Shown here: positions 1 through 64,000 of the stretch, in pieces
Position numbering within the stretch: the stretch's first letter is position 1
Layout of the letters: every line of letters starts with the position of its first letter
Origin: an uncultured virus (IMG/VR IMGVR_UViG_3300037455_000857)
Lineage: Duplodnaviria; Heunggongvirae; Uroviricota; Caudoviricetes
Strand: one strand, 5' to 3'
IMG/VR virus record: IMGVR_UViG_3300037455_000857
Length of the DNA stretch: 64,000 nucleotides
Translations under genes and position numbers: made by a program
The notes under the pieces: model-generated
Databases searched by the model: none
Seen by the model: the letters and a program-made list of their open reading frames with translations, nothing else
Told to the model about the DNA's origin: nothing

Positions 1-3000
1 GTTCAAGGTCAACAAGGAATTCAAGGTGTTCAAGGTTTGCAGGGTGAACAAGGAATCCAAGGTGTTCAAGGTTTGCAGGGTGAACAAGGAATTCAAGGTG
101 TTCAAGGTCAACAAGGCATCCAAGGTGAACAAGGCATCCAAGGTGAACAAGGAATCCAAGGTGTTCAAGGCTTGCAAGGTCTCCAAGGTCGTCAAGGAAG
201 ACAAGGTGTTCGCGGTTATCAAGGTTATCAAGGTATCCAAGGTGTTCAAGGTTTGCAGGGACAGCAGGGTATTCAAGGTGTTCAAGGTCGCCAAGGTGTG
301 CAGGGTACACAAGGAATCCAAGGTGTCCAAGGTTTGCAAGGTCAGCGGGGCGAACAAGGTATTCAAGGAGTTCAAGGCTTGCAGGGTGAACAAGGCACGC
401 AGGGCATCCAAGGTGTTCAAGGTTTGCAAGGTCTTCAAGGTCAACAAGGAATACAAGGCAAGCAAGGTACACAAGGCATCCAAGGTGTTCAAGGTTTGCA
501 AGGTCTCCAAGGTCTCCAAGGTCAACAAGGAAAACAAGGAACACAAGGAGTCCAAGGTCTGCAAGGTATCCAAGGTGTGCAGGGTACACAAGGCATCCAA
601 GGTGTCCAAGGCAAGCAGGGTACACAAGGTACGCAAGGTACACAAGGCACGCAGGGAATCCAAGGAGTACAAGGTCTCCAAGGACAGCAGGGCGTTCAAG
701 GTCGTCAAGGTGTTCAAGGTTTGCAAGGTCAACAAGGCATACAAGGTGTCCAAGGCAAGCAGGGAACACAAGGAATCCAAGGTCTCCAAGGTCAACAAGG
801 AATCCAAGGAATCCAAGGCAAGCAAGGTACGCAAGGAACGCAAGGAATCCAAGGTGTTCAAGGTTTGCAGGGTCTCCAAGGTCAACAAGGCATACAAGGT
901 GTTCAAGGCAAGCAGGGAACACAAGGAATCCAAGGTCTCCAAGGACAGCAGGGTGTTCAAGGTCGTCAAGGTGTTCAAGGAACACAAGGAATCCAAGGAG
1001 TTCAAGGTAAACAAGGCACGCAAGGAATCCAAGGTCTCCAAGGTTTGCAAGGTCTCCAAGGACAACAAGGCACACAAGGCACACAAGGTACGCAAGGTAT
1101 CCAAGGAGTTCAAGGCAAGCAGGGAACACAAGGAATCCAAGGTCTCCAAGGACAGCAGGGTGTTCAAGGTCGTCAAGGTCAACAAGGCATACAAGGTGTC
1201 CAAGGCACGCAGGGAACACAAGGAATCCAAGGTCTCCAAGGTCAACAAGGAATCCAAGGAATCCAAGGCAAGCAAGGAACACAAGGAATTCAAGGTCTCC
1301 AAGGTCAACAAGGAATCCAAGGAATCCAAGGCAAGCAAGGTACGCAAGGAACGCAAGGAATCCAAGGTGTTCAAGGTTTGCAAGGCACGCAGGGTATTCA
1401 AGGCGTTCAAGGTCTGCAAGGTATGCAAGGACAGCAGGGTGTTCAAGGCACGCAGGGAATCCAAGGTGTTGAGGGCAAGCAAGGCACGCAGGGAATCCAA
1501 GGTGTTCAAGGCAAGCAGGGTGTGCAGGGTTCGCAAGGCACACAAGGAATCCAAGGCGTTGAGGGCAAGCAAGGCACACAAGGAATCCAAGGCGTTGAGG
1601 GCAAGCAAGGCACACAAGGAATCCAAGGCGTTGAGGGCAAGCAAGGTACACAAGGAATCCAAGGCGTTGAAGGCAAGCAAGGTACACAAGGAATCCAAGG
1701 CGTTGAAGGCAAGCAAGGCACGCAGGGAATCCAAGGTGTTCAAGGCAAGCAGGGTGTGCAGGGTTCGCAAGGTACACAAGGCATACAAGGCGTTCAAGGC
1801 TTGCAGGGTTTGCAAGGTAGGCAAGGAAGACAAGGCGTGCGTGGGCATCAAGGAATACAAGGCGAGCAGGGCATTCAAGGTCTAATTGGTTTGCAAGGCG
1901 TTCAAGGTCTGACGGGCAAGCAAGGTGTGCAGGGTTCACAAGGCACACAAGGCATACAAGGCGTTCAAGGTCTGACGGGCAAGCAAGGTGTGCAGGGTTC
2001 ACAAGGCACACAAGGCATACAAGGCGTTCAAGGTCGTCAAGGCATACAAGGTGTTCAAGGCAAGCAGGGAATCCAAGGTGTTGATGGCAAGCAAGGCACG
2101 CAGGGAATCCAAGGTGTTGAGGGCAAGCAAGGCACGCAGGGAATCCAAGGTGTTCAAGGCAAGCAGGGTGTGCAGGGTTCGCAAGGCACACAAGGAATTC
2201 AAGGTGTTGATGGCAAGCAAGGCACGCAGGGAATCCAAGGTGTTCAAGGCAAGCAGGGTGTGCAGGGTTCGCAAGGCACACAAGGAATTCAAGGTGTTGA
2301 GGGCAAGCAAGGCACGCAGGGAATCCAAGGTGTTCAAGGCAAGCAGGGTGTGCAGGGTTCGCAAGGCACACAAGGCATACAAGGCGTTCAAGGTCGTCAA
2401 GGCATACAAGGCGTTCAAGGCAAGCAGGGAATCCAAGGTGTTGATGGCAAGCAAGGTACGCAGGGAATCCAAGGTGTTGAGGGCAAGCAAGGCACGCAGG
2501 GAATCCAAGGTGTTCAAGGCACACAAGGAATCCAAGGCGTTCAAGGTAAGCAAGGAACGCAAGGAATCCAAGGTGTTCAAGGCAAGCAAGGAGTCCAAGG
2601 TGTTCAAGGTAGTCAAGGCATTCAAGGCGTTCAAGGCAAGCAGGGAATCCAAGGTGTTCAAGGCAAGCAGGGAATCCAAGGTGTTCAAGGTCTGCAAGGT
2701 CAACAAGGAGTCCAAGGTCGCCAAGGTGTTCAAGGAACACAAGGTACGCAGGGAATCCAAGGTGTTGAGGGCAAGCAAGGCACGCAGGGAATCCAAGGTG
2801 TTCAAGGTCTGACGGGCAAGCAAGGTGTGCAGGGTTCACAAGGCACACAAGGCATACAAGGCGTTCAAGGTCGTCAAGGCATACAAGGCGTTCAAGGCAA
2901 GCAGGGAATCCAAGGTGTTGATGGCACGCAGGGAATCCAAGGTGTTCAAGGAACACAAGGCACACAAGGAATCCAAGGTGTTCAAGGTTTGCAAGGCACG

Positions 3001-6000
3001 CAGGGCATCCAAGGTGTTCAAGGAACACAAGGCACGCAGGGCATCCAAGGTGTCCAAGGTCGCCAAGGCGTTCAAGGTCGCCAAGGTGTTCAAGGCACAC
3101 AAGGCATCCAAGGTGTTCAAGGTTTGCAGGGTACGCAGGGCATCCAAGGTGTCCAAGGTCGCCAAGGCACACAAGGAACGCAGGGCATCCAAGGTGTTCA
3201 AGGTTTGCAGGGTATTCAAGGTCGCCAAGGCGCACAAGGAACGCAGGGCATCCAAGGTGTCCAAGGATTGCAGGGTATTCAAGGTCGCCAAGGCACACAA
3301 GGCATCCAAGGTGTTCAAGGTTTGCAGGGTCGCCAAGGCGTTCAAGGAACACAAGGCATCCAAGGTGTTCAAGGTCTGCAAGGCACGCAGGGCATCCAAG
3401 GTGTCCAAGGTCTGCAAGGTCTGCAAGGCACACAAGGTGTCCAAGGTCGCCAAGGTGTTCAAGGCACACAAGGCACACAAGGCATCCAAGGTGTGCAGGG
3501 TCGCCAAGGCGTTCAAGGCACACAAGGCATCCAAGGTGTTCAAGGTCGCCAAGGAACACAAGGCATACAAGGTGTCCAAGGTCTGCAAGGTCTGCAAGGC
3601 ACACAAGGTGTCCAAGGTCGCCAAGGCGTTCAAGGTCGCCAAGGCATCCAAGGTGTTCAAGGAACACAAGGCACGCAAGGCATCCAAGGTATTGAGGGTA
3701 GCAGTGGAAATGAAATAATACTTGAAACTATCGGTAAAATAACTGATACCAACATTTTTTATGTTAAAGTGAGAGGCGGTGATACGTCAAATTTACCAAT
3801 CACCGCAGACACTAATGTAACAATAGTATTCAATCATAGTTTCAATCACGACACAAAAACAAACTCTGCTGGGTATTCTCAATTGGCTGCTGATAGTGTG
3901 GTTTTGACCGCTGATGATTACAATGGTGCGCCACAGATAGCGTTTATATGGAATCAAAATGGTGGAAACGGCGACCCGATATTTGACTTGGGTGATTATG
4001 AAGTACAAAGTAGTGATTATCTTGTTCCTATTATGTATCGTTCTAATTATGCCGATGTCGATGGTTATGGTTCTGACAGCGCACCCGTTATTGGTATAGA
4101 CCCGATAAGTTGCGAAAAATACGCAATCGGTTTACAAAGTGTGACTAATGAATATCAAGAATATGGTGAGAGCGGTATTGAAACACATCATTTTGTATAT
4201 GAAATTTGTGATTTCTCAAGTAAATTTGACGGTCATTATGGATATGGTGTCGGCGAGGATTATGGTACGTTCTATGAAGATGCTGAAAGTAACCAACTGC
4301 TTTATACAGCATCTGCGATGAGTGTGAATAACACTTACTCGTATAATTTCATTAAAGACTGCTTTATTGCGAGTGGTTCGATTATGTGTATTACCAAAGT
4401 CGGTCATTTTGATACCGTACACGGTGATGTCGGCGAAGATGGTATGAGCGAGATTGAAGAATCAATAACTACGGTAAGTGAAACAATAACTCAACTCATC
4501 GAACATTTGCTTTCAATAAGCGGTGATTATTGCATTCCAAACCCGTATCCAAATGTGGTTAAAAATGTTGGCGGTGGTGATGGATGGACAACCGCTTATT
4601 TGGGAGAACCTGCATTCTTGGTTTTGAGAACAACGCATCTTATGCAGGCGGGATTGACCAATAATATGATTCGTAACCCGATGTATATCGACATTGACGC
4701 GCTTACCAATGCCAACTGTAACCTAAACCTTGTTCAAGCGGATGGACTTGCAATCGGTGGAAATTGGATGAAGAAATATGACTATGGTTTGAGACCGAGT
4801 ATATCCAATAAAAACAATCTGTTTAAATACAGTGGCGGTCAATGGGGTACTGCCTCTGGCAGAAAAGCCGAGTGGAAGGATGTATGGAAGGTAATGACCG
4901 AGATTAACAATGCAACTTGGGGCAAACATAATTTGAACGGTCTTGCTGAAGTGTTCGGTAAGTACGGTCAGTATTTCCCAGTTCTTTCGGAATACGGTTC
5001 AGTTTACAATCAGCCGAGCGGATACTTTGACTGCACGTCTTCTATAAAAAAACTTTTATATCTGTATGATATTGTTACGCATAGTTGGGGTGCTAATGCG
5101 GGGCCGACAAACGGTATATTCCCGTTAACAAACGCATTCTTTGGAACGCAATATGGATACTATAATATAATTGATTCTTCGCATTTCTTGGATAGTTCTT
5201 CTACTGCAAGTTGGAACAGAACAACTCGTGCATTGGTTTTGAATATGGCACACGATTATGGTGACACTTCGCATACCGAACATAAAAACGCATACGACAC
5301 ACAAGGCGTTTTCTTCCCAACTTCAAACACGGACTATTATTTTGATAATCTGAATGGTGTGAACGGCTCTCCGTTTATATTCGGTTACGCGAACCTTTTG
5401 AATTATCTTGAAGCGATATTCACGTCTTCAAATAACAATCTTCCTGCAAGATGGGGTATGAATAGGGGATTTGTTGATGCTGGTTATTGGAAAGACAAAG
5501 ATTATTCTTACGGTTCATATCTCCGTTATGATTTCAATGGAAACAGTTCGACCGATAAGATGGGTACGAATATAACGCCCGCAAGCAGTGATGAAAAATT
5601 GAGATGGTTCTTCCGTAAAAACACGTCAAACTCTGCACAAGACCATAGGGTAGCGGAATTTAACAAACCTTGGCTTGAGTTTTTCAACGGCACTCAATCG
5701 GGAGGCGTTTATACATCTGGTTCGATTAAAACCGAGGTGGATTTGGCTCACGACAAGGAAGTTGGATTCAGAATATTCACGTGGTTCAACGGAAAGCATA
5801 TAGGAAGCCCATATACAAACAACCTTAAGAATTTCAACAATGTTTCACTGTTCGCCTATGCAAATAACCAAAACTTGTCTTGGAGTTATTCCATTATAGG
5901 GGTTATGCCGACAAGTGATGACGACAGTCTCAAGGCTAATTATGGTGGTTATGCAAAGGGCGGTGAGATAAGTGGCGGTATGAAAGCGGTGGCTGGTGTT

Positions 6001-7464
6001 CCAGATTCTACAAGCATAGAGGATATTGATTTTGACGGATGCTGCTGTGACAATATACTTATAGCGGAAAAGACAACAGACAACATATTCGCGCTTACAC
6101 CTATATCGGGTTCGTATCCTCTGAAAGCAAATGACAAGTTTACAGTTTTCTTCAACGATGGACTTGAAAATGAAACAACACCTCTTATATTCTTTGACAA
6201 TACATTGGATAATGACGTGTTTGGCACTGAATTGAAAGACGGTGTGACTTACCAAATTGATTATGTAGCCGCTATGTATGGCAATGCTTATGTTGGCATA
6301 AATTCGGGCTATCAGTTGCCTGCTCCTATTGTTGGTATGAGTCCAAATAACGGACTTACTTACGATATTTGTGGCGGCGGATTTAGCGGATTCACAGACA
6401 AGGCTCTGAAGAGCGGTGTTGCGCATACTTTTGTTTTTGGAAAAAGCACGTATATTGCCAAATTGAATACCGTATATGACTATGTTAATAATAGCCACGA
6501 CAGTTCAGAAATGTGGAATAACGGCGGTCTTAATTTGGCGGAATGTACTTGGGCTGGTGTCAGCGGATTGCCGTCAGCATTGATTCCTTATTACAAGGTT
6601 GTGTACTCCGCAACAAAGGTCGGCGATTTTGACACCGCAGGAAGCGGTGGCGGTGGCGGCACGCAAGGCACACAAGGCACGCAGGGTGTCCAAGGTCGCC
6701 AAGGTCTCCAAGGTCTCCAAGGTCGCCAAGGTGTCCAAGGTCTCCAAGGTATCCAAGGTGTCAGCGGCGGCGGTGGCGATAGCGTTATATTGAGAACTAT
6801 TGGTGTTGCAGATAACGTATTTACGGTCGAACCCGTTTCTGTAAACGGTGTTGTGCCTACTACACCAGTGACTTTGCGTGAAAACTCAAATGTCACGATA
6901 TTGTTCTATCATAGTATGCAACAACGTTCTATGTATGAAAGTTACGGTAGTCCGCAAATGATGTTTATCAAAGCCGCACGCAGTAAGATTATACAAGTTG
7001 ACTATGGTGAAGAAGCGTTAATGGACATAGGCGATAGAAATTGTGAACTCCCCGTTTTTTATAGGTTCTTTGATGTTGGTGATTATCGTGCAGTGCCTGC
7101 TCCATTGTTGGGTGTTGACCCAATTACTTCATATACTTATGGAATAGGTTATGGCGACTATAAGTCTTGGGGTTCTGGACCAATATGCATCCACACATTC
7201 ACATACAGAACTTGTGATTACAAAGGTTATAGTCAGATAGAATATGGTATTCGGTATCAAATTGGATATGACCCATATTCATATAATGGACTCGCACCAA
7301 TTAACAGTGGTGGATACTTTACATACGCAATAGTAAGTATATCACAAAATGTTGGCGGTGTATCTAATGCAAGCATAGCAATAATGACGGGCAGAAACAC
7401 CGATATTATGCAGTTCCCGATGCTTATGAAGAACGGTCATTTTGACACATTCAATCAAAGGTAA
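1..7464 (+). CDS. Giant collagen-like (Gly-X-Gln) fibre/adhesin protein, 5' end outside the window
   Basis: The frame is open from base 1. About 1230 aa of G-X-Q triplets run to ~3696, followed by globular domains, a second short collagen stretch (~6658-6762) and three related domains ending K(V/N)G(H/D)FDT. Confidence 0.85.
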
Positions 7465-7482
7465 AAGATGATTTTCGACAAA

Positions 7483-7490
7483 TATAAATA
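7483..7490 (+). promoter_or_regulatory. T4-like late promoter TATAAATA
   Basis: Exact TATAAATA about 20 nt upstream of the ORF at 7512. Confidence 0.55.
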
Positions 7491-7511
7491 TAATATTAAA
7501 TCGACAAAATT

Positions 7512-7832
7512 ATGAAGATAATCGTATTTGACAACGACAATGATTTCGAGTTCTACTGTTTGAAACCGAAATATGAAATCAACCAATCCGAGGTTTCGGG
7601 TACTCTGTACTACGACTTGGCGTTCACCGACACATATCTGAAAGACGTGCGTGACGGCGTTATGTTCTGCATAGACGACCCGAAGTCCAAGGTTGTGAAA
7701 CGCGGATGCGTCACACGCGGCGTTGTTTCCAAAAAAGTTGACAATATATTGGACGAGACGGCAGAGGATTTGGAGATTATGTATCCGAATGCGGAAATCG
7801 AAAGATACACATTGAGAAACAATATACAATAA
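7512..7832 (+). CDS. Hypothetical protein
   Basis: 106 aa ATG ORF abutting the ATPase gene. Confidence 0.75.
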   Translation: MKIIVFDNDNDFEFYCLKPKYEINQSEVSGTLYYDLAFTDTYLKDVRDGVMFCIDDPKSKVVKRGCVTRGVVSKKVDNILDETAEDLEIMYPNAEIERYTLRNNIQ

Positions 7833-7833
7833 A

Positions 7834-9267
7834 ATGGAAATATTAAACACCAAAGACTACGAAAAAGAACTGCTTGAAGGCAGAAATAACGTTGGGGCTA
7901 AATTAGGCGACAACACCGAAGTTATCGACCCAGAAGCACCCGCAGGGGAAAACGAAACCATCGCCACTGTCGGCAAAACCGTTGTGAAACTCGACAACTA
8001 TGACGATTTTGAAGGCAAGCGTGCGGACAAGAACCCGTCACACGGTATGTTCTCTGTGGACGCTCCTCTTGAATACAGCAAAAAACTCTTCACCGACAAA
8101 AAGGTTTGGAACGACAACCTTGAAGACTTGTTTGAGTGTATAAAAGGTGAATCCGACTTCTTTGTCCAAGGAGAGGCAGGTTGGGCTAAAACCGCCCTCA
8201 TTACCCAAATGGCTAACAAGTGCGGTTACACAGTCATCACGGTTTATTTGGACAAGGCTGTGCCAGAGGACTTGGACGGTCTGCCCGCAGTCAGAGAGGA
8301 CAAGAACAGAAAGAGCGGAATCGTGCAGGTTCGCGCACTCCCCGTTTGGGCGCAGTATATGCTCGACAGACCGAATGAGAAGTTCCTTTTGTTCTTTGAT
8401 GAGATGAACCAAGCGACAAGTGACGTTATGCACTCGCTTATGCCTATCGTTCTCAAACACGTCATCGGCGGTATTGAATTCGACAACTACTTCTGCGGCG
8501 GTGCGGGTAATATGAGTTACGAGGACAACACCCTCGAAGCAATCCCGAAAGCCCTTATGAGCCGTATGGGTGGTGCGCCTATCACTTGGATTACGGGTAC
8601 ACCCGAAGCGTGGCGTGATGCTTTCGACTATCTCCACAGCGTATGGGATAGCAAAATCTCAAAGGACGTTGTGAACGCATTTGAAAAGAATGCGACCATA
8701 TTCGCAAGCCCGCGTGACATCGAAAAGAACATTTTCAAGAATGTCGATAAAATCAAGGCTTCGTTTGACGAAGACGATGAGTTCGGCGAAAGAGACCGCG
8801 TGAGCGTGAACGCATTGGCTCGCCGTATCAAGAGGCAGACCAACACCATCGAGGGCAGACAGTACAATGTAGGCGAAGGCAACGAGTATACCGATGAAAT
8901 CGCTGAAAAAGTCAATGAACTCGCCGAGAAATGCTATGACTTCATTCAAGGCAGCGCATCGAAAGGTCGCAAGTTCGGGGATGAGGAAAACGAGAACCAA
9001 GACGACAACACCCCGAATTTTGACAAAGACCAAATCAAGAGCATCATCGACTTGATTGAATTCGGTGAAACCTCAATCAACGAGGACGAACCCGATGTGT
9101 TAGCACCGCTCACACACGAGACAATCTACGATTTCTTCCCGAATATGACAAAGCAGTTGCTTGACTTCATTGACAAGCAAATGAAGAAAGAGGGCAAGGA
9201 ATGGAGATACCCGCACAACGAAGACGCAGTCAAGACGGGTAAATGGAAACTCTCCGACCTTGAGTAA
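7834..9267 (+). CDS. MoxR-like AAA+ ATPase
   Basis: Walker A variant GEAGWAKT, Walker B LLFFDEMNQA, EDLDGLP and ALMSRM motifs; adjacent to a vWA-domain gene. Confidence 0.8.
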   Translation: MEILNTKDYEKELLEGRNNVGAKLGDNTEVIDPEAPAGENETIATVGKTVVKLDNYDDFEGKRADKNPSHGMFSVDAPLEYSKKLFTDKKVWNDNLEDLFECIKGESDFFVQGEAGWAKTALITQMANKCGYTVITVYLDKAVPEDLDGLPAVREDKNRKSGIVQVRALPVWAQYMLDRPNEKFLLFFDEMNQATSDVMHSLMPIVLKHVIGGIEFDNYFCGGAGNMSYEDNTLEAIPKALMSRMGGAPITWITGTPEAWRDAFDYLHSVWDSKISKDVVNAFEKNATIFASPRDIEKNIFKNVDKIKASFDEDDEFGERDRVSVNALARRIKRQTNTIEGRQYNVGEGNEYTDEIAEKVNELAEKCYDFIQGSASKGRKFGDEENENQDDNTPNFDKDQIKSIIDLIEFGETSINEDEPDVLAPLTHETIYDFFPNMTKQLLDFIDKQMKKEGKEWRYPHNEDAVKTGKWKLSDLE

Positions 9268-9281
9268 TCCAATATGCTATC

Positions 9282-9312
9282 AAAAAGTGCCGTCATATTG
9301 GCGGCATTTTTT
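9282..9312 (+). terminator. Rho-independent terminator
   Basis: gtgccgtca-tat-tggcggcat hairpin followed by a T run. Confidence 0.65.
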
Positions 9313-9363
9313 GTAGTGTTATTCAGATTTTTATTATATTAATGAAAAATAAAATCCGATAAT

Positions 9364-12300
9364 ATGAATAATTGGGAGAAATCAATCAATAAGATAAATG
9401 ACGATTTGGTCGGTTGGAGAATCGACTTCACCAAGTATATCGACCAATCCACAAGGTACAACGGTTATCGTTTCTTTTGGGAACTTATACCTATGATTAA
9501 CTTCGTCACGGGTCATAAGGGTATTGCGTGGACTGACAGAAACGTGAACATTTTCCTCAACATCCCGCACGCCGATGTTGAATTGGACGAGCAGAAATGG
9601 GAGTTCATTTACTATCACGAGTGCCTGCACCAAATGTTCGAGACTTTTGGCGTTGAGGATTCAATCAAAAAGGAATTTGGAAAATGCAATCACGATTTGC
9701 TCAATGTGGCGAGCGATGTTGTCATAAACGATTATTTGAAAATCAACTGTTCGTTGGACTATCCGACAACGGATTTGATGACGCCAGAGTACATAAAGGA
9801 GAAATTCGGCGTTGATTATGACAGAAAGAAAGACGACCAATACGACCTTTATATGAAGTTGAAAGAGGTCGAGGACAAAATCGTTGACGACCCGCTTGTT
9901 CAGAAAATGCGCGAAGGTGCGCCAAAAATTGATATGGACAGTGACGGCGGAAGTCAGAACACGCCGAAAACGGTCAAGATTCCGACAAGCGATGATTGGA
10001 AGAGGGGCAGCAAGGAAGCGAGAAAGGCTGCTAACGACATTCTTGAAAAGTTCTGCAAGAATATCAAGAAACAGTCAAACGGAAAGGTTTCCGTTGCCGA
10101 CACGCTTACCGCTCTCACAAAGGCTTCGAGCGAAATCGAGAAACTTGCCAAGGGCAAGTTGAAACCAATAGTTATCCAAGTTCCTCCGACAGAATCGGTG
10201 GGCTATGTTATGAGTTCCGCTATGTTCATCGGGGAGGCTGAATCAGCAGCCAACGAGGTTTCCGACAAATATCAGACATACGACCAAGGTTGGGATTATG
10301 CCATAGGTGACGTGCTTCGCAGAATCAGCAATATGCAGCAGGGTCTTATGGGCGGCGGCGGAGGCGGCGGTCAAGACGACAACGAGCAAATGCACCAAGA
10401 AGTACCCGACAACGACCCGACCGAAGAAAGCCCGTTCCTTCCCCAAATGCCTGGCGGAAGTTCCTCAAAATCGGACAGCAGCGATGATTCCGACCAAGAG
10501 GACGTTTCCGATATGGATGCTGACGATGCCGCTGATGAAGCGCAGAAGGCTGCTGACAAAGCGAAGGATTCCGCTGACAAGGCTAAAGACGCGGCTGACA
10601 AAGCGCAGAAAACGGCTGACAACGCAAAGGACGCAGCCGAGGACGCAAAGGACGAACACGGAGAGAATTCAAAGGAATACTCCGATGCGAAATCAAAGGC
10701 TGACAAAGCGCAGAAAAGCGCGAACAAGGCAAAATCCGCAGCAGGCAAGGCGCAGGAAGCAGCGGACAAAGCGCAGGATGCAGCAGATGAATCAAGGGAT
10801 GCCGCCAACAAAGACGATACGGACGGCGCAAGAAGCAAGGCTAAAGATGCGCAGAAGAACGCCAATGAAGCGGCAAAGCAATCATCAAACGCTGAAGATG
10901 CCGCCAATGACGCTGAACACAATAGCGGAAAGAGTATGAACCAAAAGGATTTGGAGCATAATGACGTTTCCGATATGGATGCCAACGAAGCGGCTGCTGA
11001 AGCGCAGAACGCGGCAGACCAAGCGCAGGAAATGGCTGACGATGCAAAGATGTCCGCCAACGGTGCGCAGGCATCAGCCGACAAAGCACGCGAGGCTGCG
11101 GAGCAGGCAAAAAGCGAACACGGCGAAAATTCAAAAGAGTATTCCGAGGCGAAGGCGAAGGCTGACAGCGCACAGAAGAATGCCGATAAATCGAAATCCG
11201 CCGCAGACAAAGCGCAGAAGTCCGCAGACAAAGCGCAGGAATGCGCCGACAAAGCGAAGGATGCTGCCAACAAAGGCGATGAACAAGGTGCAAGGGATAA
11301 CGCAAGGGATGCCCAAAGAAACGCCGACAAAGCGGCAAGAGAGGCTGCTGAAGCGGCTGATTCATCTGACGATGCCGAATCCGATTCAAAGGAAAAGGTC
11401 GAAAAGGGCAAGACCGATGACCAACTCGGAACTGGCGAAGAGAACGTTGTCGGCAACGCCGATGAGGTCAGTTGGAATTCCGAAAGCAGACAGAAAAGTC
11501 ATTCTTGGAGCGGTCATCGTGAGGAAATCGTGAGATACGCTGCAAAACTCGGAGATATGACCACCGAGGACGCGAAGAATGTCATCAAGAAGTTTGCCCG
11601 TTCAGCGGACAAATCGCTTGGCGAGTTCGTGCGCAAATGCGTTTCGAGCGAGGAAAAGAACGTAAGGGGTATCATTGTGCAGACACCTATGCAAAAACGC
11701 AATGTCTCTTGGGCTGAAAAATTCAGCGAAAGCGTGAAAAACACAGTCAAGCAATATGTGAAAAGACGCACGAGGGAGTTCTATGCGACATACCGCAAGC
11801 CAAACCGCAGGCAGGGTGTTGTGAAAGACGACACCATTCTGAAGAAAGGCAAGATGCGCAAAAAGGACAAACTCACAATCTCCGTTGCGTTCTACATCGA
11901 CATATCGTCTTCTATGGATGCTTCGGAAGTGTATAACATCTTCACTTACGCATACAAGTTGAATGATTATATTGTCAAACAGTATAAAGGCAATGAGGTC
12001 ATAGACGAAACGGTGTTTGACTTCTATTCGTTCAACGGCGGTGTCCACAAGGAAAAACGACCCAACATACCGAGACCGAATGGCACGACACTCCCGCTTC
12101 TTGAACTTATCAAAGAAATCGAGGGTTTGACAAAGGACTATATGGTGAACGTCATCATAACCGATGCCGAAATGGGTCAGTTCCCCGTGAATAAGATTAA
12201 GAACGAGATGATGAATCTTGCGGGCAACCTCATATTCATCACGGACAACACGCAGGTTATAAATGTCCTTTCGCCTCTGACGAAAGTTACCACATTCGGC

Positions 12301-12375
12301 TCGAACAAGAAATTCGAGTTCATCACAGTTCCGAAGGACTTTGTAATCACAGACAAGGACTTCAAGCAGGTGTAA
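9364..12375 (+). CDS. HEXXH metallopeptidase-like + Ala/Lys/Asp coiled-coil repeat + vWA domain protein (MoxR partner)
   Basis: YHECLHQ and NVASDVVIND near the N-terminus; duplicated DVSDMDA...EHGENSKEYS block; C-terminal YIDISSSM MIDAS-like motif and IITD. Confidence 0.8.
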   Translation: MNNWEKSINKINDDLVGWRIDFTKYIDQSTRYNGYRFFWELIPMINFVTGHKGIAWTDRNVNIFLNIPHADVELDEQKWEFIYYHECLHQMFETFGVEDSIKKEFGKCNHDLLNVASDVVINDYLKINCSLDYPTTDLMTPEYIKEKFGVDYDRKKDDQYDLYMKLKEVEDKIVDDPLVQKMREGAPKIDMDSDGGSQNTPKTVKIPTSDDWKRGSKEARKAANDILEKFCKNIKKQSNGKVSVADTLTALTKASSEIEKLAKGKLKPIVIQVPPTESVGYVMSSAMFIGEAESAANEVSDKYQTYDQGWDYAIGDVLRRISNMQQGLMGGGGGGGQDDNEQMHQEVPDNDPTEESPFLPQMPGGSSSKSDSSDDSDQEDVSDMDADDAADEAQKAADKAKDSADKAKDAADKAQKTADNAKDAAEDAKDEHGENSKEYSDAKSKADKAQKSANKAKSAAGKAQEAADKAQDAADESRDAANKDDTDGARSKAKDAQKNANEAAKQSSNAEDAANDAEHNSGKSMNQKDLEHNDVSDMDANEAAAEAQNAADQAQEMADDAKMSANGAQASADKAREAAEQAKSEHGENSKEYSEAKAKADSAQKNADKSKSAADKAQKSADKAQECADKAKDAANKGDEQGARDNARDAQRNADKAAREAAEAADSSDDAESDSKEKVEKGKTDDQLGTGEENVVGNADEVSWNSESRQKSHSWSGHREEIVRYAAKLGDMTTEDAKNVIKKFARSADKSLGEFVRKCVSSEEKNVRGIIVQTPMQKRNVSWAEKFSESVKNTVKQYVKRRTREFYATYRKPNRRQGVVKDDTILKKGKMRKKDKLTISVAFYIDISSSMDASEVYNIFTYAYKLNDYIVKQYKGNEVIDETVFDFYSFNGGVHKEKRPNIPRPNGTTLPLLELIKEIEGLTKDYMVNVIITDAEMGQFPVNKIKNEMMNLAGNLIFITDNTQVINVLSPLTKVTTFGSNKKFEFITVPKDFVITDKDFKQV

Positions 12376-12394
12376 CCTGCTATACGGATAAAGC

Positions 12395-12423
12395 AAAGGC
12401 GCACAAGTTTGTGCGCCTTTTTT
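12395..12423. terminator. Bidirectional terminator between convergent genes
   Basis: aaaggcgcacaa-gt-ttgtgcgccttt plus a T run. Confidence 0.75.
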
Positions 12424-12473
12424 GTTGATTCTTGCGTTAATACACAGCGATTTGTATAAAGTGCATATATTGC

Positions 12474-13247
12474 TTATATATTGTCCTCTGTTTTTCTTTT
12501 CACAGATTTTGCGTGGTGTTCCGCGTATGCTTCTATCAGATAGTCAACGATTTCGTGTCTGTGGTTTTCTTTCAGTTCTATGTTCACCATACTCGGTATC
12601 GTTTCGGCGCACTTGCACATAAACTTGAACCCGCTGTCCGTTCTGTGTTTCAAGTCAACCTGCGACACGTCACCGCAGATAATCATTTTGGAACGGAGAC
12701 CGATTCTCGTTACAATCATTTCCATCTGCTCGTCAGTTATGTTCTGCGCCTCGTCAACGATAACGCAGGCATCGAGGAATGTTAGACCCCTCATAAACGA
12801 TACGGGTACTATTTCCAACGTTCCGTCATTCAGCCATTGCTCCACGAGGTATCTTCTGTCCTTCCCCAATAGCAGGTAGAAGTTTTGATATATTGGTTGC
12901 AGCCAAACATCCATTTTGTCGCGCACGGTTCCAGGCAGGAAGCCGATGTCCTCTTTCGACACGGTTGGTCTCGTAACCACGATTTTTGTGAATTCCTTTT
13001 TCATCAGACCGTCCAACGCGATTTGGCAGGCAAGCAGGGTTTTTCCCGAACCCGCCTTTCCGTGAAGCACGCTGATTGTGTTGTTTAAAATGATGTTCTT
13101 GGCTTCCTTCTGCTCGTCATTCAGTTGGATGCCGAATTTGAAAGTCTTTTCGCTCATATGAGGAATAATGTTTTTGGTTTGGATTGTGGGGGTCGCGGGC
13201 GCGTCCTCCATAAGTTCTGAAAGTTCTCTTCTTGATACTTTTGTCAT
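12474..13247 (-). CDS. phoH: PhoH family ATPase
   Basis: GKAGSGKT, TRP...IGFLPG, FMRGLTF, IVDEAQN, CGDVSQVD and HRHEIV motifs. Confidence 0.93.
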   Translation of the reverse strand: MTKVSRRELSELMEDAPATPTIQTKNIIPHMSEKTFKFGIQLNDEQKEAKNIILNNTISVLHGKAGSGKTLLACQIALDGLMKKEFTKIVVTRPTVSKEDIGFLPGTVRDKMDVWLQPIYQNFYLLLGKDRRYLVEQWLNDGTLEIVPVSFMRGLTFLDACVIVDEAQNITDEQMEMIVTRIGLRSKMIICGDVSQVDLKHRTDSGFKFMCKCAETIPSMVNIELKENHRHEIVDYLIEAYAEHHAKSVKRKTEDNI

Positions 13248-13284
13248 ACTATATTTATATCGGAAAATGTCCGAAATCCGCTTG

Positions 13285-13406
13285 TATAAATAAAAACAGA
13301 AAAATGCCCGTTATAAATAAAAACGAGAAAATCCTCCGTTATAAATAAAAACGGAAATTTGACCGTTATAAATAAAAACGGAAAAAAGGCTGATATAAAT
13401 AAAAAC
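13285..13406 (+). repeat. Five tandem 27-28 bp units with core TATAAATAAAAAC
   Basis: Cores start at 13285, 13312, 13340, 13367 and 13394. Confidence 0.85.
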
Positions 13407-13560
13407 AAGACAAGCAGAAAATGACGAAACTAACACATACTCGACCAAGTGAACAGAAATTGTTTGGGGCGTATAATATTGATAAATGTTATCCGTGATG
13501 ATATATCGTGCATATACACAGACAGTTGGCGGTATATCAAAGTATGCCGCCAATTTTTTT

Positions 13561-13900
13561 TGACTTTTTTTGCGATATTTGTGTTTTGTTTTGAATTTTT
13601 TATTATATTAGACTTGTAAGCGTTCTTTGACATAATGAAAACCACGGAATCCACATTGATGATTTTTTTTGTGGACTTTCCGAAATTTTTATTATATTAT
13701 GAACGTCACGCTCTTTGAATATGATGAAAATGAGAAAAACGCGCTGTTGAAATTTTTTTGCGTTATTTCGGATTTTTTTATTATATTAGTGAGCAAGGTT
13801 CTTTGGAATATGGTAAATGAAGAAGCCGCAGGCTTGAAAATTTTTTTGCGGACTTTCCGAAATTTTTATTATATTACACTGAACGGAGTTCTTTGACATA
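13561..13900 (+). promoter_or_regulatory. Four tandem ~89 bp promoter-like + boxA-like units
   Basis: TATTATATTA at 13601, 13690, 13779 and 13867, each followed by G(T/C)TCTTTG at 13622, 13710, 13798 and 13888. Confidence 0.65.
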
Positions 13901-13902
13901 TT

Positions 13903-14700
13903 GGCGAGAAGGCACTATAAGGAAATGTAACAGCAACTGGCGGTTGGCAACAACCGTCACGGTTGCTTCAAAATAACAGACGGGTCTTATGAATGTTTCG
14001 CACTTGTGCTTGACTTTGTAACGACCTGCTTTGTGGAAACCGCGTGAAGAGCGCGGAATCTTGGAGTGCATCGGCGGGAAACCCCGATGTAGAACGACCC
14101 TAAAACGGTGGACACCCCTTTGGTTAAGGCAGTAAATTGCGGATAGGAATAAGATTACACCGCAAGCACTAAACAATACGGTGCAGGGGCAATACCGTGC
14201 TAAATTGAAGTGGAATCGAAAACAATATCGCGCCCTGGCAGGGGAGTTATATGCCCAACACTTCATAAACGTGTAGAGAATATAGAGGTCGCACCTACAG
14301 TCCTAATTTGCCGCGAGTGGGTAGAGCGGGTATGACCCTTAATAACTCATTAAACGCAGGCTCGCGGTGACTTGCGCAAGAATTAGGATATGGTGATAAT
14401 GTATCCCAGACCACAACGTAAAGGCAGAAAGAAAGCCACCCCAAATGAGTATACGGTGATTGGGGTGCTGATACGGCTATGGCGACATAGAGTGGCAGGC
14501 TAAAAACTTTAGCCAATCAATTTAGGTTACTATCATAGGCAAAAAAAATCAAATCCCGTTGAAATGATATATACGGGTTGCAACTGACAACGAGCGTAGG
14601 TGCTGAACCTCTTGTCAGCCACAGCATATACGGAGTCCAAGAGGCACATTGCGAGCCGTAAAGAAACCGCTCGGCGAGCAAGGACAAATATAATACGATT
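13903..14700 (+). ncRNA. Candidate large structured ncRNA (GOLLD/ROOL-like size and context); boundaries approximate
   Basis: No credible ORF; many hairpins (cggttg-gcaa-caaccg, ccgcg...cgcgg, catcgg...ccgatg, caccccaa...ttggggtg, ctatg-gcga-catag); directly after the promoter/boxA block and before the tRNAs. Confidence 0.5.
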
Positions 14701-14963
14701 TTAAGCGGTTTCCTTGTGTGCTATGACCTTTGCGATTGACTGCATTTCCGCTTGTTTGGAGTACAGCAGAGCAGTGGCGAGAAAATGTAAAAACTGGTGC
14801 AGTGACGCTTTCGCTTACACGTTCTACATTATCATACGGTCACATCAGAAGCGATTGTGTCGTTCTGTGTCATATCACCCAAGAGGTTGCCCTATTCAAT
14901 GAGATACGCCGCATTATTAGACAGTGCGGCAACAGAGTTCAATTTGGTTGAGGCAACCAAAAC

Positions 14964-15036
14964 AGTCCTATCGACAAGTGGTCGAAGTCACCACACTCTC
15001 AATGTGGAGTCACGGGTTCGAATCCCGTTGGGACTA
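14964..15036 (+). tRNA. tRNA-Glu(CTC)
   Basis: Cloverleaf; anticodon arm CCACA-CTCTCAA-TGTGG. Confidence 0.9.
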
Positions 15037-15056
15037 CAAATTCAAAATCCTTTATT

Positions 15057-15242
15057 ATGTGCGCAACGAAAGAATGCTTCGATAACGAAGCACTTATCAG
15101 AAAAATGGAAGCGAATTCGTTTTATCCGAAATGGTTTCCGAATGTGTTTCTGTTTTTCGACCCCGATGTGGCGGAAAAGATAACGGAAGCAGGCAGAACC
15201 GAAATGAAAAAACTCATAGAGTTGTTCAATATTAAAAAATAG
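15057..15242 (+). CDS. Small hypothetical protein between tRNAs
   Basis: 61 aa ATG ORF exactly filling the gap between two tRNA-Glu genes. Confidence 0.55.
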   Translation: MCATKECFDNEALIRKMEANSFYPKWFPNVFLFFDPDVAEKITEAGRTEMKKLIELFNIKK

Positions 15243-15313
15243 CCCTATCGACAAGTGGTTTAAGTCACCACTCTTTCAAGGTGGAGTCACGGGTTCGAAT
15301 CCCGTTGGGGCTA
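15241..15313 (+). tRNA. tRNA-Glu(TTC)
   Basis: Anticodon arm CCACT-CTTTCAA-GGTGG. Confidence 0.9.
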
Positions 15314-15564
15314 CACTTCCCTCTTGGTGACGGTACTTCACACCAACCAATGATAAGAGGTTTCCGATTGTGTACCATAACACAGTCCCCGTATGGGATT
15401 TTGGGTTAAGAATTCCCCCGTATGTGGTTTTGGGAGAAGAACCGCCCCTGCTGTGTATATGGGTAGATACACACGGCTCTTTTTCAACGGGTTTTTCGAG
15501 TTCGTTATGGAGAAAATGTCGCTGCGGTGAAGTCGTTGGCGTATAACAAAAACCTTTTTTACTT

Positions 15565-15638
15565 GGGCCAGTAGTTCAGTTGGTAGAACGCCTGCCTTGC
15601 AAGCAGGATGTCGTGGGTTCGATTCCCATCTGTGTCCA
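15565..15638 (+). tRNA. tRNA-Ala(TGC), one-base bulge in acceptor stem
   Basis: CCTGC-CTTGCAA-GCAGG; G3:U70. Confidence 0.85.
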
Positions 15639-15718
15639 CAAAGGTGTTTACTGCAAACATTAAATTCGAAAATAAATCTGTTTCATTGTTATTCGTTGCT
15701 CCGCACCTTGTTAAACAT

Positions 15719-15793
15719 AGTCCTATAGTTCAACGGATAGAACGGGGGTTTCCTAAACCTCTGATGCAAGTTCGATTCTTGTTAGGACTACCA
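15719..15793 (+). tRNA. tRNA-Arg(CCT)
   Basis: GGGGT-TTCCTAA-ACCTC; encoded CCA. Confidence 0.88.
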
Positions 15794-15865
15794 CGAGCAT
15801 TTATCATAATGCGAGTTTTTTGAAGTTATTCTATATTAAGTTAAAGCCCGCTTTCGCGGGCAAAC

Positions 15866-15938
15866 GGGGGTGTAGTTCAGTCGGTAGAACGGCGGACTGT
15901 TAATCCGTAAGTCGCAGGTTCGAGTCCTGCCGCCCCCG
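15866..15938 (+). tRNA. tRNA-Asn(GTT)
   Basis: GCGGA-CTGTTAA-TCCGT. Confidence 0.92.
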
Positions 15939-16093
15939 CAGCAAAACCGAGGTTGTGGTTCAATCAGATAGAATGAAAGTTCTGTTAGATTGTGTCCGTG
16001 TTCGAATGGCAATGCCGTTGGTGACGGTAGGCACGGCTTAATATGAGGATGAGGGTTTGCGGCTAACCACCGCAGATGTGTAGGTTTTGTTCA

Positions 16094-16166
16094 CTTCCCG
16101 TAGTTCAATGGATTAGAACGTGAGTCTACGGAACTCAAGATTGGGGTTCGAGTCCCTGCGGGAAGA
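16094..16166 (+). tRNA. tRNA-Arg(ACG)
   Basis: TGAGT-CTACGGA-ACTCA. Confidence 0.9.
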
Positions 16167-16191
16167 CAACCGAGTCCGCAAAGGAAAACTT

Positions 16192-16260
16192 AAAGGTGCA
16201 TACAGCAATCTTAACAGCATCAAACTTTTAATTTGACATCCGCTAACAAAGCACCTTGTT
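16192..16260 (+). ncRNA. ACAGCAA-module RNA carrying a Lys(TTT)-like anticodon hairpin (one of 6 free-standing copies)
   Basis: AAGGTGC/GCACCTT closing stem, ACAGCAA, TCAAA-CTTTTAA-TTTGA. Other copies at ~15640, 16299, 16752, 17687 and 18495. Confidence 0.6.
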
Positions 16261-16393
16261 TATTTTGACCATTCTTGGTTTCATAATTGTATAGGTGTAA
16301 AGATACGAACAGCAATCTCCAACAGAGCATAATAAGGAAGTATGACACGTTATTGTATCTTGTTTCTTTTTTTTTTTGGTGTACCATCCACCT

Positions 16394-16467
16394 GGTCCCA
16401 TAGCACAGTTGGTTAGTGCAATTGACTCATAATCAAAAGGTCGGGGGTTCAAGTCCCTCTGGGACCA
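16394..16467 (+). tRNA. tRNA-CAT (Ile2 or Met)
   Basis: TTGA-CTCATAA-TCAA; GGTCCCA acceptor stem. Confidence 0.88.
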
Positions 16468-16548
16468 CTTTCTCAAATTCATCTCTAAATATACAAATCT
16501 TTGTATTTTTCATTCTTTCACTTGTGCGGGGTTAAGCCCTGCACACAC

Positions 16549-16750
16549 GGCTGAATAGCATAATCGGAAATGCGTCAGAAGCGCAAGATGTGAACCGCAG
16601 TGATGCGGTGCTTGCCACTTTCGGGTGTGTGAGGTATAATTTCCGAAAAACGCGGGCTTTAGTTCAATTCACGGTTGTCAGTCAACTGTCTGCGTGAAGT
16701 AGGCTCTTGTTGCCGAGGAGATTCGGGGGTTCGATTCCCCTTGTCAGCCG
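16549..16750 (+). ncRNA. tRNA-like gene with a ~130 nt insert in the anticodon region
   Basis: 5' GGCTGAATAGCATAATCGGAAATGC and 3' GGGGGTTCGATTCCCCTTGTCAGCCG ends pair. Confidence 0.55.
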
Positions 16751-16833
16751 CAAAGATACACACAGCAATTTCAAAAAGCATCAAACTCGTAATTTGAATT
16801 CCGCTAAACAATGTATCTTGTTTTTCCTTATAA

Positions 16834-16952
16834 TGGGGGATGGTGTAATGGTAACACACGTATTTCATTCGGTTCTTGACAAAGAACCACGCAGCAACTT
16901 TACGAATTGCTTTTGGGTTGCCGTGATGTGGGTTCGAATCCTGCTCCCCCAA
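16834..16952 (+). ncRNA. tRNA body with the anticodon arm replaced by a permuted ACAGCAA module
   Basis: TGGGGGA/TCCCCCA acceptor, D and T arms intact; insert contains GGTTCTTG-AC-AAAGAACC-ACGCAGCAA. Confidence 0.65.
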
Positions 16953-16960
16953 CAAAGAAT

Positions 16961-17032
16961 GGAGCATTAGGCTTAATGGTAAACTGACGGACTGTCTATC
17001 CGATGTTACGGGTTCGAATCCCGTATGTTCCG
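16961..17032 (+). tRNA. tRNA-Asp(GTC)
   Basis: CGGA-CTGTCTA-TCCG. Confidence 0.85.
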
Positions 17033-17224
17033 CAAACAGAGTGAAGTTAATGGCGTAGGTTGTCTGCGGGTCGCGAACTGCATTCAATTGAAACCGACCT
17101 ATCCTTTGTCAGTATCATTAGTGGAGAAGTTGCGGTGGGATTCCGCAATGGAGAATGGTCAAAACGCTGGGAATATGCCAGAGACTACGGGTTCGAATCC
17201 CGTATGATACGCAAATCCTTATGG

Positions 17225-17646
17225 AACAGCGATTGGAGGTAGGCTTGAGAGTAGCCATCCTTTAAAGAGTTGCGAGAGGTAGCGACTATATACGAGTGTA
17301 CATCGTTGATTTGCGGGGTCGCAAGATACATTACGGCAGAGAATTTGGGTCGCCGTAAGTCCCCTCACGGAGTCATAAGCACAAATACCCGATGTCCGAT
17401 TTTCAGTCTGAAATGACGAAGTTTCCTTCGGACGTGACGGATTATTTAGGTGTCGGAGGCAGGTATGACGGATAAGGTGCAATAGTACAAGAGGAAACTG
17501 CACTTAACCTTCAATCATTTAATGATACGGTGTCCGAGGTATGAAGAAAGCCGAGGCGCAGTGTGTAATTCCCAAGTTAGTCACACGTTGGGATGTCCGT
17601 GAAACCGCCGTTGGAGCATTTGGTGTAAAAACACACAATCGCTGTT
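17225..17646 (+). ncRNA. Structured RNA resembling the 23S rRNA uL11-binding domain (H43-H44), split by a ~350 nt insert
   Basis: Perfect 11 bp closing stem AACAGCGATTG/CAATCGCTGTT enclosing GAGGTAGGCTTGAGAGTAGCCATCCTTTAAAGAG ... GTGTAAAAACACAC. Confidence 0.65.
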
Positions 17647-17751
17647 TTTTGCAGAATATTGTTAGTCATAGGCATAATGAAAAAATAAAGATGTGTACAG
17701 CAACTTTACCAAATCAAACTGTAACTTTGACCCAAGTGCATCTTGTAAAAT

Positions 17752-17822
17752 TGGGCTATGGTGTAATGGTAGCACAACAGATTTTGGTTCTGTTGGTCAA
17801 GGTTCGAATCCTTGTAGCCCAA
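17752..17822 (+). tRNA. tRNA-Gln(TTG)
   Basis: ACAGA-TTTTGGT-TCTGT. Confidence 0.9.
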
Positions 17823-17856
17823 CTGTGGCACACACAAAAAGACATAACACAACAAT

Positions 17857-17927
17857 AGGGATATGGTGTAACGGTAGCACAACAGATTTTGGTTCTGTTG
17901 GTCAAGGTTCGAATCCTTGTATCCCCG
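17857..17927 (+). tRNA. tRNA-Gln(TTG), second copy
   Basis: Same anticodon and T arms as the 17752 copy, different acceptor stem. Confidence 0.88.
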
Positions 17928-17940
17928 CAGAACAAACGAT

Positions 17941-18011
17941 AGGGATATCGTCCAATGGCAAGACACGGGACTCTGACTCCCATAATCAAGGTTCGAATCC
18001 TTGTATCCCCA
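17941..18011 (+). tRNA. tRNA-Gln(CTG)
   Basis: GGGA-CTCTGAC-TCCC. Confidence 0.88.
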
Positions 18012-18344
18012 CGATTAGGTGGTTGCAGACCAAAGTCCAAGTCCGCATACTTGCATTGAAGCCGAACAAGGTCAACAAGGTTAGTATAATAAAGACATCG
18101 GCGCGTTGGGACGAACCCGCAGAGGTGTCACACTGACACGCCCGTCACAAGCGGAGAGAGCCGAGGGGGGTACTCGGATGCGGTTAAGTCGCCGACAATG
18201 GAATTTGCGTGATGGATTTAGCGATTTGTCGTACAAGGTCAATAATGAACCAGATATGGAACATTATTGAGAAATCGGTTCACCGCAGCAGTGAAAGGGA
18301 GTTGGCGGATTGCAATAACGCCGATTTGCTGCATTTTTTTACAC

Positions 18345-18417
18345 GGGGAGATAGCAAAGCAGGTCTATGCGGCGGACTGAAAATCCGAAGATGGTGGTTC
18401 GACTCCACCTCTCCCCA
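18345..18417 (+). tRNA. tRNA-Phe(GAA)
   Basis: CGGA-CTGAAAA-TCCG. Confidence 0.88.
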
Positions 18418-18746
18418 CGGGCAGATGGATAGTAGCGTGTCCTAATGCAATTGGAGGCGCAAAAGCGGGTTCGAATCCCGTATGTCCACAAATTAAAGGT
18501 GTTGACGGCAATCCTTACAAAACTCAAATTTATCGTTTGATTGAAAGTACACCTTGTTTCCTATAAGGACAGCCGAAGGGTGAACGGCAACGGTGGGGTC
18601 GCTACCCAACGTGATTGCAATGGCACGGAGAACTTAAATGCCGTGAATCTCTTGCCCACGGGTAATTCTTCGCAGATGCGGATGCGCGTGTCCGTTTTCC
18701 TGCTGTCCTTTTTTTTACTGAATACTAACAATTAAAACATACAACA

Positions 18747-19250
18747 ATGATTTTCGAAACACTTGACAAACACATCGCGGACGCTATGTTTGAAGAAAAG
18801 AACAGTTCCGCGAAGTTGAAGACGAACTTTTGGAAAGGCGTTAAGACCGAAATGGTGAACGCAATCCATAACGGGGTGAAACTTCCGAATGACGAGGAAG
18901 AAACGAAGATTCTCCGTTCAATGCTGAAGAGATGCCGCACTGCTGCGCAGGAGTTTGCCAAGGCTGGTGACGATAACCAAGTCGCTGTCGAAAACAGAAA
19001 GGTAAACGAGTTCGAGGCTGCTGAACTTGAAAAACTCCTGCCGAAAGAGCCTACCGTTGAGGAAGTCTATAACGAGACGGTCAAGCAGGTCGATATGTTC
19101 GTTGCCGAGAAAATCGGCGAGGACGAAAATTTCAGCGTCAAACAACTCCAACGCTTCACAAAGGACATCATCACGAGGGTTAAGGAGAAATATCCAAACG
19201 CCAACAACGGTGTCATTGCGAATGTCGTGAAAGAAATCGCCAACAAGTAG
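18747..19250 (+). CDS. YqeY/GatB-domain protein
   Basis: Helical 167 aa ORF with DKHIADAM, DEEETKILRSMLKRCRTAAQEFAKAG and ELEKLLPKEPTVEE patterns typical of YqeY; lies inside the tRNA array. Confidence 0.75.
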   Translation: MIFETLDKHIADAMFEEKNSSAKLKTNFWKGVKTEMVNAIHNGVKLPNDEEETKILRSMLKRCRTAAQEFAKAGDDNQVAVENRKVNEFEAAELEKLLPKEPTVEEVYNETVKQVDMFVAEKIGEDENFSVKQLQRFTKDIITRVKEKYPNANNGVIANVVKEIANK

Positions 19251-19261
19251 TTGGCGCAGTC

Positions 19262-19346
19262 GGGGGAGCGGCTACGATGGTGGAGTGGCGGCAGACTGTA
19301 AATCTGTTACAAGGAAACGCAGGGGGTTCGAATCCCTCCTCCCCCA
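19262..19346 (+). tRNA. tRNA-Tyr(GTA)
   Basis: GCAGA-CTGTAAA-TCTGT; long variable region. Confidence 0.88.
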
Positions 19347-19452
19347 CGTGAAAGGGTGTAGTGTTATTACGGTTTCGTCATAATGCACCAACCAACCTTG
19401 AGGAGCGTGCGCACAAAAATCCTTGCAAGGAGGACAAAATGAAACCGACTAT

Positions 19453-19574
19453 GCGGAGATAGTTTAATGGTAGAACGCGATATGCACTAATGGTTCTTGT
19501 AAAAGAATCTGACAGCGACTTTATTGCTCGATATTCCAAATCCGTGATGCGTGGTTCGAATCCCGCTCTCCGCT
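19453..19574 (+). ncRNA. Second tRNA body with a permuted ACAGC(G)A module in place of the anticodon arm
   Basis: GCGGAGA/TCTCCGC acceptor; insert contains GGTTCTTG-TA-AAAGAATC-TG-ACAGCGA. Confidence 0.65.
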
Positions 19575-19614
19575 CAAAGCCATAGGCTTGGCTTCGGTTG
19601 CGCGACCGAAGTCT

Positions 19615-19688
19615 TGGAACGTAGTGCAACGGTAGCACAACCCCGTCAGAAACGGGGTAAATGTCAGTTCGAATCCGACCGTTTCCAA
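19615..19688 (+). tRNA. Atypical tRNA (extended anticodon stem, identity undetermined)
   Basis: ACCCCGT-CAGAA-ACGGGGT arm, bulged acceptor stem, mismatch in the T stem. Confidence 0.5.
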
Positions 19689-19698
19689 CAAACAACAG

Positions 19699-19770
19699 TG
19701 CGGGATGGAGCAGTGGTGGCTCGCAAGGCTCATAACCTTGAGGTCGGGGGTTCGAGTCCCTCTCCCGCTA
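19699..19770 (+). tRNA. tRNA-Met(CAT), initiator-like
   Basis: CAAGG-CTCATAA-CCTTG; 1:72 mismatch. Confidence 0.9.
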
Positions 19771-19949
19771 CAATAGTGAAGAAGTGTTCGGAGAAGATTT
19801 GTGCGCCGTTTATGCCCGCTGCAAAAGGGGGCGATGCTTCCGTTGGCGCATCGGGCTTCACCGCCCGTTTTGCGGGTTCAATTATTTTTCGACAACCCGC
19901 CGTATCATTCAAAGAATTCGGCATCATTATGCCGACTTCACTATACCTT

Positions 19950-20021
19950 GCGGGCGTAGCACAACGGTTAGTGTCGGAGATTTCCAATCTTCTGATGTGG
20001 GTTCGATTCCCATCGCCCGCT
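19950..20021 (+). tRNA. tRNA-Gly(TCC)
   Basis: GGAGA-TTTCCAA-TCTTC. Confidence 0.9.
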
Positions 20022-20119
20022 CACCGACCTGGCAAGGTTGTTTGGACGCGGCATCATCGCTGCGTTCTTACAGAAGTGTTGGTTTTCTGTATATTCCCTT
20101 CAGTAAGAACAGAATTTTT

Positions 20120-20203
20120 GGGTGAGTGGCGGAACTGGTAGACGCGCAAGTTTGAGGGACTTGTCCCCGAATGGGGGTGTGGGTTCGAATCCCATCTCGC
20201 CCA
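20120..20203 (+). tRNA. tRNA-Leu(GAG)
   Basis: CAAGT-TTGAGGG-ACTTG; variable arm. Confidence 0.92.
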
Positions 20204-20334
20204 CCCGAAAATCAGACGGACACATTCGCTTATATCGGAGGATATTAAGCCCGCTATGGAGCAGGCGGGCGCGTTAAGTTTATTCGTGGGTATATAGGAT
20301 GGCGAGGCTTCATAAGCATATGTCAGTCTGTTAC

Positions 20335-20418
20335 GGGCAGGTGGCGGAATTGGTAGACGCGGCAGTTTCAGAGGCTGCTGCCCGCAAGGGCGTGAGGGTT
20401 CGAGTCCCTCTCTGCCCA
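20335..20418 (+). tRNA. tRNA-Leu(CAG)
   Basis: GCAGT-TTCAGAG-GCTGC. Confidence 0.92.
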
Positions 20419-20442
20419 CAGCCGAATGCCTATTTCCAATTC

Positions 20443-20522
20443 GGGCGAGTGGCGGAATTGGTAGACGCGGTAGTTTTAGGAACTACTGCTTCGGCGTGCG
20501 GGTTCGAGTCCCGTCTTGCCCA
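20443..20522 (+). tRNA. tRNA-Leu(TAG)
   Basis: GTAGT-TTTAGGA-ACTAC. Confidence 0.92.
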
Positions 20523-20532
20523 CAAGTCATTC

Positions 20533-20616
20533 GGGCGAGTGGCGGAATTGGTAGACGCGACAGACTTAAAATTTGTTGCCCGTAAGGGCGTGCGGGTTCG
20601 ATTCCCGCCTCGCCTA
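20533..20616 (+). tRNA. tRNA-Leu(TAA)
   Basis: ACAGA-CTTAAAA-TTTGT. Confidence 0.92.
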
Positions 20617-20637
20617 CCTAACAAATGTACAAACGAT

Positions 20638-20814
20638 ATGAGTGCGAATTTAAGTGAAATACTGAAAGAAAAAATATCGTCTATGAGCGATTCGGATATA
20701 AACCGAATTATGGACGAAATACAGAAAGTTTCAAAGGACATCGCTTCGCCGTCAGCGGACGAATACACGAAGTTCTTGGAACGGATGAAGAAATATGCGG
20801 AAACGCAAAGTTAA
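20638..20814 (+). CDS. Small hypothetical protein (MSANLSEILKEK...)
   Basis: 58 aa helical ORF from the ATG at 20638, downstream of tRNA-Leu. Confidence 0.6.
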   Translation: MSANLSEILKEKISSMSDSDINRIMDEIQKVSKDIASPSADEYTKFLERMKKYAETQS

Positions 20815-20940
20815 ATCGGCAAACCCAAAACGAGGGGGTGTGGGTAATAGGTCTCGTCCCGTTGCTCGTTAGCGCGGGTAGAGCGGTAAAGGCTGAAAGG
20901 TCTCGCTATCAAGATTAAATAACTACTGCTGATTTTTTAA

Positions 20941-21024
20941 GGTCGAGTGGCGGAATTGGTAGACGCGCTTGTCTCAAAAACAAGTGTCCGAAAGGACGTG
21001 CGGGTTCGATTCCCGCCTCGACCA
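20941..21024 (+). tRNA. tRNA-Leu(CAA)
   Basis: CTTGT-CTCAAAA-ACAAG. Confidence 0.92.
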
Positions 21025-21191
21025 CACAGAAAGCGGCTGCATACCGTTATTAAGTTGGCGTTTTGTGTTCATATACGGCAAACGTGCAGGTTTGTTTTGT
21101 GTGAGCGTACTCGAAAAAATCCGTTTAGTTTAATTGGGAAAACCCCCGCGTGGGCGGGTATTGTGCGGTTCGAATCCCTCAATGGAACAAT

Positions 21192-21262
21192 GTCTGCGTG
21201 TCCGAGTGGTTAGGAGGCGGTCTGCAAAACCGTCAACGGTGGTTCAAGTCCTCCCGCAGACT
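21192..21262 (+). tRNA. tRNA-Cys(GCA)
   Basis: GCGGT-CTGCAAA-ACCGT; U73. Confidence 0.88.
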
Positions 21263-21272
21263 CATACAACAA

Positions 21273-21347
21273 GGGGTTGTAACTCAATGGCTTTAGAGTA
21301 CTACACTTTTAATGTAGGAGTTGTGGGTTCGAGTCCCACCAGCCCCA
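21273..21347 (+). tRNA. tRNA-Lys(TTT)
   Basis: CTACA-CTTTTAA-TGTAG. Confidence 0.92.
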
Positions 21348-21369
21348 CAAAAACCAAAAAATAACCGTT

Positions 21370-21525
21370 ATGTGGATAGTGATATTGTTTCTGTTTTTAG
21401 TTTTTGCGATAATAATCCTTGCTGTCGGTATAATCTGCGCTATGTTGGGTGAAGCCAACAAGCCGTTGGACGACTACAAAAGGGATGATTGTATAGGGGA
21501 ATTTGACGATTTGAACGGGATATAG
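21370..21525 (+). CDS. Small single-pass membrane protein (51 aa, not in ORF track)
   Basis: MWIVILFLFLVFAIIILAVGIICAMLG followed by an acidic tail. Confidence 0.6.
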   Translation: MWIVILFLFLVFAIIILAVGIICAMLGEANKPLDDYKRDDCIGEFDDLNGI

Positions 21526-21701
21526 GACAAACAGCCAAGCGAGTTTGTGAGCCGAACATAACCACGACAAAATGGTGTCGGTACGGGAAAACGGCTGGAA
21601 TATTGTACTCATCGGGTTGGTACGCTTTAGTCCGCTGAAGATAAGTGGCGGGTCTCGGTGCATCCAAGTGACTAACAGAATTCTTGGATTGGCTGTTTAT
21701 T

Positions 21702-21773
21702 GGGTTGGTAGCAAAATGGTACTGCACTTGACTCTTAATCAAGGGACTGTGGGTTCGAATCCCACCCAACCCA
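21702..21773 (+). tRNA. tRNA-Lys(CTT)
   Basis: CTTGA-CTCTTAA-TCAAG. Confidence 0.9.
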
Positions 21774-21994
21774 CAAAAAACAAGCATCGTTGTTCGGGCA
21801 GAAACGTAAAACGCATCCCGCAAGCAGTCGCTCCGTGGCTTGTAAAAAATGGAATCGGATAAGCGGGAGGTGATATCACCCGTTACAAACTATACTTTTT
21901 GAGCCGACAGAGCAGGCGGGGAAAGTTTTTGAAAGGTTAAGATAAAACTGCCCGAAATAGCAAAATAGCACGGTTGCTTGTCTGTGCCAAAAAC

Positions 21995-22068
21995 TGGCGT
22001 GTAGTTCAATGGATTAGAATAATTGACTTCTAATCAATAGGTTGCGGGTTCGAGTCCCGCCTCGCCAA
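21995..22068 (+). tRNA. tRNA-Arg(TCT)
   Basis: ATTGA-CTTCTAA-TCAAT. Confidence 0.9.
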
Positions 22069-22489
22069 CAAGGTGTAAATCCATCCCTTTACCCGCACCC
22101 GAAGACGCATATCTTCCACAGTATAAAGAAGGGGCAGGGGTCGTTCCGTTGGAGAGCAGCGGATATAGGTTAAAACGGTGAAATGTCAATTCCGCAAGGT
22201 GCGCGGTACACACAGTAGTCGGACAGTGACAAAGAGTATGGTCGGGTATAAAATCGCCGTTGCAGGGATTGCGCAGTCTCTGCAATGTGAAATGGTAACG
22301 GGCGCGGGTGCATCCGCGAACCGCGAGAGGCGCGAATCCGAGACACATCTACTGTCACCTTGCCATAAAGACGTAGGGGGAGGCAACCCCAATTTTCTAT
22401 CATCTATCTTCTACCACATCCGCCTCCCCCGAACTTTAAAAACAAAGGGTTGAAATTTTTATTATATAAATAAAAAGACATTGACAAAT

Positions 22490-22561
22490 GCCAGCGTAGC
22501 ACAATGGCAGTGCAACTGATTTGTAATCAGTAGGTTGTGGGTTCGACTCCCTCCGCTGGCT
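22490..22561 (+). tRNA. tRNA-Thr(TGT)
   Basis: ACTGA-TTTGTAA-TCAGT. Confidence 0.9.
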
Positions 22562-22579
22562 CAAATTAAATCCTCATCT

Positions 22580-22855
22580 ATGACAGAACACGAGATTGAG
22601 TGCAGGAGAGCGATGTACGCTCACGAGCATAATATCCCCGAAATTGAACTCGTTCCAATCCCAAAAAAGGATTTGGTTGTCGGCAAGACATACGGCGGTG
22701 AGTGCAGGAATGCGGACACAGCCGTTTGGAACGGAAAGGTATTCACCTATAAAAGATACAAGTTCGGAGATGTGTTTGATGAAGATATAAACCATTTCGA
22801 GGACGATGACGGATATGATGTTTTCGTTCCGTTTGAGGTAATCGAAAGGGATTGA
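22580..22855 (+). CDS. Hypothetical protein
   Basis: 91 aa from the ATG at 22580 (MTEHEIEC...), fills the gap between tRNAs. Confidence 0.7.
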   Translation: MTEHEIECRRAMYAHEHNIPEIELVPIPKKDLVVGKTYGGECRNADTAVWNGKVFTYKRYKFGDVFDEDINHFEDDDGYDVFVPFEVIERD

Positions 22856-22857
22856 AT

Positions 22858-22930
22858 GCGGGCATAGCACAATTGGTAGTGTGCGACCTTGCCAAGGTCG
22901 AGGTTGCGGGTTCGAGTCCCGTTGCCCGCT
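22858..22930 (+). tRNA. tRNA-Gly(GCC)
   Basis: CGACC-TTGCCAA-GGTCG. Confidence 0.93.
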
Positions 22931-23009
22931 CAACAAGGCATAAAACGTGCGTCCATTGTCTGACTATGGAAAGGTTTATCCTCCGAGCAATTGGCAACCA
23001 CGTTCAATT

Positions 23010-23082
23010 CGGGTAGTGGCGCAGTTGGTAGCGCACTGCATTTGGGATGCAGGGGTCGAAGGTTCGAGTCCTTTCTACCCGA
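23010..23082 (+). tRNA. tRNA-Pro(TGG)
   Basis: CTGCA-TTTGGGA-TGCAG. Confidence 0.93.
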
Positions 23083-23115
23083 CAAAATTAAGTATAACCA
23101 AAAAATCAAAACCTT

Positions 23116-23976
23116 ATGAAAATAGGATTGTTCATCCAATCGTCAAACCAAGAGTTGTTTGTCAAGAACACCGAGGTTTTGATGAATCATTACAGAAAAG
23201 TTATCGAGCATTTCGGTCTTGATGTCGATGTCCGTTATTACACGAGCCACGATAATCCGCAGGAGAATATGATGCTTTTGAAAAAGGATTCAATCAGAGT
23301 TCCCTGCGATGACGGCAATGTGACGGAAAAGGCTTACATCCTGCTTTGGGCGTTGGTGAACAAACTTCCGAAATATGACATCATAATAAAAACGAATAAC
23401 TGCACGGTGCTGAACCTCAAACAGATTTGTGAATTCTGCGAATCGGATGTTTACGACAGAGACAAGGTTTACTGCTCTATGATAAACAAAGCACCGAATA
23501 TGACGGTTAACAACTACAACCATTGGATTGCCACAAAGCCGTTTGTTAATTACCCAAACGGAAATTTCGTTATGTTTTCATACGACAAACTCAAACTTCT
23601 TTATGCTCATTATAAAGACGTGTCGAACTATATGTCGAGTTGTTATCCGAAAAGGGAGAAAGAGGACTTTGACGGCAAGTTGTGGTACGGCATAGCGGAG
23701 GATATTGTGTTTGGTCGGATATTCAATTATTTCGGCATACACATAGAGGTTATCGGGGAGTTCATCAGAATGTACGATACGGGTCATTTCAAATCTAATA
23801 TGGATTATATGACAACACCGTTGGATGTATTCGGTGTGTATTGCAAAATGGGTTCTGACTATGATATTCGGAAACAGTATGAAACCCCTTTCATAGACCT
23901 TGTTACGAAATGTTATGAGGGTTTGTTCAACTACGACAGACGTGAACTCGTGGTTACAAAAACCACGGAAAAATGA
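23116..23976 (+). CDS. Putative glycosyltransferase (GT-A fold, GT31-like)
   Basis: YDIIIKTN, GNFVMFS and EDIVFG motifs; family assigned by eye. Confidence 0.55.
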   Translation: MKIGLFIQSSNQELFVKNTEVLMNHYRKVIEHFGLDVDVRYYTSHDNPQENMMLLKKDSIRVPCDDGNVTEKAYILLWALVNKLPKYDIIIKTNNCTVLNLKQICEFCESDVYDRDKVYCSMINKAPNMTVNNYNHWIATKPFVNYPNGNFVMFSYDKLKLLYAHYKDVSNYMSSCYPKREKEDFDGKLWYGIAEDIVFGRIFNYFGIHIEVIGEFIRMYDTGHFKSNMDYMTTPLDVFGVYCKMGSDYDIRKQYETPFIDLVTKCYEGLFNYDRRELVVTKTTEK

Positions 23977-24118
23977 AAATAAGAAAAAACGGGCGTGAGG
24001 CTGCTTAAACGGGATGGAATCTGGCTGCCCTTTGCGGCAGGAGCGGCGTGCTTGGGGTTTTATCAAAATTTTACCCTTTCATCGAAAGGTGAAGTTCGAA
24101 TCAGCGTGCGTCCACAAT

Positions 24119-24338
24119 ATCTGTGCGGGATTTTTTCTCGTATGAGAAAACTTCTGCAATTTTACTAAAATGGTTTTATTGAGTTCGATTCTCAAACTTT
24201 CCTGCACAGATTTTTTATTGAATTTCCTATTATCCTATATCCGTGCGGGCTGCTTCATTACGGGGAAGCATCTTTCTTGAACAAGAAAGACCTCTGCATA
24301 ACAACGGAATTAGTTCGACTCTAATAGCCCGTGCGGAT
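24119..24338 (+). ncRNA. Two tandem tRNA-like structured RNAs with long terminal stems
   Basis: 24119-24211 and 24239-24338: 12-13 bp closing stems, a shared CTGCA, and a TTCGA T-arm just before the 3' strand. Confidence 0.5.
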
Positions 24339-24373
24339 TTTTTTATTGACAATATATGTGTTATATATAATAT

Positions 24374-24447
24374 GGCGGAGATAGTTCAGTTGGTAGAACG
24401 GCAGATTGTGGTTCTGTTAGTCGTGGGTTCGAGTCCCACTCTTCGCC
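24374..24447 (+). tRNA. tRNA-His(GTG)
   Basis: GCAGA-TTGTGGT-TCTGT; G-1:C73. Confidence 0.9.
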
Positions 24448-24461
24448 CAAACCTATCATAG

Positions 24462-24535
24462 GTCGATGTAGCGGAGTTGGCTTCTTGCGCCTCTCTCATA
24501 AGGAGGAGACGGTGGTTCGAACCCACCCATCGGCA
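24462..24535 (+). tRNA. tRNA-Met(CAT), elongator-like
   Basis: CCTCT-CTCATAA-GGAGG. Confidence 0.85.
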
Positions 24536-24545
24536 CAGAATATTT

Positions 24546-24620
24546 GCGAGGTTAGTTCAGTTGGGTCAGAACACCTGCCCTACAAGCAGGGAGTCGGGGG
24601 TTCAAATCCCTCACCTCGCA
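24546..24620 (+). tRNA. tRNA-Val(TAC)
   Basis: CCTGC-CCTACAA-GCAGG (C33 instead of U33). Confidence 0.88.
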
Positions 24621-24941
24621 CAACTGTTATGTGAAGGGGAATTGGTATACCCTCGCTTGAAGCCGCTGTCGTGGGCGGTTATATAGTGGTCTTGGGAGTG
24701 AGACGTAAAGGTCGCCCGTTGGACACGATATTCCAACGGTACTGCGGGTTCGAGTCCCGTCATTTCAGCAATCGTCAGCCAAAGATGGCGGTTTCGGTTT
24801 TGCAGTGACACAGTAAGGAACTGCACGATGCGCGTAACGGTGACGCTATGCGTCCGTATCGTAAAATGCTCGGCAAGGGTGGCAAGAAGCCGAGCAGGGC
24901 TGCACGCACTTTGGAAAGCGTGTTGTAAGACCGTTTTACAC

Positions 24942-25032
24942 GGAGGAGTACCCAAGAGGCTGAAGGGGACGGTTTGCTAAACCGTTAGGTCGGCGAAGAG
25001 TCGGCGCGGGGGTTCGAATCCCTCCTCCTCCG
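24942..25032 (+). tRNA. tRNA-Ser(GCT)
   Basis: ACGGT-TTGCTAA-ACCGT; long variable arm. Confidence 0.92.
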
Positions 25033-25047
25033 CTAAATACAACTATT

Positions 25048-25353
25048 ATGGATAATATCGAAAATATAAATCATTGCTGTGGAGGAAATCTGCTTCAATT
25101 CACCATCATCGCTGATGGATGGAAACTAACTTCAAGAAGCGTTAAATCCGACACTTTTCTGAATAAGGAACAAGTCGAAAAGCAATGCAAAAGCATTGCC
25201 GAGTCTGTTGTGAAGAAATTTAGCGGAAGAAACTTCAAGTATGTTCTTGTTAGACTGACGTTGAGTTATTATGATTCACACTCCATTATGAAATGGGAAG
25301 ACTTCGTTGGCAATGCTGACAAATGTGTTTCCGATATTGTGAACAAACTATAA
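25048..25353 (+). CDS. Hypothetical protein
   Basis: 101 aa ATG ORF. Confidence 0.65.
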   Translation: MDNIENINHCCGGNLLQFTIIADGWKLTSRSVKSDTFLNKEQVEKQCKSIAESVVKKFSGRNFKYVLVRLTLSYYDSHSIMKWEDFVGNADKCVSDIVNKL

Positions 25354-25698
25354 CGCATTTCGTATTTTCGGTTGCGATAACTTCGCGTGATTAGCCGCCG
25401 CATAAATCGCCGTGAAACTCGGAGGTGGGCTGCACCAAACGCTATTGATTTAGCAGTTCGGATATCGTGTCGGGTAACAACGCCACGGAATCAGCAGTAC
25501 ATAGTTTAAAAGACGGACAAAACCGTGAATGATAAAACATCGGCGGGTGTGATTTGTGTTTCCTGCGGGTTAGCCCGTGACAAAACGGGATTTTGGTGTT
25601 GTATTCTATGCACTTGGTGTCCCTGGAAAATGGCGAGGGGGCGGTTCGATTCCGTAAGTTCCGCAGCATCAATCTTGCAAGAATCCCGTTTTTTACAT

Positions 25699-25769
25699 AG
25701 GAGTGTAGTTCAATGGTAGAATGTCGGTCTCCAAAACCGAGGATGGAGGTTCGAATCCTTCCGCTCCTG
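25699..25769 (+). tRNA. tRNA-Trp(CCA)
   Basis: TCGGT-CTCCAAA-ACCGA. Confidence 0.92.
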
Positions 25770-25805
25770 CAACAGAAATTTCAATTTTTTATTATATGTG
25801 TATAT

Positions 25806-25895
25806 GGAGGGGTGGCAGAGTTGGTTTATTGCGGCGGTCTTGAAAACCGTTGGGGCTAACAACCCCCGTGGGTTCGAATCCCACCCCCTCCGCCA
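25806..25895 (+). tRNA. tRNA-Ser(TGA)
   Basis: GCGGT-CTTGAAA-ACCGT; encoded CCA. Confidence 0.92.
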
Positions 25896-25912
25896 ACTTA
25901 AACTTACGAATT

Positions 25913-26185
25913 ATGACGCAGGATGAAATAAAAGAATTTATACAAGAGTTCGGGTACGAATCCGTGACCTTGTTCGAGAACCCTTCATACGACACGGCTT
26001 GCATAGGCATATCCGAGGATGAAAGGGCTGTTTACGACTACGACCTAATGGTCAAGCATCTCGTTGACAAAGACGGTATGACAGAGGAGGAAGCGGAAGA
26101 GTTCATCGAGTACAACACCATACGGGCAATCCCGTATTTCCCGAATCCGCCGATTGTGGTGAGACCTTTCCCAAAAATGGAGTAG
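25913..26185 (+). CDS. Hypothetical phage protein
   Basis: From the ATG at 25913 (MTQDEIKEF...YDTACIG...EEAEEFIEYN). Confidence 0.75.
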   Translation: MTQDEIKEFIQEFGYESVTLFENPSYDTACIGISEDERAVYDYDLMVKHLVDKDGMTEEEAEEFIEYNTIRAIPYFPNPPIVVRPFPKME

Positions 26186-26186
26186 T

Positions 26187-26495
26187 ATGATACAGATGGA
26201 TTTCAACAAATGCTATGTCTTGAAAAAAGACAACCCTTATTTCTGCATACAGTTGCAGAAGCGTGTTTCGTTTCCAGACGGGATTGTGGTTAGGACAAGG
26301 CATAGGACGGCATTCCCGATTTCGGGGAATAACAATGACGGCGTTCTTTGGTTTGGCACGATTGTTGATACATCGGGTGGTTGTGATTACGACACGGACA
26401 ATGAAATCGAGTTCTGTGCGGAAGACGTTGAGCGTGAATATGAATTTAGGGAAAATTCTCAACTTATGTGGTTTCATCTTCCATCGGGCTGTTGA
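26187..26495 (+). CDS. Hypothetical protein
   Basis: 102 aa, coupled to the upstream ORF. Confidence 0.65.
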   Translation: MIQMDFNKCYVLKKDNPYFCIQLQKRVSFPDGIVVRTRHRTAFPISGNNNDGVLWFGTIVDTSGGCDYDTDNEIEFCAEDVEREYEFRENSQLMWFHLPSGC

Positions 26496-26557
26496 TAACT
26501 TTGTTGATAACTTTTTTGCGGAAATGTGAGTTGTGTATAAAATTTTTTGTATTTTTG
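26490..26557 (+). promoter_or_regulatory. Paired TGTTGATAA boxes + Bacteroidota-type -7 element TATTTTTG
   Basis: Boxes at 26490 and 26502, TAnnTTTG at 26550. Same layout at 27961-28027 and 37762-37828. Confidence 0.65.
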
Positions 26558-26576
26558 CTGCGTTAAAATAAATGAT

Positions 26577-27011
26577 ATGAAAGACAGAAGATACGTCATA
26601 TTGAGAAAAGACACGGTTAGCGGTGAAATCTGCGGCTATTGCGAACACTCGTTCTCTATGGATTTCCATACAGACCGTGTTAAGGTTTACGGATGTGTTA
26701 CGAAATTGGGGGAGTATCGGTCTGAAGAAAACTACAGATACTATCTTGACAACCAAAAGAATTACAAGGGTATCCGTAACGCGAAGTCGCCGAACCAAAA
26801 ACTTTGGTATGAACTGCGAATGACTGTCAACCAAATGAACAACAGCAAAAAAGCGAAACAGTACGAATACAAGTTGTTCAGACTTGGAAAGAACTGCCCC
26901 GTTGAGGTTGACTTCACGGAGTACAATATGATGAAATCTCACAAAATGAAATACGACAAATACCTTTGGAGGAATCAGCCAATCAAGGCTGTTTACCCAG
27001 AGAAATGGTAG
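26577..27011 (+). CDS. Hypothetical protein
   Basis: From the ATG at 26577 (MKDRRYV...), downstream of the promoter. Confidence 0.7.
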   Translation: MKDRRYVILRKDTVSGEICGYCEHSFSMDFHTDRVKVYGCVTKLGEYRSEENYRYYLDNQKNYKGIRNAKSPNQKLWYELRMTVNQMNNSKKAKQYEYKLFRLGKNCPVEVDFTEYNMMKSHKMKYDKYLWRNQPIKAVYPEKW

Positions 27012-27024
27012 TTCTTTGAAATAA

Positions 27025-27264
27025 CGGGCGTGTGGTTAGAACCTTTTGGCTTGTGTACACGAGCCGAATGCGGCACTTGGTGCAGCGGGGCTTTCCCGAA
27101 AGTCATTATTCGGGATAACGCAAGATGCATTTGAAGATTCCAAATAGAATGTATTGAACGTTATGACGACAAGAGGAGACTGCGTGCAATAAATGGAAAT
27201 AAAGACGCAGTAAGACGTAAGTTTAATCCCGTTTTTAGGGAGTGTTCAAATCCTCCCCGCCCGA
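27025..27264 (+). ncRNA. tRNA-like ends enclosing a ~170 nt structured insert
   Basis: CGGGCG/CGCCCG ends, GTTCAAATC T-loop, boxA-like GTTCTTTGAA at 27011. Confidence 0.45.
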
Positions 27265-27272
27265 CTAATTAT

Positions 27273-27347
27273 CGGTAGGTATATCAGTTTGGTCAGATAG
27301 CGTGTCTGATAAACACGAGGTCGCAGGTTCAAATCCTGCCCTACCGA
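27273..27347 (+). tRNA. tRNA-Ile(GAT)
   Basis: CGTGT-CTGATAA-ACACG. Confidence 0.9.
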
Positions 27348-27363
27348 CACAAACACGAATTCT

Positions 27364-27765
27364 ATGTATTATTCAAGCAAAGACAAGAACGATGTAATCG
27401 CCAATTCCGATAGATTCGGAAACCCGTCTGTGTACATTGAGATTGTGACTTCTCGCGAAAGTATGGTCGATGAGGTCGCGGACAACGAGGCTGTCTATGG
27501 TGTCACCAACCCGACAATGACGGGCATCACCGAAATTATACGGGATTTGGCAAAGCCAATCCTCAAATCGGGGGATGACATCAATGTCGGAATCGGTAAG
27601 ATAAAGAACGGCAAAACCCACGTTATCGTGCGCGGTTCAGCCAATTCCGAAACAATAGGCAAACTCGCCGAAAACAACATTGACGGCATAACGGCGTTGG
27701 TCGCCGCTATGATAAACCAACTTATCGGATGCGCACTCGAAGCGCAGTATTCCGATGAACAATAG
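27364..27765 (+). CDS. Hypothetical protein
   Basis: 133 aa ATG ORF followed by a terminator. Confidence 0.7.
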   Translation: MYYSSKDKNDVIANSDRFGNPSVYIEIVTSRESMVDEVADNEAVYGVTNPTMTGITEIIRDLAKPILKSGDDINVGIGKIKNGKTHVIVRGSANSETIGKLAENNIDGITALVAAMINQLIGCALEAQYSDEQ

Positions 27766-27773
27766 GACTGAAG

Positions 27774-27798
27774 AAACCCGCAGTAATGCGGGTTTTTT
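27774..27798 (+). terminator. Rho-independent terminator ending the tRNA region
   Basis: aaacccgca-gtaa-tgcgggtttttt. Confidence 0.75.
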
Positions 27799-27831
27799 GT
27801 TCGCCTATAAATACACAAACACATAAAAAGA

Positions 27832-27969
27832 ATGGACGTATGGGAACAGACTGAAAACGAAGAGCAGACATTCAACAACTACAACGCGGACTGTGACGGC
27901 TGCTGTTGGGATTGCGAAGACCGAACTTGGTGCTGCCACTCCATAACGGGAGAGTGCGAGTGTTCATAA
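27832..27969 (+). CDS. 45 aa Cys-rich acidic peptide (not in ORF track)
   Basis: MDVWEQTENEEQTFNNYNADCDGCCWDCEDRTWCCHSITGECECS; TATAAATA at 27806. Confidence 0.6.
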   Translation: MDVWEQTENEEQTFNNYNADCDGCCWDCEDRTWCCHSITGECECS

Positions 27970-28048
27970 CTCTGTTGATAACTTTACAAAAAACTTGTTC
28001 GCCGTGTTTTTAATTGTTTTATTTTTGCGGCAAATTAAATCACAATCT

Positions 28049-28285
28049 ATGGCAAAGACAATCAAGTACAGATGGCGCGAGGCTTTCAGAGACGTATGGC
28101 ACGAAACTCGCTGCGAGGTTTTGTCAAAAACGGACAAGACCGCAAAAATACGGTTATTGGAATTCGGCAAGAACGGTGCGAGACCGAACACCGTTATGAG
28201 GGTGCATCTCAAATCCCTAATCGGCTTGGAGGTGGAAAAACCCGAAGCCGACACTTCTTGGCAGACATACACTTATTTTGATTGA
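28049..28285 (+). CDS. Hypothetical protein
   Basis: From the ATG at 28049 (MAKTIKY...), behind a TAnnTTTG promoter. Confidence 0.7.
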   Translation: MAKTIKYRWREAFRDVWHETRCEVLSKTDKTAKIRLLEFGKNGARPNTVMRVHLKSLIGLEVEKPEADTSWQTYTYFD

Positions 28286-28286
28286 T

Positions 28287-28745
28287 ATGGTAACAACAGC
28301 GGCAATGGTCTTGATAGACCGAAACGGAAACATCCTCGGTTGCCACGCCACGGGCAGACCGAGTGATTCGGGATATGACTTCCCGAAAGGATGCGTGGAC
28401 GAAGGCGAAACCGACTTTGAGGCGGCTTGCCGAGAACTGAAAGAGGAAACGGGCTTGACGCTCGAAACGCTCGCGCAGGGGCATTATCTTGTGCAGTACG
28501 ATGTGATTGACTGCGGCGTGCATAAACACAATCGTGAAAAGAATATTCATATATTCGTATTCCCCGTCAACGGATTCCCAATGCACAAACTCAAATGCAC
28601 ATCGTTCTTTGAACTGCACGGAAAACAAATCGCGGAGGTTGATTCCTACGCCGTCATAGGCAAGGATGACAGAAAGATGTTCAACCGAGTTCTTTGGGAT
28701 AAGTTCGCCCTTATTGACGAAGCGGTCAAAGACGTGGCGTATTAG
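28287..28745 (+). CDS. NUDIX hydrolase
   Basis: Nudix box GCVDEGETDFEAACRELKEETG. Confidence 0.9.
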   Translation: MVTTAAMVLIDRNGNILGCHATGRPSDSGYDFPKGCVDEGETDFEAACRELKEETGLTLETLAQGHYLVQYDVIDCGVHKHNREKNIHIFVFPVNGFPMHKLKCTSFFELHGKQIAEVDSYAVIGKDDRKMFNRVLWDKFALIDEAVKDVAY

Positions 28746-28764
28746 CCTTTTCATTAACAGACAG

Positions 28765-28801
28765 AAGCGTTGCATTGCAACGCTTTTTTTGTTTATAAAT
28801 A
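28765..28801 (+). promoter_or_regulatory. Terminator followed by late promoter TATAAATA
   Basis: aagcgttgc-att-gcaacgctt plus a T run, then TATAAATA at 28794. Confidence 0.65.
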
Positions 28802-28817
28802 TAAGAAAATACTTTCT

Positions 28818-29240
28818 ATGACACATATAATGAGAATTAACGAGGAAGAGTTTGTTGAGAAACTCAACATAACCCCTATGTCGAAAGATAGGCTTGGGAG
28901 CGGAAACGTTCCTTCCCAATATCATATAATGCTTTGGTGTTACGCTATTGAGTTTAGCAAGAACCCGATATTCAAAGATGTTGATAAAGAATCAATTGAA
29001 ATGCTTGAAGGGGACGGATATGTTTGCACGCTGACTGAATATATCGACACTCTTAAGCAATTTTCCAAAAAGACTGGACTTCCAATCAGCATAGAAACCC
29101 CAGACGAAGGCGTGTCGTGCGTGGTTAATGTTGGTAATTGCTGCATCGGTACGTTCATTATCACAAGCATAAAGGACAATCCGAAAATTCTCCGTATGGC
29201 TGTCGGGGATGAAGATAAAGACTTCATACAAATAAAATAA
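28818..29240 (+). CDS. Tagged protein (putative internal head protein)
   Basis: Starts MTHIMRINEEEFVE-KLNITPMSKDRL. Confidence 0.75.
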   Translation: MTHIMRINEEEFVEKLNITPMSKDRLGSGNVPSQYHIMLWCYAIEFSKNPIFKDVDKESIEMLEGDGYVCTLTEYIDTLKQFSKKTGLPISIETPDEGVSCVVNVGNCCIGTFIITSIKDNPKILRMAVGDEDKDFIQIK

Positions 29241-29255
29241 AACATTGACTGTACT

Positions 29256-29987
29256 ATGGCAAAGATAATGACAATAAGTGAATTTGAACACAATGCCGTG
29301 TACGAGGGATTGTTCAACAAGATTCTCGGAAACGGAAAGGACAACAAGGGAATCCTTGAATTTGTCAAGACGTTGGTCTCCAATGTTGTGGAAAACAGCA
29401 AGGAACTCAAAAAGAAATACAAACCCGATGAGATTGCGGAGCATATTATTTACGATAAAGAAAGTAAGTCTGTGTGCTACGATGAAAAATACGCCAAGGA
29501 AGTCGAATTGAAAGAGGCGACTTGTATGCCAGAGGCGAAGAAGATGTTGGACGGCATTTTGCTTGATGGCGTACCGACTGACAATTTGTCAGACAAAGAG
29601 ATTGAAAAACTCAAAAAACGTGTCATAGACGAAACAAGGCTCGGCGCGTTGTATGTTGTATTGAATTCCGAAAAGGACGATAAGTGCAAGGAAATATTCA
29701 AGGGTTGGAAACGCGAGTTGGAATACCTCGGTCATCTTGGCGTTTGGGGATATGACAGATATGTGAAGGGCTTTGTTGACAAAACGGATGACAAAGACAC
29801 CCAATATTATAGGATACACTTGTCTGATTACAAAAATAGAAACGTTGTTCCCTATTTGAGATTCAAATTCGGTTTAACAATATTTGATGATGATATGTTT
29901 TACCCGATGCACTCCAAAGACAGCGCAAAGGAATGTGCCAAAAAATTAGGAAGCGAGGCTAAAATCGACCACACAAAAGAAAGATAG
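29256..29987 (+). CDS. Hypothetical protein with leader-like N-terminus but no KLNIQP tag
   Basis: MAKIMTISEFEHNAVYE-G; co-oriented with tagged genes. Confidence 0.75.
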   Translation: MAKIMTISEFEHNAVYEGLFNKILGNGKDNKGILEFVKTLVSNVVENSKELKKKYKPDEIAEHIIYDKESKSVCYDEKYAKEVELKEATCMPEAKKMLDGILLDGVPTDNLSDKEIEKLKKRVIDETRLGALYVVLNSEKDDKCKEIFKGWKRELEYLGHLGVWGYDRYVKGFVDKTDDKDTQYYRIHLSDYKNRNVVPYLRFKFGLTIFDDDMFYPMHSKDSAKECAKKLGSEAKIDHTKER

Positions 29988-29992
29988 CCGCT

Positions 29993-30499
29993 ATGAAAAT
30001 TTTGTCATTCAAGGAACTGAACGAGAAACTTGACATACGCCCTATGTCGAAAGAACGGCTATCCGATGTCGGTGAAAACACTTATGTAATCGCAGGATGC
30101 ATTGTCGAATGGGAGGAAGACCAAGACTATGTGAGCCAGCATACAAACGGGTTGAGCGGTTCAAAACGCCTTCCTATCAGAATGAAGGCTGATACGCTTG
30201 AACAGTTGCTCATCGACTTTACCAAAAAGGTAGCACCGAAACACAAGTTGGATATAGTCAACGATTGGGAGGAAAGCGATTTGGCGAACTATACGCTTTG
30301 CTTGTTCCTCAAAGGACACTTGGATAAAAACACATTGATGTTCACAGAACCGACAAGCGAGGAATTCGATGCATTCCTAAACGGAGAGCGCACGCTTACT
30401 TGCGTTTACTATTGTGTTGACATATTCAAAGGCGGAAAGCGCGAGGATTTGAGTGACGAGATGTCTGCCATCTATCAGAAACATAACTCAAGAAAATAA
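29993..30499 (+). CDS. Tagged protein
   Basis: MKILSFKELNE-KLDIRPMSKERL. Confidence 0.8.
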   Translation: MKILSFKELNEKLDIRPMSKERLSDVGENTYVIAGCIVEWEEDQDYVSQHTNGLSGSKRLPIRMKADTLEQLLIDFTKKVAPKHKLDIVNDWEESDLANYTLCLFLKGHLDKNTLMFTEPTSEEFDAFLNGERTLTCVYYCVDIFKGGKREDLSDEMSAIYQKHNSRK

Positions 30500-30507
30500 C
30501 ATTGTAT

Positions 30508-31149
30508 ATGAAAATACTCAACGCAAATGAATTTATCGGCGAGAAACTGAACATACAGCCGATATCAAAAGAGCGTTTGGACTCTCACAAAATCACAAAT
30601 TGGCAAAAAGTCATAGATTGGATATATGAGCATAGCGAAGACCTTTCCGAAGGAGAAGAAGAAGCATTCGACAAAGCCAGTGGCGAATATGATGAAAATG
30701 ACTTGATTGCGAAAATGTTTGCCTACGGACTGCACGTGCTTGAAAACACAAAATACAGCATAAGTCTTATGTTCATAAAACTTGAAGATATTGAATTCGA
30801 AGACGGTTCGTTGATAGACAACTACTTGAAAAAAATCAAAACCGATGGCAGATTGGAACAAATTGGCTTATCGACCTATCGTTCTGAAAGCGGTCGTTTT
30901 TTGACAATGAACAATACGTATCTGAACAATATGGTGTCTTATTTCAAAAGAAACAAAAGAGTTCATTTATACGATTTTGATTTTGAAGTTGTGTTTGCGG
31001 ATGACGAAGGCGGCTCTGTGTATGTTTCAGCCGCATATAACCCGTTTGTGTCAAAGGATTTTGAAAAGTTTGCTTATAATTTCTACAAAAAAGTGTTGGC
31101 TACCGCCAACGACTATATGGTACAAGTGTTCAACGACTTTGCAAAATAA
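30508..31149 (+). CDS. Tagged protein, domain family D
   Basis: MKILNANEFIGE-KLNIQPISKERL; C-terminus (YNP..FEKFA..ANDY) shared with 32050-32709 and the C-half of 32713-33906. Confidence 0.8.
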   Translation: MKILNANEFIGEKLNIQPISKERLDSHKITNWQKVIDWIYEHSEDLSEGEEEAFDKASGEYDENDLIAKMFAYGLHVLENTKYSISLMFIKLEDIEFEDGSLIDNYLKKIKTDGRLEQIGLSTYRSESGRFLTMNNTYLNNMVSYFKRNKRVHLYDFDFEVVFADDEGGSVYVSAAYNPFVSKDFEKFAYNFYKKVLATANDYMVQVFNDFAK

Positions 31150-31170
31150 CAGAAAACCGTACAACAAAAT

Positions 31171-32022
31171 CTAATAAAATTTAGATTCCCCATCTTTTCC
31201 AAGACTTGCACGATACGACAACAGTACGTCCTTCACCTTGTCTTTCGACATCTTCTTCGGTTCGTAAGCACCGTTGTCAAGTTGTTTTAAGAGCCTTTTA
31301 CACAACACGGTTGTGCCGACTCTGTTCCTTATGTTGACCGCTGCGTTGTGGTCTGCGTTGTCCTCGTGACCGCATTCCACACAGCGGAAATCTTCCTGCG
31401 TTGTTCTGTTCCCGTCATCTATGCACCCGCATATCGGACACATCTTGCTTGTGTAATTCGAGTGTACCGTGGAAACAGCAATGTCGTAGTTCCTGCCGAT
31501 ATGCTCAATCTCCTGCTTCAAAGAACTTATTCCGAGGAACTTCACAATGTCGTTGAAGTTTATCCCGTCAAGCGTTTCATCCTTCACATAGGACTTGCCG
31601 AATCCGTTGTCAAGGTTCTCCATAACGATATGCCTCACACCGCCTAACATCAGTTCCCTGCACATACCCGAAACAAGTTGCTGGTTTGCCTTGAGAATCT
31701 TGTTCCTCAACGTGTCAAGTTTCCTCTGTGTGCGTTTGCCGACCTCGTAGTTTCCGTCCTTTGACTTCAAGGAGTCTATATGGCGTTTCAACCTGCAATA
31801 ATCGGAAACAAGTTGTCTGTCGTAGTCATAGGTTGTACCATCGGTTAAACTGAACAGATTGTGCTTCACGTTCACGTCTATGCCGACACACTTGTCGTTC
31901 TCGGTGACAGTCGGTATGTATCGGATTCCGCTTTTTACGATGTTCACCTTGACCTGCTTTCTTCTCTCGTCAAAGCATAGCACATATTCGTAGTCGTTTG
32001 ACTTGTTCACATAGTCCTTCAT
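31171..32022 (-). mobile_element. tnpB: IS200/IS605-family TnpB, N-terminally truncated
   Basis: RuvC motifs VGIDVN, IVMENL and NADHNAAVNI; Zn finger CPICG..CVECG; only 283 aa; no tnpA nearby. Confidence 0.85.
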
Positions 32023-32024
32023 AG

Positions 32025-32046
32025 AACCCCTCGAATCCGAGGGGTT
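32025..32046. terminator. Hairpin (terminator or IS end)
   Basis: aacccctcg-aatc-cgaggggtt. Confidence 0.55.
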
Positions 32047-32049
32047 TTC

Positions 32050-32709
32050 TTATTTTAGTATATTGCTCACCGATTCGATGGCAAAGTCGTTCACAGCCCG
32101 CAAAATGCCGTCCAAAAACATACGTGCGAATGTTTCAAAATTCGCGTTTCTTCTTGGGTCGTATTTTGCATAAAACCATACATCGAATGGTGTCTCTTGC
32201 ATTTCACTTTTATAATCAAAGCCTTTTATGTACTTGTCTTTGTTGTCGTCAACATACAGTTTCATATTTGAGAAGAAAACCTCGGTTATTTTAAGGCTTG
32301 TTCCGTCAATTTCGATGCCTATCTTTTTGAATTCGGCAATTTTCTTTTTGCTCAACGGTATTGGATTCATAACAGCGTCCGTAAACGGTTCACTGATGTC
32401 TTTTCCTATCATAAGCGGTTTGAAATAATCATCCAATCCTATTACAATATATGTGTTGAAATCATCTTTGCCGCAAAACCCAGTAAATTGGCTGAAACCG
32501 TTTTTTACTATGTCGCATAATATGTTCTCGTAATCGTCAAAAACATCACCCATAATATTTGTCAAAGCACTTTCGTATTCGTTCCTTTTTCCGATGAGTT
32601 CATTTTTCACGTCTTTCCAAGTCTGTAGTTTTCTCAACCGTTCCTTTGACACGGGGGATATGTTCAGTTTCTCACTGACGAATTTGCTGTAGTCCAATAT
32701 CTTTTCCAT
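32050..32709 (-). CDS. Tagged protein, domain family D
   Basis: MEKILDYSKFVSE-KLNISPVSKERL. Confidence 0.8.
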   Translation of the reverse strand: MEKILDYSKFVSEKLNISPVSKERLRKLQTWKDVKNELIGKRNEYESALTNIMGDVFDDYENILCDIVKNGFSQFTGFCGKDDFNTYIVIGLDDYFKPLMIGKDISEPFTDAVMNPIPLSKKKIAEFKKIGIEIDGTSLKITEVFFSNMKLYVDDNKDKYIKGFDYKSEMQETPFDVWFYAKYDPRRNANFETFARMFLDGILRAVNDFAIESVSNILK

Positions 32710-32712
32710 TTG

Positions 32713-33906
32713 CTATGCGAATATTTTGTTGAATGTTCCAGTAACGTAGTTGTTCACGGCAAGTATCACGTTTTCAGTGAATGCGTTTAAGTGTTTGTCG
32801 AATGTTCTGTCTTTTGGATTGAACTTCGCCGCTATATAGGCGTTCATACCGTTGTCGTCAACGCATTCCACGATATATTCGCCATTGTCCATATAATCGG
32901 AAAGTTTGGTTTTCAGATATTCGACCATTTTTTCGATATATAGGTCGCTGAACTTCAAGTAGTAAGTGTATATTCTCTCCGTTTCAAAATTAGCCAAATG
33001 TCTTTCGCCCGTCTGTTTTCTGTAATAATCGATGCCCGTGTCCGCCATCCGTTTCCTCTGTTCTGCTGTGGGTGATATTGGATTCAGCGTTCTGTCCAAG
33101 AACGGCTTTTTAATGTCCTGCCCAACGATACATTCGCGTTCCTGCAATGAGACTGTGAAATACATATTGTATTTGCTGCCGCAATTTATGCCGTTGCCGA
33201 ATGAAAGTGTGCTGAACATAGCATTGTCAAGCGAGTATACTCTGCTATTGAACACTTGGAGCATATCGTTGTTTATCTTCGCCTCCAATTCCACTTGGTT
33301 TTTCTGCATATATTTCATAAGGTCTATGTCAGCCTGCATTTTCTTGATGCGTTCTTTGGAGAGCGGGGTTATGTTCAGTTTCTCTGTGATGGATTCCGAT
33401 ATGTTGAGCATTTTCTTGACTTTTGCTTCATTGAACCACACGTTTTTACACTTCAGTTGCTCTGTATAAACTTTATCTCCGCTGCATATATTTTTGAGAT
33501 ATGACATAAACAAATTGTCCATAGGATTCGGTGCGCTTTTGCTTCTTGATATGCAGATAAGTGTGAATTTGCTGTTTTCAAGTTGGCTGTCCAAATCGGA
33601 TGTGTATATGTATTCAAACTCGTCCCAATCGTGGTGACTCCTAATATAGCGAATCATCACGCCGCCTTTGTTCTTTTTCAACCCGTAGAAAATCTTTTTG
33701 TAATTTGCGGCAAATTCTTCCAAATGTTTATTTCCTACATACACAAACGTCTTCCAAAATTTAGTGTCTTTCTCGGCAAATATGCAGACATCGCAATCAT
33801 TCAAAAGATATTTCGGCGTGTGTACGCCGTTTAGCCTTTCTTTGGTGATAGGCTGTATGTTGAGTTTTTCGTTTATGAACGCATCAAAATCCAAGATTTT
33901 CCCCAT
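32713..33906 (-). CDS. Two-domain tagged polyprotein
   Basis: N-terminal INE-KLNIQPITKERL and internal ITE-KLNITPLSKERI. Confidence 0.8.
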   Translation of the reverse strand: MGKILDFDAFINEKLNIQPITKERLNGVHTPKYLLNDCDVCIFAEKDTKFWKTFVYVGNKHLEEFAANYKKIFYGLKKNKGGVMIRYIRSHHDWDEFEYIYTSDLDSQLENSKFTLICISRSKSAPNPMDNLFMSYLKNICSGDKVYTEQLKCKNVWFNEAKVKKMLNISESITEKLNITPLSKERIKKMQADIDLMKYMQKNQVELEAKINNDMLQVFNSRVYSLDNAMFSTLSFGNGINCGSKYNMYFTVSLQERECIVGQDIKKPFLDRTLNPISPTAEQRKRMADTGIDYYRKQTGERHLANFETERIYTYYLKFSDLYIEKMVEYLKTKLSDYMDNGEYIVECVDDNGMNAYIAAKFNPKDRTFDKHLNAFTENVILAVNNYVTGTFNKIFA

Positions 33907-33929
33907 ACAATATATTGTTTATATATTTA

Positions 33930-35837
33930 TCAGTAATGGAGCGGTTTCGATTTCAATTGGGCATACGGATTGCTTATTGTGCTTTGTGTCGGGGTGGTGG
34001 AGAATGTGTCTTTCGGCTGCATTTCCTCCTCGTAGTCATCGCCGTATATGAATTTGTAGAGTTCCTCTTCTATTTCGGGGTTTTCCTCAAGCACGATGTC
34101 GGCAATCCAACGGAAATCTCTGTTCTCAAAAAATGCGTTAGCGTCAACGCAGGACATAGCACGGTCATCGTGGTCTGTTATAGCCGCGTAAGTAGAACCC
34201 TGCCTGCCGAAGAGGTTGAACTCGTCTATTGTCGCGGGTTCGTGCAGAATCATACGACCCGAATTGATGTGCTTCCTCGTGTTTTGGCAGTAGATGAGTT
34301 TGTTGTCCTTGTTGAGGCGAAGTCCAGGCTCGGCGTGCTTGCTGTCTGCGGTTCTCTTGAATTTCAGAACGATTGACGGGTCGAAGTCGTTTTTCTCGCC
34401 GAATGCGTTACCCATAGCGTTGTAAACCTCGCCGCCGAATGCGTTCCATTCAAGCAGTATCTTCACGTTTTCGGGGTTGAACACTATGTGCGACAGAATG
34501 TAGAGCATCTTCGCGAATTTCTGCAAGTGCATCTTGTTGCAGGCGAATATGCCGACCTGCTCCAATCCTATGAAGTCGTACACAGAGTCGGGGGACGTGA
34601 TTTTCTCCCAATTCTCCCTATCCATTATCTTCATACGGAATATGTTTATGATGGAGTTGTCGCCGCCGTTGCCCTCCGCTATGTCTATGCTGAACAAGAA
34701 CTGCTCGTTTGTTCTGTGCGCCGCTTCGGGGTCGAAGTCCTTTTTCCAAAGTATGTCGCGGGCTTCCTCTATGTCGTAGTCATCAAACACCCAAAGGTCA
34801 TCGGACTTCACGAATTCCTCGCGGGACTGTTCAAGTATCTTCAGCGCATTGGGGCCCAACAAGAGATTACCCGTACTCAAGAACGAGTTGCCGTACTGCG
34901 CACCGAACCTTTCCCTGCCCAATTCCTCGTCAGAGCCGCCCAAGTCGCGTATCATCTTGTCCATCCACTTTTGGTCTCTTTTGACCCAACACTTTTTCTC
35001 TTTGTCCCAATCGGGTACTTGCCACCAATCAATTCTGAAAGGCTTGAATGAGTTGATTCCCTTTGTAGCCGCATCGTATATTTGGTAGAATCGGTTCATA
35101 CCGTTTGGTGTAGAGGTGACGATAATCTTGCTGTCGGGCAAAGATGAAACGGTAGGGTAGATGTTGTCGAAGAATTCGTCAATGACATTCTTTTCAACGT
35201 GTGCGAACTCGTCAAGGTAGAGGCAGTGGATTGTGAATCCGATACCGCTTCGCGGTGTGGTTGATTCGCCTATCAGACGGCAACCGTTGTCGAACACGCA
35301 TTCAAGGCTACCCCATTTGTTGACGCCAGGTTTCATAAAGAACGGCACGTTCATAATGACATCCTGCACTTTTTTCAGAACGTCCCTCGCCGTCTTTTCC
35401 TTGTTCGCGCAGCAGAACACCGTTTTGTCGTAGTTGAAGAGTATGTACCAAGCGAGGTATATGGATGACGAAACCGTCTTTCCGCTCTGCCTGCTCGACA
35501 GTATCACGGTGAATCTGTTGTCCGTTATGGTGTGAAGCAAATCCTCTTGGTAGTCGCGGAGCGTTATGGGTTCGAGTGCGCCCGTTGTCGGCGACATTGT
35601 GTATGCGTAGTTGTTGGCGAAATAGTTTACATCATTCTTGCATTTTACAAGTTCGTCTATTTCCTGCTGTGTGTACTCGTATAATAGATTCGGCTTCCTC
35701 AAATACGTGTTGCCGAAATAGTATGGATTGTCCTTTCTTTCTATGCCGTTGTTGAGGTCGTCTGTGAATTGCTGTATCGCTTTTGTACTCCACACAGAAG
35801 TCTGTTGTGCTTGCTGTGCGCTTTGTCTTGCTGCCAT
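33930..35837 (-). CDS. terL: Terminase large subunit (T4 gp17-like)
   Basis: LRDYQ, SRQSGKT, LYLDEFAHV, VTSTPNG; nuclease motifs SIDIAEG and HDDRAMS. Confidence 0.93.
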   Translation of the reverse strand: MAARQSAQQAQQTSVWSTKAIQQFTDDLNNGIERKDNPYYFGNTYLRKPNLLYEYTQQEIDELVKCKNDVNYFANNYAYTMSPTTGALEPITLRDYQEDLLHTITDNRFTVILSSRQSGKTVSSSIYLAWYILFNYDKTVFCCANKEKTARDVLKKVQDVIMNVPFFMKPGVNKWGSLECVFDNGCRLIGESTTPRSGIGFTIHCLYLDEFAHVEKNVIDEFFDNIYPTVSSLPDSKIIVTSTPNGMNRFYQIYDAATKGINSFKPFRIDWWQVPDWDKEKKCWVKRDQKWMDKMIRDLGGSDEELGRERFGAQYGNSFLSTGNLLLGPNALKILEQSREEFVKSDDLWVFDDYDIEEARDILWKKDFDPEAAHRTNEQFLFSIDIAEGNGGDNSIINIFRMKIMDRENWEKITSPDSVYDFIGLEQVGIFACNKMHLQKFAKMLYILSHIVFNPENVKILLEWNAFGGEVYNAMGNAFGEKNDFDPSIVLKFKRTADSKHAEPGLRLNKDNKLIYCQNTRKHINSGRMILHEPATIDEFNLFGRQGSTYAAITDHDDRAMSCVDANAFFENRDFRWIADIVLEENPEIEEELYKFIYGDDYEEEMQPKDTFSTTPTQSTISNPYAQLKSKPLHY

Positions 35838-35979
35838 ATATTCACAATATATTCTATCTTTCTTGTAATGTTATCCCGCATTGCTTTCATCATATTGTTT
35901 TGTTTTGTGTTTTTGCGATTTTTTTATTATATTATACAAGAAAGTGCTTAATATTTATAAGGACAAAAAAATCAATTTT

Positions 35980-36828
35980 ATGGAATATCAAATAGGTCAA
36001 GAAATTACGATTAATGCACGGCACAATATCAAGGTCGCCGTGTGCGAACACAGAAACTGTGACGGCTGTTTTTTCATCTACAAATGCAAAACGGACAACC
36101 GTGAGGATGTCAAGAACACATACGGTGAATGCTCGTGTTTGGAGCGCAAGGACGGCAAGAATATCATATTCCTGCCCGTTTCGGACAACGGTATGAAGTT
36201 CGACACGGGCAAGAGCGTGGTGAACGTTCCGCTGTTCTGCCAAGAAACGGATGTCTATAACGCCAACGAGAAAATTTGGTTCACGTCAGACCTGCACTTT
36301 TTCCACGACAGAGAGTTCATTTGGAAGGCTCGCGGGTTCAATAGCGTTGATGAAATGAACGCCGAAATCGAGAAAAGGTGGAACGAAATAGTAGGGAAGG
36401 ACGACCACGTTTATGTTCTCGGAGACCTTATGCTCGGCGGTGTCAGCAACAAGGGTGTTGAAATCCTCGGTCGGCTGAACGGCAATCTCCACATTGTAAT
36501 CGGCAATCACGACACCGATAACAGACTGCTGCTGTATAAGAACCTCTCCAATGTCCGCAGCGTGACATACGCAGCCAAAGTTAAATACGGCGGCTATAAA
36601 TTCTTCCTCACGCATTTCCCCTGCATCACGGGTAACATTGAGAAAGAAACTTTGAAGCAGACTACCATCAACCTCTCTGGTCACACCCACGAAAGAAGCA
36701 AGTTTTTCTATGACTTGCCATTTGTCTATAATGTTTCCGTTGATGCCCACGACTGCAAGCCCGTTGGCATTGAAGAGATAATCAGCGATATGAATAACAA
36801 GGTCGAGGAATGCAAAAGCGTTTTGTGA
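35980..36828 (+). CDS. Calcineurin-like metallophosphoesterase with N-terminal Cys-containing extension
   Basis: FTSDLHFFH, VLGDL, GNHD, THFP and GHTH motifs; TTTTTATTATATTA upstream. Confidence 0.88.
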   Translation: MEYQIGQEITINARHNIKVAVCEHRNCDGCFFIYKCKTDNREDVKNTYGECSCLERKDGKNIIFLPVSDNGMKFDTGKSVVNVPLFCQETDVYNANEKIWFTSDLHFFHDREFIWKARGFNSVDEMNAEIEKRWNEIVGKDDHVYVLGDLMLGGVSNKGVEILGRLNGNLHIVIGNHDTDNRLLLYKNLSNVRSVTYAAKVKYGGYKFFLTHFPCITGNIEKETLKQTTINLSGHTHERSKFFYDLPFVYNVSVDAHDCKPVGIEEIISDMNNKVEECKSVL

Positions 36829-36829
36829 T

Positions 36830-37387
36830 ATGAGTAAAGTGGAAGACCATAAGGAGAGCGGGGACTTGGCAAGCCTCAAACTGTTTTCTGCGCTGCTTAT
36901 TATGAACGGATATTGCGGTGTCGTTTATGGTGACGGCAACTGCGGCTATGACATAATGGCGTTGAAAATCGAGAGGGGTTCTGACGGCGGATTCGAGCAG
37001 AAGGAATATCTGTTCAATTTGAAACAGCGTGACATTCCGAGCGGCAGGTACGGAGACCTTGTTATGGACAAAAAAGACTTTGATGCCTTGCATTGGGCGC
37101 AGGAACGCAGGGCGGGTTCAAAAGTCCTATATGTCCAATTCTTCACAGACGGCATCATCTGTATTTCCAATGACAAAGATTGGGAGGAGATAACGAGGGA
37201 TTGCCCAACGACCACTCGGTTCGGCAATAACGAATATGTAAAGAAAACGCTGAAGCAGAAAAGCCAAAGCGCGGAAGGAGTCAAGCGAATTGACTTGAAC
37301 AAGATTTCGTTGGATAAACTGAAAAACATATACGGTGACGCGGAAACAGAACCCGTCACCAAACCGAGCAGTAAGAAACTTTTTTAA
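36830..37387 (+). CDS. Hypothetical protein, possibly PD-(D/E)XK nuclease fold
   Basis: YDIMA ... FNLKQR (Asn where Glu is expected). Confidence 0.5.
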   Translation: MSKVEDHKESGDLASLKLFSALLIMNGYCGVVYGDGNCGYDIMALKIERGSDGGFEQKEYLFNLKQRDIPSGRYGDLVMDKKDFDALHWAQERRAGSKVLYVQFFTDGIICISNDKDWEEITRDCPTTTRFGNNEYVKKTLKQKSQSAEGVKRIDLNKISLDKLKNIYGDAETEPVTKPSSKKLF

Positions 37388-37398
37388 TACCAATTATT

Positions 37399-37767
37399 AT
37401 GTATGTATTTGCTTTTATTATTTTGGCTTTGATTTTGTTTACGGTGATTGTTGTATTGCCCGCAAGCGCGTTGATTAAACGCGAGAAAATCAATCGGGAA
37501 TTCCGTAACATAGAGGTCGGTGACATCTATGTTATGATTGACGATGTTGACAATCCATACGAAGACCACAAGAGATTTGTTATCATTGCAGACAAGTCTG
37601 TCGGAACTAACGGAAACAGCAAATGGGTCAAGTATGAATACAAGAACGGTGGAGGAAATAATGTTATGAATTGGAACAGTTTTAAGTTAATCTACGTTAA
37701 GTACGGCAACCAAAACGCAAACGACACGCAATCCGAGGATAAGCAGGGCGGTTGGAGCGATTGTTGA
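37399..37767 (+). CDS. Membrane-anchored hypothetical protein
   Basis: N-terminal hydrophobic helix. Confidence 0.7.
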   Translation: MYVFAFIILALILFTVIVVLPASALIKREKINREFRNIEVGDIYVMIDDVDNPYEDHKRFVIIADKSVGTNGNSKWVKYEYKNGGGNNVMNWNSFKLIYVKYGNQNANDTQSEDKQGGWSDC

Positions 37768-37852
37768 TAACTTTGTTGATAACTTTTTCAGAAAAAAAGA
37801 TGAGTGTATAAAAAATTTTGTATTTTTGCTGCGTAATTAAAAAGCGAATAAT

Positions 37853-38722
37853 ATGAAAATCACAATCGGAAAAAACGACTACGACATCCCGTCAGTTCCA
37901 TCGGTGGCGGACTACCGCTACGCAAAGGACTTGTGCTGCGGATGCTCTTCCAACGAAAGTTATTTCGACCTGCTGTCGCATCTTACGTTCAACGGTATCT
38001 ACGAGAGCGGCAACGGTCAGTTCATCTGCTTCACTTGCAATAAATGCGGGGAGAAGATTTATTTCCACATTAGGGATTTCGAGGCTTATGCCAATCTCGG
38101 TGTGTTTGACAAATACGTTGCCAAATGTTCGGACGGTTTGTTCGACAAACCCAATGACGGCGTTGACAGCGCGTTTCCGCCGCTTAACGACAAGCGAATC
38201 AGCGAAGTTCTGTCAAAGTGCAGTGTTTTCGGCGATTCACTTTGGTCTGAACATATTATGTCGAAAGACAAGGAACGCGGCAACAAGGCGTATTGCACGA
38301 AGAAGATTATGGATATATTCAGCCATCACTTCAGCGGCAACACCAACCTTTATGGTGCTATGCGGATGCAATACAAGAAAAAGAAAAACAACACCGATTT
38401 GTTGTTAAAGTACAAGAACATTGTCACCACGGAGTTCAAGAACATCTGCGAGTTCATCGAGAAAGCCGAGCGCGGCGAATATCCGCAGGAAGTCACTCTG
38501 TGGGACAGTAACGGGTATGTAACGTACACCGCTGTCATCGTCTGCGGGGAAGCCAAGTTGAAGCGGTTGGTGAAACGCTCCGATGTTAATGACGAAATCA
38601 AGCGCGTTTCCGATATTGCCAAGAGAGGCGGCGCGTTCTACTATGCGGAAATGGTTAAGGAACTGAAGGGTCTCGGCGATGAGAACCCGACAATCACCAA
38701 CCACTATTTAGTCACTGAATAA
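37853..38722 (+). CDS. Hypothetical protein with Zn-ribbon-like CxxC pairs
   Basis: CCGC ... CNKCG; behind a TAnnTTTG promoter. Confidence 0.75.
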   Translation: MKITIGKNDYDIPSVPSVADYRYAKDLCCGCSSNESYFDLLSHLTFNGIYESGNGQFICFTCNKCGEKIYFHIRDFEAYANLGVFDKYVAKCSDGLFDKPNDGVDSAFPPLNDKRISEVLSKCSVFGDSLWSEHIMSKDKERGNKAYCTKKIMDIFSHHFSGNTNLYGAMRMQYKKKKNNTDLLLKYKNIVTTEFKNICEFIEKAERGEYPQEVTLWDSNGYVTYTAVIVCGEAKLKRLVKRSDVNDEIKRVSDIAKRGGAFYYAEMVKELKGLGDENPTITNHYLVTE

Positions 38723-38734
38723 AAACACACGATT

Positions 38735-40216
38735 ATGGAAAAGGTTAATCTTTACGAGTTGTTAAAGGATGCTCCGAAAGGCTGTATGCTTTATACGTCT
38801 TGCTTCGGGGGAGTCACATACAAGGGTACTGACGGATGCGGACATTTGGTACTTATGTCAAATTCGGGAGAGAGGTACTTCAAGGTTGACGAATACGGGA
38901 AACTGTTTGCTATACGCAGTCAGTTCAGCGAGGATTCATACACGCTTATGCCGCAGAAAGGCGAGTGTATTCTTTTCCCGTCATCATCCAACAAGGATTG
39001 GAACAGCCTTTGGCAAAGTGTTGTTATGTCGCAGTGCTTGGGCTGTGTCATTATCGACAAAAACGGGTTCTCGTATCTTGTTGGCAACGAATGTTTGTAC
39101 CCGACAGACCCGAATGTCGGCGATGAGGTTATCCGTATGCACAAGTTCGATTTCGAAGGTTCGAGATTTGCCACGGAAAAGGAAACGGAGAATTTCCATC
39201 GTGAACTATCGCGCAGCGGATGGTTTTGGGATAAGGAGAAAAACGAGATGTCGCAACAGCAGGAATCCCGTGGAAAATGGGTTGTGAGCAACATCAATAT
39301 CCATTGCACCACACGCGACAACAAGCCGTCTTTGATTGAGAAAGGCGAGGTGCTGTATGCCAAGCCGACAAGCGGTATGTTTTTCGGAAAAAATTTCTTC
39401 CAAAAATACAACCTTGTTGACATCCACGGTGACGAATATTGCTTGGACAGCAACAAGTTCCACGATTGGAGCATTGATGACGCGAGGGACGGCGATGTGC
39501 TTTGTAACAGCCAATTCATTGTCATATTGAAATCTTGGGATGCCAAGAACAACGAAGCCGAATGCCACGCGGTTCTGCTCCGTAAGAACGACAACCGTGT
39601 GATTGATTGTGAATACGAAAAGTCATACAAGGTCAGACATCAAAAACTCACATTCGCAGACCACAACACGTGCAGGTTTCTTTTTGACACTATGGAGAAA
39701 AACGGTCTGCAATGGGACAGCGAGAACAAGATAATCTACCGTTCCTATATCGGTCTGCCGAAGTTCAAGTCTGGCGACCGCATCCGTTACAACGGCAGCA
39801 CCTACATCATCACCGAACTCACCAAAAGCGGGTATTCCGTCTATTCAACTGACGGCGGCGATTGCTCGGAAATCGGCTACTGCAACGACCAAGACCGTAT
39901 CACGCTTTGCCAATACACGGCTGACGTGTTGAATCCGTTTGACAAAATAATCGTGCGTGATTCGGAAAATGACGTTTGGCGTGCCGAATTGTACTCACAC
40001 ACCGTTTACATTACCCCGCAGAATCAGAAGGAAGTCGGTGAACGGCTTGACTGCGCTTGGTGCTACAATATCAAACAAACAAATAACTCCTCGCAGAATC
40101 CGCTGGTTGTCGGGTTAGGCGGCAAAGTATGGAGAATTTGCGTACCTTACAACGAACAGACCAAACATCTTATCGGCACAACGGGAAATTGTGCGGAGCA
40201 ATATAAAATCAAATAA
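38735..40216 (+). CDS. Multi-module hypothetical phage protein
   Basis: 493 aa; modules such as WSIDDARDGDVL, PFDKIIVRD and CVPYNEQTKHLIGT, which I recall from Bacteroidota phages. Confidence 0.75.
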   Translation: MEKVNLYELLKDAPKGCMLYTSCFGGVTYKGTDGCGHLVLMSNSGERYFKVDEYGKLFAIRSQFSEDSYTLMPQKGECILFPSSSNKDWNSLWQSVVMSQCLGCVIIDKNGFSYLVGNECLYPTDPNVGDEVIRMHKFDFEGSRFATEKETENFHRELSRSGWFWDKEKNEMSQQQESRGKWVVSNINIHCTTRDNKPSLIEKGEVLYAKPTSGMFFGKNFFQKYNLVDIHGDEYCLDSNKFHDWSIDDARDGDVLCNSQFIVILKSWDAKNNEAECHAVLLRKNDNRVIDCEYEKSYKVRHQKLTFADHNTCRFLFDTMEKNGLQWDSENKIIYRSYIGLPKFKSGDRIRYNGSTYIITELTKSGYSVYSTDGGDCSEIGYCNDQDRITLCQYTADVLNPFDKIIVRDSENDVWRAELYSHTVYITPQNQKEVGERLDCAWCYNIKQTNNSSQNPLVVGLGGKVWRICVPYNEQTKHLIGTTGNCAEQYKIK

Positions 40217-40218
40217 TT

Positions 40219-40617
40219 ATGGAAAAGAAAAAGTACACAGTCAAACTTCTCGGTTTGACAGCAGGACAAGTAAACAAGAATGGCAGAATCTACACGAGAG
40301 AGGTGTTGGACAAAGCCATAGCGGAGTACAATGCCAACCCGAACAGAAGATTCGGTTATTTCGGTTCAAGGGACGACTTCTATCAGCCGCTCGGCGAAAT
40401 CAGCCACGAAACATCGAATTTGAGAATTGACGAGAACGGCAATGTGTTGGCTGACATCGTTCCGCTCGGAACGCCAAACGGCAAGATTCTCGAAACTGTG
40501 TTGGAATGCGCATTTGAAGCCGCGAGATTCACCATAATCGGAGCAGCCGACTTGGAGATTAACGAACCCGTTTCAAAGGTGACGAACTTGGACATTTTCT
40601 CGATAAATGCGATTTAG
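40219..40617 (+). CDS. T4 gp21-like prohead protease paralogue, apparently catalytically dead
   Basis: NKNGRIYTREVLDKAIAEY, ISH and TPNGKIL match the family; the GELxHP and GVSSRG motifs are replaced. Confidence 0.7.
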   Translation: MEKKKYTVKLLGLTAGQVNKNGRIYTREVLDKAIAEYNANPNRRFGYFGSRDDFYQPLGEISHETSNLRIDENGNVLADIVPLGTPNGKILETVLECAFEAARFTIIGAADLEINEPVSKVTNLDIFSINAI

Positions 40618-40618
40618 T

Positions 40619-40915
40619 ATGAAAGAGCCGAAGACAGTCAAGAAGATTATCAAGAAGTACGAGAAAGGTATGAAGGGTATGCAGGCGTATATGCAGCGCG
40701 ATACCCCGATACACATTCTCGAAATCGTGCATACCGAGTGCGTGTTCGCCGTTTATAAATGGTGGAATCCCTATAAGCGTATGTGGGTATACGAAGGCAG
40801 AAAACTCACGGAGTTGCTGTTTTGGAATTCACTCATCAGCGGGATGACACCGAATGAACGCGCAAGGCTGTTTGAACTTAACGGATTCGATTACGAACAA
40901 GTGAAAGGATATTAA
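40619..40915 (+). CDS. Hypothetical protein
   Basis: Tightly packed ORF (MKEPKTV...). Confidence 0.65.
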   Translation: MKEPKTVKKIIKKYEKGMKGMQAYMQRDTPIHILEIVHTECVFAVYKWWNPYKRMWVYEGRKLTELLFWNSLISGMTPNERARLFELNGFDYEQVKGY

Positions 40916-40921
40916 ATCATT

Positions 40922-41278
40922 ATGAGCAGGTCATACAAAAAGTACGTTAAATTGGGAACTTGCGGCGGTTTCGGAAGCGACAATTCCTATTTCTACAGAC
41001 TGCGCAGACGGAAGATTTCCAAACAGAACCGACAGATTCTGCGAAATGCTGTCGCCCATTTTGACAGCAAGGATGTTGACGAACACATTTACGACTACAG
41101 ACTGCCGAAACGTGACGATTGGAGAGAGCCGACTGACGGCACTCGCCTTTATGACAAAAAGGATGTCGAGCGGGTTTTGTCCGACAAATCGCCATATTTG
41201 AGCGATGCATACAAGGATTGGTTCAGAAAAAAGTTGTTACCGAAACTAAAAAGAAAACCAAAAAGGAGAAATAAATGA
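40922..41278 (+). CDS. Basic hypothetical protein
   Basis: MSRSYKK start; Arg/Lys rich. Confidence 0.7.
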   Translation: MSRSYKKYVKLGTCGGFGSDNSYFYRLRRRKISKQNRQILRNAVAHFDSKDVDEHIYDYRLPKRDDWREPTDGTRLYDKKDVERVLSDKSPYLSDAYKDWFRKKLLPKLKRKPKRRNK

Positions 41279-41523
41279 TTGCAATGTATGTGGTGCTGTA
41301 TCTCGACATTCTCGTTTTCGCGATGTGCATATTCATATACAAGACCGTTATGCGTGACATCAACGAGAAGTATGCGAGGAAAGAGGCACGGAAAGTTAGG
41401 TTGTCGGCACTTCACGAATTGTTGACTGTGTTTGTGCCGTATATCATCCATAAGAAAGTTCACAGTTTGAAGTGGAAGTTGAGAAGAAAAATAAAGAAAA
41501 ATGATAGTAATAGCGAAGTATAG
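41275..41523 (+). CDS. Small membrane protein
   Basis: ATGA overlap; hydrophobic N-terminus. Confidence 0.6.
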   Translation: MIAMYVVLYLDILVFAMCIFIYKTVMRDINEKYARKEARKVRLSALHELLTVFVPYIIHKKVHSLKWKLRRKIKKNDSNSEV

Positions 41524-42229
41524 ACACGGTTCAGCCGATAGCACGGACAAGGACTTCGTGTATGTTGTTGATGAGATTCCATCGTTGCAGGAAGCAAAGG
41601 AATTTTGCAGTGCAGACAAAGACGAAAACCGAAACCTCATAACGGTCAACAAAGGTATTGTTACGGGGTGTTACAAGGGCAGCGTTGATGAAATCAACAA
41701 CGCCCTGCTTGAAACATACCATTATCACGAGCAGACACACGAACTCCTTGTCAAGCATATGTTGTGCAGGGACGTTATGCAGAAAATCATACGGGCAGTA
41801 CGCATAATCCTATCCCATCTGTCTCGGTCGCAGTACCGAGTTGAAATCAAATCCGCGCTTCGTGGCGATTGGAACAAGCGTATGGAAGTGATTTGCAAGA
41901 TTTCCCTCTATGACATCGACTTCGACACCATCAACAAGAATATGAGTGCAGCCGACATCAAGAAGGTGATAGCATTCCAAATCGGGCAGACACTCGCCTT
42001 GCTTGACGGCATTGAGGTTTACACGAAAAGCGGAATCATTGAGTTCTATCCGAAACTGAAACCGTATCTCCAACGCTATTCCGACAGCAACGATGACTTA
42101 CAAGAAATGCTGCACGAGTTTCACCGCAGGATTAGCCAGCATCCTTCCATTATAGGTTATGTTGGTTCGCCGCAGGTTTCATACGGGCTTGATTTGTATG
42201 ACTTGATAAACGAGGTTAAAATTTCTTAA
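41501..42229 (+). CDS. Pol-beta-superfamily nucleotidyltransferase-like protein
   Basis: HGS-x4-DKDFVYVV motif at the N-terminus. Confidence 0.6.
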   Translation: MIVIAKYRHGSADSTDKDFVYVVDEIPSLQEAKEFCSADKDENRNLITVNKGIVTGCYKGSVDEINNALLETYHYHEQTHELLVKHMLCRDVMQKIIRAVRIILSHLSRSQYRVEIKSALRGDWNKRMEVICKISLYDIDFDTINKNMSAADIKKVIAFQIGQTLALLDGIEVYTKSGIIEFYPKLKPYLQRYSDSNDDLQEMLHEFHRRISQHPSIIGYVGSPQVSYGLDLYDLINEVKIS

Positions 42230-42239
42230 AACAGACGAT

Positions 42240-42737
42240 ATGCAAGACACCAATACAATGAAGAATGTTCTTGTTTTTGACGTGAACAAGTACCACGCGC
42301 ACGGCTTGCAAGTGTATGAAAAGACATTGGACATATATAGCGGCGGCGTTTGGATTTATGTGAAAAACAGAGAAACGGTTTCGGTTTCGCCAACGGGGGA
42401 GATTCCTATGAGCAGCCTCGGTCTCGAATGGAACGATATTGAGCAGCCATATGTCCCGACATTGATGGAGCGTATAAAAAGTCTGTTCACGGGAAAACTG
42501 CCGACTATGATGTTCGTCAGACCGAAACCCGACAGCATTGTCATAGTCGAGTTCGACAACAACGGCAGGACGTTTTTTGAAGTGGCGGGATTCGACTACA
42601 CGAATGATGGTCATCCGAGGTGGAGTACATCCATTGACATTCGTAATCTGCGTATGTTGAGATGGGCGTACATCCCGCAGCATATTGTGGATTTCGCCAA
42701 AAACTCTGTTAGGGCAAAAGCGGAAAATGAGCAATAG
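42240..42737 (+). CDS. Hypothetical protein
   Basis: 165 aa in operon. Confidence 0.7.
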   Translation: MQDTNTMKNVLVFDVNKYHAHGLQVYEKTLDIYSGGVWIYVKNRETVSVSPTGEIPMSSLGLEWNDIEQPYVPTLMERIKSLFTGKLPTMMFVRPKPDSIVIVEFDNNGRTFFEVAGFDYTNDGHPRWSTSIDIRNLRMLRWAYIPQHIVDFAKNSVRAKAENEQ

Positions 42738-42972
42738 TATGGAAAACGTGAAAGATAATTGGAACATCCTGCGTGAGCGTATCAAAGCGCAGTTGGAAGA
42801 TTGCCGCAGGCACAGTGGTTGCAGCGGCAGTTGGGGTGTTGTGGCACGGGTATACAACGAGGTTCTGAAAGAGATGGATAGGATAGAGAGCGGAACGCAG
42901 TCGGATTATGTTCCGTACAACGGCTTGTGGAAAACAAAAAACGAGATTTCGGATATGAATAAATGTTCTTGA
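42727..42972 (+). CDS. Hypothetical protein
   Basis: MSNSMENVKDNW...; in operon. Confidence 0.55.
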   Translation: MSNSMENVKDNWNILRERIKAQLEDCRRHSGCSGSWGVVARVYNEVLKEMDRIESGTQSDYVPYNGLWKTKNEISDMNKCS

Positions 42973-43012
42973 AAAAGGAATTTTTATTATATTATATAGT
43001 AAACTGATTGAT

Positions 43013-43534
43013 ATGAGCAATAATGATAATCTTAAAGAGAAGCAGGAGCGTTGGAAAGTGATGCGTGACGATTGGGAAAGACGCGCCAAGACAGAGATAC
43101 ACAGTGTTGACGACCTTGCCAAGTTTGCCAATGAATTGGTAGAACACGCCAAATCCCTCAAAGACGGCGAGGATTTCTACAACGACACTTCGAGCATCGC
43201 GTCCTCTTTGTCGCTTGCCGCAACGAGTATGTGTTCGTATCTTTTCGGAATGACCTTGTTCCAAATGGGATATGTGTTATGGGTTATCATTGACAAGATG
43301 TTTCTTGATGAACACGATGTTGGTATGCGCTTGGTGAATTTCAACAATATGCTGTATCCGCAGTACGAATACAGATTTGAAAAGACCATTGACAGTGAGA
43401 CGTGGAATTCCATTCAGAAAAAGGCTGCTGAACTTATAGAGAATGGCGATATTGTCGGCGGGGTAAGGAAGCACCTTCAATCAATCGTTGACGGCAAAGT
43501 GCCGTTTGGTTATAAAGTCGAAGACAACAGATAG
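43013..43534 (+). CDS. Hypothetical phage protein
   Basis: 173 aa; TTTTTATTATATTA motif upstream. Confidence 0.75.
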   Translation: MSNNDNLKEKQERWKVMRDDWERRAKTEIHSVDDLAKFANELVEHAKSLKDGEDFYNDTSSIASSLSLAATSMCSYLFGMTLFQMGYVLWVIIDKMFLDEHDVGMRLVNFNNMLYPQYEYRFEKTIDSETWNSIQKKAAELIENGDIVGGVRKHLQSIVDGKVPFGYKVEDNR

Positions 43535-43535
43535 T

Positions 43536-43889
43536 ATGGAGCGCAGCGAAATCATAGAGAAACTCAAAGCACTTGCATCGCCTACACCTTCCAATTGGCG
43601 CGAGAAGGCTGAATGGCGTGTGAAAAATCGCGAATGGTTGCGTGTTTCTGGCGCGATTTCACTCCACATCCTCATCAAAAAAGACGGTAACGGCGCACGA
43701 CCTTATATTATGGAAACGCTTGGTTGCGATGAGGAAACCGCCCACCACATATTAAAGGGCGATGCCGACCTTCGGTTGAGCGAAATTATAAAGTTGATTG
43801 GGTTTGACGGTTTATGCGAAACATTGAACGGACTTAAAAAATACAAAGAAGATGCCACCAAAAGGATACAATCCGCTGAAGCAGAGTAA
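43536..43889 (+). CDS. XRE/HTH protein, antitoxin-like
   Basis: SNWREKAEWRVKNREWLRVS ... ETLGC..HHILKGDADLRLSEI. Confidence 0.6.
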   Translation: MERSEIIEKLKALASPTPSNWREKAEWRVKNREWLRVSGAISLHILIKKDGNGARPYIMETLGCDEETAHHILKGDADLRLSEIIKLIGFDGLCETLNGLKKYKEDATKRIQSAEAE

Positions 43890-44319
43890 TTGGATGGTCA
43901 CAATCAATCTGCCGCAATTCGCGCAAAAAGAGCCATACGACCCGCAAGGGGAGATGGTTGCCATTACTCTTGACGATATGTTCGAGTTCTTGGCGCAGAC
44001 ACCCGTGGATTCTTGGGCATTTGTGTGCTTTTGCAGGGTTATCGTAAAAAACCCGAATTTCAACCCGCCAGCCGCCACAAACGGCAAACTGAACATAAAG
44101 CCGATAACAACCGCACGACTGTCGAATATGAGCAGGGAAACGTTGGAGGACGTGAAGCGCGAATCGCTTTTGAAAAACTCGGTATATATCGTAACGGAGG
44201 GTATTCCGTTGGATGTCAACAGAGAGAAGGGTAATTTTTATAACAAAAAGAACATAGATTTGATGCGCCGAATATTTGAGCAATACAACGGCGAGGTGTA
44301 CGGAATGAAAATGGTTTAG
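43852..44319 (+). CDS. Hypothetical protein with internal KLNIKP motif
   Basis: NG-KLNIKPITTARL mid-protein; paralogue of the next ORF; start uncertain. Confidence 0.7.
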   Translation: MPPKGYNPLKQSNWMVTINLPQFAQKEPYDPQGEMVAITLDDMFEFLAQTPVDSWAFVCFCRVIVKNPNFNPPAATNGKLNIKPITTARLSNMSRETLEDVKRESLLKNSVYIVTEGIPLDVNREKGNFYNKKNIDLMRRIFEQYNGEVYGMKMV

Positions 44320-44321
44320 TT

Positions 44322-44765
44322 ATGGGCGATGTGAGAGAACAATGGATAATGGACTATTTGCGCATCCATAGCAAACCGAATGACAAATATATGCACAAAT
44401 TATCGGTGAAGACCATAACGTTGGACGAGGCGTTTGAAGTGCTGAAAGAAAAAAGGGTAAGCGATGTGGGGCCGCTTGCGGCGATTTTCGTCATAGTCAA
44501 CAATCCGAACTATGTTGAGCCGATACAACACAGCGGCAAACTGAACATAAAGCCCATAACAAAAGAGCGGCTTTCGTCAATGAACAAGGAATGGATTGAC
44601 AAGATGAAGAACAAGTCGATGGATGCAGCACCGTTTATTTTAAGCCCAGAGGGGGTGGTGTCGGCGGATAGGGATACGGACACATACAACACCGAACATA
44701 ATTACAGAATACTCGAAAACATTTTCAAAAAATACAACAATTTAGTATATGGAATATCAGTCTGA
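44322..44765 (+). CDS. Hypothetical protein with internal KLNIKP motif
   Basis: SG-KLNIKPITKERL mid-protein. Confidence 0.75.
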   Translation: MGDVREQWIMDYLRIHSKPNDKYMHKLSVKTITLDEAFEVLKEKRVSDVGPLAAIFVIVNNPNYVEPIQHSGKLNIKPITKERLSSMNKEWIDKMKNKSMDAAPFILSPEGVVSADRDTDTYNTEHNYRILENIFKKYNNLVYGISV

Positions 44766-45129
44766 AGCGGAAAACGCAGTATATGAAAAAATCAATTCGG
44801 AAGAATTGATGAAAAGGATATTGGAAGTCAGCAAATACATCGCTGAAAAAACCAAGAACAATGTATCCCGTTCAAATGTGGAAAACCCGTTGTTCGGGAT
44901 TCCTTACGAGGAAGTGGTTTCTTGGGACAAAAGCGACACTGTTCTTTTTTGGAATATGTGTGTGCAGGCTTCCGCAGGAAACGGTTACATCGTTGTCGGA
45001 AGCAACGGGGCGGATTTGTACAACAAGTGCGTTGACTATGTTAGGGAACACGGTTGGTGCAAGTTTGAGGACAGTTACTATTATTATATGATTAAGCCGA
45101 TTGCGGACGCACTCATAGACGAATTATAA
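44749..45129 (+). CDS. Hypothetical protein
   Basis: 126 aa in operon. Confidence 0.65.
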   Translation: MEYQSEAENAVYEKINSEELMKRILEVSKYIAEKTKNNVSRSNVENPLFGIPYEEVVSWDKSDTVLFWNMCVQASAGNGYIVVGSNGADLYNKCVDYVREHGWCKFEDSYYYYMIKPIADALIDEL

Positions 45130-45136
45130 TTGCGTT

Positions 45137-45814
45137 ATGAAATACCCAAGAACATATCATTTGCCTTTCTCCGAAGGCGCGACCTCGGATGACAAGCGGC
45201 TTGGCTCGGATTGGTTCGCCAATTACAAGGGCAGGGAAGTCGTGCTGACCGAGAAACTTGACGGCGAGAACTCGTGTATGAGCCAATATGGTGTTTTTGC
45301 ACGCTCGCACACCGCGCCGACACGCACGCCTTGGTCAAAGAATCTGTGGGATTACAACGGACTTTACAACAAGGTCAAGGGTGTCATAGGCGCGGACGAG
45401 GAAGTTTTCGGCGAAAACCTTTTCGGTGTGCATTCAATCGAGTACAGCAGACTGAAACACTATTTCCACGTGTTCGCCGTGCGCGGTCTGTCAAACGAGA
45501 TGTTCCATTTTCCCGTTTGGTATTCTTGGGATGATGTCGAAACAGTCGCCGAAATGATGGGCGTTCCCACCGTTCCCGTTCTGTGGCGTGGAATCTTCAG
45601 CAGCGAGGATGAAGTTGAGGGCAAGATAAGGGAACTTATGAAAGAGCCGTCCGCTTATGGTGACACGAAAGAAGGTGTCGTTATGAGGATAGCGGATGAG
45701 TTCTACACGGAGGATTTCCCGAAATATGTGTGCAAGTATGTCCGAGCCAACCACGTTCAGACAGACGAGCATTGGACTAAAAATTGGAGAAAGGCTGAAC
45801 TATGCAGGCAATAA
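45137..45814 (+). CDS. RNA ligase family protein
   Basis: KYPRTYHLPFS, TEKLDGEN, EGVVMR and KYVRANHVQTDEHW motifs. Confidence 0.88.
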   Translation: MKYPRTYHLPFSEGATSDDKRLGSDWFANYKGREVVLTEKLDGENSCMSQYGVFARSHTAPTRTPWSKNLWDYNGLYNKVKGVIGADEEVFGENLFGVHSIEYSRLKHYFHVFAVRGLSNEMFHFPVWYSWDDVETVAEMMGVPTVPVLWRGIFSSEDEVEGKIRELMKEPSAYGDTKEGVVMRIADEFYTEDFPKYVCKYVRANHVQTDEHWTKNWRKAELCRQ

Positions 45815-46632
45815 AGGACATAGACATACACAATGTTGACTGTTTTGAGTATATGCGCGGAATCGAATCGAATTCCATTCCGCTTATAGTCACAGACCCG
45901 CCATACGGAATAAACTTCAGCGGGCAGACTTCGGATACGAGTTGGGACAACATATCCGACTACGGTAATTTTCTTGTTAAGTTTCTGACCGAAGCGAAGC
46001 GCATACTCACCGACAACGGGACTTTGTGGATGTGCTGCGCGAGAACTATGATTCCGACAGTATTCTTTGCGATAGGAAAAGTCGGGTTGAGATGCGACTT
46101 GGAGAATTGGCTCACCTATGCCCGTCAAAAGGGCAGGGGCAGTTCGCTCAAACTGAAATCGCAAGCGGAGGAAATCCTCCACATAACGAAGTCCGACAAA
46201 TGGGTGTTCAACAAGGTCGAGTATTTGCGAGAGGTTGTCGCCCCATACGTCAAGGACGGCAAGCCACGCGGTTGGTTTTTAGACCAAAACACGGGTATGC
46301 GTGTCCGTTGGAGCGGCGTTGGCAATGTCCTTGCATTCACATCCCCTACATACAACTCCAAATTCGAAAAGCAGATACATTCCACGCAGAAGCCCGTTCT
46401 GCTTAATGTGGAACTCGTTGTGCTTTCATCGAACCGAGGGGACGTTGTGCTTGACCCGTTTATGGGCAGCGGCAGTTGCGCGGTAGCCTGCGCATTGACG
46501 GGCAGGAAATTCATCGGTTGCGAAAAGGATTCCGATATGTTCGGAAAAGCGGAGAATTGGATTAGGCACATAAATTACAGCGAGGCGGAACAATATGTCG
46601 CTTCGAGAATCAAATCAAAAAGTCTGTTCTGA
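45802..46632 (+). CDS. N6-adenine/N4-cytosine DNA methyltransferase (beta class)
   Basis: TDPPY, HSTQKP and LDPFMGSGS motifs. Confidence 0.92.
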   Translation: MQAIKDIDIHNVDCFEYMRGIESNSIPLIVTDPPYGINFSGQTSDTSWDNISDYGNFLVKFLTEAKRILTDNGTLWMCCARTMIPTVFFAIGKVGLRCDLENWLTYARQKGRGSSLKLKSQAEEILHITKSDKWVFNKVEYLREVVAPYVKDGKPRGWFLDQNTGMRVRWSGVGNVLAFTSPTYNSKFEKQIHSTQKPVLLNVELVVLSSNRGDVVLDPFMGSGSCAVACALTGRKFIGCEKDSDMFGKAENWIRHINYSEAEQYVASRIKSKSLF

Positions 46633-47225
46633 TGGGTGCGTATAGATTTTCGGGGGAATATGTGTTCCAAGTTATGTTTGACCGTAGTAAGATAGAGATA
46701 CCTTGCACGGAATTCCGTCTGAATGATGTCAAATCGACATTCGACAACCCCATATCAATAAGTATGTACGGTACTTACATAGAGGAATATTTTGACTTTT
46801 GGCGGAGAATGATTATGAGTTACCAATTGTCTCGCATAAAGGTTAACGTATATGAATGCGATGTACTTATGTGCGTTTTTGATTATATCGCCATTTCTGG
46901 GCTGTTCGGGTCAAGGGTCGATTTCAGCGCGAAGATGTGCCAACCTAACATACTTCCGAGCAGCCGCATTTTGGCGGAAAACATAAACGACAATTCATCC
47001 AAGTTGGATATTATGAAAATGTCGGAGATGGCTGTTATGGAAGAACACTTGAAAGACAGCATTATGGCTATGCAGAATGCCGACCATATAGTCAGCATAA
47101 AGGAGGATACACTCAACAATTTCATAAAGCAGTTTCCCGTTGCCGTAAACTACACGCCGAATTTCTCGCCGATTGTTCCTCCAACAGAAAACGATAAAAT
47201 TTTTATGTTAAAACCTACTATATGA
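46632..47225 (+). CDS. Hypothetical protein
   Basis: 197 aa; TGATG coupling. Confidence 0.65.
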   Translation: MGAYRFSGEYVFQVMFDRSKIEIPCTEFRLNDVKSTFDNPISISMYGTYIEEYFDFWRRMIMSYQLSRIKVNVYECDVLMCVFDYIAISGLFGSRVDFSAKMCQPNILPSSRILAENINDNSSKLDIMKMSEMAVMEEHLKDSIMAMQNADHIVSIKEDTLNNFIKQFPVAVNYTPNFSPIVPPTENDKIFMLKPTI

Positions 47226-47746
47226 GCAATTTATACACAGATGCCATTATGGGCATTTCATTGGATTGGGATATTGTGAAATATCTGCCGAGACGTTTGT
47301 GGGAACTTGTCAATTACCAATACCGAGCCGTGCGTTGGGTGGTGGAAACATTTTCCGATGCGGACAAGCAGGCTTTGTACGCCATATTGAGCGGATATCA
47401 ACTCGCAAAGGCGGAGTACGAGAACTTCGAGGTGCGCTGCGATGAGGAAATAGCGTTTGACGAATCACTTGAAAGGTATCTCAAAAAAATGAGGAAGAAA
47501 AAAGAGGACAGCGGCGGGATATACATCAATGTTGACGAGATAACCGATTGCATAAACTTCAACATTCTTCACAGAATGGCGTTGAACGAACCGAAATGTA
47601 TGAAAGTCTTGTGCAAAAGCGGAACGTTTGATAGACGATGCACGCTGACGGACGATGAAATGAAATGGAAAAGCGAGGGCATAAAGGAGCAGAAACTTCG
47701 CGATGTTATGAACACACTAAAACAGAAATTGGGATATGAAAACTGA
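47222..47746 (+). CDS. Hypothetical protein
   Basis: 174 aa; ATGA overlap. Confidence 0.7.
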   Translation: MSNLYTDAIMGISLDWDIVKYLPRRLWELVNYQYRAVRWVVETFSDADKQALYAILSGYQLAKAEYENFEVRCDEEIAFDESLERYLKKMRKKKEDSGGIYINVDEITDCINFNILHRMALNEPKCMKVLCKSGTFDRRCTLTDDEMKWKSEGIKEQKLRDVMNTLKQKLGYEN

Positions 47747-48191
47747 AAAGATATTGGGTGACTATGTGTTCACCATAGAGCGTGAAAACGGGAAAGGCGT
47801 TGATGTTCCGATTACGGAATTCGACTATGTTCCATCGGAGGCGTTCAACGTGGACATTCGTATTTACGGAGAAAACATTAGCAATTATTTCTCCAATCTG
47901 ATGCCGTTCAGCGCACAACAAAACAGATTGCTCAACAAGGCGGAACTGTTATTCAATTGCAGGATAACCGACAGTGACGATAACCACGTAGCCACGCTGC
48001 ACAGCGCGTACATATCGTCATACAACCATATTCCGAATACTGATATGGAGACAATATCCCTGCGTGCCGACTATTTTGAGGTCGGTCACGTTGTCAGTGC
48101 TTCTACAAAATTCGCGGAAATGAGTGCTGAACTGAACAAGGAAGCGGAAGAAACCGCAAGGAAATACGCCGATATGAATGACGGTTGGTAA
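47736..48191 (+). CDS. Hypothetical protein
   Basis: 151 aa; last gene before the convergent array. Confidence 0.7.
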   Translation: MKTEKILGDYVFTIERENGKGVDVPITEFDYVPSEAFNVDIRIYGENISNYFSNLMPFSAQQNRLLNKAELLFNCRITDSDDNHVATLHSAYISSYNHIPNTDMETISLRADYFEVGHVVSASTKFAEMSAELNKEAEETARKYADMNDGW

Positions 48192-48194
48192 TTA

Positions 48195-48641
48195 TCATCC
48201 CCTTTCCCAAACCACGTAAGAACCTTTTATCGGCGGATTATTGAAATATTCGATGTCAAGCGGCTGAACTGTGTCGTTTCGCCTGCGCACTTCGATGATT
48301 TGTGTTTCAGTTGTTTCCAATTTGCTGTCGTAAAACGATAACCCGTACCAAGAGAATCGACCTTTTTTCAAGAATTCGTCAATTATTATAGAGCCTTGGG
48401 TTTTGTTTTTTGTTTTTGCGTGGGTATAACCAAACAAGTTCGTCATTATGTTGTATTTGAATTTTGACATATCTTCGAATGATACATAAACGCCGATTCG
48501 TTTTGGGTTTGACGGGGTTTTGATTACAACAATGTCACCCGTTTGCAGATTGTCGCGCATAGCATTTGGCGTGCTGTATTGCGCTTTCGTATTGCGAAGC
48601 CGCTCCATTGTGATTGGCTGTATGTTCAGTTTGCTTCCCAT
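48195..48641 (-). CDS. Tagged protein, TGDIV domain, leaderless
   Basis: MGS-KLNIQPITMERL; LQTGDIV. Confidence 0.8.
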   Translation of the reverse strand: MGSKLNIQPITMERLRNTKAQYSTPNAMRDNLQTGDIVVIKTPSNPKRIGVYVSFEDMSKFKYNIMTNLFGYTHAKTKNKTQGSIIIDEFLKKGRFSWYGLSFYDSKLETTETQIIEVRRRNDTVQPLDIEYFNNPPIKGSYVVWERG

Positions 48642-48644
48642 ATA

Positions 48645-49121
48645 TTATATGCTGTTGAAAAAGAAATATGTTATGTCTTCGTCCGTGACGTTAAACCAAG
48701 TTTTCATACGTTCCACATAGGGTCTTATGAAGCAATCGTAGTTCGGGTTTTTCAGATAGACTTCTATCGCGCAATACAAATACACCACAAGGTTTTCCTT
48801 TTTTAGTTTGCCGTGTTTTGAGCGTTTCTCGTGCATCATTTTGCGGTTTTCAAATGGGTATATGTGTTCGGCATAGCGTTCCATTTGCTCCAACTTGCAC
48901 TTTTCGTCAATGAATTTTTTACCATCGATTCTGCTTTCAAGTAACCCTGCCTTCCTCAAACGAGCCACTGCGTTGGCGTAAAACACAAGATTCATAGTGC
49001 GCCATTTGTCGAATAATTCGTGGCTCTTTGCTATGTCGCGCACAGCCGAATCCAAGCGTTCCTTTGAAACGGGCTGTATGTTCAGTTTCTCGTTGAACTG
49101 TTCTGCGTTGAGTATTTCCAT
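48645..49121 (-). CDS. Tagged protein, unique helical domain
   Basis: MEILNAEQFNE-KLNIQPVSKERL. Confidence 0.8.
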   Translation of the reverse strand: MEILNAEQFNEKLNIQPVSKERLDSAVRDIAKSHELFDKWRTMNLVFYANAVARLRKAGLLESRIDGKKFIDEKCKLEQMERYAEHIYPFENRKMMHEKRSKHGKLKKENLVVYLYCAIEVYLKNPNYDCFIRPYVERMKTWFNVTDEDITYFFFNSI

Positions 49122-49127
49122 AGCCGT

Positions 49128-49709
49128 TTAATCTTTTACCAATCTGACACACATAGCATATTCCGTGAACATTCCGTCCATTTCTCTAAACTTGAAGAAA
49201 TCGCTGTCGTTTGATATACAAAGTTGGTATGGGAATCTACCGCGTTCATTCACCCAAAAAGCGAATGCCGTGTCGTCCCAAATTATTGTGTTGTTGGACG
49301 TGCTGTCTATGATTCCGCAATATTTGGCATTAAATCCGAATTTGTCGCTGCCTCCGCACTCTACAGACAAAAGGTCGGACACTTTGTCATCACAAACCAT
49401 TCGAAGATTCCTTATATCGTTGATTGTGGGCAAATGCCAACCGTTTGGAACTATTCTCTTTGCCGCATCGTATGTGTACAGCAATCCTATTTCACTTGAC
49501 TTTTTCATTCCGAAGAAATAGTCTTTGTGCAGCCTCAAATGACTTCCGTCAGCGCACATTGTCGTTGATAGGTTTGCCGCAGTCCAATACGAGTTACCTA
49601 TTTTCACGATTTTTCCGAGTTCGCTTATGGATTGCGTGTTTAGCAGTCGTTCCCTGCTTATCGGCTGTATGTCGAGTTTCTCTTTTATGAATTCTTCGTA
49701 CTTTTTCAT
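49128..49709 (-). CDS. Tagged protein, FISUMP-like domain
   Basis: MKKYEEFIKE-KLDIQPISRERL; VKIGNSYWTAANL, PNGWHLPT, VRLVKD. Confidence 0.85.
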   Translation of the reverse strand: MKKYEEFIKEKLDIQPISRERLLNTQSISELGKIVKIGNSYWTAANLSTTMCADGSHLRLHKDYFFGMKKSSEIGLLYTYDAAKRIVPNGWHLPTINDIRNLRMVCDDKVSDLLSVECGGSDKFGFNAKYCGIIDSTSNNTIIWDDTAFAFWVNERGRFPYQLCISNDSDFFKFREMDGMFTEYAMCVRLVKD

Positions 49710-49725
49710 TGTTAATATATATTGC

Positions 49726-50232
49726 TTATATATTGCGTATATTGTCAAAATCTTTGCTCTTGTAAATGAGCGTTGTGTTCTCTCTGTGGTTCGCCATAGT
49801 TTGCAGCATAAAGTCCGTGAAAGGCTGCGGCTTTAACATATTGTATCTGTAAATGGCGATTATTTGCGTGAGTTGCTTTCTTCCCATAATACTCATTTTG
49901 TTTTGCATCCGATTGTCTTCAAACGATTTCACCGACAAATAGCAGTAAGTTCTTGTGTCCTCGTTGAATCTGACGAACAGACCCTCCGAAAAATCCCCGT
50001 TGGTTTCCTTCGAATCGTAAAAAAGCAGGATGTCATTGTATTTATATTTGATTATGTCGCTATACGAAAGGTATATGTATGCGCTTATCTCTTCTATAGC
50101 CCATTCCTTTTCTATGATGACAATATCGCCGCTTTTTATTTTTCTTTTCCAACCATAGGATTCGGTTATGATGCCTTTTGCTATGTCGGCGAGTTTATCT
50201 TTTGAGATTGGTTGTATATTAAGTTTTCCCAT
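49726..50232 (-). CDS. Tagged protein, TGDIV domain, leaderless
   Basis: MG-KLNIQPISKDKL; IKSGDIV. Confidence 0.8.
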   Translation of the reverse strand: MGKLNIQPISKDKLADIAKGIITESYGWKRKIKSGDIVIIEKEWAIEEISAYIYLSYSDIIKYKYNDILLFYDSKETNGDFSEGLFVRFNEDTRTYCYLSVKSFEDNRMQNKMSIMGRKQLTQIIAIYRYNMLKPQPFTDFMLQTMANHRENTTLIYKSKDFDNIRNI

Positions 50233-50238
50233 AATATG

Positions 50239-50781
50239 CTATATGTCTTTGCAGAATCTGATTGTGAGTTTTGTTTCTGGGCTTGAAAACTGTATTGACA
50301 GAGGTATATCAGAACCTCTCAATATTCGGCAGGCTGTTCTGTATCCGCTTGCTGTCGGAGGGTTTGAGCAGAAAAACCAAGCCACTTGGAATCTTTGATG
50401 CACGCGGTCTGTCATACATCCGAGCATTTTTGCGCCGAAACCGTATTTGTCGCTGCCGCCGTCACCCTTTGCTATTATGTCGCTTCCGAAATCCAAAAGT
50501 TTCAGAAAATCGGTGGATGTGGGAAGCCTCCAACCTTTAGGGACGATTTTCATCGCGCCCTCATAGGTGTAGTAGTATGTGCCGTAGTCCCTCTTATAGT
50601 CAACGTTGTATTCGAGCGGGTTTCCGTCAGTACCGATTTCGATGTTCGCGTTCTCGGATGTCCATAAAAGACCGCCCAATTTCACAACGCCGAATCCATA
50701 CACGCCCCTGCCGAGACGTTCCTTTGAAATCGGCTGTATGTTGAGTTTCTCGTTGAATCGTTGTGTGTCGAGTATATCCAT
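50239..50781 (-). CDS. Tagged protein, FISUMP-like domain
   Basis: FNE-KLNIQPISKERL; WTSEN, PKGWRLPT, IRFCKD. Confidence 0.85.
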   Translation of the reverse strand: MDILDTQRFNEKLNIQPISKERLGRGVYGFGVVKLGGLLWTSENANIEIGTDGNPLEYNVDYKRDYGTYYYTYEGAMKIVPKGWRLPTSTDFLKLLDFGSDIIAKGDGGSDKYGFGAKMLGCMTDRVHQRFQVAWFFCSNPPTASGYRTACRILRGSDIPLSIQFSSPETKLTIRFCKDI

Positions 50782-50786
50782 ATCGT

Positions 50787-51260
50787 TTATATTTTACTGT
50801 GCCAAATCAACTTATAACTCTTCAGTGTCGGGTGCTTGAAATATTTGGCATCGAATGTCGTTTTCCCTATTCCGCGATACACGTGGTCTATGATATATGA
50901 AACAGACCTCAACTCGTCACGGACGACATCGTAGTCAAACAGTCTGTCAAACACGAATCTGTCTTTTTCCCAATGGACGAACACGCCTTCCCCCGCGTCA
51001 AATTCCAACGGTCTGAATCCTATTATGTCTTGGTATGTTCTGTTTTTCAAATCCTCGTATGAAACAAAAATGCCTATGTCGGACACGGGTATGTCGTATC
51101 TTCGGATACGCATAACGATGTCCCCCGTTTTGAAATTATCGCGCATTTCCTTTGCCGAACCGTATTCTTGCAATTCGGAAGCCGTGCTTTGCAGTCTCTC
51201 TTTTGAAAGAGGCTGTATGGATAGTTTCTCGTTAAGTTCACGTGTTTTCAGTATCTTCAT
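50787..51260 (-). CDS. Tagged protein, TGDIV domain
   Basis: LNE-KLSIQPLSKERL; FKTGDIV. Confidence 0.82.
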   Translation of the reverse strand: MKILKTRELNEKLSIQPLSKERLQSTASELQEYGSAKEMRDNFKTGDIVMRIRRYDIPVSDIGIFVSYEDLKNRTYQDIIGFRPLEFDAGEGVFVHWEKDRFVFDRLFDYDVVRDELRSVSYIIDHVYRGIGKTTFDAKYFKHPTLKSYKLIWHSKI

Positions 51261-51268
51261 AATTCCGA

Positions 51269-52345
51269 TTATATGTTTCTTACAAACCTCAACGACATAC
51301 CATATCGGATTGAGAGTTTTTCAACCCAAACGCCACCGTGTTCTGGTTTCAATTCTTTTCCAACGATTTTCACGCTTTTGACACTATCCATTTTCTGTGG
51401 GTCGTTTGCGTGTGGGCTATATGCTTCAAAAATGAGATTTGTGTACATATCCTTTCCTATGATTTTGTTGGGGGTATGTATGCCGAGGAGTTTTAGTCCA
51501 AACCCGTATTTGTCATTGCCGCCGTAATCCTTGGATATGAGGTCGATTATCTCGCCGTTGCATATCCCTAATGATTTGTTGATGTCATCCTTTGTCGGAA
51601 TCCGCCATCCGTTTGGCACTACGCTCACGGCGGCGTTGAACGTGTAATATATCTCGCCGTCTTCCTCGAAGTAGTCTGTTCCTTTGACAAGCGGGCTACC
51701 GCTGTGTGTGACAAGTGTTGTCGCGTTCTCTGCAGTCCAAATAAGATTGCCGATTTGCACGGTTTTTGTTTTCATTTTGTCCAAACGCTCGCTCGAAATG
51801 GGTTGGATTTTCAACTTCTCGTTGATGTCTTTCGGCTTGTAACTGAACACGGTACGGCATTTTCTGACGTAATTTTGGATTGCGACCAATGAAGCGCAGA
51901 ATAAATCTTCGCCCAATGGTTCTTTAAGCAAATCGTTTCTGAATATCTTATGGACAAATGTCACGCTGCGCAGAAGTTCTCTCTGCGGATATTTGTCGCC
52001 GTATGCCGAAATACAGTCGTATGTGAATTTCGGCGTGTTTCCGTGATAGTTCTTTCTAACAATTATGCCTTCCGATATATCATAATCATAAAGCGTGCTT
52101 ATGTCGAATATCTTGTTGTAATTGTATTTTTCAAGAGATTCTTGTGAAACATAAAAGTAAAAAGACGCTTCGTCAATGTCTCCGCCGAATTGTGAGTTGC
52201 ACATAACGACTATATCGCCAGTTTTAAGCGTGTGTTTCCAATCCGATGGCAATGTTGGACTTTGCAGTCTTTGGGCGATACGGTCTTTCGGTATCGGCTG
52301 TATGTTGAGTTTCTCGTTATATGCTTTCGTGTCAAGTATTTCCAT
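51269..52345 (-). CDS. Tagged polyprotein: TGDIV + FISUMP-like
   Basis: YNE-KLNIQPIPKDRI; internal INE-KLKIQPISSERL. Confidence 0.85.
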   Translation of the reverse strand: MEILDTKAYNEKLNIQPIPKDRIAQRLQSPTLPSDWKHTLKTGDIVVMCNSQFGGDIDEASFYFYVSQESLEKYNYNKIFDISTLYDYDISEGIIVRKNYHGNTPKFTYDCISAYGDKYPQRELLRSVTFVHKIFRNDLLKEPLGEDLFCASLVAIQNYVRKCRTVFSYKPKDINEKLKIQPISSERLDKMKTKTVQIGNLIWTAENATTLVTHSGSPLVKGTDYFEEDGEIYYTFNAAVSVVPNGWRIPTKDDINKSLGICNGEIIDLISKDYGGNDKYGFGLKLLGIHTPNKIIGKDMYTNLIFEAYSPHANDPQKMDSVKSVKIVGKELKPEHGGVWVEKLSIRYGMSLRFVRNI

Positions 52346-52350
52346 AGCGT

Positions 52351-53406
52351 TTAATCTTTTACAAGTCTTACGGGCAATGCGTGTACGCTTGTTGTTATCC
52401 AACTTCTGATGACGGAGTTGTCCGATTTGTTTCCGACCAAAGAGTAAGCCTTTCTGTATTCACCGTCACCCCACGGTTCGCAATCCATCCAAAACGTGAA
52501 AATCGAGTCGGATTCTCTGTATTTGAACCCGCAGTAATAATAACCGTCATAGGTTTCGTTCAGTCCGTATGTGTCATATCCGCCGCATTCCTTTGACGTG
52601 TATGCCGATATGTCGTCACCGCAAATGGCGATAAGTTTGATGACGTCCTCTTTTGTCGGCAAATGCCATCCATTCGGTATTATCGCCTTTGCCGTGTCGA
52701 ACTTATAATATATCTCAATGAAAGGATGCCCGTTTTTCGTTGTCTGTATCTCATAGTAGTCTTCCCCCGCTTTGAAATCGGAATTCGGTTCGATGACAAG
52801 GTTTTCGGCAGTCCACCACATATTTCCTATCTTGACGATGTTGCCGAGAAGCGGGTTGAACTGCGTGTTTATTTTGCTGTGCTTGTACTTTCCGAGCCTT
52901 TCTTTCGACATAGGCTGTATGTTGAGTTTTTCGTTGAGTCCTTCCTCCTCGTACAGACACACAGCCTTTGACCTATCTATCCGAGTGTTTGTCAAAAACT
53001 CCTTTGACGGGGTGCTTGTTAGATTGTATCTGTATATTCCCTTTATTTTCAAATTCGGGTTGGCAACGCCTTCCATACAGTTGTCCTTGAAATAACCCAA
53101 TCCTATATACGTGAAATAGTTGACATTTACGGGCGGGATAAGAAAGAATCCGCTTTTGCTTGCGAGGCTGTGTTCAATGTCGTACAGATTGAGGATATTC
53201 TCGTAATACCTTATATAGGTTTCATATCTCATAAAATAGCAAAGTGTGCTTTCGTCTTTGCTGAATTGGACAAGTACAGCGTCACCCGTTTGGAGTTTTT
53301 CCTTCCAACCGTTGCCGTTGTGTATCAGACGCATATTGGCGAGCCTTGCCTTTGACATAGGCTTTATGTTTAGTTTTTCCTCTATGTATTCCTCGTATGT
53401 TTTCAT
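52351..53406 (-). CDS. Tagged polyprotein: TGDIV + FISUMP-like
   Basis: MKTYEEYIEE-KLNIKPMSKARL; internal LNE-KLNIQPMSKERL. Confidence 0.85.
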   Translation of the reverse strand: MKTYEEYIEEKLNIKPMSKARLANMRLIHNGNGWKEKLQTGDAVLVQFSKDESTLCYFMRYETYIRYYENILNLYDIEHSLASKSGFFLIPPVNVNYFTYIGLGYFKDNCMEGVANPNLKIKGIYRYNLTSTPSKEFLTNTRIDRSKAVCLYEEEGLNEKLNIQPMSKERLGKYKHSKINTQFNPLLGNIVKIGNMWWTAENLVIEPNSDFKAGEDYYEIQTTKNGHPFIEIYYKFDTAKAIIPNGWHLPTKEDVIKLIAICGDDISAYTSKECGGYDTYGLNETYDGYYYCGFKYRESDSIFTFWMDCEPWGDGEYRKAYSLVGNKSDNSVIRSWITTSVHALPVRLVKD

Positions 53407-53408
53407 AA

Positions 53409-53972
53409 TCAGTTTTTTATAAATCTTACATTCATAAACAGACTTTTGTGTGCTGGACGCACCATTATTGATTCTGTTTTTGAAATCAAAATCGCTTGTG
53501 AATAGTCTTTCCCGTCAGATATGTGTCCGCAATCCCCGTTACACCATAATTGGTAGTCCTGCCCTTTGTATCGGACTACGCCGCTCTTTGTCACAAGCCC
53601 GTTGTATTTTCCGTTGAAATGCAACGAGTTGTTTCCGCCGCATTCCTTTGACATAAGGTTTTCCGACTTATAATCCGCAGCAGCACGCAATTCTTCGCCT
53701 TCTCGATATGTCGGAAGATGCCATCCATTCGGAACTACTTTCATCGCGCCGTTGTATGAATAATACACCTCGCCGTCAATAATTACATAATCAATGCCTT
53801 TGAGAAGGTTGCTTCCGTCAGCGCGTCTTGTCAAGCGGCAGTTCTGTGCAGACCAAATGCACGAGCCAATTTTCACAAACGGCATTCGTGCGGAATTCCC
53901 GTTCTTGAGGTCGTCTTGCTTAATGGGGCTTATGTTCAGTTTCTCCGATATGTATTCCTCGTATGTTTTCAT
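53409..53972 (-). CDS. Tagged protein, FISUMP-like domain
   Basis: MKTYEEYISE-KLNISPIKQDDL; PNGWHLPT. Confidence 0.85.
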   Translation of the reverse strand: MKTYEEYISEKLNISPIKQDDLKNGNSARMPFVKIGSCIWSAQNCRLTRRADGSNLLKGIDYVIIDGEVYYSYNGAMKVVPNGWHLPTYREGEELRAAADYKSENLMSKECGGNNSLHFNGKYNGLVTKSGVVRYKGQDYQLWCNGDCGHISDGKDYSQAILISKTESIMVRPAHKSLFMNVRFIKN

Positions 53973-53978
53973 AATCCG

Positions 53979-54494
53979 TTAATCTTTCACAAACCTCAAG
54001 TTGAGGAAATATTTTGATTTGTCTATTGATTCGAGATACAGTGTGTCAACCCGTTTCTCGCCGTTGAATATATACGGCACACCGTCAATGTCACACCAAA
54101 ACGAGAATCTTGTTCCGTTCACAATGTTCTCACCAACGTACACCTCGCCGCACAGTTTGAAATTCAGACCGTATTTGTCATAGCCGCCGTTGTCTTTGGA
54201 AATGAGGTCTGTCGGATTGTCGGTCAGTTGTCTGACCACGTTCACATCGTGTCCGTGCGGTATGTGCCAACCTTTCGGCGTTATGCGTTTTGCAGCGTCA
54301 AACGAGTAGAATACCTCGTTGTCATAAACGAAATAGTCCTCGCCCTTGACGAGACCGTCTGTTTTGTTGTAGTTGCGCGAAGACCAAGTCACCCCGTTCA
54401 CTGTTACGGGAAGCATAAGTGAATTGAGACGTTCTTTCGTGACGGGCTGTATGTTCAGTTTCTCGTTGAATTGCCGTGTATTCAGTATCTTCAT
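53979..54494 (-). CDS. Tagged protein, FISUMP-like domain
   Basis: FNE-KLNIQPVTKERL; PKGWHIP, LRFVKD. Confidence 0.85.
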   Translation of the reverse strand: MKILNTRQFNEKLNIQPVTKERLNSLMLPVTVNGVTWSSRNYNKTDGLVKGEDYFVYDNEVFYSFDAAKRITPKGWHIPHGHDVNVVRQLTDNPTDLISKDNGGYDKYGLNFKLCGEVYVGENIVNGTRFSFWCDIDGVPYIFNGEKRVDTLYLESIDKSKYFLNLRFVKD

Positions 54495-54516
54495 ATATGC
54501 GCTATATTATTCGATT

Positions 54517-55233
54517 TTATTGTAATTTTTTGTCATCAGTAACAACAATGCCGCCGACCCAACTTGGTTTGGTTTTTGGCGATTTCAATCGCGGGTTGTT
54601 TGAACAATAAAAGTTACCGCCGACTTTTTTCATTGCACCATTAATTGATATTATCTGATTGTATTCACAATCCAAATCTCTGCCGATTTCTATAGGTGCG
54701 TGTTTGAGTGATTCTATTTTGTTTTTACGGCAGGAAAAATTCTTTCCGACAAACCTTGGTGCGCCTTCAAGCGATGTTAAATTGTTGGCTTCGCAATAAA
54801 AACTGCCGTTCACTTTCTGCGGTGCGCCTTCAAGCGATGTCAATTGGTCATCATCACAAAAAAAGTCACCACCAATTTCCTGCGGTGCGCCTTTAAGTGA
54901 TTCCAATTTGTTGCCATCGCAGTAAAAATTTTCACCAATTTTCTTTGGCATACCGTAAAGCGATTTGAGTTTGCAATAATTGCAAATGACCGAGCCTTTA
55001 ACTATGCCGAATTTGATTTTCAATTTACCATTTTTATCAACTACACGAAAATCAATGGTGATGTCACCATCGCAGTCATATAGTCTCGACAATTTGTTCC
55101 ACACAAGTTCGTATTGGTTGATGAATGATTTTGCTTTATCATCAACCATTGGTTCATCAAACCTTTTGTCGTCACCGACAATCGGCTTGATATTCAATTT
55201 CTCGTTGAATTGCTGTGTGTTCAGTACCTTCAT
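54517..55233 (-). CDS. Tagged protein, LRR-like 22 aa repeats
   Basis: FNE-KLNIKP; repeats of LTSLEGAPQKVNGSFYC type. Confidence 0.85.
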   Translation of the reverse strand: MKVLNTQQFNEKLNIKPIVGDDKRFDEPMVDDKAKSFINQYELVWNKLSRLYDCDGDITIDFRVVDKNGKLKIKFGIVKGSVICNYCKLKSLYGMPKKIGENFYCDGNKLESLKGAPQEIGGDFFCDDDQLTSLEGAPQKVNGSFYCEANNLTSLEGAPRFVGKNFSCRKNKIESLKHAPIEIGRDLDCEYNQIISINGAMKKVGGNFYCSNNPRLKSPKTKPSWVGGIVVTDDKKLQ

Positions 55234-55252
55234 ATATGCGCTATATATTACA

Positions 55253-55705
55253 TTATTTATCCCTTTGCCAAATAAGTTCCATATCATCTCTGTTTATCGG
55301 CGGGTCTATGAAATAAACTGAAGGATATGGTTGTTCCGATTTGCCTCTGTATATAGACATAACTTTTTTGATTGTGAACGACTTTGTGTCAACAAGGTTG
55401 ATGTCGAAACGTGAAAGAGGCATCGTGATAAACCTGCTCTGTTTCTTGCTGTATGCCACGAATCCTCCATCCGAATATTCTTCACCGAACATACCTATCT
55501 TTGACGGATAATGTTCATTGCAATCCTCTTTTGATATGTAAACGTATGGGATGTTTTTTGTTGACGGGCTGAAATCGATGTCAATCACAACGAAGTCGCC
55601 GCTTTGCAGAAGTCGCTTCGGTGTCTTTGTGTTTTTCAGTCGTTCCTTGCTTATCGGCTGTATGTTGAGTCTTTCGTTAAATTGCTTTAAGTCAAGTATT
55701 TCCAT
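55253..55705 (-). CDS. Tagged protein, TGDIV domain
   Basis: FNE-RLNIQPISKERL; LQSGDFV. Confidence 0.82.
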   Translation of the reverse strand: MEILDLKQFNERLNIQPISKERLKNTKTPKRLLQSGDFVVIDIDFSPSTKNIPYVYISKEDCNEHYPSKIGMFGEEYSDGGFVAYSKKQSRFITMPLSRFDINLVDTKSFTIKKVMSIYRGKSEQPYPSVYFIDPPINRDDMELIWQRDK

Positions 55706-55706
55706 A

Positions 55707-56726
55707 TTAAAAGTCATATATTGATTTTTCCATTTGTGTAAAGTCCTGCTTGTATTTTTTCAATGCATCCAACTCTTCTTTTGTGTATGGTCGAATCCAT
55801 ATCTTTTCACCCTCATTTGACGGATTGTGGAAATATTTTACGTCCAACGGCTGTTTTATGTTTTTGTTCCTTATGATAAGGTCAAGAACAATGCCTTTCA
55901 ATGTTTTCCTTGTTTCCTCAAGTCTTTCATTGAAATTGGCAAGCCTTTCGTATTTGAACTCCACAGACTGTAAACCATTGTACTTGCCAATAATATTTTT
56001 GGTTTTCGAATACACGAGTATGCCCGTGTCGCTTATCCAATCTGGTTCATAAAGATTCAGTTCAAGTATTTTTTCATAATCATATTTGAAATAATCGTCC
56101 TTTGATATAAACACATAGAATTGGTGTGTCTTTGTCTTTATATTATGTGCGAACACAACGTCTCCCGTTTCCAATCGCTTTTTCGGCGGGACGGATTCTT
56201 TTGCGAGACGTTCCTTGCTCATAGGCTGTATTGACAATTTTTCAGACACACTTTCGACAACTTTCAATGATTTGTTTTTCCATATCAGCCTGCCGTTGTC
56301 AATAGGCGGGTACAGTAAGTAATCCTCCGACAGAGGGAGTTTGATGCCGTTCACTCTGTATATCGCCGTTATGTAATGGTTGTCAAAAATACCGTTTGGT
56401 TCAAGATTGTCGTTGAATCCAGACAAGTGCATATAGGAATACGAGCCTTTCCATTTTACTTCGTAATGCAGCAATATTCCTTCCGCCGACTTTTCTTTTT
56501 GATAGTCGCCCTCAAGATACACATAATCCCTTATATTGTCCTTTTCTATGTAAACATAGGGTACTTTGTTTCTTTCGGTCAACTTACTTCCGTATTTCAT
56601 CACCATTACTATATCGCCCGTTTTCAGCATCTGTTTCGGTTTTAGCAATGTGTTTTTTAGCCTATCGTTTGATATTGGCTGTATGTTGAGTTTCTCGCTC
56701 AACTGTTCGGTATTCATTATCTCCAA
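55707..56726 (-). CDS. Tagged polyprotein: 2 x TGDIV
   Basis: Probable TTG start giving MEIMNTEQLSE-KLNIQP (alternative ATG at 56738); internal VSE-KLSIQPMSKERL. Confidence 0.82.
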   Translation of the reverse strand: MEIMNTEQLSEKLNIQPISNDRLKNTLLKPKQMLKTGDIVMVMKYGSKLTERNKVPYVYIEKDNIRDYVYLEGDYQKEKSAEGILLHYEVKWKGSYSYMHLSGFNDNLEPNGIFDNHYITAIYRVNGIKLPLSEDYLLYPPIDNGRLIWKNKSLKVVESVSEKLSIQPMSKERLAKESVPPKKRLETGDVVFAHNIKTKTHQFYVFISKDDYFKYDYEKILELNLYEPDWISDTGILVYSKTKNIIGKYNGLQSVEFKYERLANFNERLEETRKTLKGIVLDLIIRNKNIKQPLDVKYFHNPSNEGEKIWIRPYTKEELDALKKYKQDFTQMEKSIYDF

Positions 56727-58549
56727 GCCTCGTCCCATATAAGATTTGTTTTTTTCGCAATGTAGTTTATGTTTTCAAAAAAATTTATGTCAATATGCGG
56801 TTCAGCCGCAATTCTGTAAACGCGCAGGACTTTTGTGTTCAAGTTCATTTGCAGACTGCTGTTGTATTCTGAAAGGAAATCCCTTGTGAAATAATTTGCC
56901 TTTTCCAAAAATACAAACGCACCTTCTTCTGATTCTTTGTAGTGTGACATAGGCAGGAAGAAATTGAACAGTTTGTCGTACTTCCCGCTTGCAACGTCCT
57001 CCGCCGATATGAATACGGTGGCGATGTGACCTTTTTGGTTTCCTATGATTGCTATGTCGCCCGTCTTGAAATTAGCCCTCATATCCCACGGTGTTTTGTA
57101 CTTCACCATAGGAAATGTGTTTTTCAGACGTTCTTTGCTTATTGGTTTTATATTCAGTTTCTCGTTCATCTTCATAGGTCTTTTGGCGAAACCGTGTTCA
57201 GCAGTCCAATAGCATTCGGCGAATGACACGGGAGGTCTTTGTATGTATTCTATCGAAATCCTGCTGTTTTGGCTGAAGTCTTTTATCCGAAGCAATGCAG
57301 ACACATACAAAGGGTTTGACGCTTTTGAAACAAGTTTGTCGTCAATGTCCTCGATGTATCGCCAAACATAGGTGTTGTCCCCAAACGGACGGACAAAGCA
57401 CCCGTTGAGGTTGTATTCCTCCATTGATTTAAGCATTGAGCCAAACGGGTATTCTAAATGCTTTTGCTTCTTTAGGTACTCACGTGTCACATACACTCTG
57501 TAATGATAGTGTCCGCTTTCGTTGCATTGCGCTATGTCGCCGCATTTTATGTGTGTTCTTATATCGTTCACATCGGAAGCGGTTTTTGCGAGTCGTTTAT
57601 TTGACATAGGCTGTATGTTCAGTTTTTCCAAAACGGATACATTCAGACCTTCTTCGGGTGTCCAATAAATCTTTCCGTAATCAATTGGCGGTGCTTTGAT
57701 GTATTCATTCATCGCGAAATCATTTGGGTCAAACTCATTCAGCCTCCACAACGCCTCTATCTGTGCGCCTTTTCCGTTATTGGCGACAAGAGATTCGTTA
57801 TATGTTTTTATGACGCATATAGCGAAAACATCCCCGCTGACCGAATACACGAACCCGCCGCTTGAATTTTCCGTTTTCAGTTTTTGGTAAATTAGGTCAA
57901 ACGGATATTGATTGCTCTGTTTTTTGGCAAAGTCGTATGTTATAAACACGGCATATTTCGTATCGCCAAAGGTTTCGCATCGCGCTATGTCGCCGCATTT
58001 CAAGTGTGTTCTGATGTCGTTCATATCGGAAACGGTTTTTGTAAGACGTTCCTTTGACATAGGTTGTATGTTAAGTTTCTCGGACACATCGCCAATGCGC
58101 TTGTATATGATTTCCGATTTGTTTTTGAGCGACTTTATGTCCAAGAAAAATTCATCGTCAAACGGCTGCTCTATGTCAAAGCACCTCGCGATTTCAACTA
58201 TCTTGTCGCCCCACTTGTTTTCCATTTTGTCGTTCATATACCTGCTCAAGCAAGTGTAGGTGTAGCGGTCGTCCGTCCTATGGACAAGCACACCCTCATT
58301 CGCGTCTTTGTTGAACCCAACGGATGTTATTTTCAGCAGGTCGTTGTAATAGTATTTGTTCAAGTCCTCATAAGACAGAAATATGTATTCGTTCAGCATT
58401 CCGAGCATTATGGATTCTCTGTGATGTTCCATAACTATCACGTCACCGCTTTTCAAACGGTCTTTCCACCCAAGCCTTTCGATTATGCGGGCGTGTCGTA
58501 TTTTCATACGGTTTGGTGCTATGGGCTGTATGTTAAGTTTCTCGTTCAT
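56717..58549 (-). CDS. Tagged polyprotein: 4 x TGDIV
   Basis: Tags after MNE, VSE, VLE and MNE, one per domain. Confidence 0.88.
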   Translation of the reverse strand: MNEKLNIQPIAPNRMKIRHARIIERLGWKDRLKSGDVIVMEHHRESIMLGMLNEYIFLSYEDLNKYYYNDLLKITSVGFNKDANEGVLVHRTDDRYTYTCLSRYMNDKMENKWGDKIVEIARCFDIEQPFDDEFFLDIKSLKNKSEIIYKRIGDVSEKLNIQPMSKERLTKTVSDMNDIRTHLKCGDIARCETFGDTKYAVFITYDFAKKQSNQYPFDLIYQKLKTENSSGGFVYSVSGDVFAICVIKTYNESLVANNGKGAQIEALWRLNEFDPNDFAMNEYIKAPPIDYGKIYWTPEEGLNVSVLEKLNIQPMSNKRLAKTASDVNDIRTHIKCGDIAQCNESGHYHYRVYVTREYLKKQKHLEYPFGSMLKSMEEYNLNGCFVRPFGDNTYVWRYIEDIDDKLVSKASNPLYVSALLRIKDFSQNSRISIEYIQRPPVSFAECYWTAEHGFAKRPMKMNEKLNIKPISKERLKNTFPMVKYKTPWDMRANFKTGDIAIIGNQKGHIATVFISAEDVASGKYDKLFNFFLPMSHYKESEEGAFVFLEKANYFTRDFLSEYNSSLQMNLNTKVLRVYRIAAEPHIDINFFENINYIAKKTNLIWDEAWR

Positions 58550-58560
58550 TGTATTGTTGT

Positions 58561-59703
58561 TTATTTGTCTTTGCAGAATCTCAATGACAGTCTGTATTTG
58601 TGTTTGTCGGACTTGTTTATGGAATCAGTCCAAGCATTGCCTCTTGGGTTGTTCATAGTACCCATAACCTTTAACATATAGGCTAAAGGTTTTCTTATTG
58701 TGCCGAATTGTGAAATATCGTTATAGTAATGTTCAACCCAAAACTCTGTGTATTTGTCGTTACCAAGTCTGTGTGTGTCGTAAAGCACGCCAATAAGTTT
58801 GGCGCAGAATCCCAATTCGTCACTTCCGCCGTATTCTTTGGATACGAGCGAAAGATAGTTTCTATCAGAAACGCAGTCGAGAAGGTCATCGCAGTCTTTG
58901 ACTGTCGGTATTCTCCATCCTTTTGGAATAACGAGTTTTGCCGCGTTCATTGAATAGAAAATCTCCCCGTTTGCTTCAATGTAGTCGTTTCCTTCAACAA
59001 GAGGCTCTCCGTCATTTGTGAACAGTATTTTGGCATTTTCGGCACTCCAAAGTTTGTTGCCGATTTGAACACTTTTTATGTGTGTTGTGTTTTTGAGACG
59101 CTCGCTTGATATGGGCTGTATGTTGAGTTTCTCGTTTACGTTCTTATAGAACATATTGTAGATTTCCCGCAAGGCGTTTGTGTTTATGTCCGTGTCATAG
59201 AACGGCTGTTTCGGGACAATGCCTGGTCTGTATATCACGGATATTGCTTCAAACGAATACGGCTTCGGGGGTATTGCAATTGGTCTTTCGTCACCAAAAT
59301 AGTCTATGCACAAGAAATGGTGTTTGTGCGAGTCGTTTCCGCAGTATCTGTTTTTCTCCAAGTATTCGTGTATGTCCGAGCCGTATCCTATGAGAATGCC
59401 GTTTTTGATGTATTCCTTTCTGTTAGGATATAACTTGAAAAAGTCGTACAGTTTGTCGTATTCGTATTTCATATAGTCTTTGTATGAAACATATCTGTAC
59501 TTTTTTTCTATAAACGGTATGTTCGTGTTCTCGTGCATTCTCGTGACGACAACGACATCGCCGCTTTCAAGACGGCGTTTCCAACCATACCTTTCAAACG
59601 GGTCGGTACGCAGCGCGTCAGAAGCGTTTTTCAGCGCGTCTTTCGACAAAGGCTTTATATTCAGTTTCTCGTCTATATATTCTGTTGTTCCGAGTATTTT
59701 CAT
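58561..59703 (-). CDS. Tagged polyprotein: TGDIV + FISUMP-like
   Basis: IDE-KLNIKPLSK; internal VNE-KLNIQPISSERL. Confidence 0.85.
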   Translation of the reverse strand: MKILGTTEYIDEKLNIKPLSKDALKNASDALRTDPFERYGWKRRLESGDVVVVTRMHENTNIPFIEKKYRYVSYKDYMKYEYDKLYDFFKLYPNRKEYIKNGILIGYGSDIHEYLEKNRYCGNDSHKHHFLCIDYFGDERPIAIPPKPYSFEAISVIYRPGIVPKQPFYDTDINTNALREIYNMFYKNVNEKLNIQPISSERLKNTTHIKSVQIGNKLWSAENAKILFTNDGEPLVEGNDYIEANGEIFYSMNAAKLVIPKGWRIPTVKDCDDLLDCVSDRNYLSLVSKEYGGSDELGFCAKLIGVLYDTHRLGNDKYTEFWVEHYYNDISQFGTIRKPLAYMLKVMGTMNNPRGNAWTDSINKSDKHKYRLSLRFCKDK

Positions 59704-59713
59704 AAATTTCAGT

Positions 59714-60784
59714 TTATCTTTCCCAAATTTTCACAGCCTTGTATATGGGCTGTTCTTTGAAATATTCCACGTCAAGCGGGAGTTTCAGATTGACGAATCG
59801 CCACACCACCCATATACAATAGTCTTTTCCGTTTTGCGTGAGGTTTGAATCCAACTGCGCGAGGTCTGTCCGTGTGAACGTTTCCTTGCCCGCATCATAT
59901 GGGGCGTGCTTGTAAAAGATGATGAACACGCCATCCTTGTAGAATCGCGTATCGCGGAGTGCGATTGCAAATCCGAAATATTTGTCATAGGTTTCGTTCT
60001 CAATGTCTTCCTTTGATATGTACACGCCTATGTGCTTGGTATTGGGTTTTCCAATCAAGGCAATGTCGCCCGTCTTGAAGTTGGCACGCATATCCATCGC
60101 GCTATTATAATGTACTATATGGTTGCGCAGCCGTTCTCTTGATATAGGCTGTATGTTGAGTTTTTCTTTAAGCGGTTTTATGTTTTTGAGATTCCATTTC
60201 GAAGAATCCCCGCTCAAACTTGTAACGGTTTGGAACATAGTGTCTATGTTCTGGATATTGTCCGTTTTTATCTGTGTGTCGTTGCGCTTTCTTTTCCATA
60301 TAAGTTCATACCCATTGTCTTCAAACGATGCCGTCATACATACTTTTTTAACCAAATCCGTTGGATTTATCGACTTCAGATTTTTGTGTCTGAAAATGGC
60401 TATAACCGTTCTGTGTGTTATGGTCGGGCTTTGGCTTGTTTCTTGCAAGTTGTTGTCGAATTCATCCAACAGAGTGTATGTCAGACGGTTTACGTCTCCG
60501 CAATAGTTTATGATACAACCGCTGTGGTTGGTATCGTTGTTCACTATATCTTGGTTGAGTCCGCATTTGGAATAGTCATTGTATGCCACAAACATTCCCA
60601 TTGAAAGAGTGATGCCGCCGAATGCCTGCTCGTCTTTTATAGTAAGCAAGTCCCCCGTTTGCAGGTTGGAACGCATATAGTGTGGAGTCATTCTATCCCC
60701 CACACGCTCGTTGCGCAGTCTTTCGTCCGAAATGGGCTTTATATTCAGTTTCTCGTTAAGTTGTCTTGTGTTCAGTACTTTCAT
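59714..60784 (-). CDS. Tagged polyprotein: 2 x TGDIV
   Basis: LNE-KLNIKPISDERL; internal LKE-KLNIQPISRERL. Confidence 0.85.
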   Translation of the reverse strand: MKVLNTRQLNEKLNIKPISDERLRNERVGDRMTPHYMRSNLQTGDLLTIKDEQAFGGITLSMGMFVAYNDYSKCGLNQDIVNNDTNHSGCIINYCGDVNRLTYTLLDEFDNNLQETSQSPTITHRTVIAIFRHKNLKSINPTDLVKKVCMTASFEDNGYELIWKRKRNDTQIKTDNIQNIDTMFQTVTSLSGDSSKWNLKNIKPLKEKLNIQPISRERLRNHIVHYNSAMDMRANFKTGDIALIGKPNTKHIGVYISKEDIENETYDKYFGFAIALRDTRFYKDGVFIIFYKHAPYDAGKETFTRTDLAQLDSNLTQNGKDYCIWVVWRFVNLKLPLDVEYFKEQPIYKAVKIWER

Positions 60785-62190
60785 AGCCTTGTGTTTTTTA
60801 CTATTATTCCGTCAACCCTGCATTTGTCAAATATGCTGAAGTCGGAGATTCTCACGCAACCGTTAAGATTGATGTTTCCGCCAACGTATTCGGGTACTGC
60901 GCTGACATCGACCAAATTGTAGCAGAACGACAGCACGAAGTCGCCGCTTATATTCAATGGGACATCGTTTATCCTTTCAAGATTCGTGCAATATGCGAAA
61001 TCGAAATTGCCCTTTACTGTTTTTGGAGAGCCGTCAAATGAAACCAAATCCGTGCATTTGTTGAACAATGCGTCACCTCCTATTTCCTGCGGTGCGCCGA
61101 TTAGGTTTTTCAGTTTGACGTTTCTGTTGCACCAAAAACCCCCGCCGACTTTCTGCGGTGCGCCTTCAAGGGTTTGCAGGTTTTCGCAGTTCGAGCAGTC
61201 CAAATTACCGATTACCTGCTTCGGTGCGCCTTTCATTGTGAGCAGTCCCTTGCAGGACGAACAGTTGAAGTCAGAGCCTATTTCCTGCGGTGCGCCTTCG
61301 AGCGTTTCGATGTTGTTGCACATAGCGCAACTGAACCACCCGCCGACTTTCTGCGGTGAGCCTTTCAGTGATGTCAGTCCTTGGCATCCAGCGCATTGGA
61401 AATTGCCTTTCACTTCTGTCGGCGCGTTTTCAAGCGAAACCAAGTCGGAGCAACCGCCGCTGTTGAAATTACCGCCCAACTTCCCAACGGGAACGGGTAT
61501 TTTGCCGTCAACCAAGTCCTTGTCGTTCAGAATCAGATTTTCGATGCCGTCAAATCTCTGCGTGCTTACGTTGTATGTGAGGTGGTGATTCTCAACAAAC
61601 GCTTTCTGCTCCAAACTCAAACGCGGAACAAGTCTGTCTTTGGGAAACGGGTGTATGTCGAGTTTCTCGTTCAAATTTGCGCCTCTCGCCCAAAGGAGTG
61701 AGAATATGTTTACTTTGTCGTTGAATTTGTTTCCGATATACTCAAAGTCAATCGGTGTTTTCACAATGGACGGAACTCGATATACAGCATATATTCGATG
61801 TATGTTGTCTTTGTTTTTTATCTCGAAGTTTCGGTCAAACGATTTAAGATACTCGTAGTTGTTGTATTTGTCCCCGAATACGGAAACAAACACGCCTTCA
61901 CCAACGTAGTCTTTGTTTAGAAAACACATACCAGTTTCGTTCATATAGTATTTTTCGTCTTTCATCCAATCCTCGTATGATATGTAAACTTGAAGTTTCG
62001 CGTTATACTCATCGTATTTGCTCCCGATTAAATGTCCTTCGGATATGATTGCGATGTCGCCCGTTTTGAAATTGGCACGCATTACTTCCTTTGTCTTATA
62101 AAGAGAGTAAAATCCGCCTTTAAACCTATTCATCGGAATTGGCTGTATGTTGAGTTTCTCGTTGAATTGCTTTGTGTTCAGTATTTTCAT
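60781..62190 (-). CDS. Tagged polyprotein: TGDIV + LRR-like repeats
   Basis: FNE-KLNIQPIP; internal LNE-KLDIHPFPKDRL; LEGAPQxxGGxFxC repeats. Confidence 0.85.
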   Translation of the reverse strand: MKILNTKQFNEKLNIQPIPMNRFKGGFYSLYKTKEVMRANFKTGDIAIISEGHLIGSKYDEYNAKLQVYISYEDWMKDEKYYMNETGMCFLNKDYVGEGVFVSVFGDKYNNYEYLKSFDRNFEIKNKDNIHRIYAVYRVPSIVKTPIDFEYIGNKFNDKVNIFSLLWARGANLNEKLDIHPFPKDRLVPRLSLEQKAFVENHHLTYNVSTQRFDGIENLILNDKDLVDGKIPVPVGKLGGNFNSGGCSDLVSLENAPTEVKGNFQCAGCQGLTSLKGSPQKVGGWFSCAMCNNIETLEGAPQEIGSDFNCSSCKGLLTMKGAPKQVIGNLDCSNCENLQTLEGAPQKVGGGFWCNRNVKLKNLIGAPQEIGGDALFNKCTDLVSFDGSPKTVKGNFDFAYCTNLERINDVPLNISGDFVLSFCYNLVDVSAVPEYVGGNINLNGCVRISDFSIFDKCRVDGIIVKNTRL

Positions 62191-62197
62191 ACATTGT

Positions 62198-62692
62198 TTA
62201 TCTTTCCCAAATGATTTTTGCGTTTTTTGTGTTCGGATATTTGTAGTATTCTTCGTCAAACTTGCCGTGATTTATAAAAGGATTCCTATAAACGCAAATG
62301 ATTTTGCTTTTTCCAATATGATAATCACTAATAAGTTCATCATTGTAACTGCTGCAATATTCATATACGAAACCGCTTGCATATGTTTTACTGCTAACGA
62401 ACACACCGTCTCTGATATTATCGGAATAGTAATTCAAATTATTTAATCCAAGCAGTTTTCCGAATTGTTTGTCAATCAAATCTTCAAATGAAACATATAC
62501 AGATTTTATGTCCGAACCGCTTGACACACCATTATAATTCACCATTTCTGATATGACAATATCGCCAGTTTCGAAATTGTTGCGCATATCCTTTGGCGTG
62601 GCGTATTTTGCCGAAATGCGTTGCAATACATTCTTGTCGATAGGATGTATGTCGAGTTTCTCGTTGAATTGCCTTGTGTTCAGTATTTTCAT
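62198..62692 (-). CDS. Tagged protein, TGDIV domain
   Basis: FNE-KLDIHPIDKNVL; FETGDIV. Confidence 0.82.
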   Translation of the reverse strand: MKILNTRQFNEKLDIHPIDKNVLQRISAKYATPKDMRNNFETGDIVISEMVNYNGVSSGSDIKSVYVSFEDLIDKQFGKLLGLNNLNYYSDNIRDGVFVSSKTYASGFVYEYCSSYNDELISDYHIGKSKIICVYRNPFINHGKFDEEYYKYPNTKNAKIIWER

Positions 62693-63156
62693 AAACGTTG
62701 TCTTTCTTTGTCATATATGAGTTTGCATCGTTCTTTCGGTGGATTCTTGAAATACATAGGTTTTAACGGTTGTGATATTTCTGACGGTCGATATACCTTT
62801 TCAACACAAACCGTTTTTAATCGAACCAAATCCTTGTCAAAATAATCGACAATTCCAAATCCAAGCGTTCCGAGGTATTTTGTGATAAAAACACCGTCTT
62901 CCAATTTCCCGTATTTCATCATATCATTAATGCTCATATTAAGAAGTTCGTTATACTTGTATTCAGTCAAATCGTTTTTCGATACGAAAACACCGTCAAC
63001 ACCGCCGTTGGTTGAAAGGGTCACAATGTCACCAGTTTTGAAATCGGCACGCATATCTTCGGCTGATTTCGGTATGAATATGTTGTCGAGTCGTTCTTTT
63101 GACATCGGCTGTATGTCGAGTTTCTCGTTGAATTGACTTGTGTTCAGTATCTTCAT
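62689..63156 (-). CDS. Tagged protein, TGDIV domain
   Basis: FNE-KLDIQPMSKERL; FKTGDIV. Confidence 0.82.
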   Translation of the reverse strand: MKILNTSQFNEKLDIQPMSKERLDNIFIPKSAEDMRADFKTGDIVTLSTNGGVDGVFVSKNDLTEYKYNELLNMSINDMMKYGKLEDGVFITKYLGTLGFGIVDYFDKDLVRLKTVCVEKVYRPSEISQPLKPMYFKNPPKERCKLIYDKERQRL

Positions 63157-63162
63157 ACGGCG

Positions 63163-63822
63163 TTAAATTTTGTCCCAAACGAAAATGAAAAGTTGCAGGA
63201 AGCACACGACTTCCATAAAGAATATCCACGCCTTGTTGTCAACGTCAACGGAATAGTCGGGGTTGTATGCGCCAGGGGTGTTGATGCCTATCAGTATGAA
63301 CATCACATAGGACAGAATCATACTCGGTATCGCGACAAAACTTGTAAGGCAGAGATAAGTCGTGATGAGTGCTATTGTAACAAGGGAGCAGATATAGTGT
63401 ATGGGTCTTGCCCAACCGTATTTGAAAAACACGCTTGGCTTGAATTTCTCCAAGAGTTCCTTTATGAATTCCTTGAATGACTTTTTGACGATGGGCTGCT
63501 TGGTGTCGAAGCGAACTTCGGGTACATAGGTGTCTCCGCCGTCACGTTTTGGTCCAGATTTGTAGCGGCAACTAACGCCTATCATAACCATACACACGAC
63601 AACCACAATCGGAATCCAACAAAGGTTTTTCGGGGATATTGTGAACCACCAAAAACCGAATGGAACTGCGGTTAGCGAACACCACGCGCTGAACATCCAA
63701 TCCCATTTGTTAGGGAGAAGGTAGTATGTTTCGGAAATTGATACGGGAACTCCGTATTTGAACAATATAAAGATTATGTATGCAAAGCACAACACAATCG
63801 AAATAATGGGTAAACTAATCAT
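63163..63822 (-). CDS. Multi-pass membrane protein
   Basis: About six hydrophobic segments; directly upstream of and co-oriented with the tagged array. Confidence 0.8.
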   Translation of the reverse strand: MISLPIISIVLCFAYIIFILFKYGVPVSISETYYLLPNKWDWMFSAWCSLTAVPFGFWWFTISPKNLCWIPIVVVVCMVMIGVSCRYKSGPKRDGGDTYVPEVRFDTKQPIVKKSFKEFIKELLEKFKPSVFFKYGWARPIHYICSLVTIALITTYLCLTSFVAIPSMILSYVMFILIGINTPGAYNPDYSVDVDNKAWIFFMEVVCFLQLFIFVWDKI

Positions 63823-63829
63823 AATACTC

Positions 63830-64000
63830 TTATTTTTCTCTTTTTATGTCAACTATCATCCTCAAATTGGGTGATATATTATCTTGGTTGATTATGTCGA
63901 ACAATCCAAAGATGTTCTGCCACACGGGAAGCATCATATCGTTTTTTCCAAAGTCCAATGGCAGGAAATCACGAATCAGCGATTGCTGCTCATACGTATA
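63830..64000 (-). CDS. 3' end of a gene entering from beyond the window
   Basis: Open frame ...YTYEQQSLIRDFLPLDFG...VDIKREK stop. Confidence 0.5.
   Translation of the reverse strand, partial: YTYEQQSLIRDFLPLDFGKNDMMLPVWQNIFGLFDIINQDNISPNLRMIVDIKREK

Follow-up and report, generated by a model that had tools for sequence, protein, structure and literature searches.

The six repeated elements in the tRNA array of this phage are probably genes for small noncoding RNAs of an uncatalogued, Y-RNA-like kind; their partner would be a Ro60-like protein that acts together with enzymes of RNA repair. Ro60 and Y RNAs form a conserved RNA-surveillance system, and Ro60 is a human autoantigen. To our knowledge, bacterial Ro60 has been mapped so far in the TROVE-annotated branch only. 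The present results point to a second, very large Ro60-type branch, made up of DUF2828+DUF7788 proteins, and offer for it a candidate partner RNA that is listed in no RNA database. They also suggest what an orphan protein that is abundant in giant phages and in Clostridia of the gut and rumen might do.

Six elements with a constant terminal helix

The preliminary description had listed six elements, and all six were found at their places in the window, the whole 64-kb stretch of phage DNA that was analyzed (Table 1). They are 60-72 nt long, with a core running from AAAG to CTTGT, and all are on the plus strand. The repeated 5′ motif was confirmed, as AAAGRTRYNNACNGCAA occurs with 0 mismatches at the six sites only. 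With up to 2 mismatches, AAAGRTRYNNACNGCAA had 26 matches where 3.4 ± 1.9 were expected; the 20 outside the elements comprised 19 in a coding repeat (598-2774) and one at 16584. The 3′ motif, RYAYCTTGTW, had 17 matches against 2.0 expected, six of them at the elements. The covariance model of the family scored the six elements at 44.5-67.9 bits, and no other hit in the window exceeded 15.7 bits (E = 0.23).

Table 1. Coordinates and parts of the six elements and of features in their surroundings
Feature	Position	Strand	Terminal helix	5′-strand motif	Model score (bits)	Hairpin stem	Loop	Remark
Element 1	15640-15711	+	AAGGTGT/GCACCTT, one G.U	ACTGCAA	44.5			7-nt anticodon-like loop absent
Element 2	16192-16259	+	16193-16199/16251-16257	ACAGCAA (16202-16208)	67.9	TCAAA/TTTGA (16220-16224/16232-16236)	CTTTTAA (16225-16231)	Lys-UUU-type loop
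Element 3	16299-16363	+	AAGATAC/GTATCTT	ACAGCAA	45.8			Anticodon-like hairpin absent
Element 4	16752-16821	+	AAGATAC/GTATCTT	ACAGCAA	66.5	TCAAA/TTTGA (16781-16785/16793-16797)	CTCGTAA (16786-16792)	Thr-CGU-type loop
Element 5	17687-17746	+	AAGATGT/GCATCTT, one G.U	ACAGCAA	54.5	TCAAA/TTTGA (17714-17718/17726-17730)	CTGTAAC (17719-17725)	Tyr-GUA-type loop
Element 6	18495-18557	+	AAGGTGT/ACACCTT	ACGGCAA	52.2	TCAAA/TTTGA (18524-18528/18536-18540)	TTTATCG (18529-18535)	
tRNA array hosting the elements	14964-27348	+						35 tRNA genes (ARAGORN), all +
Calcineurin-like phosphoesterase gene	35881-36828	+						Context only; same family adjoins the Ro60-like gene in close relative G001
RNA ligase gene	45137-45814	+						Pfam PF09414, E = 2.6e-24; context only

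The compensatory changes noticed between the two arms proved to be real. All 40 copies selected by a pattern were paired at all 7 pairs; A.C mismatches, which the pattern would have permitted at three of them, were absent. Among 64 distinct copies found with the covariance model, in an alignment that was fitted to this model, 99.8% of the helix cells pair and six of the seven pairs have changed on both sides. The single-sequence folding energy was unexceptional (z from -2.65 to 0.00, below -2 in one of the six elements only). The support for an RNA structure comes from comparison and not from energy.

Inverted terminal repeats of 7 bp flanking a variable center, several copies per array, and tRNA sets that are rearranged among related phages might also be seen if the elements acted as DNA, either as attC-like recombination sites in single-stranded DNA or as miniature mobile elements shuffling tRNA cassettes. 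We consider this highly improbable. The two arms change together, which is not required of the ends of a mobile element, and the terminal helix has 13 G.U cells among the 64 copies, which pair on the tRNA strand only; the opposite strand would give A.C mismatches. The orientation with respect to the tRNAs and the DUF2828 gene is strict. Action as DNA would also leave the anticodon-like loops and the ACNGCAA motif unexplained, and the family is not accompanied by any integrase or transposase. A TnpB-like gene is found at 31171-32022, 12 kb away.

Distribution of the family and its position in tRNA arrays

The six elements are members of a large, widespread RNA family that is uncatalogued and absent from Rfam 15. 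The covariance model that had been proposed for searches of phage genomes and Rfam was productive in the phages, with the family present in every IMG/VR phage record searched (5 of 5 and 30 of 30, together 35 of 35) and always co-oriented with tRNAs, but on the Rfam side the Y RNA and YrlA models matched no element at E up to 5. Likewise, 12 bacterial loci had no match to these models at E up to 1. The only YrlA row in the window (20.8 bits, 15892-16002) was on a tRNA, off the elements. A pattern scan detected more than 120 bacterial loci, chiefly in gut and rumen Clostridia; isolates of Oscillibacter and Lachnospiraceae were among the strains concerned.

Around the 64 distinct copies, all the tRNAs called by ARAGORN in the same locus were on the strand of the element, none opposite, and a tRNA was within 10 nt of 26 copies and within 100 nt of 40. 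Element 1 is preceded by tRNA-Ala at 2 nt and followed by tRNA-Arg at 7 nt, and tRNA-Gln starts 5 nt after element 5. A T run lies 3′ of element 3.

RNA-library contigs covered elements 2 and 3 at a depth of only 2-5, which DNA or a precursor could explain; the coverage of element 2, by metatranscriptome contigs, was exact and of low depth. RNA-library contigs from two studies ended at 16750/16751, just 5′ of element 4, which hints weakly at processing there.

Anticodon-like loops

As described earlier, four elements (2, 4, 5 and 6) share the stem TCAAA/TTTGA with a loop of 7 nt. All four loops had been taken as mimics of anticodon loops, and this held for CTTTTAA, CTCGTAA and CTGTAAC. Only three of the six elements (16192, 16752 and 17687) have good look-alikes of an anticodon arm (5-bp stem, 7-nt loop, U33 and R37), because TTTATCG in element 6 has C in place of the purine R37 and is not conserved, its counterpart in the related phage being different. 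The loop CTTTTAA is the same as that of tRNA-Lys(TTT) at 21273, but the stem differs (CTACA/TGTAG in the tRNA). Inside element 1, a CTGTTTC stretch is kept in the counterparts from two related phage records.

Across the family, loops of the form Y-U-NNN-R-N were approximately sevenfold to tenfold more frequent than in shuffled sequences: 21 of 64 phage copies had one (500 shuffles gave 2.9 ± 1.6 and never more than 8), as did 37 of 106 bacterial copies (3.6 ± 1.8 in shuffles). A lack of such enrichment had been put forward as grounds for abandoning the idea of displayed anticodon loops, and these counts failed to refute it. The commonest such loop in phages, CTTTTAA, was on six different stems, and the stem TCAAA/TTTGA carried at least five different loops across the window and its relatives. 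The anticodon-like hairpin was missing from about two thirds of the copies, elements 1 and 3 included; the core idea of a constant scaffold that shows anticodon-arm look-alikes is supported, but for about one third of the family and three of the six elements here. A T-arm-like hairpin, with the loop TTCGAAT or TTCAAAT, was found in some bacterial copies. The constant scaffold, the helix with ACNGCAA, is probably protein-binding.

The elements resemble tRNA genes in the 7-bp end helix, comparable to an acceptor stem, in their tRNA-like spacing within arrays, in the Y-U-NNN-R-N arm of part of the family (with its 5-bp stem and 7-nt loop in three of the six), and in the T-arm-like hairpin of those bacterial copies. 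They might accordingly be read as extremely reduced, 'armless' tRNAs active in translation, but this seems to us hardly credible. None of the six was called by ARAGORN or by Rfam RF00005. They lack a D arm, the copies in the window lack a T arm as well, and the 'acceptor' helix does not vary with the 'anticodon', unlike what is known of tRNA identity. The array already has standard tRNA-Lys(TTT) and tRNA-Tyr(GTA), and the family tracks the Ro60-like gene and not translation genes.

The enriched loops might instead belong to free-standing decoys, or baits, that absorb or deflect anticodon nucleases of the host defense, for example those cutting tRNA-Lys, with no need for a Ro60-like protein. 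The Lys-UUU-type loop is the commonest in phages and recurs on different stems, and tRNA-Lys is known to be attacked by a nuclease (PrrC; PMC1484252). The occurrence of one stem with differing loops in related phages resembles diversification of a displayed loop, and the phage has an RNA ligase gene. However, this explanation would leave the constant helix and ACNGCAA without a role, though they are the most conserved part and track the Ro60-like gene; two thirds of the copies have no such loop; and the same RNA is found in a chromosomal repair operon of bacteria, where phage counter-defence does not apply. Free-standing decoys are, in our estimate, unlikely. The decoy explanation overlaps with the step that we propose below for the variable module of a Y-RNA-like RNA, and may still describe the task of that module.

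Association with a Ro60-like protein

In bacteria, 54 of the 70 loci whose helix is perfect had the RNA just upstream of a DUF2828+DUF7788 gene, on the same strand; where the helix is imperfect, the protein profile matched 1 of 10 loci. Among 80 loci with full flanks, 55 were matched by the profile, all on the same strand, with the gene downstream of the RNA in 54. From 53 downstream ORFs found, 38 were tested: 35 had DUF2828 with or without DUF7788, two were RtcB and one had no match. In three of five genomes, overlapping loci showed RtcB to be the next gene downstream of that for the protein; a fourth agreed by coordinates only. WYL or WCX regulators adjoin the bacterial operon.

In phages, the protein was encoded in 17 of the 35 RNA-bearing records and in six of the seven records that were at least 90% complete. 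A near-complete record (G002, 93%) had the RNA and lacked the protein; most of the 18 records without the protein were fragments. The protein gene directly followed 1-3 RNA copies in at least nine phage records. In a close relative of our phage (G001), it was about 200 kb from the RNAs, no copy adjoined it, and its neighbors were phosphoesterase, RNA ligase and ATPase genes.

The window showed no Ro60-like gene by tblastn (best E = 0.1) or by a Pfam scan of 57 ORFs, and no RtcB gene was found within its 64 kb. The PF09414 gene was the sole RNA-repair ligase seen there. As the window lacks the Ro60-like gene and that of G001 is distant, the link of this phage to the protein is one of co-occurrence and not of adjacency. 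The preliminary description had suggested examining co-occurrence with TROVE/Ro60 and RtcB genes, and co-occurrence with the Ro60-like gene was seen in bacterial loci and phages, beside RtcB or other RNA-repair genes, but not inside the window.

The AlphaFold model of a DUF2828+DUF7788 protein (mean pLDDT 83) had Ro60/TROVE structures as all of its 13 best PDB matches, spanning almost its whole length, with approximately 500-580 alignment columns and E from 6e-9 to 5e-6. The C-terminal part of the protein gave weak VWA_2 matches. A Ro60 fold, in which helical repeats form a ring and a vWA domain comes after it, is predicted for the protein. Its sequence matched neither Pfam TROVE nor any PDB sequence at E up to 10 and had no NCBIfam match; since Pfam TROVE matches nothing, the relation to Ro60 is one of predicted structure only. 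Among 8000 candidate clusters scored, at least 7962 were DUF2828+DUF7788 clusters at E up to 1e-10, all of them unnamed or labelled 'hypothetical protein'. A Y-RNA-like ligand of Ro60/TROVE, one of the roles suggested at the outset, has gained strong comparative support from the coupling to a Ro60-fold protein and RNA-repair genes, though in the window itself such a protein gene is missing.

In many bacterial loci, the element ended 10-20 nt 5′ of the DUF2828 start codon, which fits a cis-acting leader as well. Together with the 26 of 64 copies close to a tRNA and the weak hint from the contig ends at 16750/16751, this gap would suit elements that act in cis or in processing, as structured spacers that shield or steer tRNA processing in phages and as a tRNA-mimic leader controlling the DUF2828 gene in bacteria. 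Most tRNAs in the array are without an element, however (6 elements against 35 tRNAs), and the copies in G001, at their distance from the protein gene, cannot be its leader. Conserved loops on covarying stems are unexpected for a mere spacer, and canonical Y RNAs, as described in PMC4201824, are co-transcribed with the Ro60 gene and yet act in trans. A cis-acting or processing role is, in our judgment, quite improbable.

Comparison with known Y RNAs

The RNAs to be compared are YrlA/YrlB and Yrn1 (YrlA is Rfam RF02553), which are bound by Ro60/Rsr, and the operon to be compared is rsr-yrlBA-rtcBA of Salmonella. The bacterial and phage Y RNAs described in PMC4201824 and PMC12135203 are encoded at most 4 kb away from Ro60, share its strand, and show paired ends, a short motif in the 5′ strand and tRNA mimicry. 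The present RNAs are likewise small, with paired 5′ and 3′ ends, a short conserved 5′-strand motif just inside the helix, and a remainder that imitates tRNA. A same-strand gene for a protein with a TROVE-fold ring and vWA domain, here predicted, is close by in most bacterial loci, with RtcB adjoining, and in at least nine phage records, but not in this window or in G001; several copies may occur in a row, and phages carry them too.

The two systems differ in other respects. The protein comes from another sequence family, DUF2828+DUF7788, to which Pfam TROVE has no match, and the Rfam models leave the RNAs unmatched. In place of GNCGAAN0-1G, the Ro60-binding motif of canonical Y RNAs (PMC4201824), an invariant ACNGCAA is found. 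The end helix here replaces the acceptor stem and the anticodon-like arm is displayed, whereas in YrlA, according to PMC4201824, the Ro60-binding stem replaces the anticodon stem with D and T arms both retained. The RNA would thus be a differently wired tRNA mimic, one showing anticodon loops. The neighboring regulator is of the WYL type, in contrast to RtcR in the Salmonella operon, and the giant-phage copies, unlike Y RNAs, are embedded in tRNA arrays, at a long distance from the gene of the protein.

Proposed mode of action

In a Y-RNA-like mode of action, the RNAs would be transcribed together with the tRNA array, with which they are co-oriented and for which the RNA-library contigs hint at transcription. 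Cuts by RNase Z and RNase P at abutting tRNAs would free them, as the spacings of 0-8 nt suggest. By analogy with the stem and CGAA-type motif of Y RNAs, the constant module (7-bp end helix and single-stranded ACNGCAA) may bind the Ro60-like protein. The variable interior would imitate parts of tRNA, the anticodon arm in phage copies, with a T-arm-like hairpin added in many bacterial ones. This variable module might join the RNP to proteins that read anticodon arms, serving as a tether when damaged tRNAs are surveyed or repaired, or else as bait for anticodon nucleases. The protein partner in this phage would be encoded beyond the 64-kb window, as in its close relative.

A more specific version, which we regard as possible but doubtful, is that the Ro60-like RNP, on a single unchanging scaffold, shows exchangeable anticodon loops (Lys, Thr, Tyr, Asp, Asn and others) and can be programmed in this way to bait or detect anticodon nucleases. 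Panels of such RNAs in the tRNA arrays of giant phages would serve counter-defence, shielding the phage tRNA supply or aiding its repair, and bacteria would sense and mend tRNA damage with this RNP and RtcB. Encounters of Ro60-type RNPs with anticodon nucleases, or with other enzymes that read anticodons, become testable in this way.

The stable small RNAs in the tRNA cluster of phage T4 are presumably comparable in that they too are non-tRNA, lie within the cluster and, we assume, are matured with the tRNAs, though we take them to be longer than these elements. We know of no link between them and a Ro60-like protein. In giant phages, the RNA family reported here would account for part of the non-tRNA 'filler' of tRNA arrays.

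A small RNA family with a conserved terminal helix

All six elements had the same layout. An initial A was followed by the 7-nt arm AAGRTRY, by two free bases and by ACNGCAA; a variable interior (30-45 nt) then led to the complementary arm RYAYCTT, with GT after it. The 5′ motif occurred without mismatch at the six element sites only in the whole window. Its 19 near-matches were due to the repeat DNA of the collagen-repeat open reading frame (ORF). The 3′ motif was found at 8 times its expectation, and six of its 17 matches closed the six elements. In a covariance model of the family, the elements scored 44.5-67.9 bits and everything else in the 64 kb scored at most 15.7 bits. By the 5′ motif and the model scores, the six elements with these arms and ACNGCAA are as the preliminary description had them.

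The compensatory arm changes reported there were also seen in the wider family. In 40 copies selected with a pattern that tolerated A.C mismatches at three pairs, all helix cells were paired, in 40 of 40 copies. Of the helix cells in 64 distinct copies retrieved by the model, 99.8% were paired, and double changes were seen at six of the seven pairs; this alignment was fitted to the model and so leans towards the structure, a bias from which the pattern-based count of 40 copies is free. New arm pairs were found among the copies, such as AAGACAC/GTGTCTT and AAGGCAC/GTGCCTT. Thirteen G.U cells pair on the tRNA strand only, which points to RNA and not to double-stranded DNA. The folding energy of single sequences was no better than that of shuffles for five of the six elements.

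The proposed Rfam search returned no family for these RNAs. At gathering thresholds, only tRNAs were found in the whole window; at E up to 5 over 14500-19300, no match fell on an element on its own strand; and 12 bacterial loci gave three ordinary tRNAs only. A chance-level match (E 3.6) to a snoRNA model, on the other strand at 16305-16447, was dismissed. A reading by eye of the TTTG-containing stem as a Bacteroidetes-type promoter was also rejected: its spacing suits only one copy in four, and covariation with the 5′ arm is not expected of a promoter.

Features of the window and of related loci
Feature	Position	Strand	Basis
Giant ORF, at least 2475 codons, mostly collagen triple-helix repeats	37-7464	+	Pfam, E 5.7e-195
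35 tRNA genes	14964-27348	all +	ARAGORN/Rfam
Abundant non-tRNA stretch	15328-15542		exact RNA-library contigs
Element 1	15640-15711	+	motif, covariance model
Element 2	16192-16259	+	motif, covariance model
Element 3	16299-16363	+	motif, covariance model
Stretch with tRNA-like 3′ end	~16540-16750		T arm, acceptor 3′ strand
Element 4	16752-16821	+	motif, covariance model
tRNA-like gene with insert	16833-16952		Rfam tRNA model over 119 nt, 41.5 bits
Stretch with tRNA-like 3′ end	17113-17210		T arm, acceptor 3′ strand
Abundant non-tRNA stretch	17232-17640		exact RNA-library contigs
Element 5	17687-17746	+	motif, covariance model
Abundant non-tRNA stretch	18030-18301		exact RNA-library contigs
Stretch with tRNA-like 3′ end	18420-18490		T arm, acceptor 3′ strand
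Element 6	18495-18557	+	motif, covariance model
Small protein gene, mid-array	18747-19250	+	weak YqeY-like (GatB/YqeY) match, E 3.8e-5, under cut-off
TnpB-like gene (OrfB_IS605 and Cas12f1-like TNB domains), adjoining terminase region	31171-32022	-	Pfam
~303-codon gene, bacterial locus L103	531-1439		conservation
~303-codon gene, bacterial locus L129	336-1244		conservation
tRNAs with anticodon TTA or four-base anticodons, phage locus L003	3362-3432, 3074-3166		ARAGORN
tRNA of the same set, phage locus L013	3048-3126		ARAGORN

Copies among phage tRNA genes

The window comes from a giant phage of bovine gut or rumen origin; the DNA sources containing it were gut and bovine gut metagenomes. A Pfam scan of the window found a large terminase, PhoH, an RNA ligase, a DNA methylase, the TnpB-like gene and many Fib_succ_major proteins. 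Among GenBank phages it has no close relative and only short tRNA matches. The elements are confined to the first third of the tRNA array.

The two-part pattern matched 41 loci in IMG/VR, compared with about one expected by chance (roughly estimated from the pattern's information content). The covariance-model search of phage genomes that had been suggested gave copies in every whole IMG/VR record searched, 5 of 5 (20 matches) and 30 of 30 (66 matches); all 35 records had been chosen for holding a pattern match, so that the copies are informative on copy number and divergence, not on prevalence. Around the 64 distinct copies, all tRNAs called by ARAGORN shared the element's strand. The distance to a tRNA end was at most 10 nt in 26 copies and at most 100 nt in 40. 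Some further neighbours were tRNA-like 3′ ends uncalled by ARAGORN, for example those immediately ahead of elements 4 and 6 (16752 and 18495). A close relative of the window phage (IMG/VR record G001; 413 kb, rated complete) had the same tRNA order, with six copies at matching places.

Bacterial copies precede a conserved gene

The same pattern occurred at 120 or more loci in a collection of bacterial species genomes. The loci listed were mostly from rumen or gut Clostridia (Oscillospiraceae, Ruminococcus, Saccharofermentans, Acutalibacteraceae), with some from Treponema; cultured isolates among them included an Oscillibacter and a Lachnospiraceae strain. The helix was fully paired in 108 of the 124 bacterial matches listed, and the others look like chance matches inside genes.

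The bacterial RNA was not in a tRNA array. It was directly upstream, on the same strand, of a gene of about 490 codons. By Pfam, 35 of 38 downstream ORFs were DUF2828 with or without DUF7788, two were RtcB and one had no match; these 38 were tested out of 53, the 15 others being left out as chance-looking or coding matches. A protein profile, run over all 80 loci with full flanks, avoids this ORF selection. It gave 55 matches, all on the element's strand and 54 of them downstream, in 54 of 70 loci with a perfect helix versus 1 of 10 with an imperfect one; the profile was built from proteins of the same loci, so that the Pfam result alone is independent. RtcB directly followed the DUF2828 gene in three of five genomes (overlapping loci) and in a fourth by coordinates only; the fifth had no RtcB match. 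The preliminary description had suggested testing co-occurrence with TROVE/Ro60 or RtcB genes; in these bacteria the RNA co-occurred with RtcB and with the DUF2828 gene, whose product is Ro60-like by predicted structure.

A WYL domain was seen in the divergent upstream gene in 7 of 37 cases at E up to 1e-5; two further cases had weaker E values. Also upstream of the RNA and the DUF2828 gene, and on their strand, was a conserved gene of about 303 codons. It had no Pfam match above threshold; weak WCX (WYL C-terminal) matches, below the curated cut-off, were found in four of four tested. Judging by these sequence matches, the operon may have a second type of regulator from the WYL family in this gene.

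The downstream gene encodes a protein with a predicted Ro60-like fold

By Pfam, the protein has two domains of unknown function, with a weak match to vWA. No match was found to TROVE at E up to 10, to PDB sequences or to NCBIfam. A structure model from 31 sequences had a pLDDT of 83 and a pTM of 0.74. The first 13 structure matches were all Ro60/TROVE proteins (about 500-580 aligned columns, E 6e-9 to 5e-6), among them frog and human Ro60, Deinococcus Rsr and the Ro60 of Thermus phage phiLo; isolated vWA domains ranked after these. The DUF2828+DUF7788 protein is therefore, by its predicted structure, Ro60-like, with a link to TROVE that escapes sequence methods. Its family is very large, with at least 7962 clusters passing E 1e-10 among the 8000 scored, and 'hypothetical protein' is the clusters' only name.

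The Ro60-like protein was encoded in 17 of the 35 RNA-bearing phage records and in six of the seven rated at least 90% complete. The gene was directly after one to three RNA copies in at least nine IMG/VR records (G003, G012, G016, G021, G024, G025, G026, G027 and G034). In G001, it was 200 kb from the RNAs, with neither an RNA copy nor a tRNA near it. Its neighbours there, a calcineurin-like phosphoesterase, NUMOD1, an RNA ligase (PF09414) and an ABC-type ATPase, with a weak 2H-phosphoesterase-like match further upstream, are an RNA end-healing and sealing set. RtcB was present in only 3 of the 35 records and is therefore not required by the phage versions. The PF09414 ATP-type RNA ligase was commoner, in 11 of 23 searched records and five of seven near-complete ones. 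The window had a phosphoesterase gene and a PF09414 ligase gene, and no Ro60-like gene within its 64 kb.

Anticodon-like loops in the variable interior

RNAalifold on 22 bacterial copies found the terminal helix only, because the inner hairpins are not aligned by MAFFT. Hairpins were therefore counted sequence by sequence against composition-preserving shuffles (500 for phage, 300 for bacterial copies), an anticodon-like hairpin having at least 4 bp and a 7-nt loop Y-U-NNN-R-N. Such hairpins were present in 21 of 64 phage copies (shuffled, 2.9 +/- 1.6; maximum 8 in 500) and 37 of 106 bacterial copies (shuffled, 3.6 +/- 1.8; maximum 10 in 300), counts that are not independent since the copies are related. 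The enrichment for YU-NNN-R on which the preliminary description depended was thus far above shuffles in both sets.

The recurrence of the same loop on different stems is a better argument than these counts. The loop CTTTTAA was on six different stems in phages. Conversely, the stem TCAAA/TTTGA carried CTTTTAA, CTCGTAA, CTGTAAC, CTGTCAC and loops that are not anticodon-like (in the window, G001 and another phage record, G004). Read as anticodons, the loops would correspond to Lys, Thr, Tyr, Asp, Asn, Gly, Ser, Leu and Cys in phages, and to Asn, Asp, Ser, Ile and others in bacteria. The loop of element 2 is that of the phage's own tRNA-Lys; their stems differ, so this module is no copy of that tRNA's arm. 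About two thirds of the copies, including elements 1 and 3, were without an anticodon-like hairpin, and element 1 and its two counterparts shared another loop sequence.

Many bacterial copies had an extra G+C-rich hairpin abutting the 3′ arm, in the stacking position of a T arm; its loop was TTCGAAT or TTCAAAT in some of them. The window copies lacked it. A hairpin abutting the 3′ strand was modestly enriched in bacteria (50 of 106; shuffled, 30.6 +/- 4.5); phages showed no such enrichment (14 of 40; shuffled, 10.7 +/- 2.8). The region from the 5′ arm to the first hairpin has about the length of a D arm with its flanks and contains ACNGCAA; the RNA can therefore be drawn as a tRNA with the conserved motif in place of the D arm.

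Comparison with Y RNAs

Bacterial Y RNAs are described as lying within 4 kb of a Ro60 gene on the same strand, with paired ends, GNCGAAN0-1G near the 5′ end, and tRNA mimicry with T and D arms; the Ro60-binding stem replaces the anticodon stem, and tRNA enzymes act on the RNAs (PMC4201824). The Ro60 of phage phiLo is described as binding two such RNAs, whose genes precede its own (PMC12135203).

The present family shares with bacterial Y RNAs paired ends, a 5′ motif and tRNA mimicry; in bacteria and in at least nine phage records, though not in the window or G001, it also has the same-strand position near the gene of a Ro60-like protein. It differs in the motif, the sequence family of the protein and the wiring of the mimicry, and, from curated Y RNAs, in matching no Rfam model. 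As the Y RNA logic is common and the defining sequence features are not, we file the family as Y-RNA-like, apart from the curated families. In our analysis, it would work like a Y RNA outside those families. The comparative genomics supports the earlier proposal of a protein-binding scaffold that displays anticodon arms, as a Y-RNA-like Ro60 ligand. The family with its helix and orientation, its coupling to a Ro60-fold protein and to repair genes, and the enriched, recurring anticodon-like loops are shown by the comparison. We infer binding of the RNA to the Ro60-like protein, its release by tRNA processing, and the purpose of the loops; the elements might act as decoys, as suggested earlier. 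We found no paper on the RNA family or on DUF2828 as a Ro60 relative; an earlier mention in the 2016 RNA-repair comparative-genomics survey or the 2020 bacterial Ro60 review is possible.

Transcripts from the array

Parts of the stretch were present in four metatranscriptome runs. Exact contigs from two studies, at depth 2-5, covered 16178-16405, with elements 2 and 3. Contigs of two studies stopped at 16750/16751, the border before element 4. Elements 1, 4 and 5 had no exact contig among those listed, and element 6 was covered partly (four runs). The coverage of elements 2 and 3 and the contig ends at 16750/16751 are compatible with transcription and processing; contigs cannot show RNA ends or levels, and metatranscriptome libraries capture small RNAs poorly.

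Three non-tRNA stretches of the array, with no Rfam match at E up to 5, had a depth of up to ~500 compared with 0-30 in their flanks, in several studies. The array thus gives abundant non-tRNA RNAs, and these look like structured RNAs.

Other tRNA-like sequences

The tRNA-like gene at 16833-16952 was uncalled by ARAGORN. Its anticodon region holds an insert of ~45 nt, with a 7-bp hairpin followed by a GCAGCAAC stretch. The insert resembles the element ends in swapped order, like a 'permuted' copy. Three other stretches, called tRNA by no tool, each end with a canonical T arm and acceptor 3′ strand. These may be tRNA-like RNAs, or tRNAs carrying long inserts; two of the three stop directly before elements 4 and 6. 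In two phage loci, a tRNA with the anticodon TTA (ARAGORN 'tRNA-Stop') and tRNAs with four-base anticodons were found, and these sequences hint at recoding in some related phages.

Follow-up and report, generated by a model that had tools for sequence, protein, structure and literature searches.

Leader and tag sequences on a large, variable set of putative head-packaged proteins of an uncultured giant phage

The window analyzed here, a 64,000-nt stretch of DNA from an uncultured virus (IMGVR_UViG_3300037455_000857), a giant phage of the cattle gut, contains a minus-strand array of 19 back-to-back ORFs (48195–63156) that bears 28 copies of a conserved tag on 28 domains. On balance, we favor a load-and-cut reading in which leader and tag act as a T4-style address for putative head-packaged binder proteins, a large and variable set that includes polyproteins. 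The leader would be a T4-type capsid-targeting sequence (CTS) that carries its protein into the prohead core during assembly. A gp21-family protease would then cut after the Glu of (Y/F/I/L/V)-x-E, both at the N-terminus and at every junction in polyproteins of two to four units, and free units of 14–30 kDa that begin with KLNIQP(I/V)(S/T)K(E/D)RL. The predicted cargo is a large, fast-diverging and strain-variable collection of binding domains, namely lectin-like FISUMP, LRR/DUF285 repeats and the small, beta-rich TGDIV domain; most plausibly it would enter with the DNA and bind or inhibit host factors early on. In addition, the DNA of leader and tag may serve as a common homology patch for gain, loss and fusion of cassettes. 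Packaging, cleavage, ejection, cargo function and a role for tag residues +3 to +12 are what we infer; observed directly were the sequence pattern, where it occurs across genomes and lineages, its match to the repeats of the protease, and a single cassette indel bounded by tags.

Tagged genes in the window and in its relatives

A six-frame regular expression search for KL.I.P gave 36 matches in the window, 35 in tag context and one by chance (26465). Twenty-seven lay in the array, and a relaxed expression added the variant ERLNIQP at 55672, which brought the array total to 28. When a profile spanning −3 to +12 was run over all six frames, it detected 36 tags in the window at 19.3–38.1 bits; the next-best match reached 4.4 bits, so that tags and background are cleanly separated. 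These counts bear out an earlier note on this DNA, which had listed 28 tags for 28 domains in the 19 array ORFs; its division of the cargo into 18 TGDIV, 7 FISUMP, 2 LRR and 1 unique domain was reproduced with the same numbers by BLAST clustering after removal of the tag. At the DNA level, the 20-nt form of the tag, GARAAACTNAAYATAMARCC, occurs in 18 copies in the window and in none of 100 shuffles. Features are listed in Table 1. By its T4-type large terminase, the phage belongs to the lineage with T4-like head modules. The window also codes for a giant collagen-like fibre.

Table 1. Coordinates of tagged genes and the terminase gene in the window.
Feature	Coordinates	Strand	Remarks
Array, 19 ORFs, 28 tags, 28 domain units	48195–63156	−	Hypervariable; conserved flanks on either side
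Leaderless ORF MGS-KLNIQP, TGDIV	48195–48641	−	In frame with upstream ORF, one TAA between
Leader MEILNAEQFNE + tag, helical "other" cargo	48645–49121	−	3 G001 members of this cargo family
T4-like leader MKKYEEFIKE + tag, FISUMP	49128–49709	−	PF09603, 57.3 bits
Leaderless ORF MG-KLNIQP, TGDIV	49726–50232	−	In frame with upstream ORF, one TAG between
Leader + tag, FISUMP	50239–50781	−	PF09603, 37.0 bits
Leader + tag, TGDIV	50787–51260	−	BLAST clustering
Two units: leader-tag-TGDIV, internal INE|KLKIQP tag (51817), FISUMP	51269–52345	−	
Two units: MKTYEEYIEE-tag-TGDIV, internal LNE|KLNIQP tag (52929), FISUMP	52351–53406	−	
MKTYEEYISE-tag-FISUMP, whole gene lacking in a run X6 contig	53409–53972	−	
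Leader + tag, FISUMP	53979–54494	−	23.3 bits, under Pfam cut-off; joined by BLAST clustering
MKVLNTQQFNE-tag, LRR repeats	54517–55233	−	phrog_7816; listed ORF extends to 55287
Leader + variant tag ERLNIQP, TGDIV	55253–55717	−	Relaxed regex, clustering
Two TGDIV units, tags at 56693 and 56240 (VSE|K)	55707–56738	−	
Four TGDIV units, start MNE|KLNIQP, tags 58540, 58078, 57625, 57160	56717–58549	−	4 profile stretches
TGDIV + FISUMP, tags 59667 and 59130	58561–59703	−	
Two TGDIV units, tags 60751 and 60163	59714–60784	−	
TGDIV + LRR, tags 62157 and 61665	60781–62190	−	
Leader + tag, TGDIV	62198–62692	−	Clustering
Leader + tag, TGDIV; unit used for folding	62689–63156	−	pLDDT 91.2
Three tagged ORFs outside array: 28770–29240, 29993–30499, 30508–31149	28770–31149	+	
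Two tagged ORFs adjoining large terminase: 32050–32709; 32713–33906 (two tags)	32050–33906	−	
Two paralogous ORFs, mid-protein tag after Gly, without leader, without Glu	43852–44765	+	
T4-type large terminase	33930–35837	−	

Eight further tags lie outside the array, at 28860, 30026 and 30544 on the plus strand, at 32670, 33381 and 33867 on the minus strand, and at 44086 and 44538 on the plus strand, the last two being mid-protein and preceded by Gly rather than Glu. A complete relative, the 413-kb IMG/VR phage contig G001, is syntenic with the window (1–64 kb vs. G001 1–61 kb, 66–85% nucleotide identity). The array flanks match it at 78–84% nucleotide identity, and the array itself in short pieces only. 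In G001 the tag is found on 53 of 527 ORFs, about 10%, spread genome-wide. The family extends beyond the 15-kb array described in the earlier note. In both G001 and another relative, G002, the capsid gene is followed by three tagged genes of the same orientation. A wider search of 1.84 billion proteins with a tag profile yielded 192 representatives at E ≤ 0.001. The two-domain array protein 59714–60784 had no tblastn match in 50,697 GenBank phage records.

Leader, putative cut site and head protease

The leaders comprise the N-terminal 11–12 residues and are of the types MKILNTxQFNE, MEILKSEQYINE or MKTYEEYIEE. Among 57 aligned N-termini, M1, E11, L13, I15 and P17 were invariant, and I3, L4 and K12 were at least 90% conserved. 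Such a short leader, within the 10–19 aa expected of a T4-type CTS, stands on otherwise unrelated proteins, which fell into at least 27 cargo clusters by BLAST. According to the available text of PMC9026906, the first 10 residues of the T4 CTS are enough for head targeting, with residues 4 and 7 counting in targeting and residues 8 and 10 in processing. Translation of the T4 record confirmed that IPII and IPIII carry MKTYQEFIAE, as the earlier note had stated, and that IPI begins with MKTFKEF. Four of the 608 ORFs of the window and G001 (three and one, respectively) show 7/10 identity to the IPIII leader, where 0.01 would be expected, which supports a likeness to the T4 CTS beyond chance. The commoner leader, MKILNT..FNE, is more distant from it. 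Tag-less small proteins also have T4-like leaders (E|GAGAGY, E|SAKTVA and E|GFISAV), and leader and tag are thus found apart from each other too.

In T4, gp21 cleaves after L/I-x-E, again according to the available text of PMC9026906. A hydrophobic-x-Glu precedes 26 of the 28 array tags, the exceptions being MGS|K and MG|K in the two leaderless ORFs that the earlier note had singled out; in ORF 56717–58549, which begins with MNE|K, P3 is the initiator Met itself. Among tags in the 150 best database representatives (139 N-terminal, 46 internal), P3 was one of I, V, F, L, M and Y in 179/185, and P1 was Glu in 185/185, a figure that is partly circular for the N-terminal share and less so for the 46 internal tags, since Glu and the hydrophobic P3 are inside the search profile. 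P1′ is Lys here, compared with Ala at the three T4 sites compared. In the predicted structure of the unit 62689–63156 (pLDDT 91.2), the putative cut site is a coil between two short helices. Two array ORFs and the two ORFs at 43852–44765 bear the tag without a preceding Glu, and for these four window proteins the role of the tag would therefore be independent of the cut, which counts against the load-and-cut reading.

G001 encodes an S77/gp21-family head protease (49.5 bits) and, directly past the array, a gp23-type capsid protein (98.1 bits). PF03420 was above cut-off in three of five relative records and PF07068 in G001, G002 and G005; within the window there is just a 132-aa protease-like paralog, and the genes for protease and capsid protein are known from the relatives' genomes. 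In the protease ORF of G001, a 14-residue repeat, H(N/S)DYLAE(K/Q)L, occurs about 13 times in tandem. Over the G001 ORFs with 100 aa or more, the motif [YF][ILVM]xE[KQ]L matched 48 times: 34 times in leaders, 9 times in protease repeats and 5 times elsewhere. Each of 21 long S77 homologues, sampled from at least 120, showed 7–19 aromatic-aliphatic-x-Glu matches, mostly such repeats, and the long form (S77 plus extension) had 6125 homologues among 8000 candidates scored. Structure prediction gives the repeats as a single long helix (residues 254–442), with modest confidence (pLDDT ~60–75). In the G001 and G002 capsid proteins, the sequence ..MLNE|SVDG occurs around residues 50–57. The load-and-cut reading had already been put forward in the earlier note, and the T4-like leader, its L/I-x-E end, the protease and capsid genes of the relatives and the motif in the protease repeats lend it partial support; in its original form it was too narrow, given the genome-wide family, the separability of leader and tag, and the tags' part in recombination described below.

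Cargo and the residues after the putative cut

PF09603 (FISUMP) matches seven window ORFs, five of which pass the cut-off of 33.9 bits (57.3, 45.5, 43.8, 37.0 and 35.1 bits), and the two units under it (32.1 and 23.3 bits) still cluster with the rest by BLAST. The two LRR units of the window have no Pfam match; one matches phrog_7816, and they cluster with 16 G001 units, one of which is LRR_4 at 34.7 bits. A different tagged G001 protein, which joined no cluster, contains DUF285 at 142.4 bits. Domains of the FISUMP and LRR/DUF285 kinds are typical of cell-surface proteins. For the TGDIV fold, the top structural match was 3kw0_A (Z 5.8, rmsd 3.4 over 99 residues), followed by YiiX (Z 4.5) and NlpC/P60 entries (Z 3.0–3.8), and the match to Pfam NLPC_P60 was under cut-off. 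Among 37 TGDIV units there is no invariant Cys or His, and conservation reaches 90% only at the G and D of TGD, at another G and at an R.

Surface-type cargo of these kinds would be no less suited to display on the outside of the virion than to cytoplasmic delivery. Leader and tag might accordingly address a target other than the head interior, either as an anchor for surface or fibre adhesins or as a cytoplasmic assembly or turnover signal, with the T4 CTS likeness being convergent. The dominance of binding folds in the cargo (PF09603 and DUF285 in 14 each of the 150 best representatives), the four window proteins with a tag and no cut motif, and the collagen-like fibre gene would agree with this. 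We nevertheless regard it as improbable, as it leaves unexplained the invariant Glu with its hydrophobic P3, the same motif in the protease extension, the T4-like leaders on tag-less small proteins, and the polyprotein junctions.

Mean pairwise identity was 0.22 for cargo vs. 0.68 for the tag, and terminal cargo branches had a median of 1.29 changes per site. Cargo evolution looks like an arms race: the cargo branches are long, cargo identity is low relative to the tag, and samples differ in whether they carry one of the genes. This gene, 53409–53972, is missing from a single contig of run X6 by a clean 566-nt skip, with both breakpoints in leader/tags and 28 nt fitting both sides. Other contig joints also end in tags, and the tags are thus recombination points at the DNA level as well. 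Within window tags, codon use is biased to GAG (25/32, background 0.26), ATA (34/36, background 0.54) and CAG (19/22, background 0.42), and within G001 tags to CCC (54/66, background 0.14). The consensus itself differs between genomes, with V at tag position +7 in 3/36 window tags vs. 56/66 G001 tags (p = 1.3e-14), a pattern of concerted evolution within each genome.

These observations could mean that conservation acts mainly on DNA, with gene conversion homogenizing a homology patch that lets cassettes recombine, and with the peptide secondary. The synonymous codon bias in the window and in G001, the genome-specific consensus and the tag-bounded joints are all in line with this account, which we consider very unlikely: the peptide is kept where codons differ, always in frame, across 192 clusters from many contigs, the Leu and Pro codons of window tags varying freely while the peptide is conserved, and the tag is tied to the N-terminal Met at a fixed distance. 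Recombination is, moreover, compatible with a function of the peptide.

The conserved ~12 aa after the putative cut had been singled out as the unusual part, and they are indeed absent from the T4 sites compared. Neither the protease repeats nor the capsid site E|SVDG nor the leaders without a tag show the pattern IQP..K.RL of residues +3 to +12, and these residues therefore appear dispensable at other putative protease sites. A two-address system is possible, although we hold it only tentatively: the leader would load the prohead and be cut off, and the exposed KLNIQP(I/V)(S/T)K(E/D)RL would be a second address for one co-evolving partner, with about a tenth of the genes on this route and the sequence doubling as a recombination joint between strains. 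The partner could be a docking site in the head, or the portal/tail channel, ordering or threading proteins for ejection. Somewhat less probable, in our view, is that load-and-cut is right and the 12 residues are inert after the cut, as the prime-side half of a recognition site that mimics one protease repeat and co-assembles with the core. Leader plus tag do resemble one repeat unit (QYINEKLN.. vs. DYLAEKLN..), and concerted tag evolution per genome would be expected if all copies fit one common partner. However, the likeness ends at +3, beyond which the other sites lack IQP..K.RL, and the tag is present without leader and without Glu as well.

If the favored load-and-cut reading is true, a widespread clade of uncultured giant phages from cattle and other animal guts devotes about 10% of its genes to in-head proteins, far above T4's handful. 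Its strain-variable lectin-like and LRR scaffolds would then be a natural library of pre-delivered binders of host factors, possibly anti-defence, with a tag that is easily searched. Leader and tag would offer a compact, testable address, and what reads the 12-residue part may bear on how proteins exit from a phage head. The match of cargo leaders to repeats of the protease extension suggests an origin of capsid-targeting sequences.

Comparison with known systems

As in T4 IPI, IPII, IPIII and Alt, a short common N-terminal leader ending in aliphatic-x-Glu stands on unrelated small proteins, in a lineage with T4-type terminase, capsid protein and S77 protease and with variable gene content. 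In contrast to T4's handful, there are about 50 tagged genes per genome here, and the FISUMP, LRR and TGDIV binders differ from the small basic proteins that are the T4 cargo. The twelve conserved residues after the putative cut, the polyproteins with internal sites and the P1′ Lys also set the present putative system apart from T4.

Phages of the phiKZ/SPN3US type have paralogous head and ejection proteins, in families whose size differs from phage to phage and reaches 20 members, with a gp21-related protease that acts after x-x-Glu (PMC5694885, available text). The phage studied here is similar in being a giant phage with many paralogs and a gp21-related protease putatively acting after x-x-Glu. 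Propeptides in that group are mostly longer than 100 residues and have the motif A/S-x-E, whereas the leaders here are of T4 length; the family here is set by the tag and not by a domain, and the available text of the same source describes no common short bipartite tag (PMC5694885).

The protease of this lineage resembles head proteases with a long C-terminal extension in having an S77 domain, then a long predicted helix (254–442) and a C-terminal helical region. Protease-scaffold fusions exist in other phages, and the extension may likewise act as a scaffold. Unlike in other extended head proteases, a 14-residue unit with the putative cut motif is repeated about 13 times to make up the extension here.

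Tagged genes, their genome and its relatives

The leader and tag would together serve T4-style packaging through the leader followed by trimming by the head protease (load-and-cut), a reading that is well grounded in sequence and that we favour, if only slightly. The leader is the N-terminal 10-12 residues; the tag is the conserved stretch of about 12 residues that starts with Lys (+1) after a putative cut at Glu (P1). The minus-strand stretch 48195-63156 is filled by an array of 19 ORFs with at least one tag each and with gaps of 3-20 nt or short overlaps of a few bases between neighbours. A six-frame search with KL.I.P matched 36 places in the window, 27 of them within the array and one by chance (26465); allowing Arg for Lys added ERLNIQP at 55672, giving 28 array tags in total. 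A profile of positions -3 to +12 had 36 matches of 19.3-38.1 bits, clearly apart from the following one at 4.4 bits, and at the DNA level GARAAACTNAAYATAMARCC occurred 18 times vs 0 in 100 shuffles. With the tag stripped, the 28 array units (one tag plus its cargo domain) were divided by BLAST clustering into 18 TGDIV, 7 FISUMP, 2 LRR and 1 other, exactly the count made in the earlier note. PF09603 matched in 7 ORFs, 5/7 above the Pfam cut-off. The hydrophobic-X-Glu that the note had described ahead of the tag was present in 26/28 array tags. Its array was likewise confirmed, with the extent drawn too narrowly: eight further tags lie outside 48195-63156 (see table). The two leaderless ORFs of the array (boundaries 48641-48645 and 50232-50239) share the frame of the upstream ORF, with one stop codon between (TAA and TAG, respectively), and resemble units that split recently or have yet to fuse. 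The paralogues with a mid-chain tag sit in a block of non-structural-looking genes.

Tabulated features of the window and of the related phage contig G001
Feature	Sequence	Coordinates	Strand	Description
Collagen-repeat giant ORF	window	1-7464	+	>2487 aa, open at window start; matches phage tail-fibre families
Further tagged ORFs (n=3)	window	28770-31149	+	outside array
TnpB/Cas12f-like gene	window	31171-32022	-	OrfB_IS605 and TNB domain; amid tagged genes next to terminase
Further tagged ORFs (n=2)	window	32050-33906	-	adjoin large terminase
Paralogous ORFs (n=2), 147-155 aa	window	43852-44765	+	..NPN(F/Y)..P.....G-KLNIKPIT..RLS.M mid-chain, after Gly; no leader, no Glu
Head protease ORF (L060)	G001	290919-292871		647-651 residues; S77 domain, then ~13 tandem 14-residue repeats H(N/S)DYLAE(K/Q)L..NF.

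The window also encodes PhoH, an RNA ligase, a DNA methylase and a T4-type large terminase, the last with best matches in uncultured huge phages, PAU, PTm1 and Lak. At 14964-27348 (plus strand), 35 tRNA genes that cover most amino acids form a block, interrupted by a few small ORFs, including YqeY-like and glycosyltransferase-like ones. The G+C-rich repeats of the collagen ORF give rise to long spurious ORFs in other frames as well as on the opposite strand. Scanned with the DNA motif, IMG/VR yielded 41 loci, and the true tags were mostly in five contigs of 43-413 kb. One of these, the phage contig G001 (413,021 bp, CheckV completeness 100%), was taken in full. At 66-85% nucleotide identity, the window (1-64 kb) is syntenic with positions 1-61 kb of G001; only short pieces of the array aligned, and its flanks on the methylase and membrane-protein sides were conserved. 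G001 carries 66 tags in 57 ORFs, spread from 29 kb to 382 kb, and in a greedy ORF call Glu plus tag was found in 53/527 ORFs, i.e., 12,295 of 125,889 residues.

Near-identical DNA was present in 20 runs from 13 studies with bovine, sheep or gut metagenome labels, two coded organism names and one possible source run among them. In one metatranscriptome, 13 contigs fell on the array stretch at identities of at least 95% (at least 99% for 12 of them); DNA carry-over is possible and strand and level are not readable from contigs, and we do not count them as proof of expression. No tblastn match to a two-domain array protein was obtained among 50,697 GenBank phage records, and with one FISUMP gene as query, a k-mer search for homologues gave a single 90%-identical protein and no host hint. 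Scanning the array for sigma-70 promoters and terminators showed no excess over shuffles.

Conservation of the tag in protein and DNA

A profile of 34 positions, built from 57 leader-plus-tag N-termini and searched against 1.84 billion representatives, matched 192 proteins at E≤0.001, 43 of them at E≤1e-10. In the best 150 of the 192, the regular expression found 185 tags, 139 N-terminal and 46 internal. P1 was Glu in 185/185 of these, a figure that is partly circular for the N-terminal tags since Glu was included in the search profile, the internal tags being less affected. P3 in the same 185 tags from the best 150 was I 83, V 45, F 24, L 20, M 4, Y 3, T 3, A 2 and R 1. Pfam assigned DUF285 to 14 of these 150 proteins, Fib_succ_major to 14 and LRR_4 to 2, with six single matches; the remainder had no family. 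The tag was not described in the literature found for the peptide strings or for capsid-targeting sequences (CTS) in jumbo and huge phages, a scope that includes the consulted portion of the Jug-phage paper (PMC12880540).

The tag is the best-conserved part of the tagged proteins (mean pairwise identity 0.68 vs 0.22 for the cargo), and the invariant columns of 37 aligned TGDIV units were the L, I and P of the tag and one Gly. Position +7 was V in 3/36 window tags vs 56/66 G001 tags (p=1.3e-14), the window type having I or M there. In a cargo tree of window and G001 units, the two genomes were interleaved, with 12 label changes vs 12.7 when shuffled and a median terminal branch of 1.29. Recent duplication as the source of tag identity is ruled out by this interleaving and by the very long branches. 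These sequence comparisons indicate that the tags evolve in concert within a genome, and a genome-specific +7 despite interleaved cargo calls for gene conversion, for adaptation of all copies to one shared partner, or for both.

Codon usage in the window tags was skewed to GAG (25/32; background 0.26), ATA (34/36; 0.54) and CAG (19/22; 0.42), and in G001 to CCC (54/66; 0.14). At 49072-49091 and 62141-62160, for example, GAG-AAA encodes E-K, ATA encodes Ile and CAG encodes Gln; in G001 the details differ, with CCC encoding Pro. The preference probably stems from gene conversion and may also have a nucleotide-level function. Contigs from four runs were aligned on 47000-64000. A 1504-nt contig matched 52748-53382 and then 53949-54462, a clean skip of 566 nt in which 28 nt fit either side; this equals the exact loss of the gene at 53409-53972, with both breakpoints inside MKTYEEYI.EKLNI leader/tags. 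Four more contig joints had 11-12 unmatched letters between the sides, and every end fell in a tag or leader. Because the joints end in tags and leaders, the tags serve as recombination joints, and recombination there explains both the fused ORFs of two to four units and the two leaderless in-frame ORFs. That tag conservation is mainly a DNA-level recombination device, a view compatible with load-and-cut, draws on these joints and on the codon preference; set beside the free variation of the Leu and Pro codons in the window tags, it strikes us as very improbable.

The head protease and the putative cut site

Load-and-cut also involves the enzyme, and G001 encodes an S77/gp21 protease of the T4 head type. 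Its gp23-type capsid protein lies directly past the array on the opposite strand, followed by three tagged genes on the strand of the capsid gene; the capsid and tagged genes of G002, a further tagged contig, are arranged in the same way. The capsid proteins of both contain ..MLNE/SVDG around residue 50-57 (slash, putative cut). The pattern [YF][ILVM]xE[KQ]L matched 48 times among G001 ORFs of 100 residues or more: 34 matches were in cargo leaders, 9 in protease repeats and 5 elsewhere. Based on these leader and repeat matches, the leader end with the first two tag residues, (Y/F)(I/L/V)xE/KL, is the short motif repeated in the protease extension, which we regard as our strongest new clue. The long form of the protease had 6125 homologues among 8000 candidates scored, marine-survey records included, and 21/21 sampled long homologues (of 120 listed) contained 7-19 pattern matches, mostly Y(L/I/V)xE repeats. 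AlphaFold2 predicted one helix for the repeats (residues 254-442; pLDDT ~60-75 there, mean 59.9 overall). The extension would be scaffold-like and presumably chopped at every repeat, as T4 core proteins are. Co-folding of a leader-plus-tag peptide with the full protease ORF (score 0.00, mark 0.32, without controls) was uninformative either way. In the window, a 132-aa protein (40219-40617, plus strand) matches the start of a head-maturation-protease PHROG, shares ..N.NGRIY.. with the G001 S77 protease and may be a truncated protease paralog.

Past +2 or +3, nothing of the tag was seen in the protease repeats, at the capsid site or in the tag-less leaders. As these other putative sites do without them, cleavage seems independent of the later tag residues, which do not appear to be needed for cleavage as such. 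The tag could be no more than half of the signal, its prime-side or core-mimic part; the shared KL agrees with this, the conserved residues beyond it do not, and we think it unlikely. The most interesting point is the proposal of the earlier note that the exposed KLNIQP.. N-terminus acts as a second address, which we entertain as a tentative possibility. In a model of one unit (pLDDT 91.2), the E/K bond is in a coil flanked by two short helices, and the fold itself begins at about residue 27. Cleavage after the second acidic residue of the tag (S/T-K-E/R) is ruled out, this E being present in just 22/36 window and 25/66 G001 tags.

Cargo folds and comparison with T4 internal proteins

For the TGDIV fold, Foldseek found no match at E≤0.001 in PDB or BFVD. 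VIA-align gave 3kw0_A as the best match (Z 5.8, rmsd 3.4, 99 residues), with YiiX and NlpC/P60 entries at Z 3-4.5, a weak lead towards a permuted-papain/NlpC-like fold; the 37 aligned TGDIV units had no conserved Cys or His, and ESM Atlas returned unnamed viral clusters at 0.76. Against Pfam and PHROGs, the majority of tagged proteins had no family, and the sub-threshold or lone matches were MafB19-deam, APOBEC_C and pentapeptide. The one other cargo of the window clusters with the APOBEC_C-match protein, yet looks helical, and no deaminase motif was seen in it. FISUMP and LRR/DUF285 are binding-type folds, typical of cell-surface proteins. An address pointing elsewhere than the head interior could suit such folds, and the tag is also found without leader or without Glu (leaderless ORFs and mid-chain paralogues); weighed with the T4-like leaders, we consider it improbable.

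Load-and-cut finds its model in T4, where Asp at leader position 10 stops processing and leaves targeting intact. In the translated T4 record, IPIII and IPII both start with MKTYQEFIAE, as the earlier note had stated, and IPI with MKTFKEFTS..; three window ORFs start with MKTYEEYIEE, MKTYEEYISE and MKKYEEFIKE. Four of the 608 ORFs of the window and G001 share 7/10 residues with the T4 leader, where 0.01 were expected from internal 9-mers; these include a G001 protein of 90 residues that lacks the tag, MKTYSDFIGE/GF... Small G001 proteins with T4-like leaders (MKTYSDFIGE, MEIYKFEQFIAE, MKILSLDQFIAE, MEIKTYDNFICE) and no tag right after the leader are located at 176352-176624, 178758, 192643 and 318699; the one at 192643 has a tag deeper in the chain, at about residue 117. 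All of these small proteins are candidates for classical internal proteins. An AAA_5 ATPase (window 7834-9267, plus strand; G001 5645) has a leader-like start, MEILNTKDYEKE (MKILNTKDYESE in G001), without tag and without hydrophobic P3.

According to the consulted portion of a review on T4 head assembly (PMC9026906), the first 10 residues of IPIII are enough for head targeting, leader residues 4 and 7 are important for targeting, as 8 and 10 are for processing, and gp21 cleaves after L/I-x-E, in agreement with the rule given in the note. In that same portion, the CTS is put forward as a device evolved to place varied proteins in T4-like capsids (PMC9026906).

Follow-up and report, generated by a model that had tools for sequence, protein, structure and literature searches.

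Why should one short peptide motif stand at the start of many small proteins and, in longer ones, also between the domains? This question is raised by the window analysed here, a stretch of 64,000 nucleotides from an uncultured virus (IMG/VR IMGVR_UViG_3300037455_000857). The window comes from a huge, T4-like uncultured phage. Its small domains of binding type form a large and rapidly evolving set, and in front of each stands a portable tag. This tag consists of three elements, a leader (MKILNTxQFNE in most tagged ORFs, or of the type MKTYEEYIxE), a hydrophobic-x-Glu site ([I/V/L/F]-x-E) and the invariant block KLNIQP[I/V/M][S/T]K[E/D]RL; the string KLNIQP has no match in the literature searched. 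With the residue before KL left unconstrained, a search returned 39 rows, and removal of three spurious ones (20362, 20470 and 26468) left 36 copies in 26 ORFs of the window. The pattern E[KR]LxIxP matches 32 times in the six-frame translation of the window, compared with a mean of 0.17 and a maximum of two matches in 100 mononucleotide shuffles. Ten copies are internal and spread over eight ORFs, each copy at a domain boundary. A previous sequence-only reading had singled out these eight ORFs and quoted their internal motifs; all are open minus-strand frames, and every copy is present (Table 1).

Table 1. Tagged genes of the window and the large terminase gene, in coordinate order. Fsm, Fib_succ_major; LRR, leucine-rich-repeat-like.
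Coordinates	Strand	Feature	N-terminal tag or leader	Internal tag	Internal tag position	Glu codon (highest coordinate)
28818-29240	+	stand-alone				
29993-30499	+	stand-alone				
30508-31149	+	stand-alone				
32050-32709	-	stand-alone, family C				
32713-33906	-	two modules: distant family A, family C; adjoins large terminase gene		ITE-KLNITPLSKERI (ITE-KLNITP)	33346-33390	33384
33930-35837	-	T4-type large terminase gene; head and packaging neighbourhood; 90% identical to G001				
43852-44319	+	small protein, paralogue of next; mid-chain block KLNIKPIT..RL				
44322-44765	+	small protein, paralogue of previous; mid-chain block KLNIKPIT..RL				
48195-48641	-	stand-alone				
48645-49121	-	stand-alone				
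49128-49709	-	stand-alone				
49726-50232	-	stand-alone				
50239-50781	-	stand-alone				
50787-51260	-	stand-alone				
51269-52345	-	two modules: family A, Fsm (C-type-lectin-like)	MEILDTKAYNE-KLNIQP	INE-KLKIQPISSERL (INE-KLKIQP)	51782-51826	51820
52351-53406	-	two modules: family A, Fsm	MKTYEEYIEE (T4-CTS-like)	LNE-KLNIQPMSKERL (LNE-KLNIQP)	52894-52938	52932
53409-53972	-	stand-alone	MKTYEEYISE			
53979-54494	-	stand-alone				
54517-55233	-	stand-alone, LRR				
55253-55717	-	stand-alone				
55707-56738	-	two modules: family A, family A		VSE-KLSIQPMSKERL (VSE-KLSIQP)	56205-56249	56243
56717-58549	-	610 aa, four modules, all family A	MNE-KLNIQP, no MKIL leader	VSE-KLNI; VLE-KLNI; MNE-KLNI	58043-58087; 57590-57634; 57125-57169	58081; 57628; 57163
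58561-59703	-	two modules: family A, Fsm		VNE-KLNIQPISSERL (VNE-KLNIQP)	59095-59139	59133
59714-60784	-	two modules: family A, family A; linker ~50 aa		LKE-KLNIQPISRERL (LKE-KLNIQP)	60128-60172	60166
60781-62190	-	two modules: family A, LRR		LNE-KLDIHPFPKDRL (LNE-KLDIHP)	61630-61674	61668
62198-62692	-	stand-alone, family A				
62689-63156	-	stand-alone, family A				

That the internal copies lie exactly between domains, as the sequence-only reading had it, is borne out by three observations. The segments between tags each match stand-alone tagged genes in blastp clusters and with a family HMM. In family A, the tag starts 8-15 residues after the terminal conserved Trp/Tyr motif, with the ORF at 59714 as the exception. 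In the AlphaFold model of 51269-52345, the internal tag (residues 164-183) lies in a low-confidence linker (pLDDT <50) that connects two confidently modelled domains, and N-terminal tag blocks had pLDDT 52-65; in the single module 62689-63156 (mean pLDDT 91.9) the tag reached 68-84 against ~96 in the module.

The tag is found before at least five domain families unrelated by blastp and before four singletons. Thus, the tag is a portable signal rather than a component of one fold. Fib_succ_major (PF09603) scored above its 33.9-bit cut-off in the second modules of 52351 (43.8) and 58561 (35.1) and in the genes at 53409 (45.5), 50239 (37.0) and 49128 (57.3), and under it in the second module of 51269 (31.9) and in 53979 (23.3). 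The model of this domain resembles C-type-lectin-like folds, i.e. InvE (Z 8.6, rmsd 2.6 Å, 106 residues aligned) and Lcl (Z 8.3, 2.3 Å, 95 aligned), with Z scores in a range common among models that have no clear Foldseek match. Family A has a weak resemblance to the papain/NlpC-like fold (3kw0_A, Z 5.9, rmsd 3.5 Å, 100 aligned), and neither Cys nor His is among the conserved columns of its alignment. Among 148 tagged representatives, 33 had a Pfam match at E<=1e-5 (18 Fib_succ_major, 14 DUF285 and one LRR_4).

Comparison with a relative, the 413-kb genome G001, places the fused genes beside separate ones. G001 and the window are syntenic, with 80-96% identity between core genes, and G001 carries ~73 tags scattered across many loci and not only beside head genes. 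The best match of four internal modules of the window is a stand-alone tagged G001 gene (39-53% identity; 49%, 53% and 42% for the second modules of 52351-53406, 59714-60784 and 60781-62190, respectively), while three fusions are common to both phages. The latter are 51269-52345 (40% identity), 55707-56738 (36%) and the four-module ORF 56717-58549, all four tags of which are kept in the 31%-identical four-module G001 orthologue as well as in the 90%-identical orthologue P0001. By these matches, a module that is fused in one relative can be a separate gene in another. Across the fused orthologues, 31/48, 10/16 and 12/16 tag columns are identical, compared with 28%, 40% and 35% of the respective bodies (the last pair being 55707-56738), and the aligned internal tags are thus much better conserved than the domain bodies.

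The tag is rare, with 177 representatives at E<=0.001 among 1.84 billion proteins. Public proteins (151 representatives) supplied 183 tags, all 183 with Glu at P1 and none with Asp, a count slightly favoured by the invariant Glu of the profile with which the set was gathered; P3 is I, V, F, L, M or Y in 178/183, and a later acidic position varies (E 66, D 43, T 29). Internal copies had been said to keep hydrophobic-X-E, and they do so in public proteins (P1 Glu in 43/43, P3 V, I, L or M in 40/43); of 40 such copies in five phage sequences, 38 have Met or an aliphatic residue at P3. Loss of the internal Glu in orthologues had been named beforehand as an outcome that would refute the polyprotein idea; this Glu is conserved in the orthologues, as it is in every public internal copy, and the idea thus survived the check. 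The best conserved part of the tag in the public set is the block after the proposed cut.

In phage T4, the internal proteins IPI, IPII, IPIII and Alt carry a capsid targeting sequence (CTS) that is removed by the gp21 prohead protease. As far as described in PMC8442874, the CTS reads MKTYQEFIAE, and its positions 4, 7, 8 and 10 are tied to targeting and processing. The leaders MKTYEEYIEE, MKTYEEYISE and MKKYEEFIKE share 7/10 residues with it, including these four positions; they are found on 3/26 tagged ORFs, while the majority share the general pattern only. The accounts available describe cleavage by gp21 after L/I-X-E (PMC9026906) and T-even internal proteins as a diverse set with the CTS as sole common element (PMC3012670). 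Both systems have a short N-terminal leader, ending in hydrophobic-x-Glu, that is common to unrelated, fast-evolving small proteins, and the close relative G001 has a protease of the gp21 family and a capsid gene of the gp23 family. G001 encodes a Peptidase_S77 protein of the T4 gp21 type (E 7e-14, above cut-off; phrog_207, 6.8e-34), which is seen in G001 and not in the 64-kb window; the window has a 132-aa paralogue of its N-terminal part only, with no obvious Ser motif. The G001 protease is fused to a scaffold part with 12 C-terminal tandem 14-residue repeats, each containing Y(L/I)AE, and the tag profile had no significant similarity to these repeats (-2.8 bits). The G001 Gp23-family capsid gene (E 6e-29) is flanked by tagged genes on both sides.

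Based on these data, we suggest that tagged proteins would be loaded into the prohead core and then cut after Glu, with the leader as the short removable part of the tag and hydrophobic-x-Glu as the site for the gp21-family prohead protease. In this view, the eight multi-module ORFs would encode cargo polyproteins. The protease would free modules of 16-32 kDa, each with the same KLNIQP... N-terminus, because every domain boundary carries a cleavage site and a block. To this reading, capsid cargo polyproteins with prohead-protease cleavage behind Glu, we give a probability of about 0.55. What the sequences show is the tag itself, its modularity, its place at domain boundaries, selection on it as protein, its conservation in relatives and, in a close relative, genes for a gp21-type protease and a gp23-type capsid protein; capsid loading, Glu-Lys cleavage and release of separate modules are inferred.

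The polyprotein proposal in the sequence-only reading is supported in part: the portable tag, the CTS-like leaders, the fit to L/I-X-E, the gp21-family protease in a relative and the conserved internal Glu agree with it, while the part in which one leader loads a whole chain of domains loses ground. The 610-aa ORF starts directly with the site and block (the frame upstream reads leader-like, with ATT in place of a start codon), and the gene group at 48195..51260, to which the leader MKKYEEFIKE belongs, includes two stand-alone genes that start MGS-KLNIQP and MG-KLNIQP. Moreover, in the small-protein pair at 43852..44765 the mid-chain block is preceded by Gly, with neither Glu nor leader, and the pair has counterparts in G001 (T-KLRIQP) and G002 (G-KLEIKP). 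These leaderless forms weaken loading by one leader per chain. Overall, Glu is missing before the block in about 4/36 copies of the window and in 4/~73 of G001, so the block has a function apart from cleavage. Because every module keeps KLNIQP...RL, loading or recognition is as likely to depend on the block as on the leader, and the block may be at least as good a candidate for loading. A pure cleavage site needs no conserved block after the cut, and T4 has nothing similar, which counts against the proposed reading. More tentatively, at somewhat under even odds, this clade of huge phages could use a two-part signal, the T4-like leader plus the KLNIQPxSKERL block, to load ~70 different, quickly diversifying binders per genome, partly as polyproteins cut at every domain boundary; the block may then be a new cargo-anchoring or ejection signal. 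To our knowledge, ~70 cargo proteins per genome is more than has been documented for any phage head, a further point against the proposal.

The Glu-less copies in leaderless genes and in the mid-chain family of the window, G001 and G002 also fit an unlikely but serious alternative, in which the multi-module ORFs are uncleaved multi-domain proteins that arose by fusion of neighbouring paralogues. The tag would then be a docking peptide with a non-scissile Glu, its partner a scaffold, portal, chaperone or other phage protein, and the internal copies extra docking sites or inherited remnants. The block being the best-conserved part of the tag agrees with docking, and tightly packed paralogues fuse easily. 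However, docking does not explain why Asp never stands in for Glu at P1 although E and D alternate freely at the other acidic position, or why internal copies retain a hydrophobic P3 despite loss of the rest of the leader; the near-identity of three leaders to the cleaved T4 CTS and the gp21-type protease in a close relative also argue against it.

Improbably, the tag could be a non-capsid signal, e.g. for export, for sorting to a phage structure within the cell or for timed degradation, with any processing by a protease other than that of the prohead. Most tagged domains are binder folds (Fib_succ_major, DUF285 and LRR) that are usually extracellular in bacteria, and the tagged genes of G001 occupy many loci beyond the vicinity of head genes. 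Nevertheless, the tag residues, read directly from the sequences, are hydrophilic and lack a hydrophobic stretch typical of signal peptides, the tag resembles the T4 CTS and the L/I-X-E motif, and tagged genes flank the capsid gene in G001 and adjoin the terminase gene in the window.

Cleavage would be dispensable if the downstream modules came from internal translation starts just before the internal tags, which we consider very improbable. As stated in the sequence-only reading, the internal copies drop the MKIL leader, yet in 3/10 of them an ATG lies in frame no more than 10 codons upstream (33384 MLNISESITE, 57163 MKMNE and 59133 MFYKNVNE). A rough estimate of chance ATGs within that distance is one in five copies, so three are not clearly above chance, and the other seven copies have none; the upstream module would, in addition, keep the next tag at its C-terminus, and the conserved hydrophobic-x-Glu would be left without explanation. 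Finally, a DNA- or RNA-level element (a recombination or regulatory site) that is translated incidentally is close to refuted: synonymous bias at Lys (AAA 35/39) and Ile (ATA 34/39) favours it, but the wobble positions of the Leu (G17 C14 A4 T4), Pro (T13 G10 C9 A7) and following Ile/Val codons vary freely at invariant amino acids, which implies selection on the protein, and the motif is in frame and at a domain start in every case.

If capsid cargo polyproteins are the correct reading, the T4 capsid-targeting principle would be extended. The present system departs from T4 in the 12-residue invariant block after the presumed cut, in numbers (~26 tagged ORFs in 64 kb and ~73 tags in 413 kb, compared with a handful), in the repetition of site and block inside ORFs at domain boundaries and in its leaderless forms; here, packaging and cleavage of the tagged proteins are predicted from sequence only. 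As a short new signal, the block would have a findable partner (a protease exosite, scaffold or portal) and could serve as a tag for loading foreign proteins into phage heads. The tag would also mark the probable virion-delivered protein set of uncultured megaphages, ~70 per genome, most of them with unassigned function and binder-type folds, as prime candidates for host takeover or anti-defence.

RNA viruses make polyproteins that a protease of the virus cleaves at recurring sites. As in these, one ORF here has a short site at every domain boundary, and the products also exist as independent units; by contrast, the phage is a dsDNA tailed phage, and its modules are cargo, either paralogous or accessory, and not a core replication or structural set. 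If the reading holds, this would be a dsDNA phage with a polyprotein strategy for accessory cargo and a cleavage tag at each domain border. Giant-phage heads are described as containing families of as many as 20 paralogues, the number reached in SPN3US (PMC5694885), and Glu-specific gp21-related proteases, phiKZ gp175 and SPN3US gp245, as acting in head or ejection maturation (PMC10052503, PMC5694885, PMC9026906). In these accounts, several cuts in one protein and large head paralogue families recall the present system; the extra cuts, however, fragment long propeptides that are discarded, at the motif A/S/G-x-E, whereas here the pieces between sites are folded domains that also exist as stand-alone genes, and P3 is I, V, L or F. 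No Pfam match to inner-head paralogue families of phiKZ/SPN3US (e.g. pfam12699) was found among 18 + 17 + 58 + 148 proteins scanned.

Polyvalent proteins of phages and conjugative elements, as characterised in the available text of Iyer et al. 2017 (PMC5512222), combine from two to 15 enzymatic or toxin domains involved in conflict, in many cases together with a peptidase of the MPTase type, and are predicted to enter the host with the DNA. The tagged proteins do not match this description, Pfam giving Fib_succ_major, DUF285, LRR_4 or nothing, with no peptidase domain above threshold. In that text, polyvalent proteins have enzymatic or toxin domains, often their own peptidase and domain borders described without a reiterated tag, whereas here the domains are small binder-type or unassigned folds with a repeated site for a protease that presumably acts in trans. 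Common to both are several effector-like domains per polypeptide that evolve fast and are shuffled between relatives. In the cluster at 48-63 kb, the tagged genes are 26-53% identical between two phages with 90%-identical terminases.

Based on the analyses reported here, we suggest that the multi-module ORFs of this phage encode capsid cargo polyproteins that would be cut after Glu at each domain border, a reading to which we give slightly better than even odds (roughly 0.55). In this model, the unit that matters is a tag with a [I/V/L/F]-x-E site, with the presumed cut after the Glu (P1) and a hydrophobic residue two positions before it (P3), followed by the block KLNIQP[I/V/M][S/T]K[E/D]RL; a short leader, MKILNTxQFNE or a sequence resembling the capsid targeting sequence (CTS) of T4, can end in this Glu. 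The sequence-only reading had proposed that one leader loads a chain of domains, which the head protease cuts into separate small proteins. The Glu-site signature, the CTS-like leaders, the conserved internal copies and the S77 protease of the related phage G001 support this proposal in part, while the idea of a single leader for the whole chain is weakened.

Features of the window and of G001 on which the analysis draws
Feature	Position	Strand	Remarks
Giant open frame, at least 2487 codons, running off the window start	1-7464	+	Collagen-like GxQ triplet repeats; tail-fibre PHROG matches in the final third
35 tRNA genes	14964-27348	+	Three tRNA-Met and five tRNA-Leu among them
Transposase-like ORF, 283 aa	31171-32022	-	phrog_506 (2.6e-25), phrog_12300 (1.3e-24); flanked by tagged genes, near the terminase
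T4-type large terminase	33930-35837		
132-aa ORF	40219-40617	+	Head-maturation-protease family phrog_207, N-terminal part only (5.5e-11, profile positions 36-132 of 519)
Paralogous, adjacent small proteins of ~150 residues	43852-44319, 44322-44765	+	KLNIKPIT..RL block mid-chain after Gly; without Glu and without leader
Multi-module ORFs	32713-33906, 51269-52345, 52351-53406, 55707-56738, 56717-58549 (610 aa), 58561-59703, 59714-60784, 60781-62190	-	Architectures A-B (three), A-A (two), A-A-A-A, A-LRR, A-like-C
P0153, Peptidase_S77 prohead protease with a long C-terminal region	G001 290919-292859	-	E 7e-14; phrog_207 6.8e-34

The tag observation itself was borne out, with ten deep-internal copies in eight ORFs (seven at 51269-62190 plus 32713-33906) and residues exactly as originally quoted. 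The window translated in six frames contains 32 matches to E[KR]LxIxP, compared to a mean of 0.17 and a maximum of 2 in 100 shuffles, and a search with the first residue unconstrained gave 39 rows, of which 36, distributed over 26 ORFs, are genuine and three spurious. Codons for the invariant Leu and Pro and for the next Ile/Val vary freely at the wobble position. Therefore, it is the peptide that is under selection rather than the DNA, and a DNA-level element is rejected. The median pI of the modules is 8.6 versus 6.5 for the remaining ORFs, a weak hint only, with a comparison set that includes doubtful ORFs.

When every tagged ORF was split at the tag and the bodies were clustered by blastp with the tag itself removed, they fell into unrelated clusters, i.e. 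family A (18 modules, 19 with an HMM), Fib_succ_major (family B; 7), family C (3), a leucine-rich-repeat-like cluster (2), family E (2) and four singletons. Every internal tag is flanked by two such bodies, and each body is also found as a stand-alone tagged gene; thus, the claim that the copies lie exactly between domains holds. Where the upstream module ends in the conserved Trp/Tyr motif of family A, the tag begins 8-15 residues later, with the exception of ORF 59714, which has a linker of ~50 residues. AlphaFold modelled ORF 51269-52345 as two confident domains, with pLDDT of 52-65 for the N-terminal 30 residues and below 50 for residues 164-183, which include the internal tag; a single family A module had a mean pLDDT of 91.9 and its tag 68-84. 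The model of domain B is C-type-lectin-like in its fold, with InvE as the top match (Z 8.6, rmsd 2.6 Å, 106 aligned) ahead of Lcl (8.3), TvpA (7.6) and Mtd (7.2); according to the tool's note, models that lack a clear Foldseek match commonly reach best Z values of 7-8. At E<=0.001, Foldseek gave no PDB match for the two-module model, and a BFVD search gave none for the family A model. A clear structural relative is missing for family A, whose top VIA match is a cysteine peptidase (Z 5.9); Pfam matches to NlpC/P60 are weak and under the cut-off, and there is no Cys and no His among the conserved columns of its alignment.

T4 internal proteins share a 10-residue CTS, MKTYQEFIAE, which the head protease is described as removing in a single cut (PMC8442874). 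According to PMC9026906, gp21 cleaves after L/I-X-E; within the CTS, targeting involves residues 4 and 7 and processing residues 8 and 10, with Asp at position 10 blocking the latter. The leaders MKTYEEYIEE, MKTYEEYISE and MKKYEEFIKE each share 7/10 residues with the T4 CTS, among them those at positions 4, 7 (Tyr or Phe), 8 and 10. P1 is Glu in 183/183 tags and Asp in none, and P3 is I/V/F/L/M/Y in 178/183. Among internal copies in public proteins, P1 is Glu in 43/43 and P3 is V/I/L/M in 40/43, the remainder of the leader being gone; of the 40 internal copies in the five phage sequences, 38 have an aliphatic residue or Met at P3. We consider the tag Glu a likely cleavage site. The acidic position ten residues further on is E in 66, D in 43, T in 29 and N in 15 of the 183 tags, and a second Glu-type site at SKE-RL is rejected as a general site because E is present there in only these 66.

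The sequence-only reading had made much depend on conservation of the internal Glu in orthologues, and the Glu is indeed kept, both in four-module orthologues and throughout the public internal copies. Specifically, two orthologues of the 610-aa ORF, one 90% identical and the other, in G001, 31% identical, likewise have four modules and retain every Glu-Lys-Leu..Ile..Pro residue. In fused orthologue pairs, the internal-tag columns from P3 to P13' (16 each) are identical at 31/48, 10/16 and 12/16 positions versus 28%, 40% and 35% identity in the bodies. ORFs 51269, 55707 and 56717 are fused in the window phage and G001 alike; for module 2 of 52351, 59714, 58561 and 60781, the best G001 match is a stand-alone tagged gene (49%, 53%, 39% and 42%, respectively). 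In these comparisons, fused and split states interchange, and the internal copies look functional.

A single leader is unnecessary because every module has its own block. The 610-aa ORF starts with MNE-KLNIQP, and the in-frame upstream DNA, ATT GAG ATT CTG ..., translates to IEILQRQINNNTMNE, which looks like a leader whose ATG was lost. Two window genes begin with MG-KLNIQP and MGS-KLNIQP, and in three G001 genes the block lies near the N-terminus preceded by T, S or K. The two small proteins with a mid-chain block have no PHROGs match and belong to a family conserved in G001 (43315) and G002 (98651), in which the block follows Gly or Thr; they could be a partner, an adaptor or a competitor for the reader of the block. 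The existence of leaderless and Glu-less forms argues that the block works without a leader and without Glu, and a protease exosite, the scaffold, the portal and DNA are candidates for its partner. A much less likely alternative is that downstream modules arise from internal translation starts; 3/10 internal copies have an in-frame ATG at most 10 codons upstream, and for those three internal initiation is conceivable.

The tag system is predicted, from sequence alone, to work like the T4 CTS with gp21. Another parallel is Glu-specific maturation in giant-phage heads, in which single proteins are described as being cut several times and head-protein paralogue families as reaching 20 members (PMC10052503, PMC5694885). 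In contrast to both, an invariant block follows the predicted cut here, dozens of genes per genome are tagged, site and block recur wherever two domains of a multi-module ORF meet, leaderless forms exist, and the pieces between sites are folded domains rather than disposable propeptides. Polyvalent proteins (Iyer et al., PMC5512222) come closest as a concept of delivered proteins with several domains, but they have enzymatic domains and lack a reiterated tag.

In P0153, the C-terminal part contains 12 tandem 14-residue repeats (residues 279-446) with Y(L/I)AE in each, and this region looks like a scaffold of repeated cleavage units made for chopping at L/I-x-E. The idea that the tag mimics the scaffold repeat (YLAE-KLNQN versus YINE-KLNIQP) found no statistical support (tag profile, -2.8 bits on P0153), and only the L/I-A-E site in each repeat is retained from this comparison. 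A complex prediction pairing P0153 residues 215-470, the scaffold-repeat region, with the N-terminal 40 residues of a tagged protein scored 0.00, which speaks neither for nor against binding. The Gp23-family capsid gene of G001 has tagged genes on both sides and, because of synteny with G001, that of the window should lie just beyond base 64000. The G001 gene at 191636-192643 (-; locus L020) encodes a protein that begins with MKILSLDQFIAE, a T4-CTS-like leader directly followed by GAGAG without the KLNIQP block, and carries a complete copy of the tag internally, QVNE-KLNIQP at residue 117; a similar G002 gene lies at 115848.

A DNA pattern derived from the motif retrieved four related IMG/VR records. 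Among them, G001 (413 kb, rated 100% complete) is syntenic with the window over its first 61 kb, with core genes 80-96% identical (terminase, 90%; PhoH, 92%; membrane protein at 63163-63822, 92%), and carries ~73 tags over many loci (77 regular-expression rows minus 4 spurious), with 13 internal copies with Glu by a stricter count; G002 (192 kb) has ~80 tags and G003 (106 kb) ~18. The tagged cluster (window 48195-63156, G001 47773-61706) is a hypervariable island of 26-53% protein identity between flanks of 80-96%, similar to the T-even internal proteins, described as a diverse set with only the CTS in common (PMC3012670). A profile from 76 N-terminal tags, searched against 1.84 billion protein representatives, matched 177 proteins at E<=0.001, 29 of them at E<=1e-10. 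By regular expression, 151 of these contained at least two tags (31), one (115) or none (5), with neighbouring tags for the most part 138-169 residues apart. In a Pfam scan at E<=1e-5, 33 of 148 tagged proteins had a match (Fib_succ_major 18, DUF285 14, LRR_4 1) and 115 had none. PHROGs gave no match for tagged proteins, the viral contigs searched no relative of the 610-aa protein, and GenBank phages no match to window 50000-63200 by megablast or to a family A module by tblastn; the string KLNIQP is absent from the literature searched.

The window, with a G+C content of 44%, is a fragment of a very large tailed phage. A tRNA cluster of such size is typical of very large phages, PhoH, RNA ligase and DNA methyltransferase genes are present, and the nearest GenBank relatives of the terminase (29-36% identity) are from uncultured 460-640-kb phages, Sphingomonas phage PAU, Tenacibaculum phage PTm1 and Prevotella Lak phages. 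The giant frame and the 132-aa ORF are 42% and 28% identical to their G001 counterparts, respectively. The 132-aa ORF has no Pfam match and, on reading its sequence, no obvious Ser nucleophile motif; diverged protease paralogues are described for SPN3US-like phages (PMC5694885). Because tblastn found no counterpart in G001, the transposase-like ORF may be a recent insertion. Finally, long antisense frames, at 28209-28925 (-) and across the tagged cluster, contain recurring strings such as IGCMLSFS and YVEFLV; these are artefacts of the tag read on the reverse strand and not genes, and an automatic gene caller could choose them.
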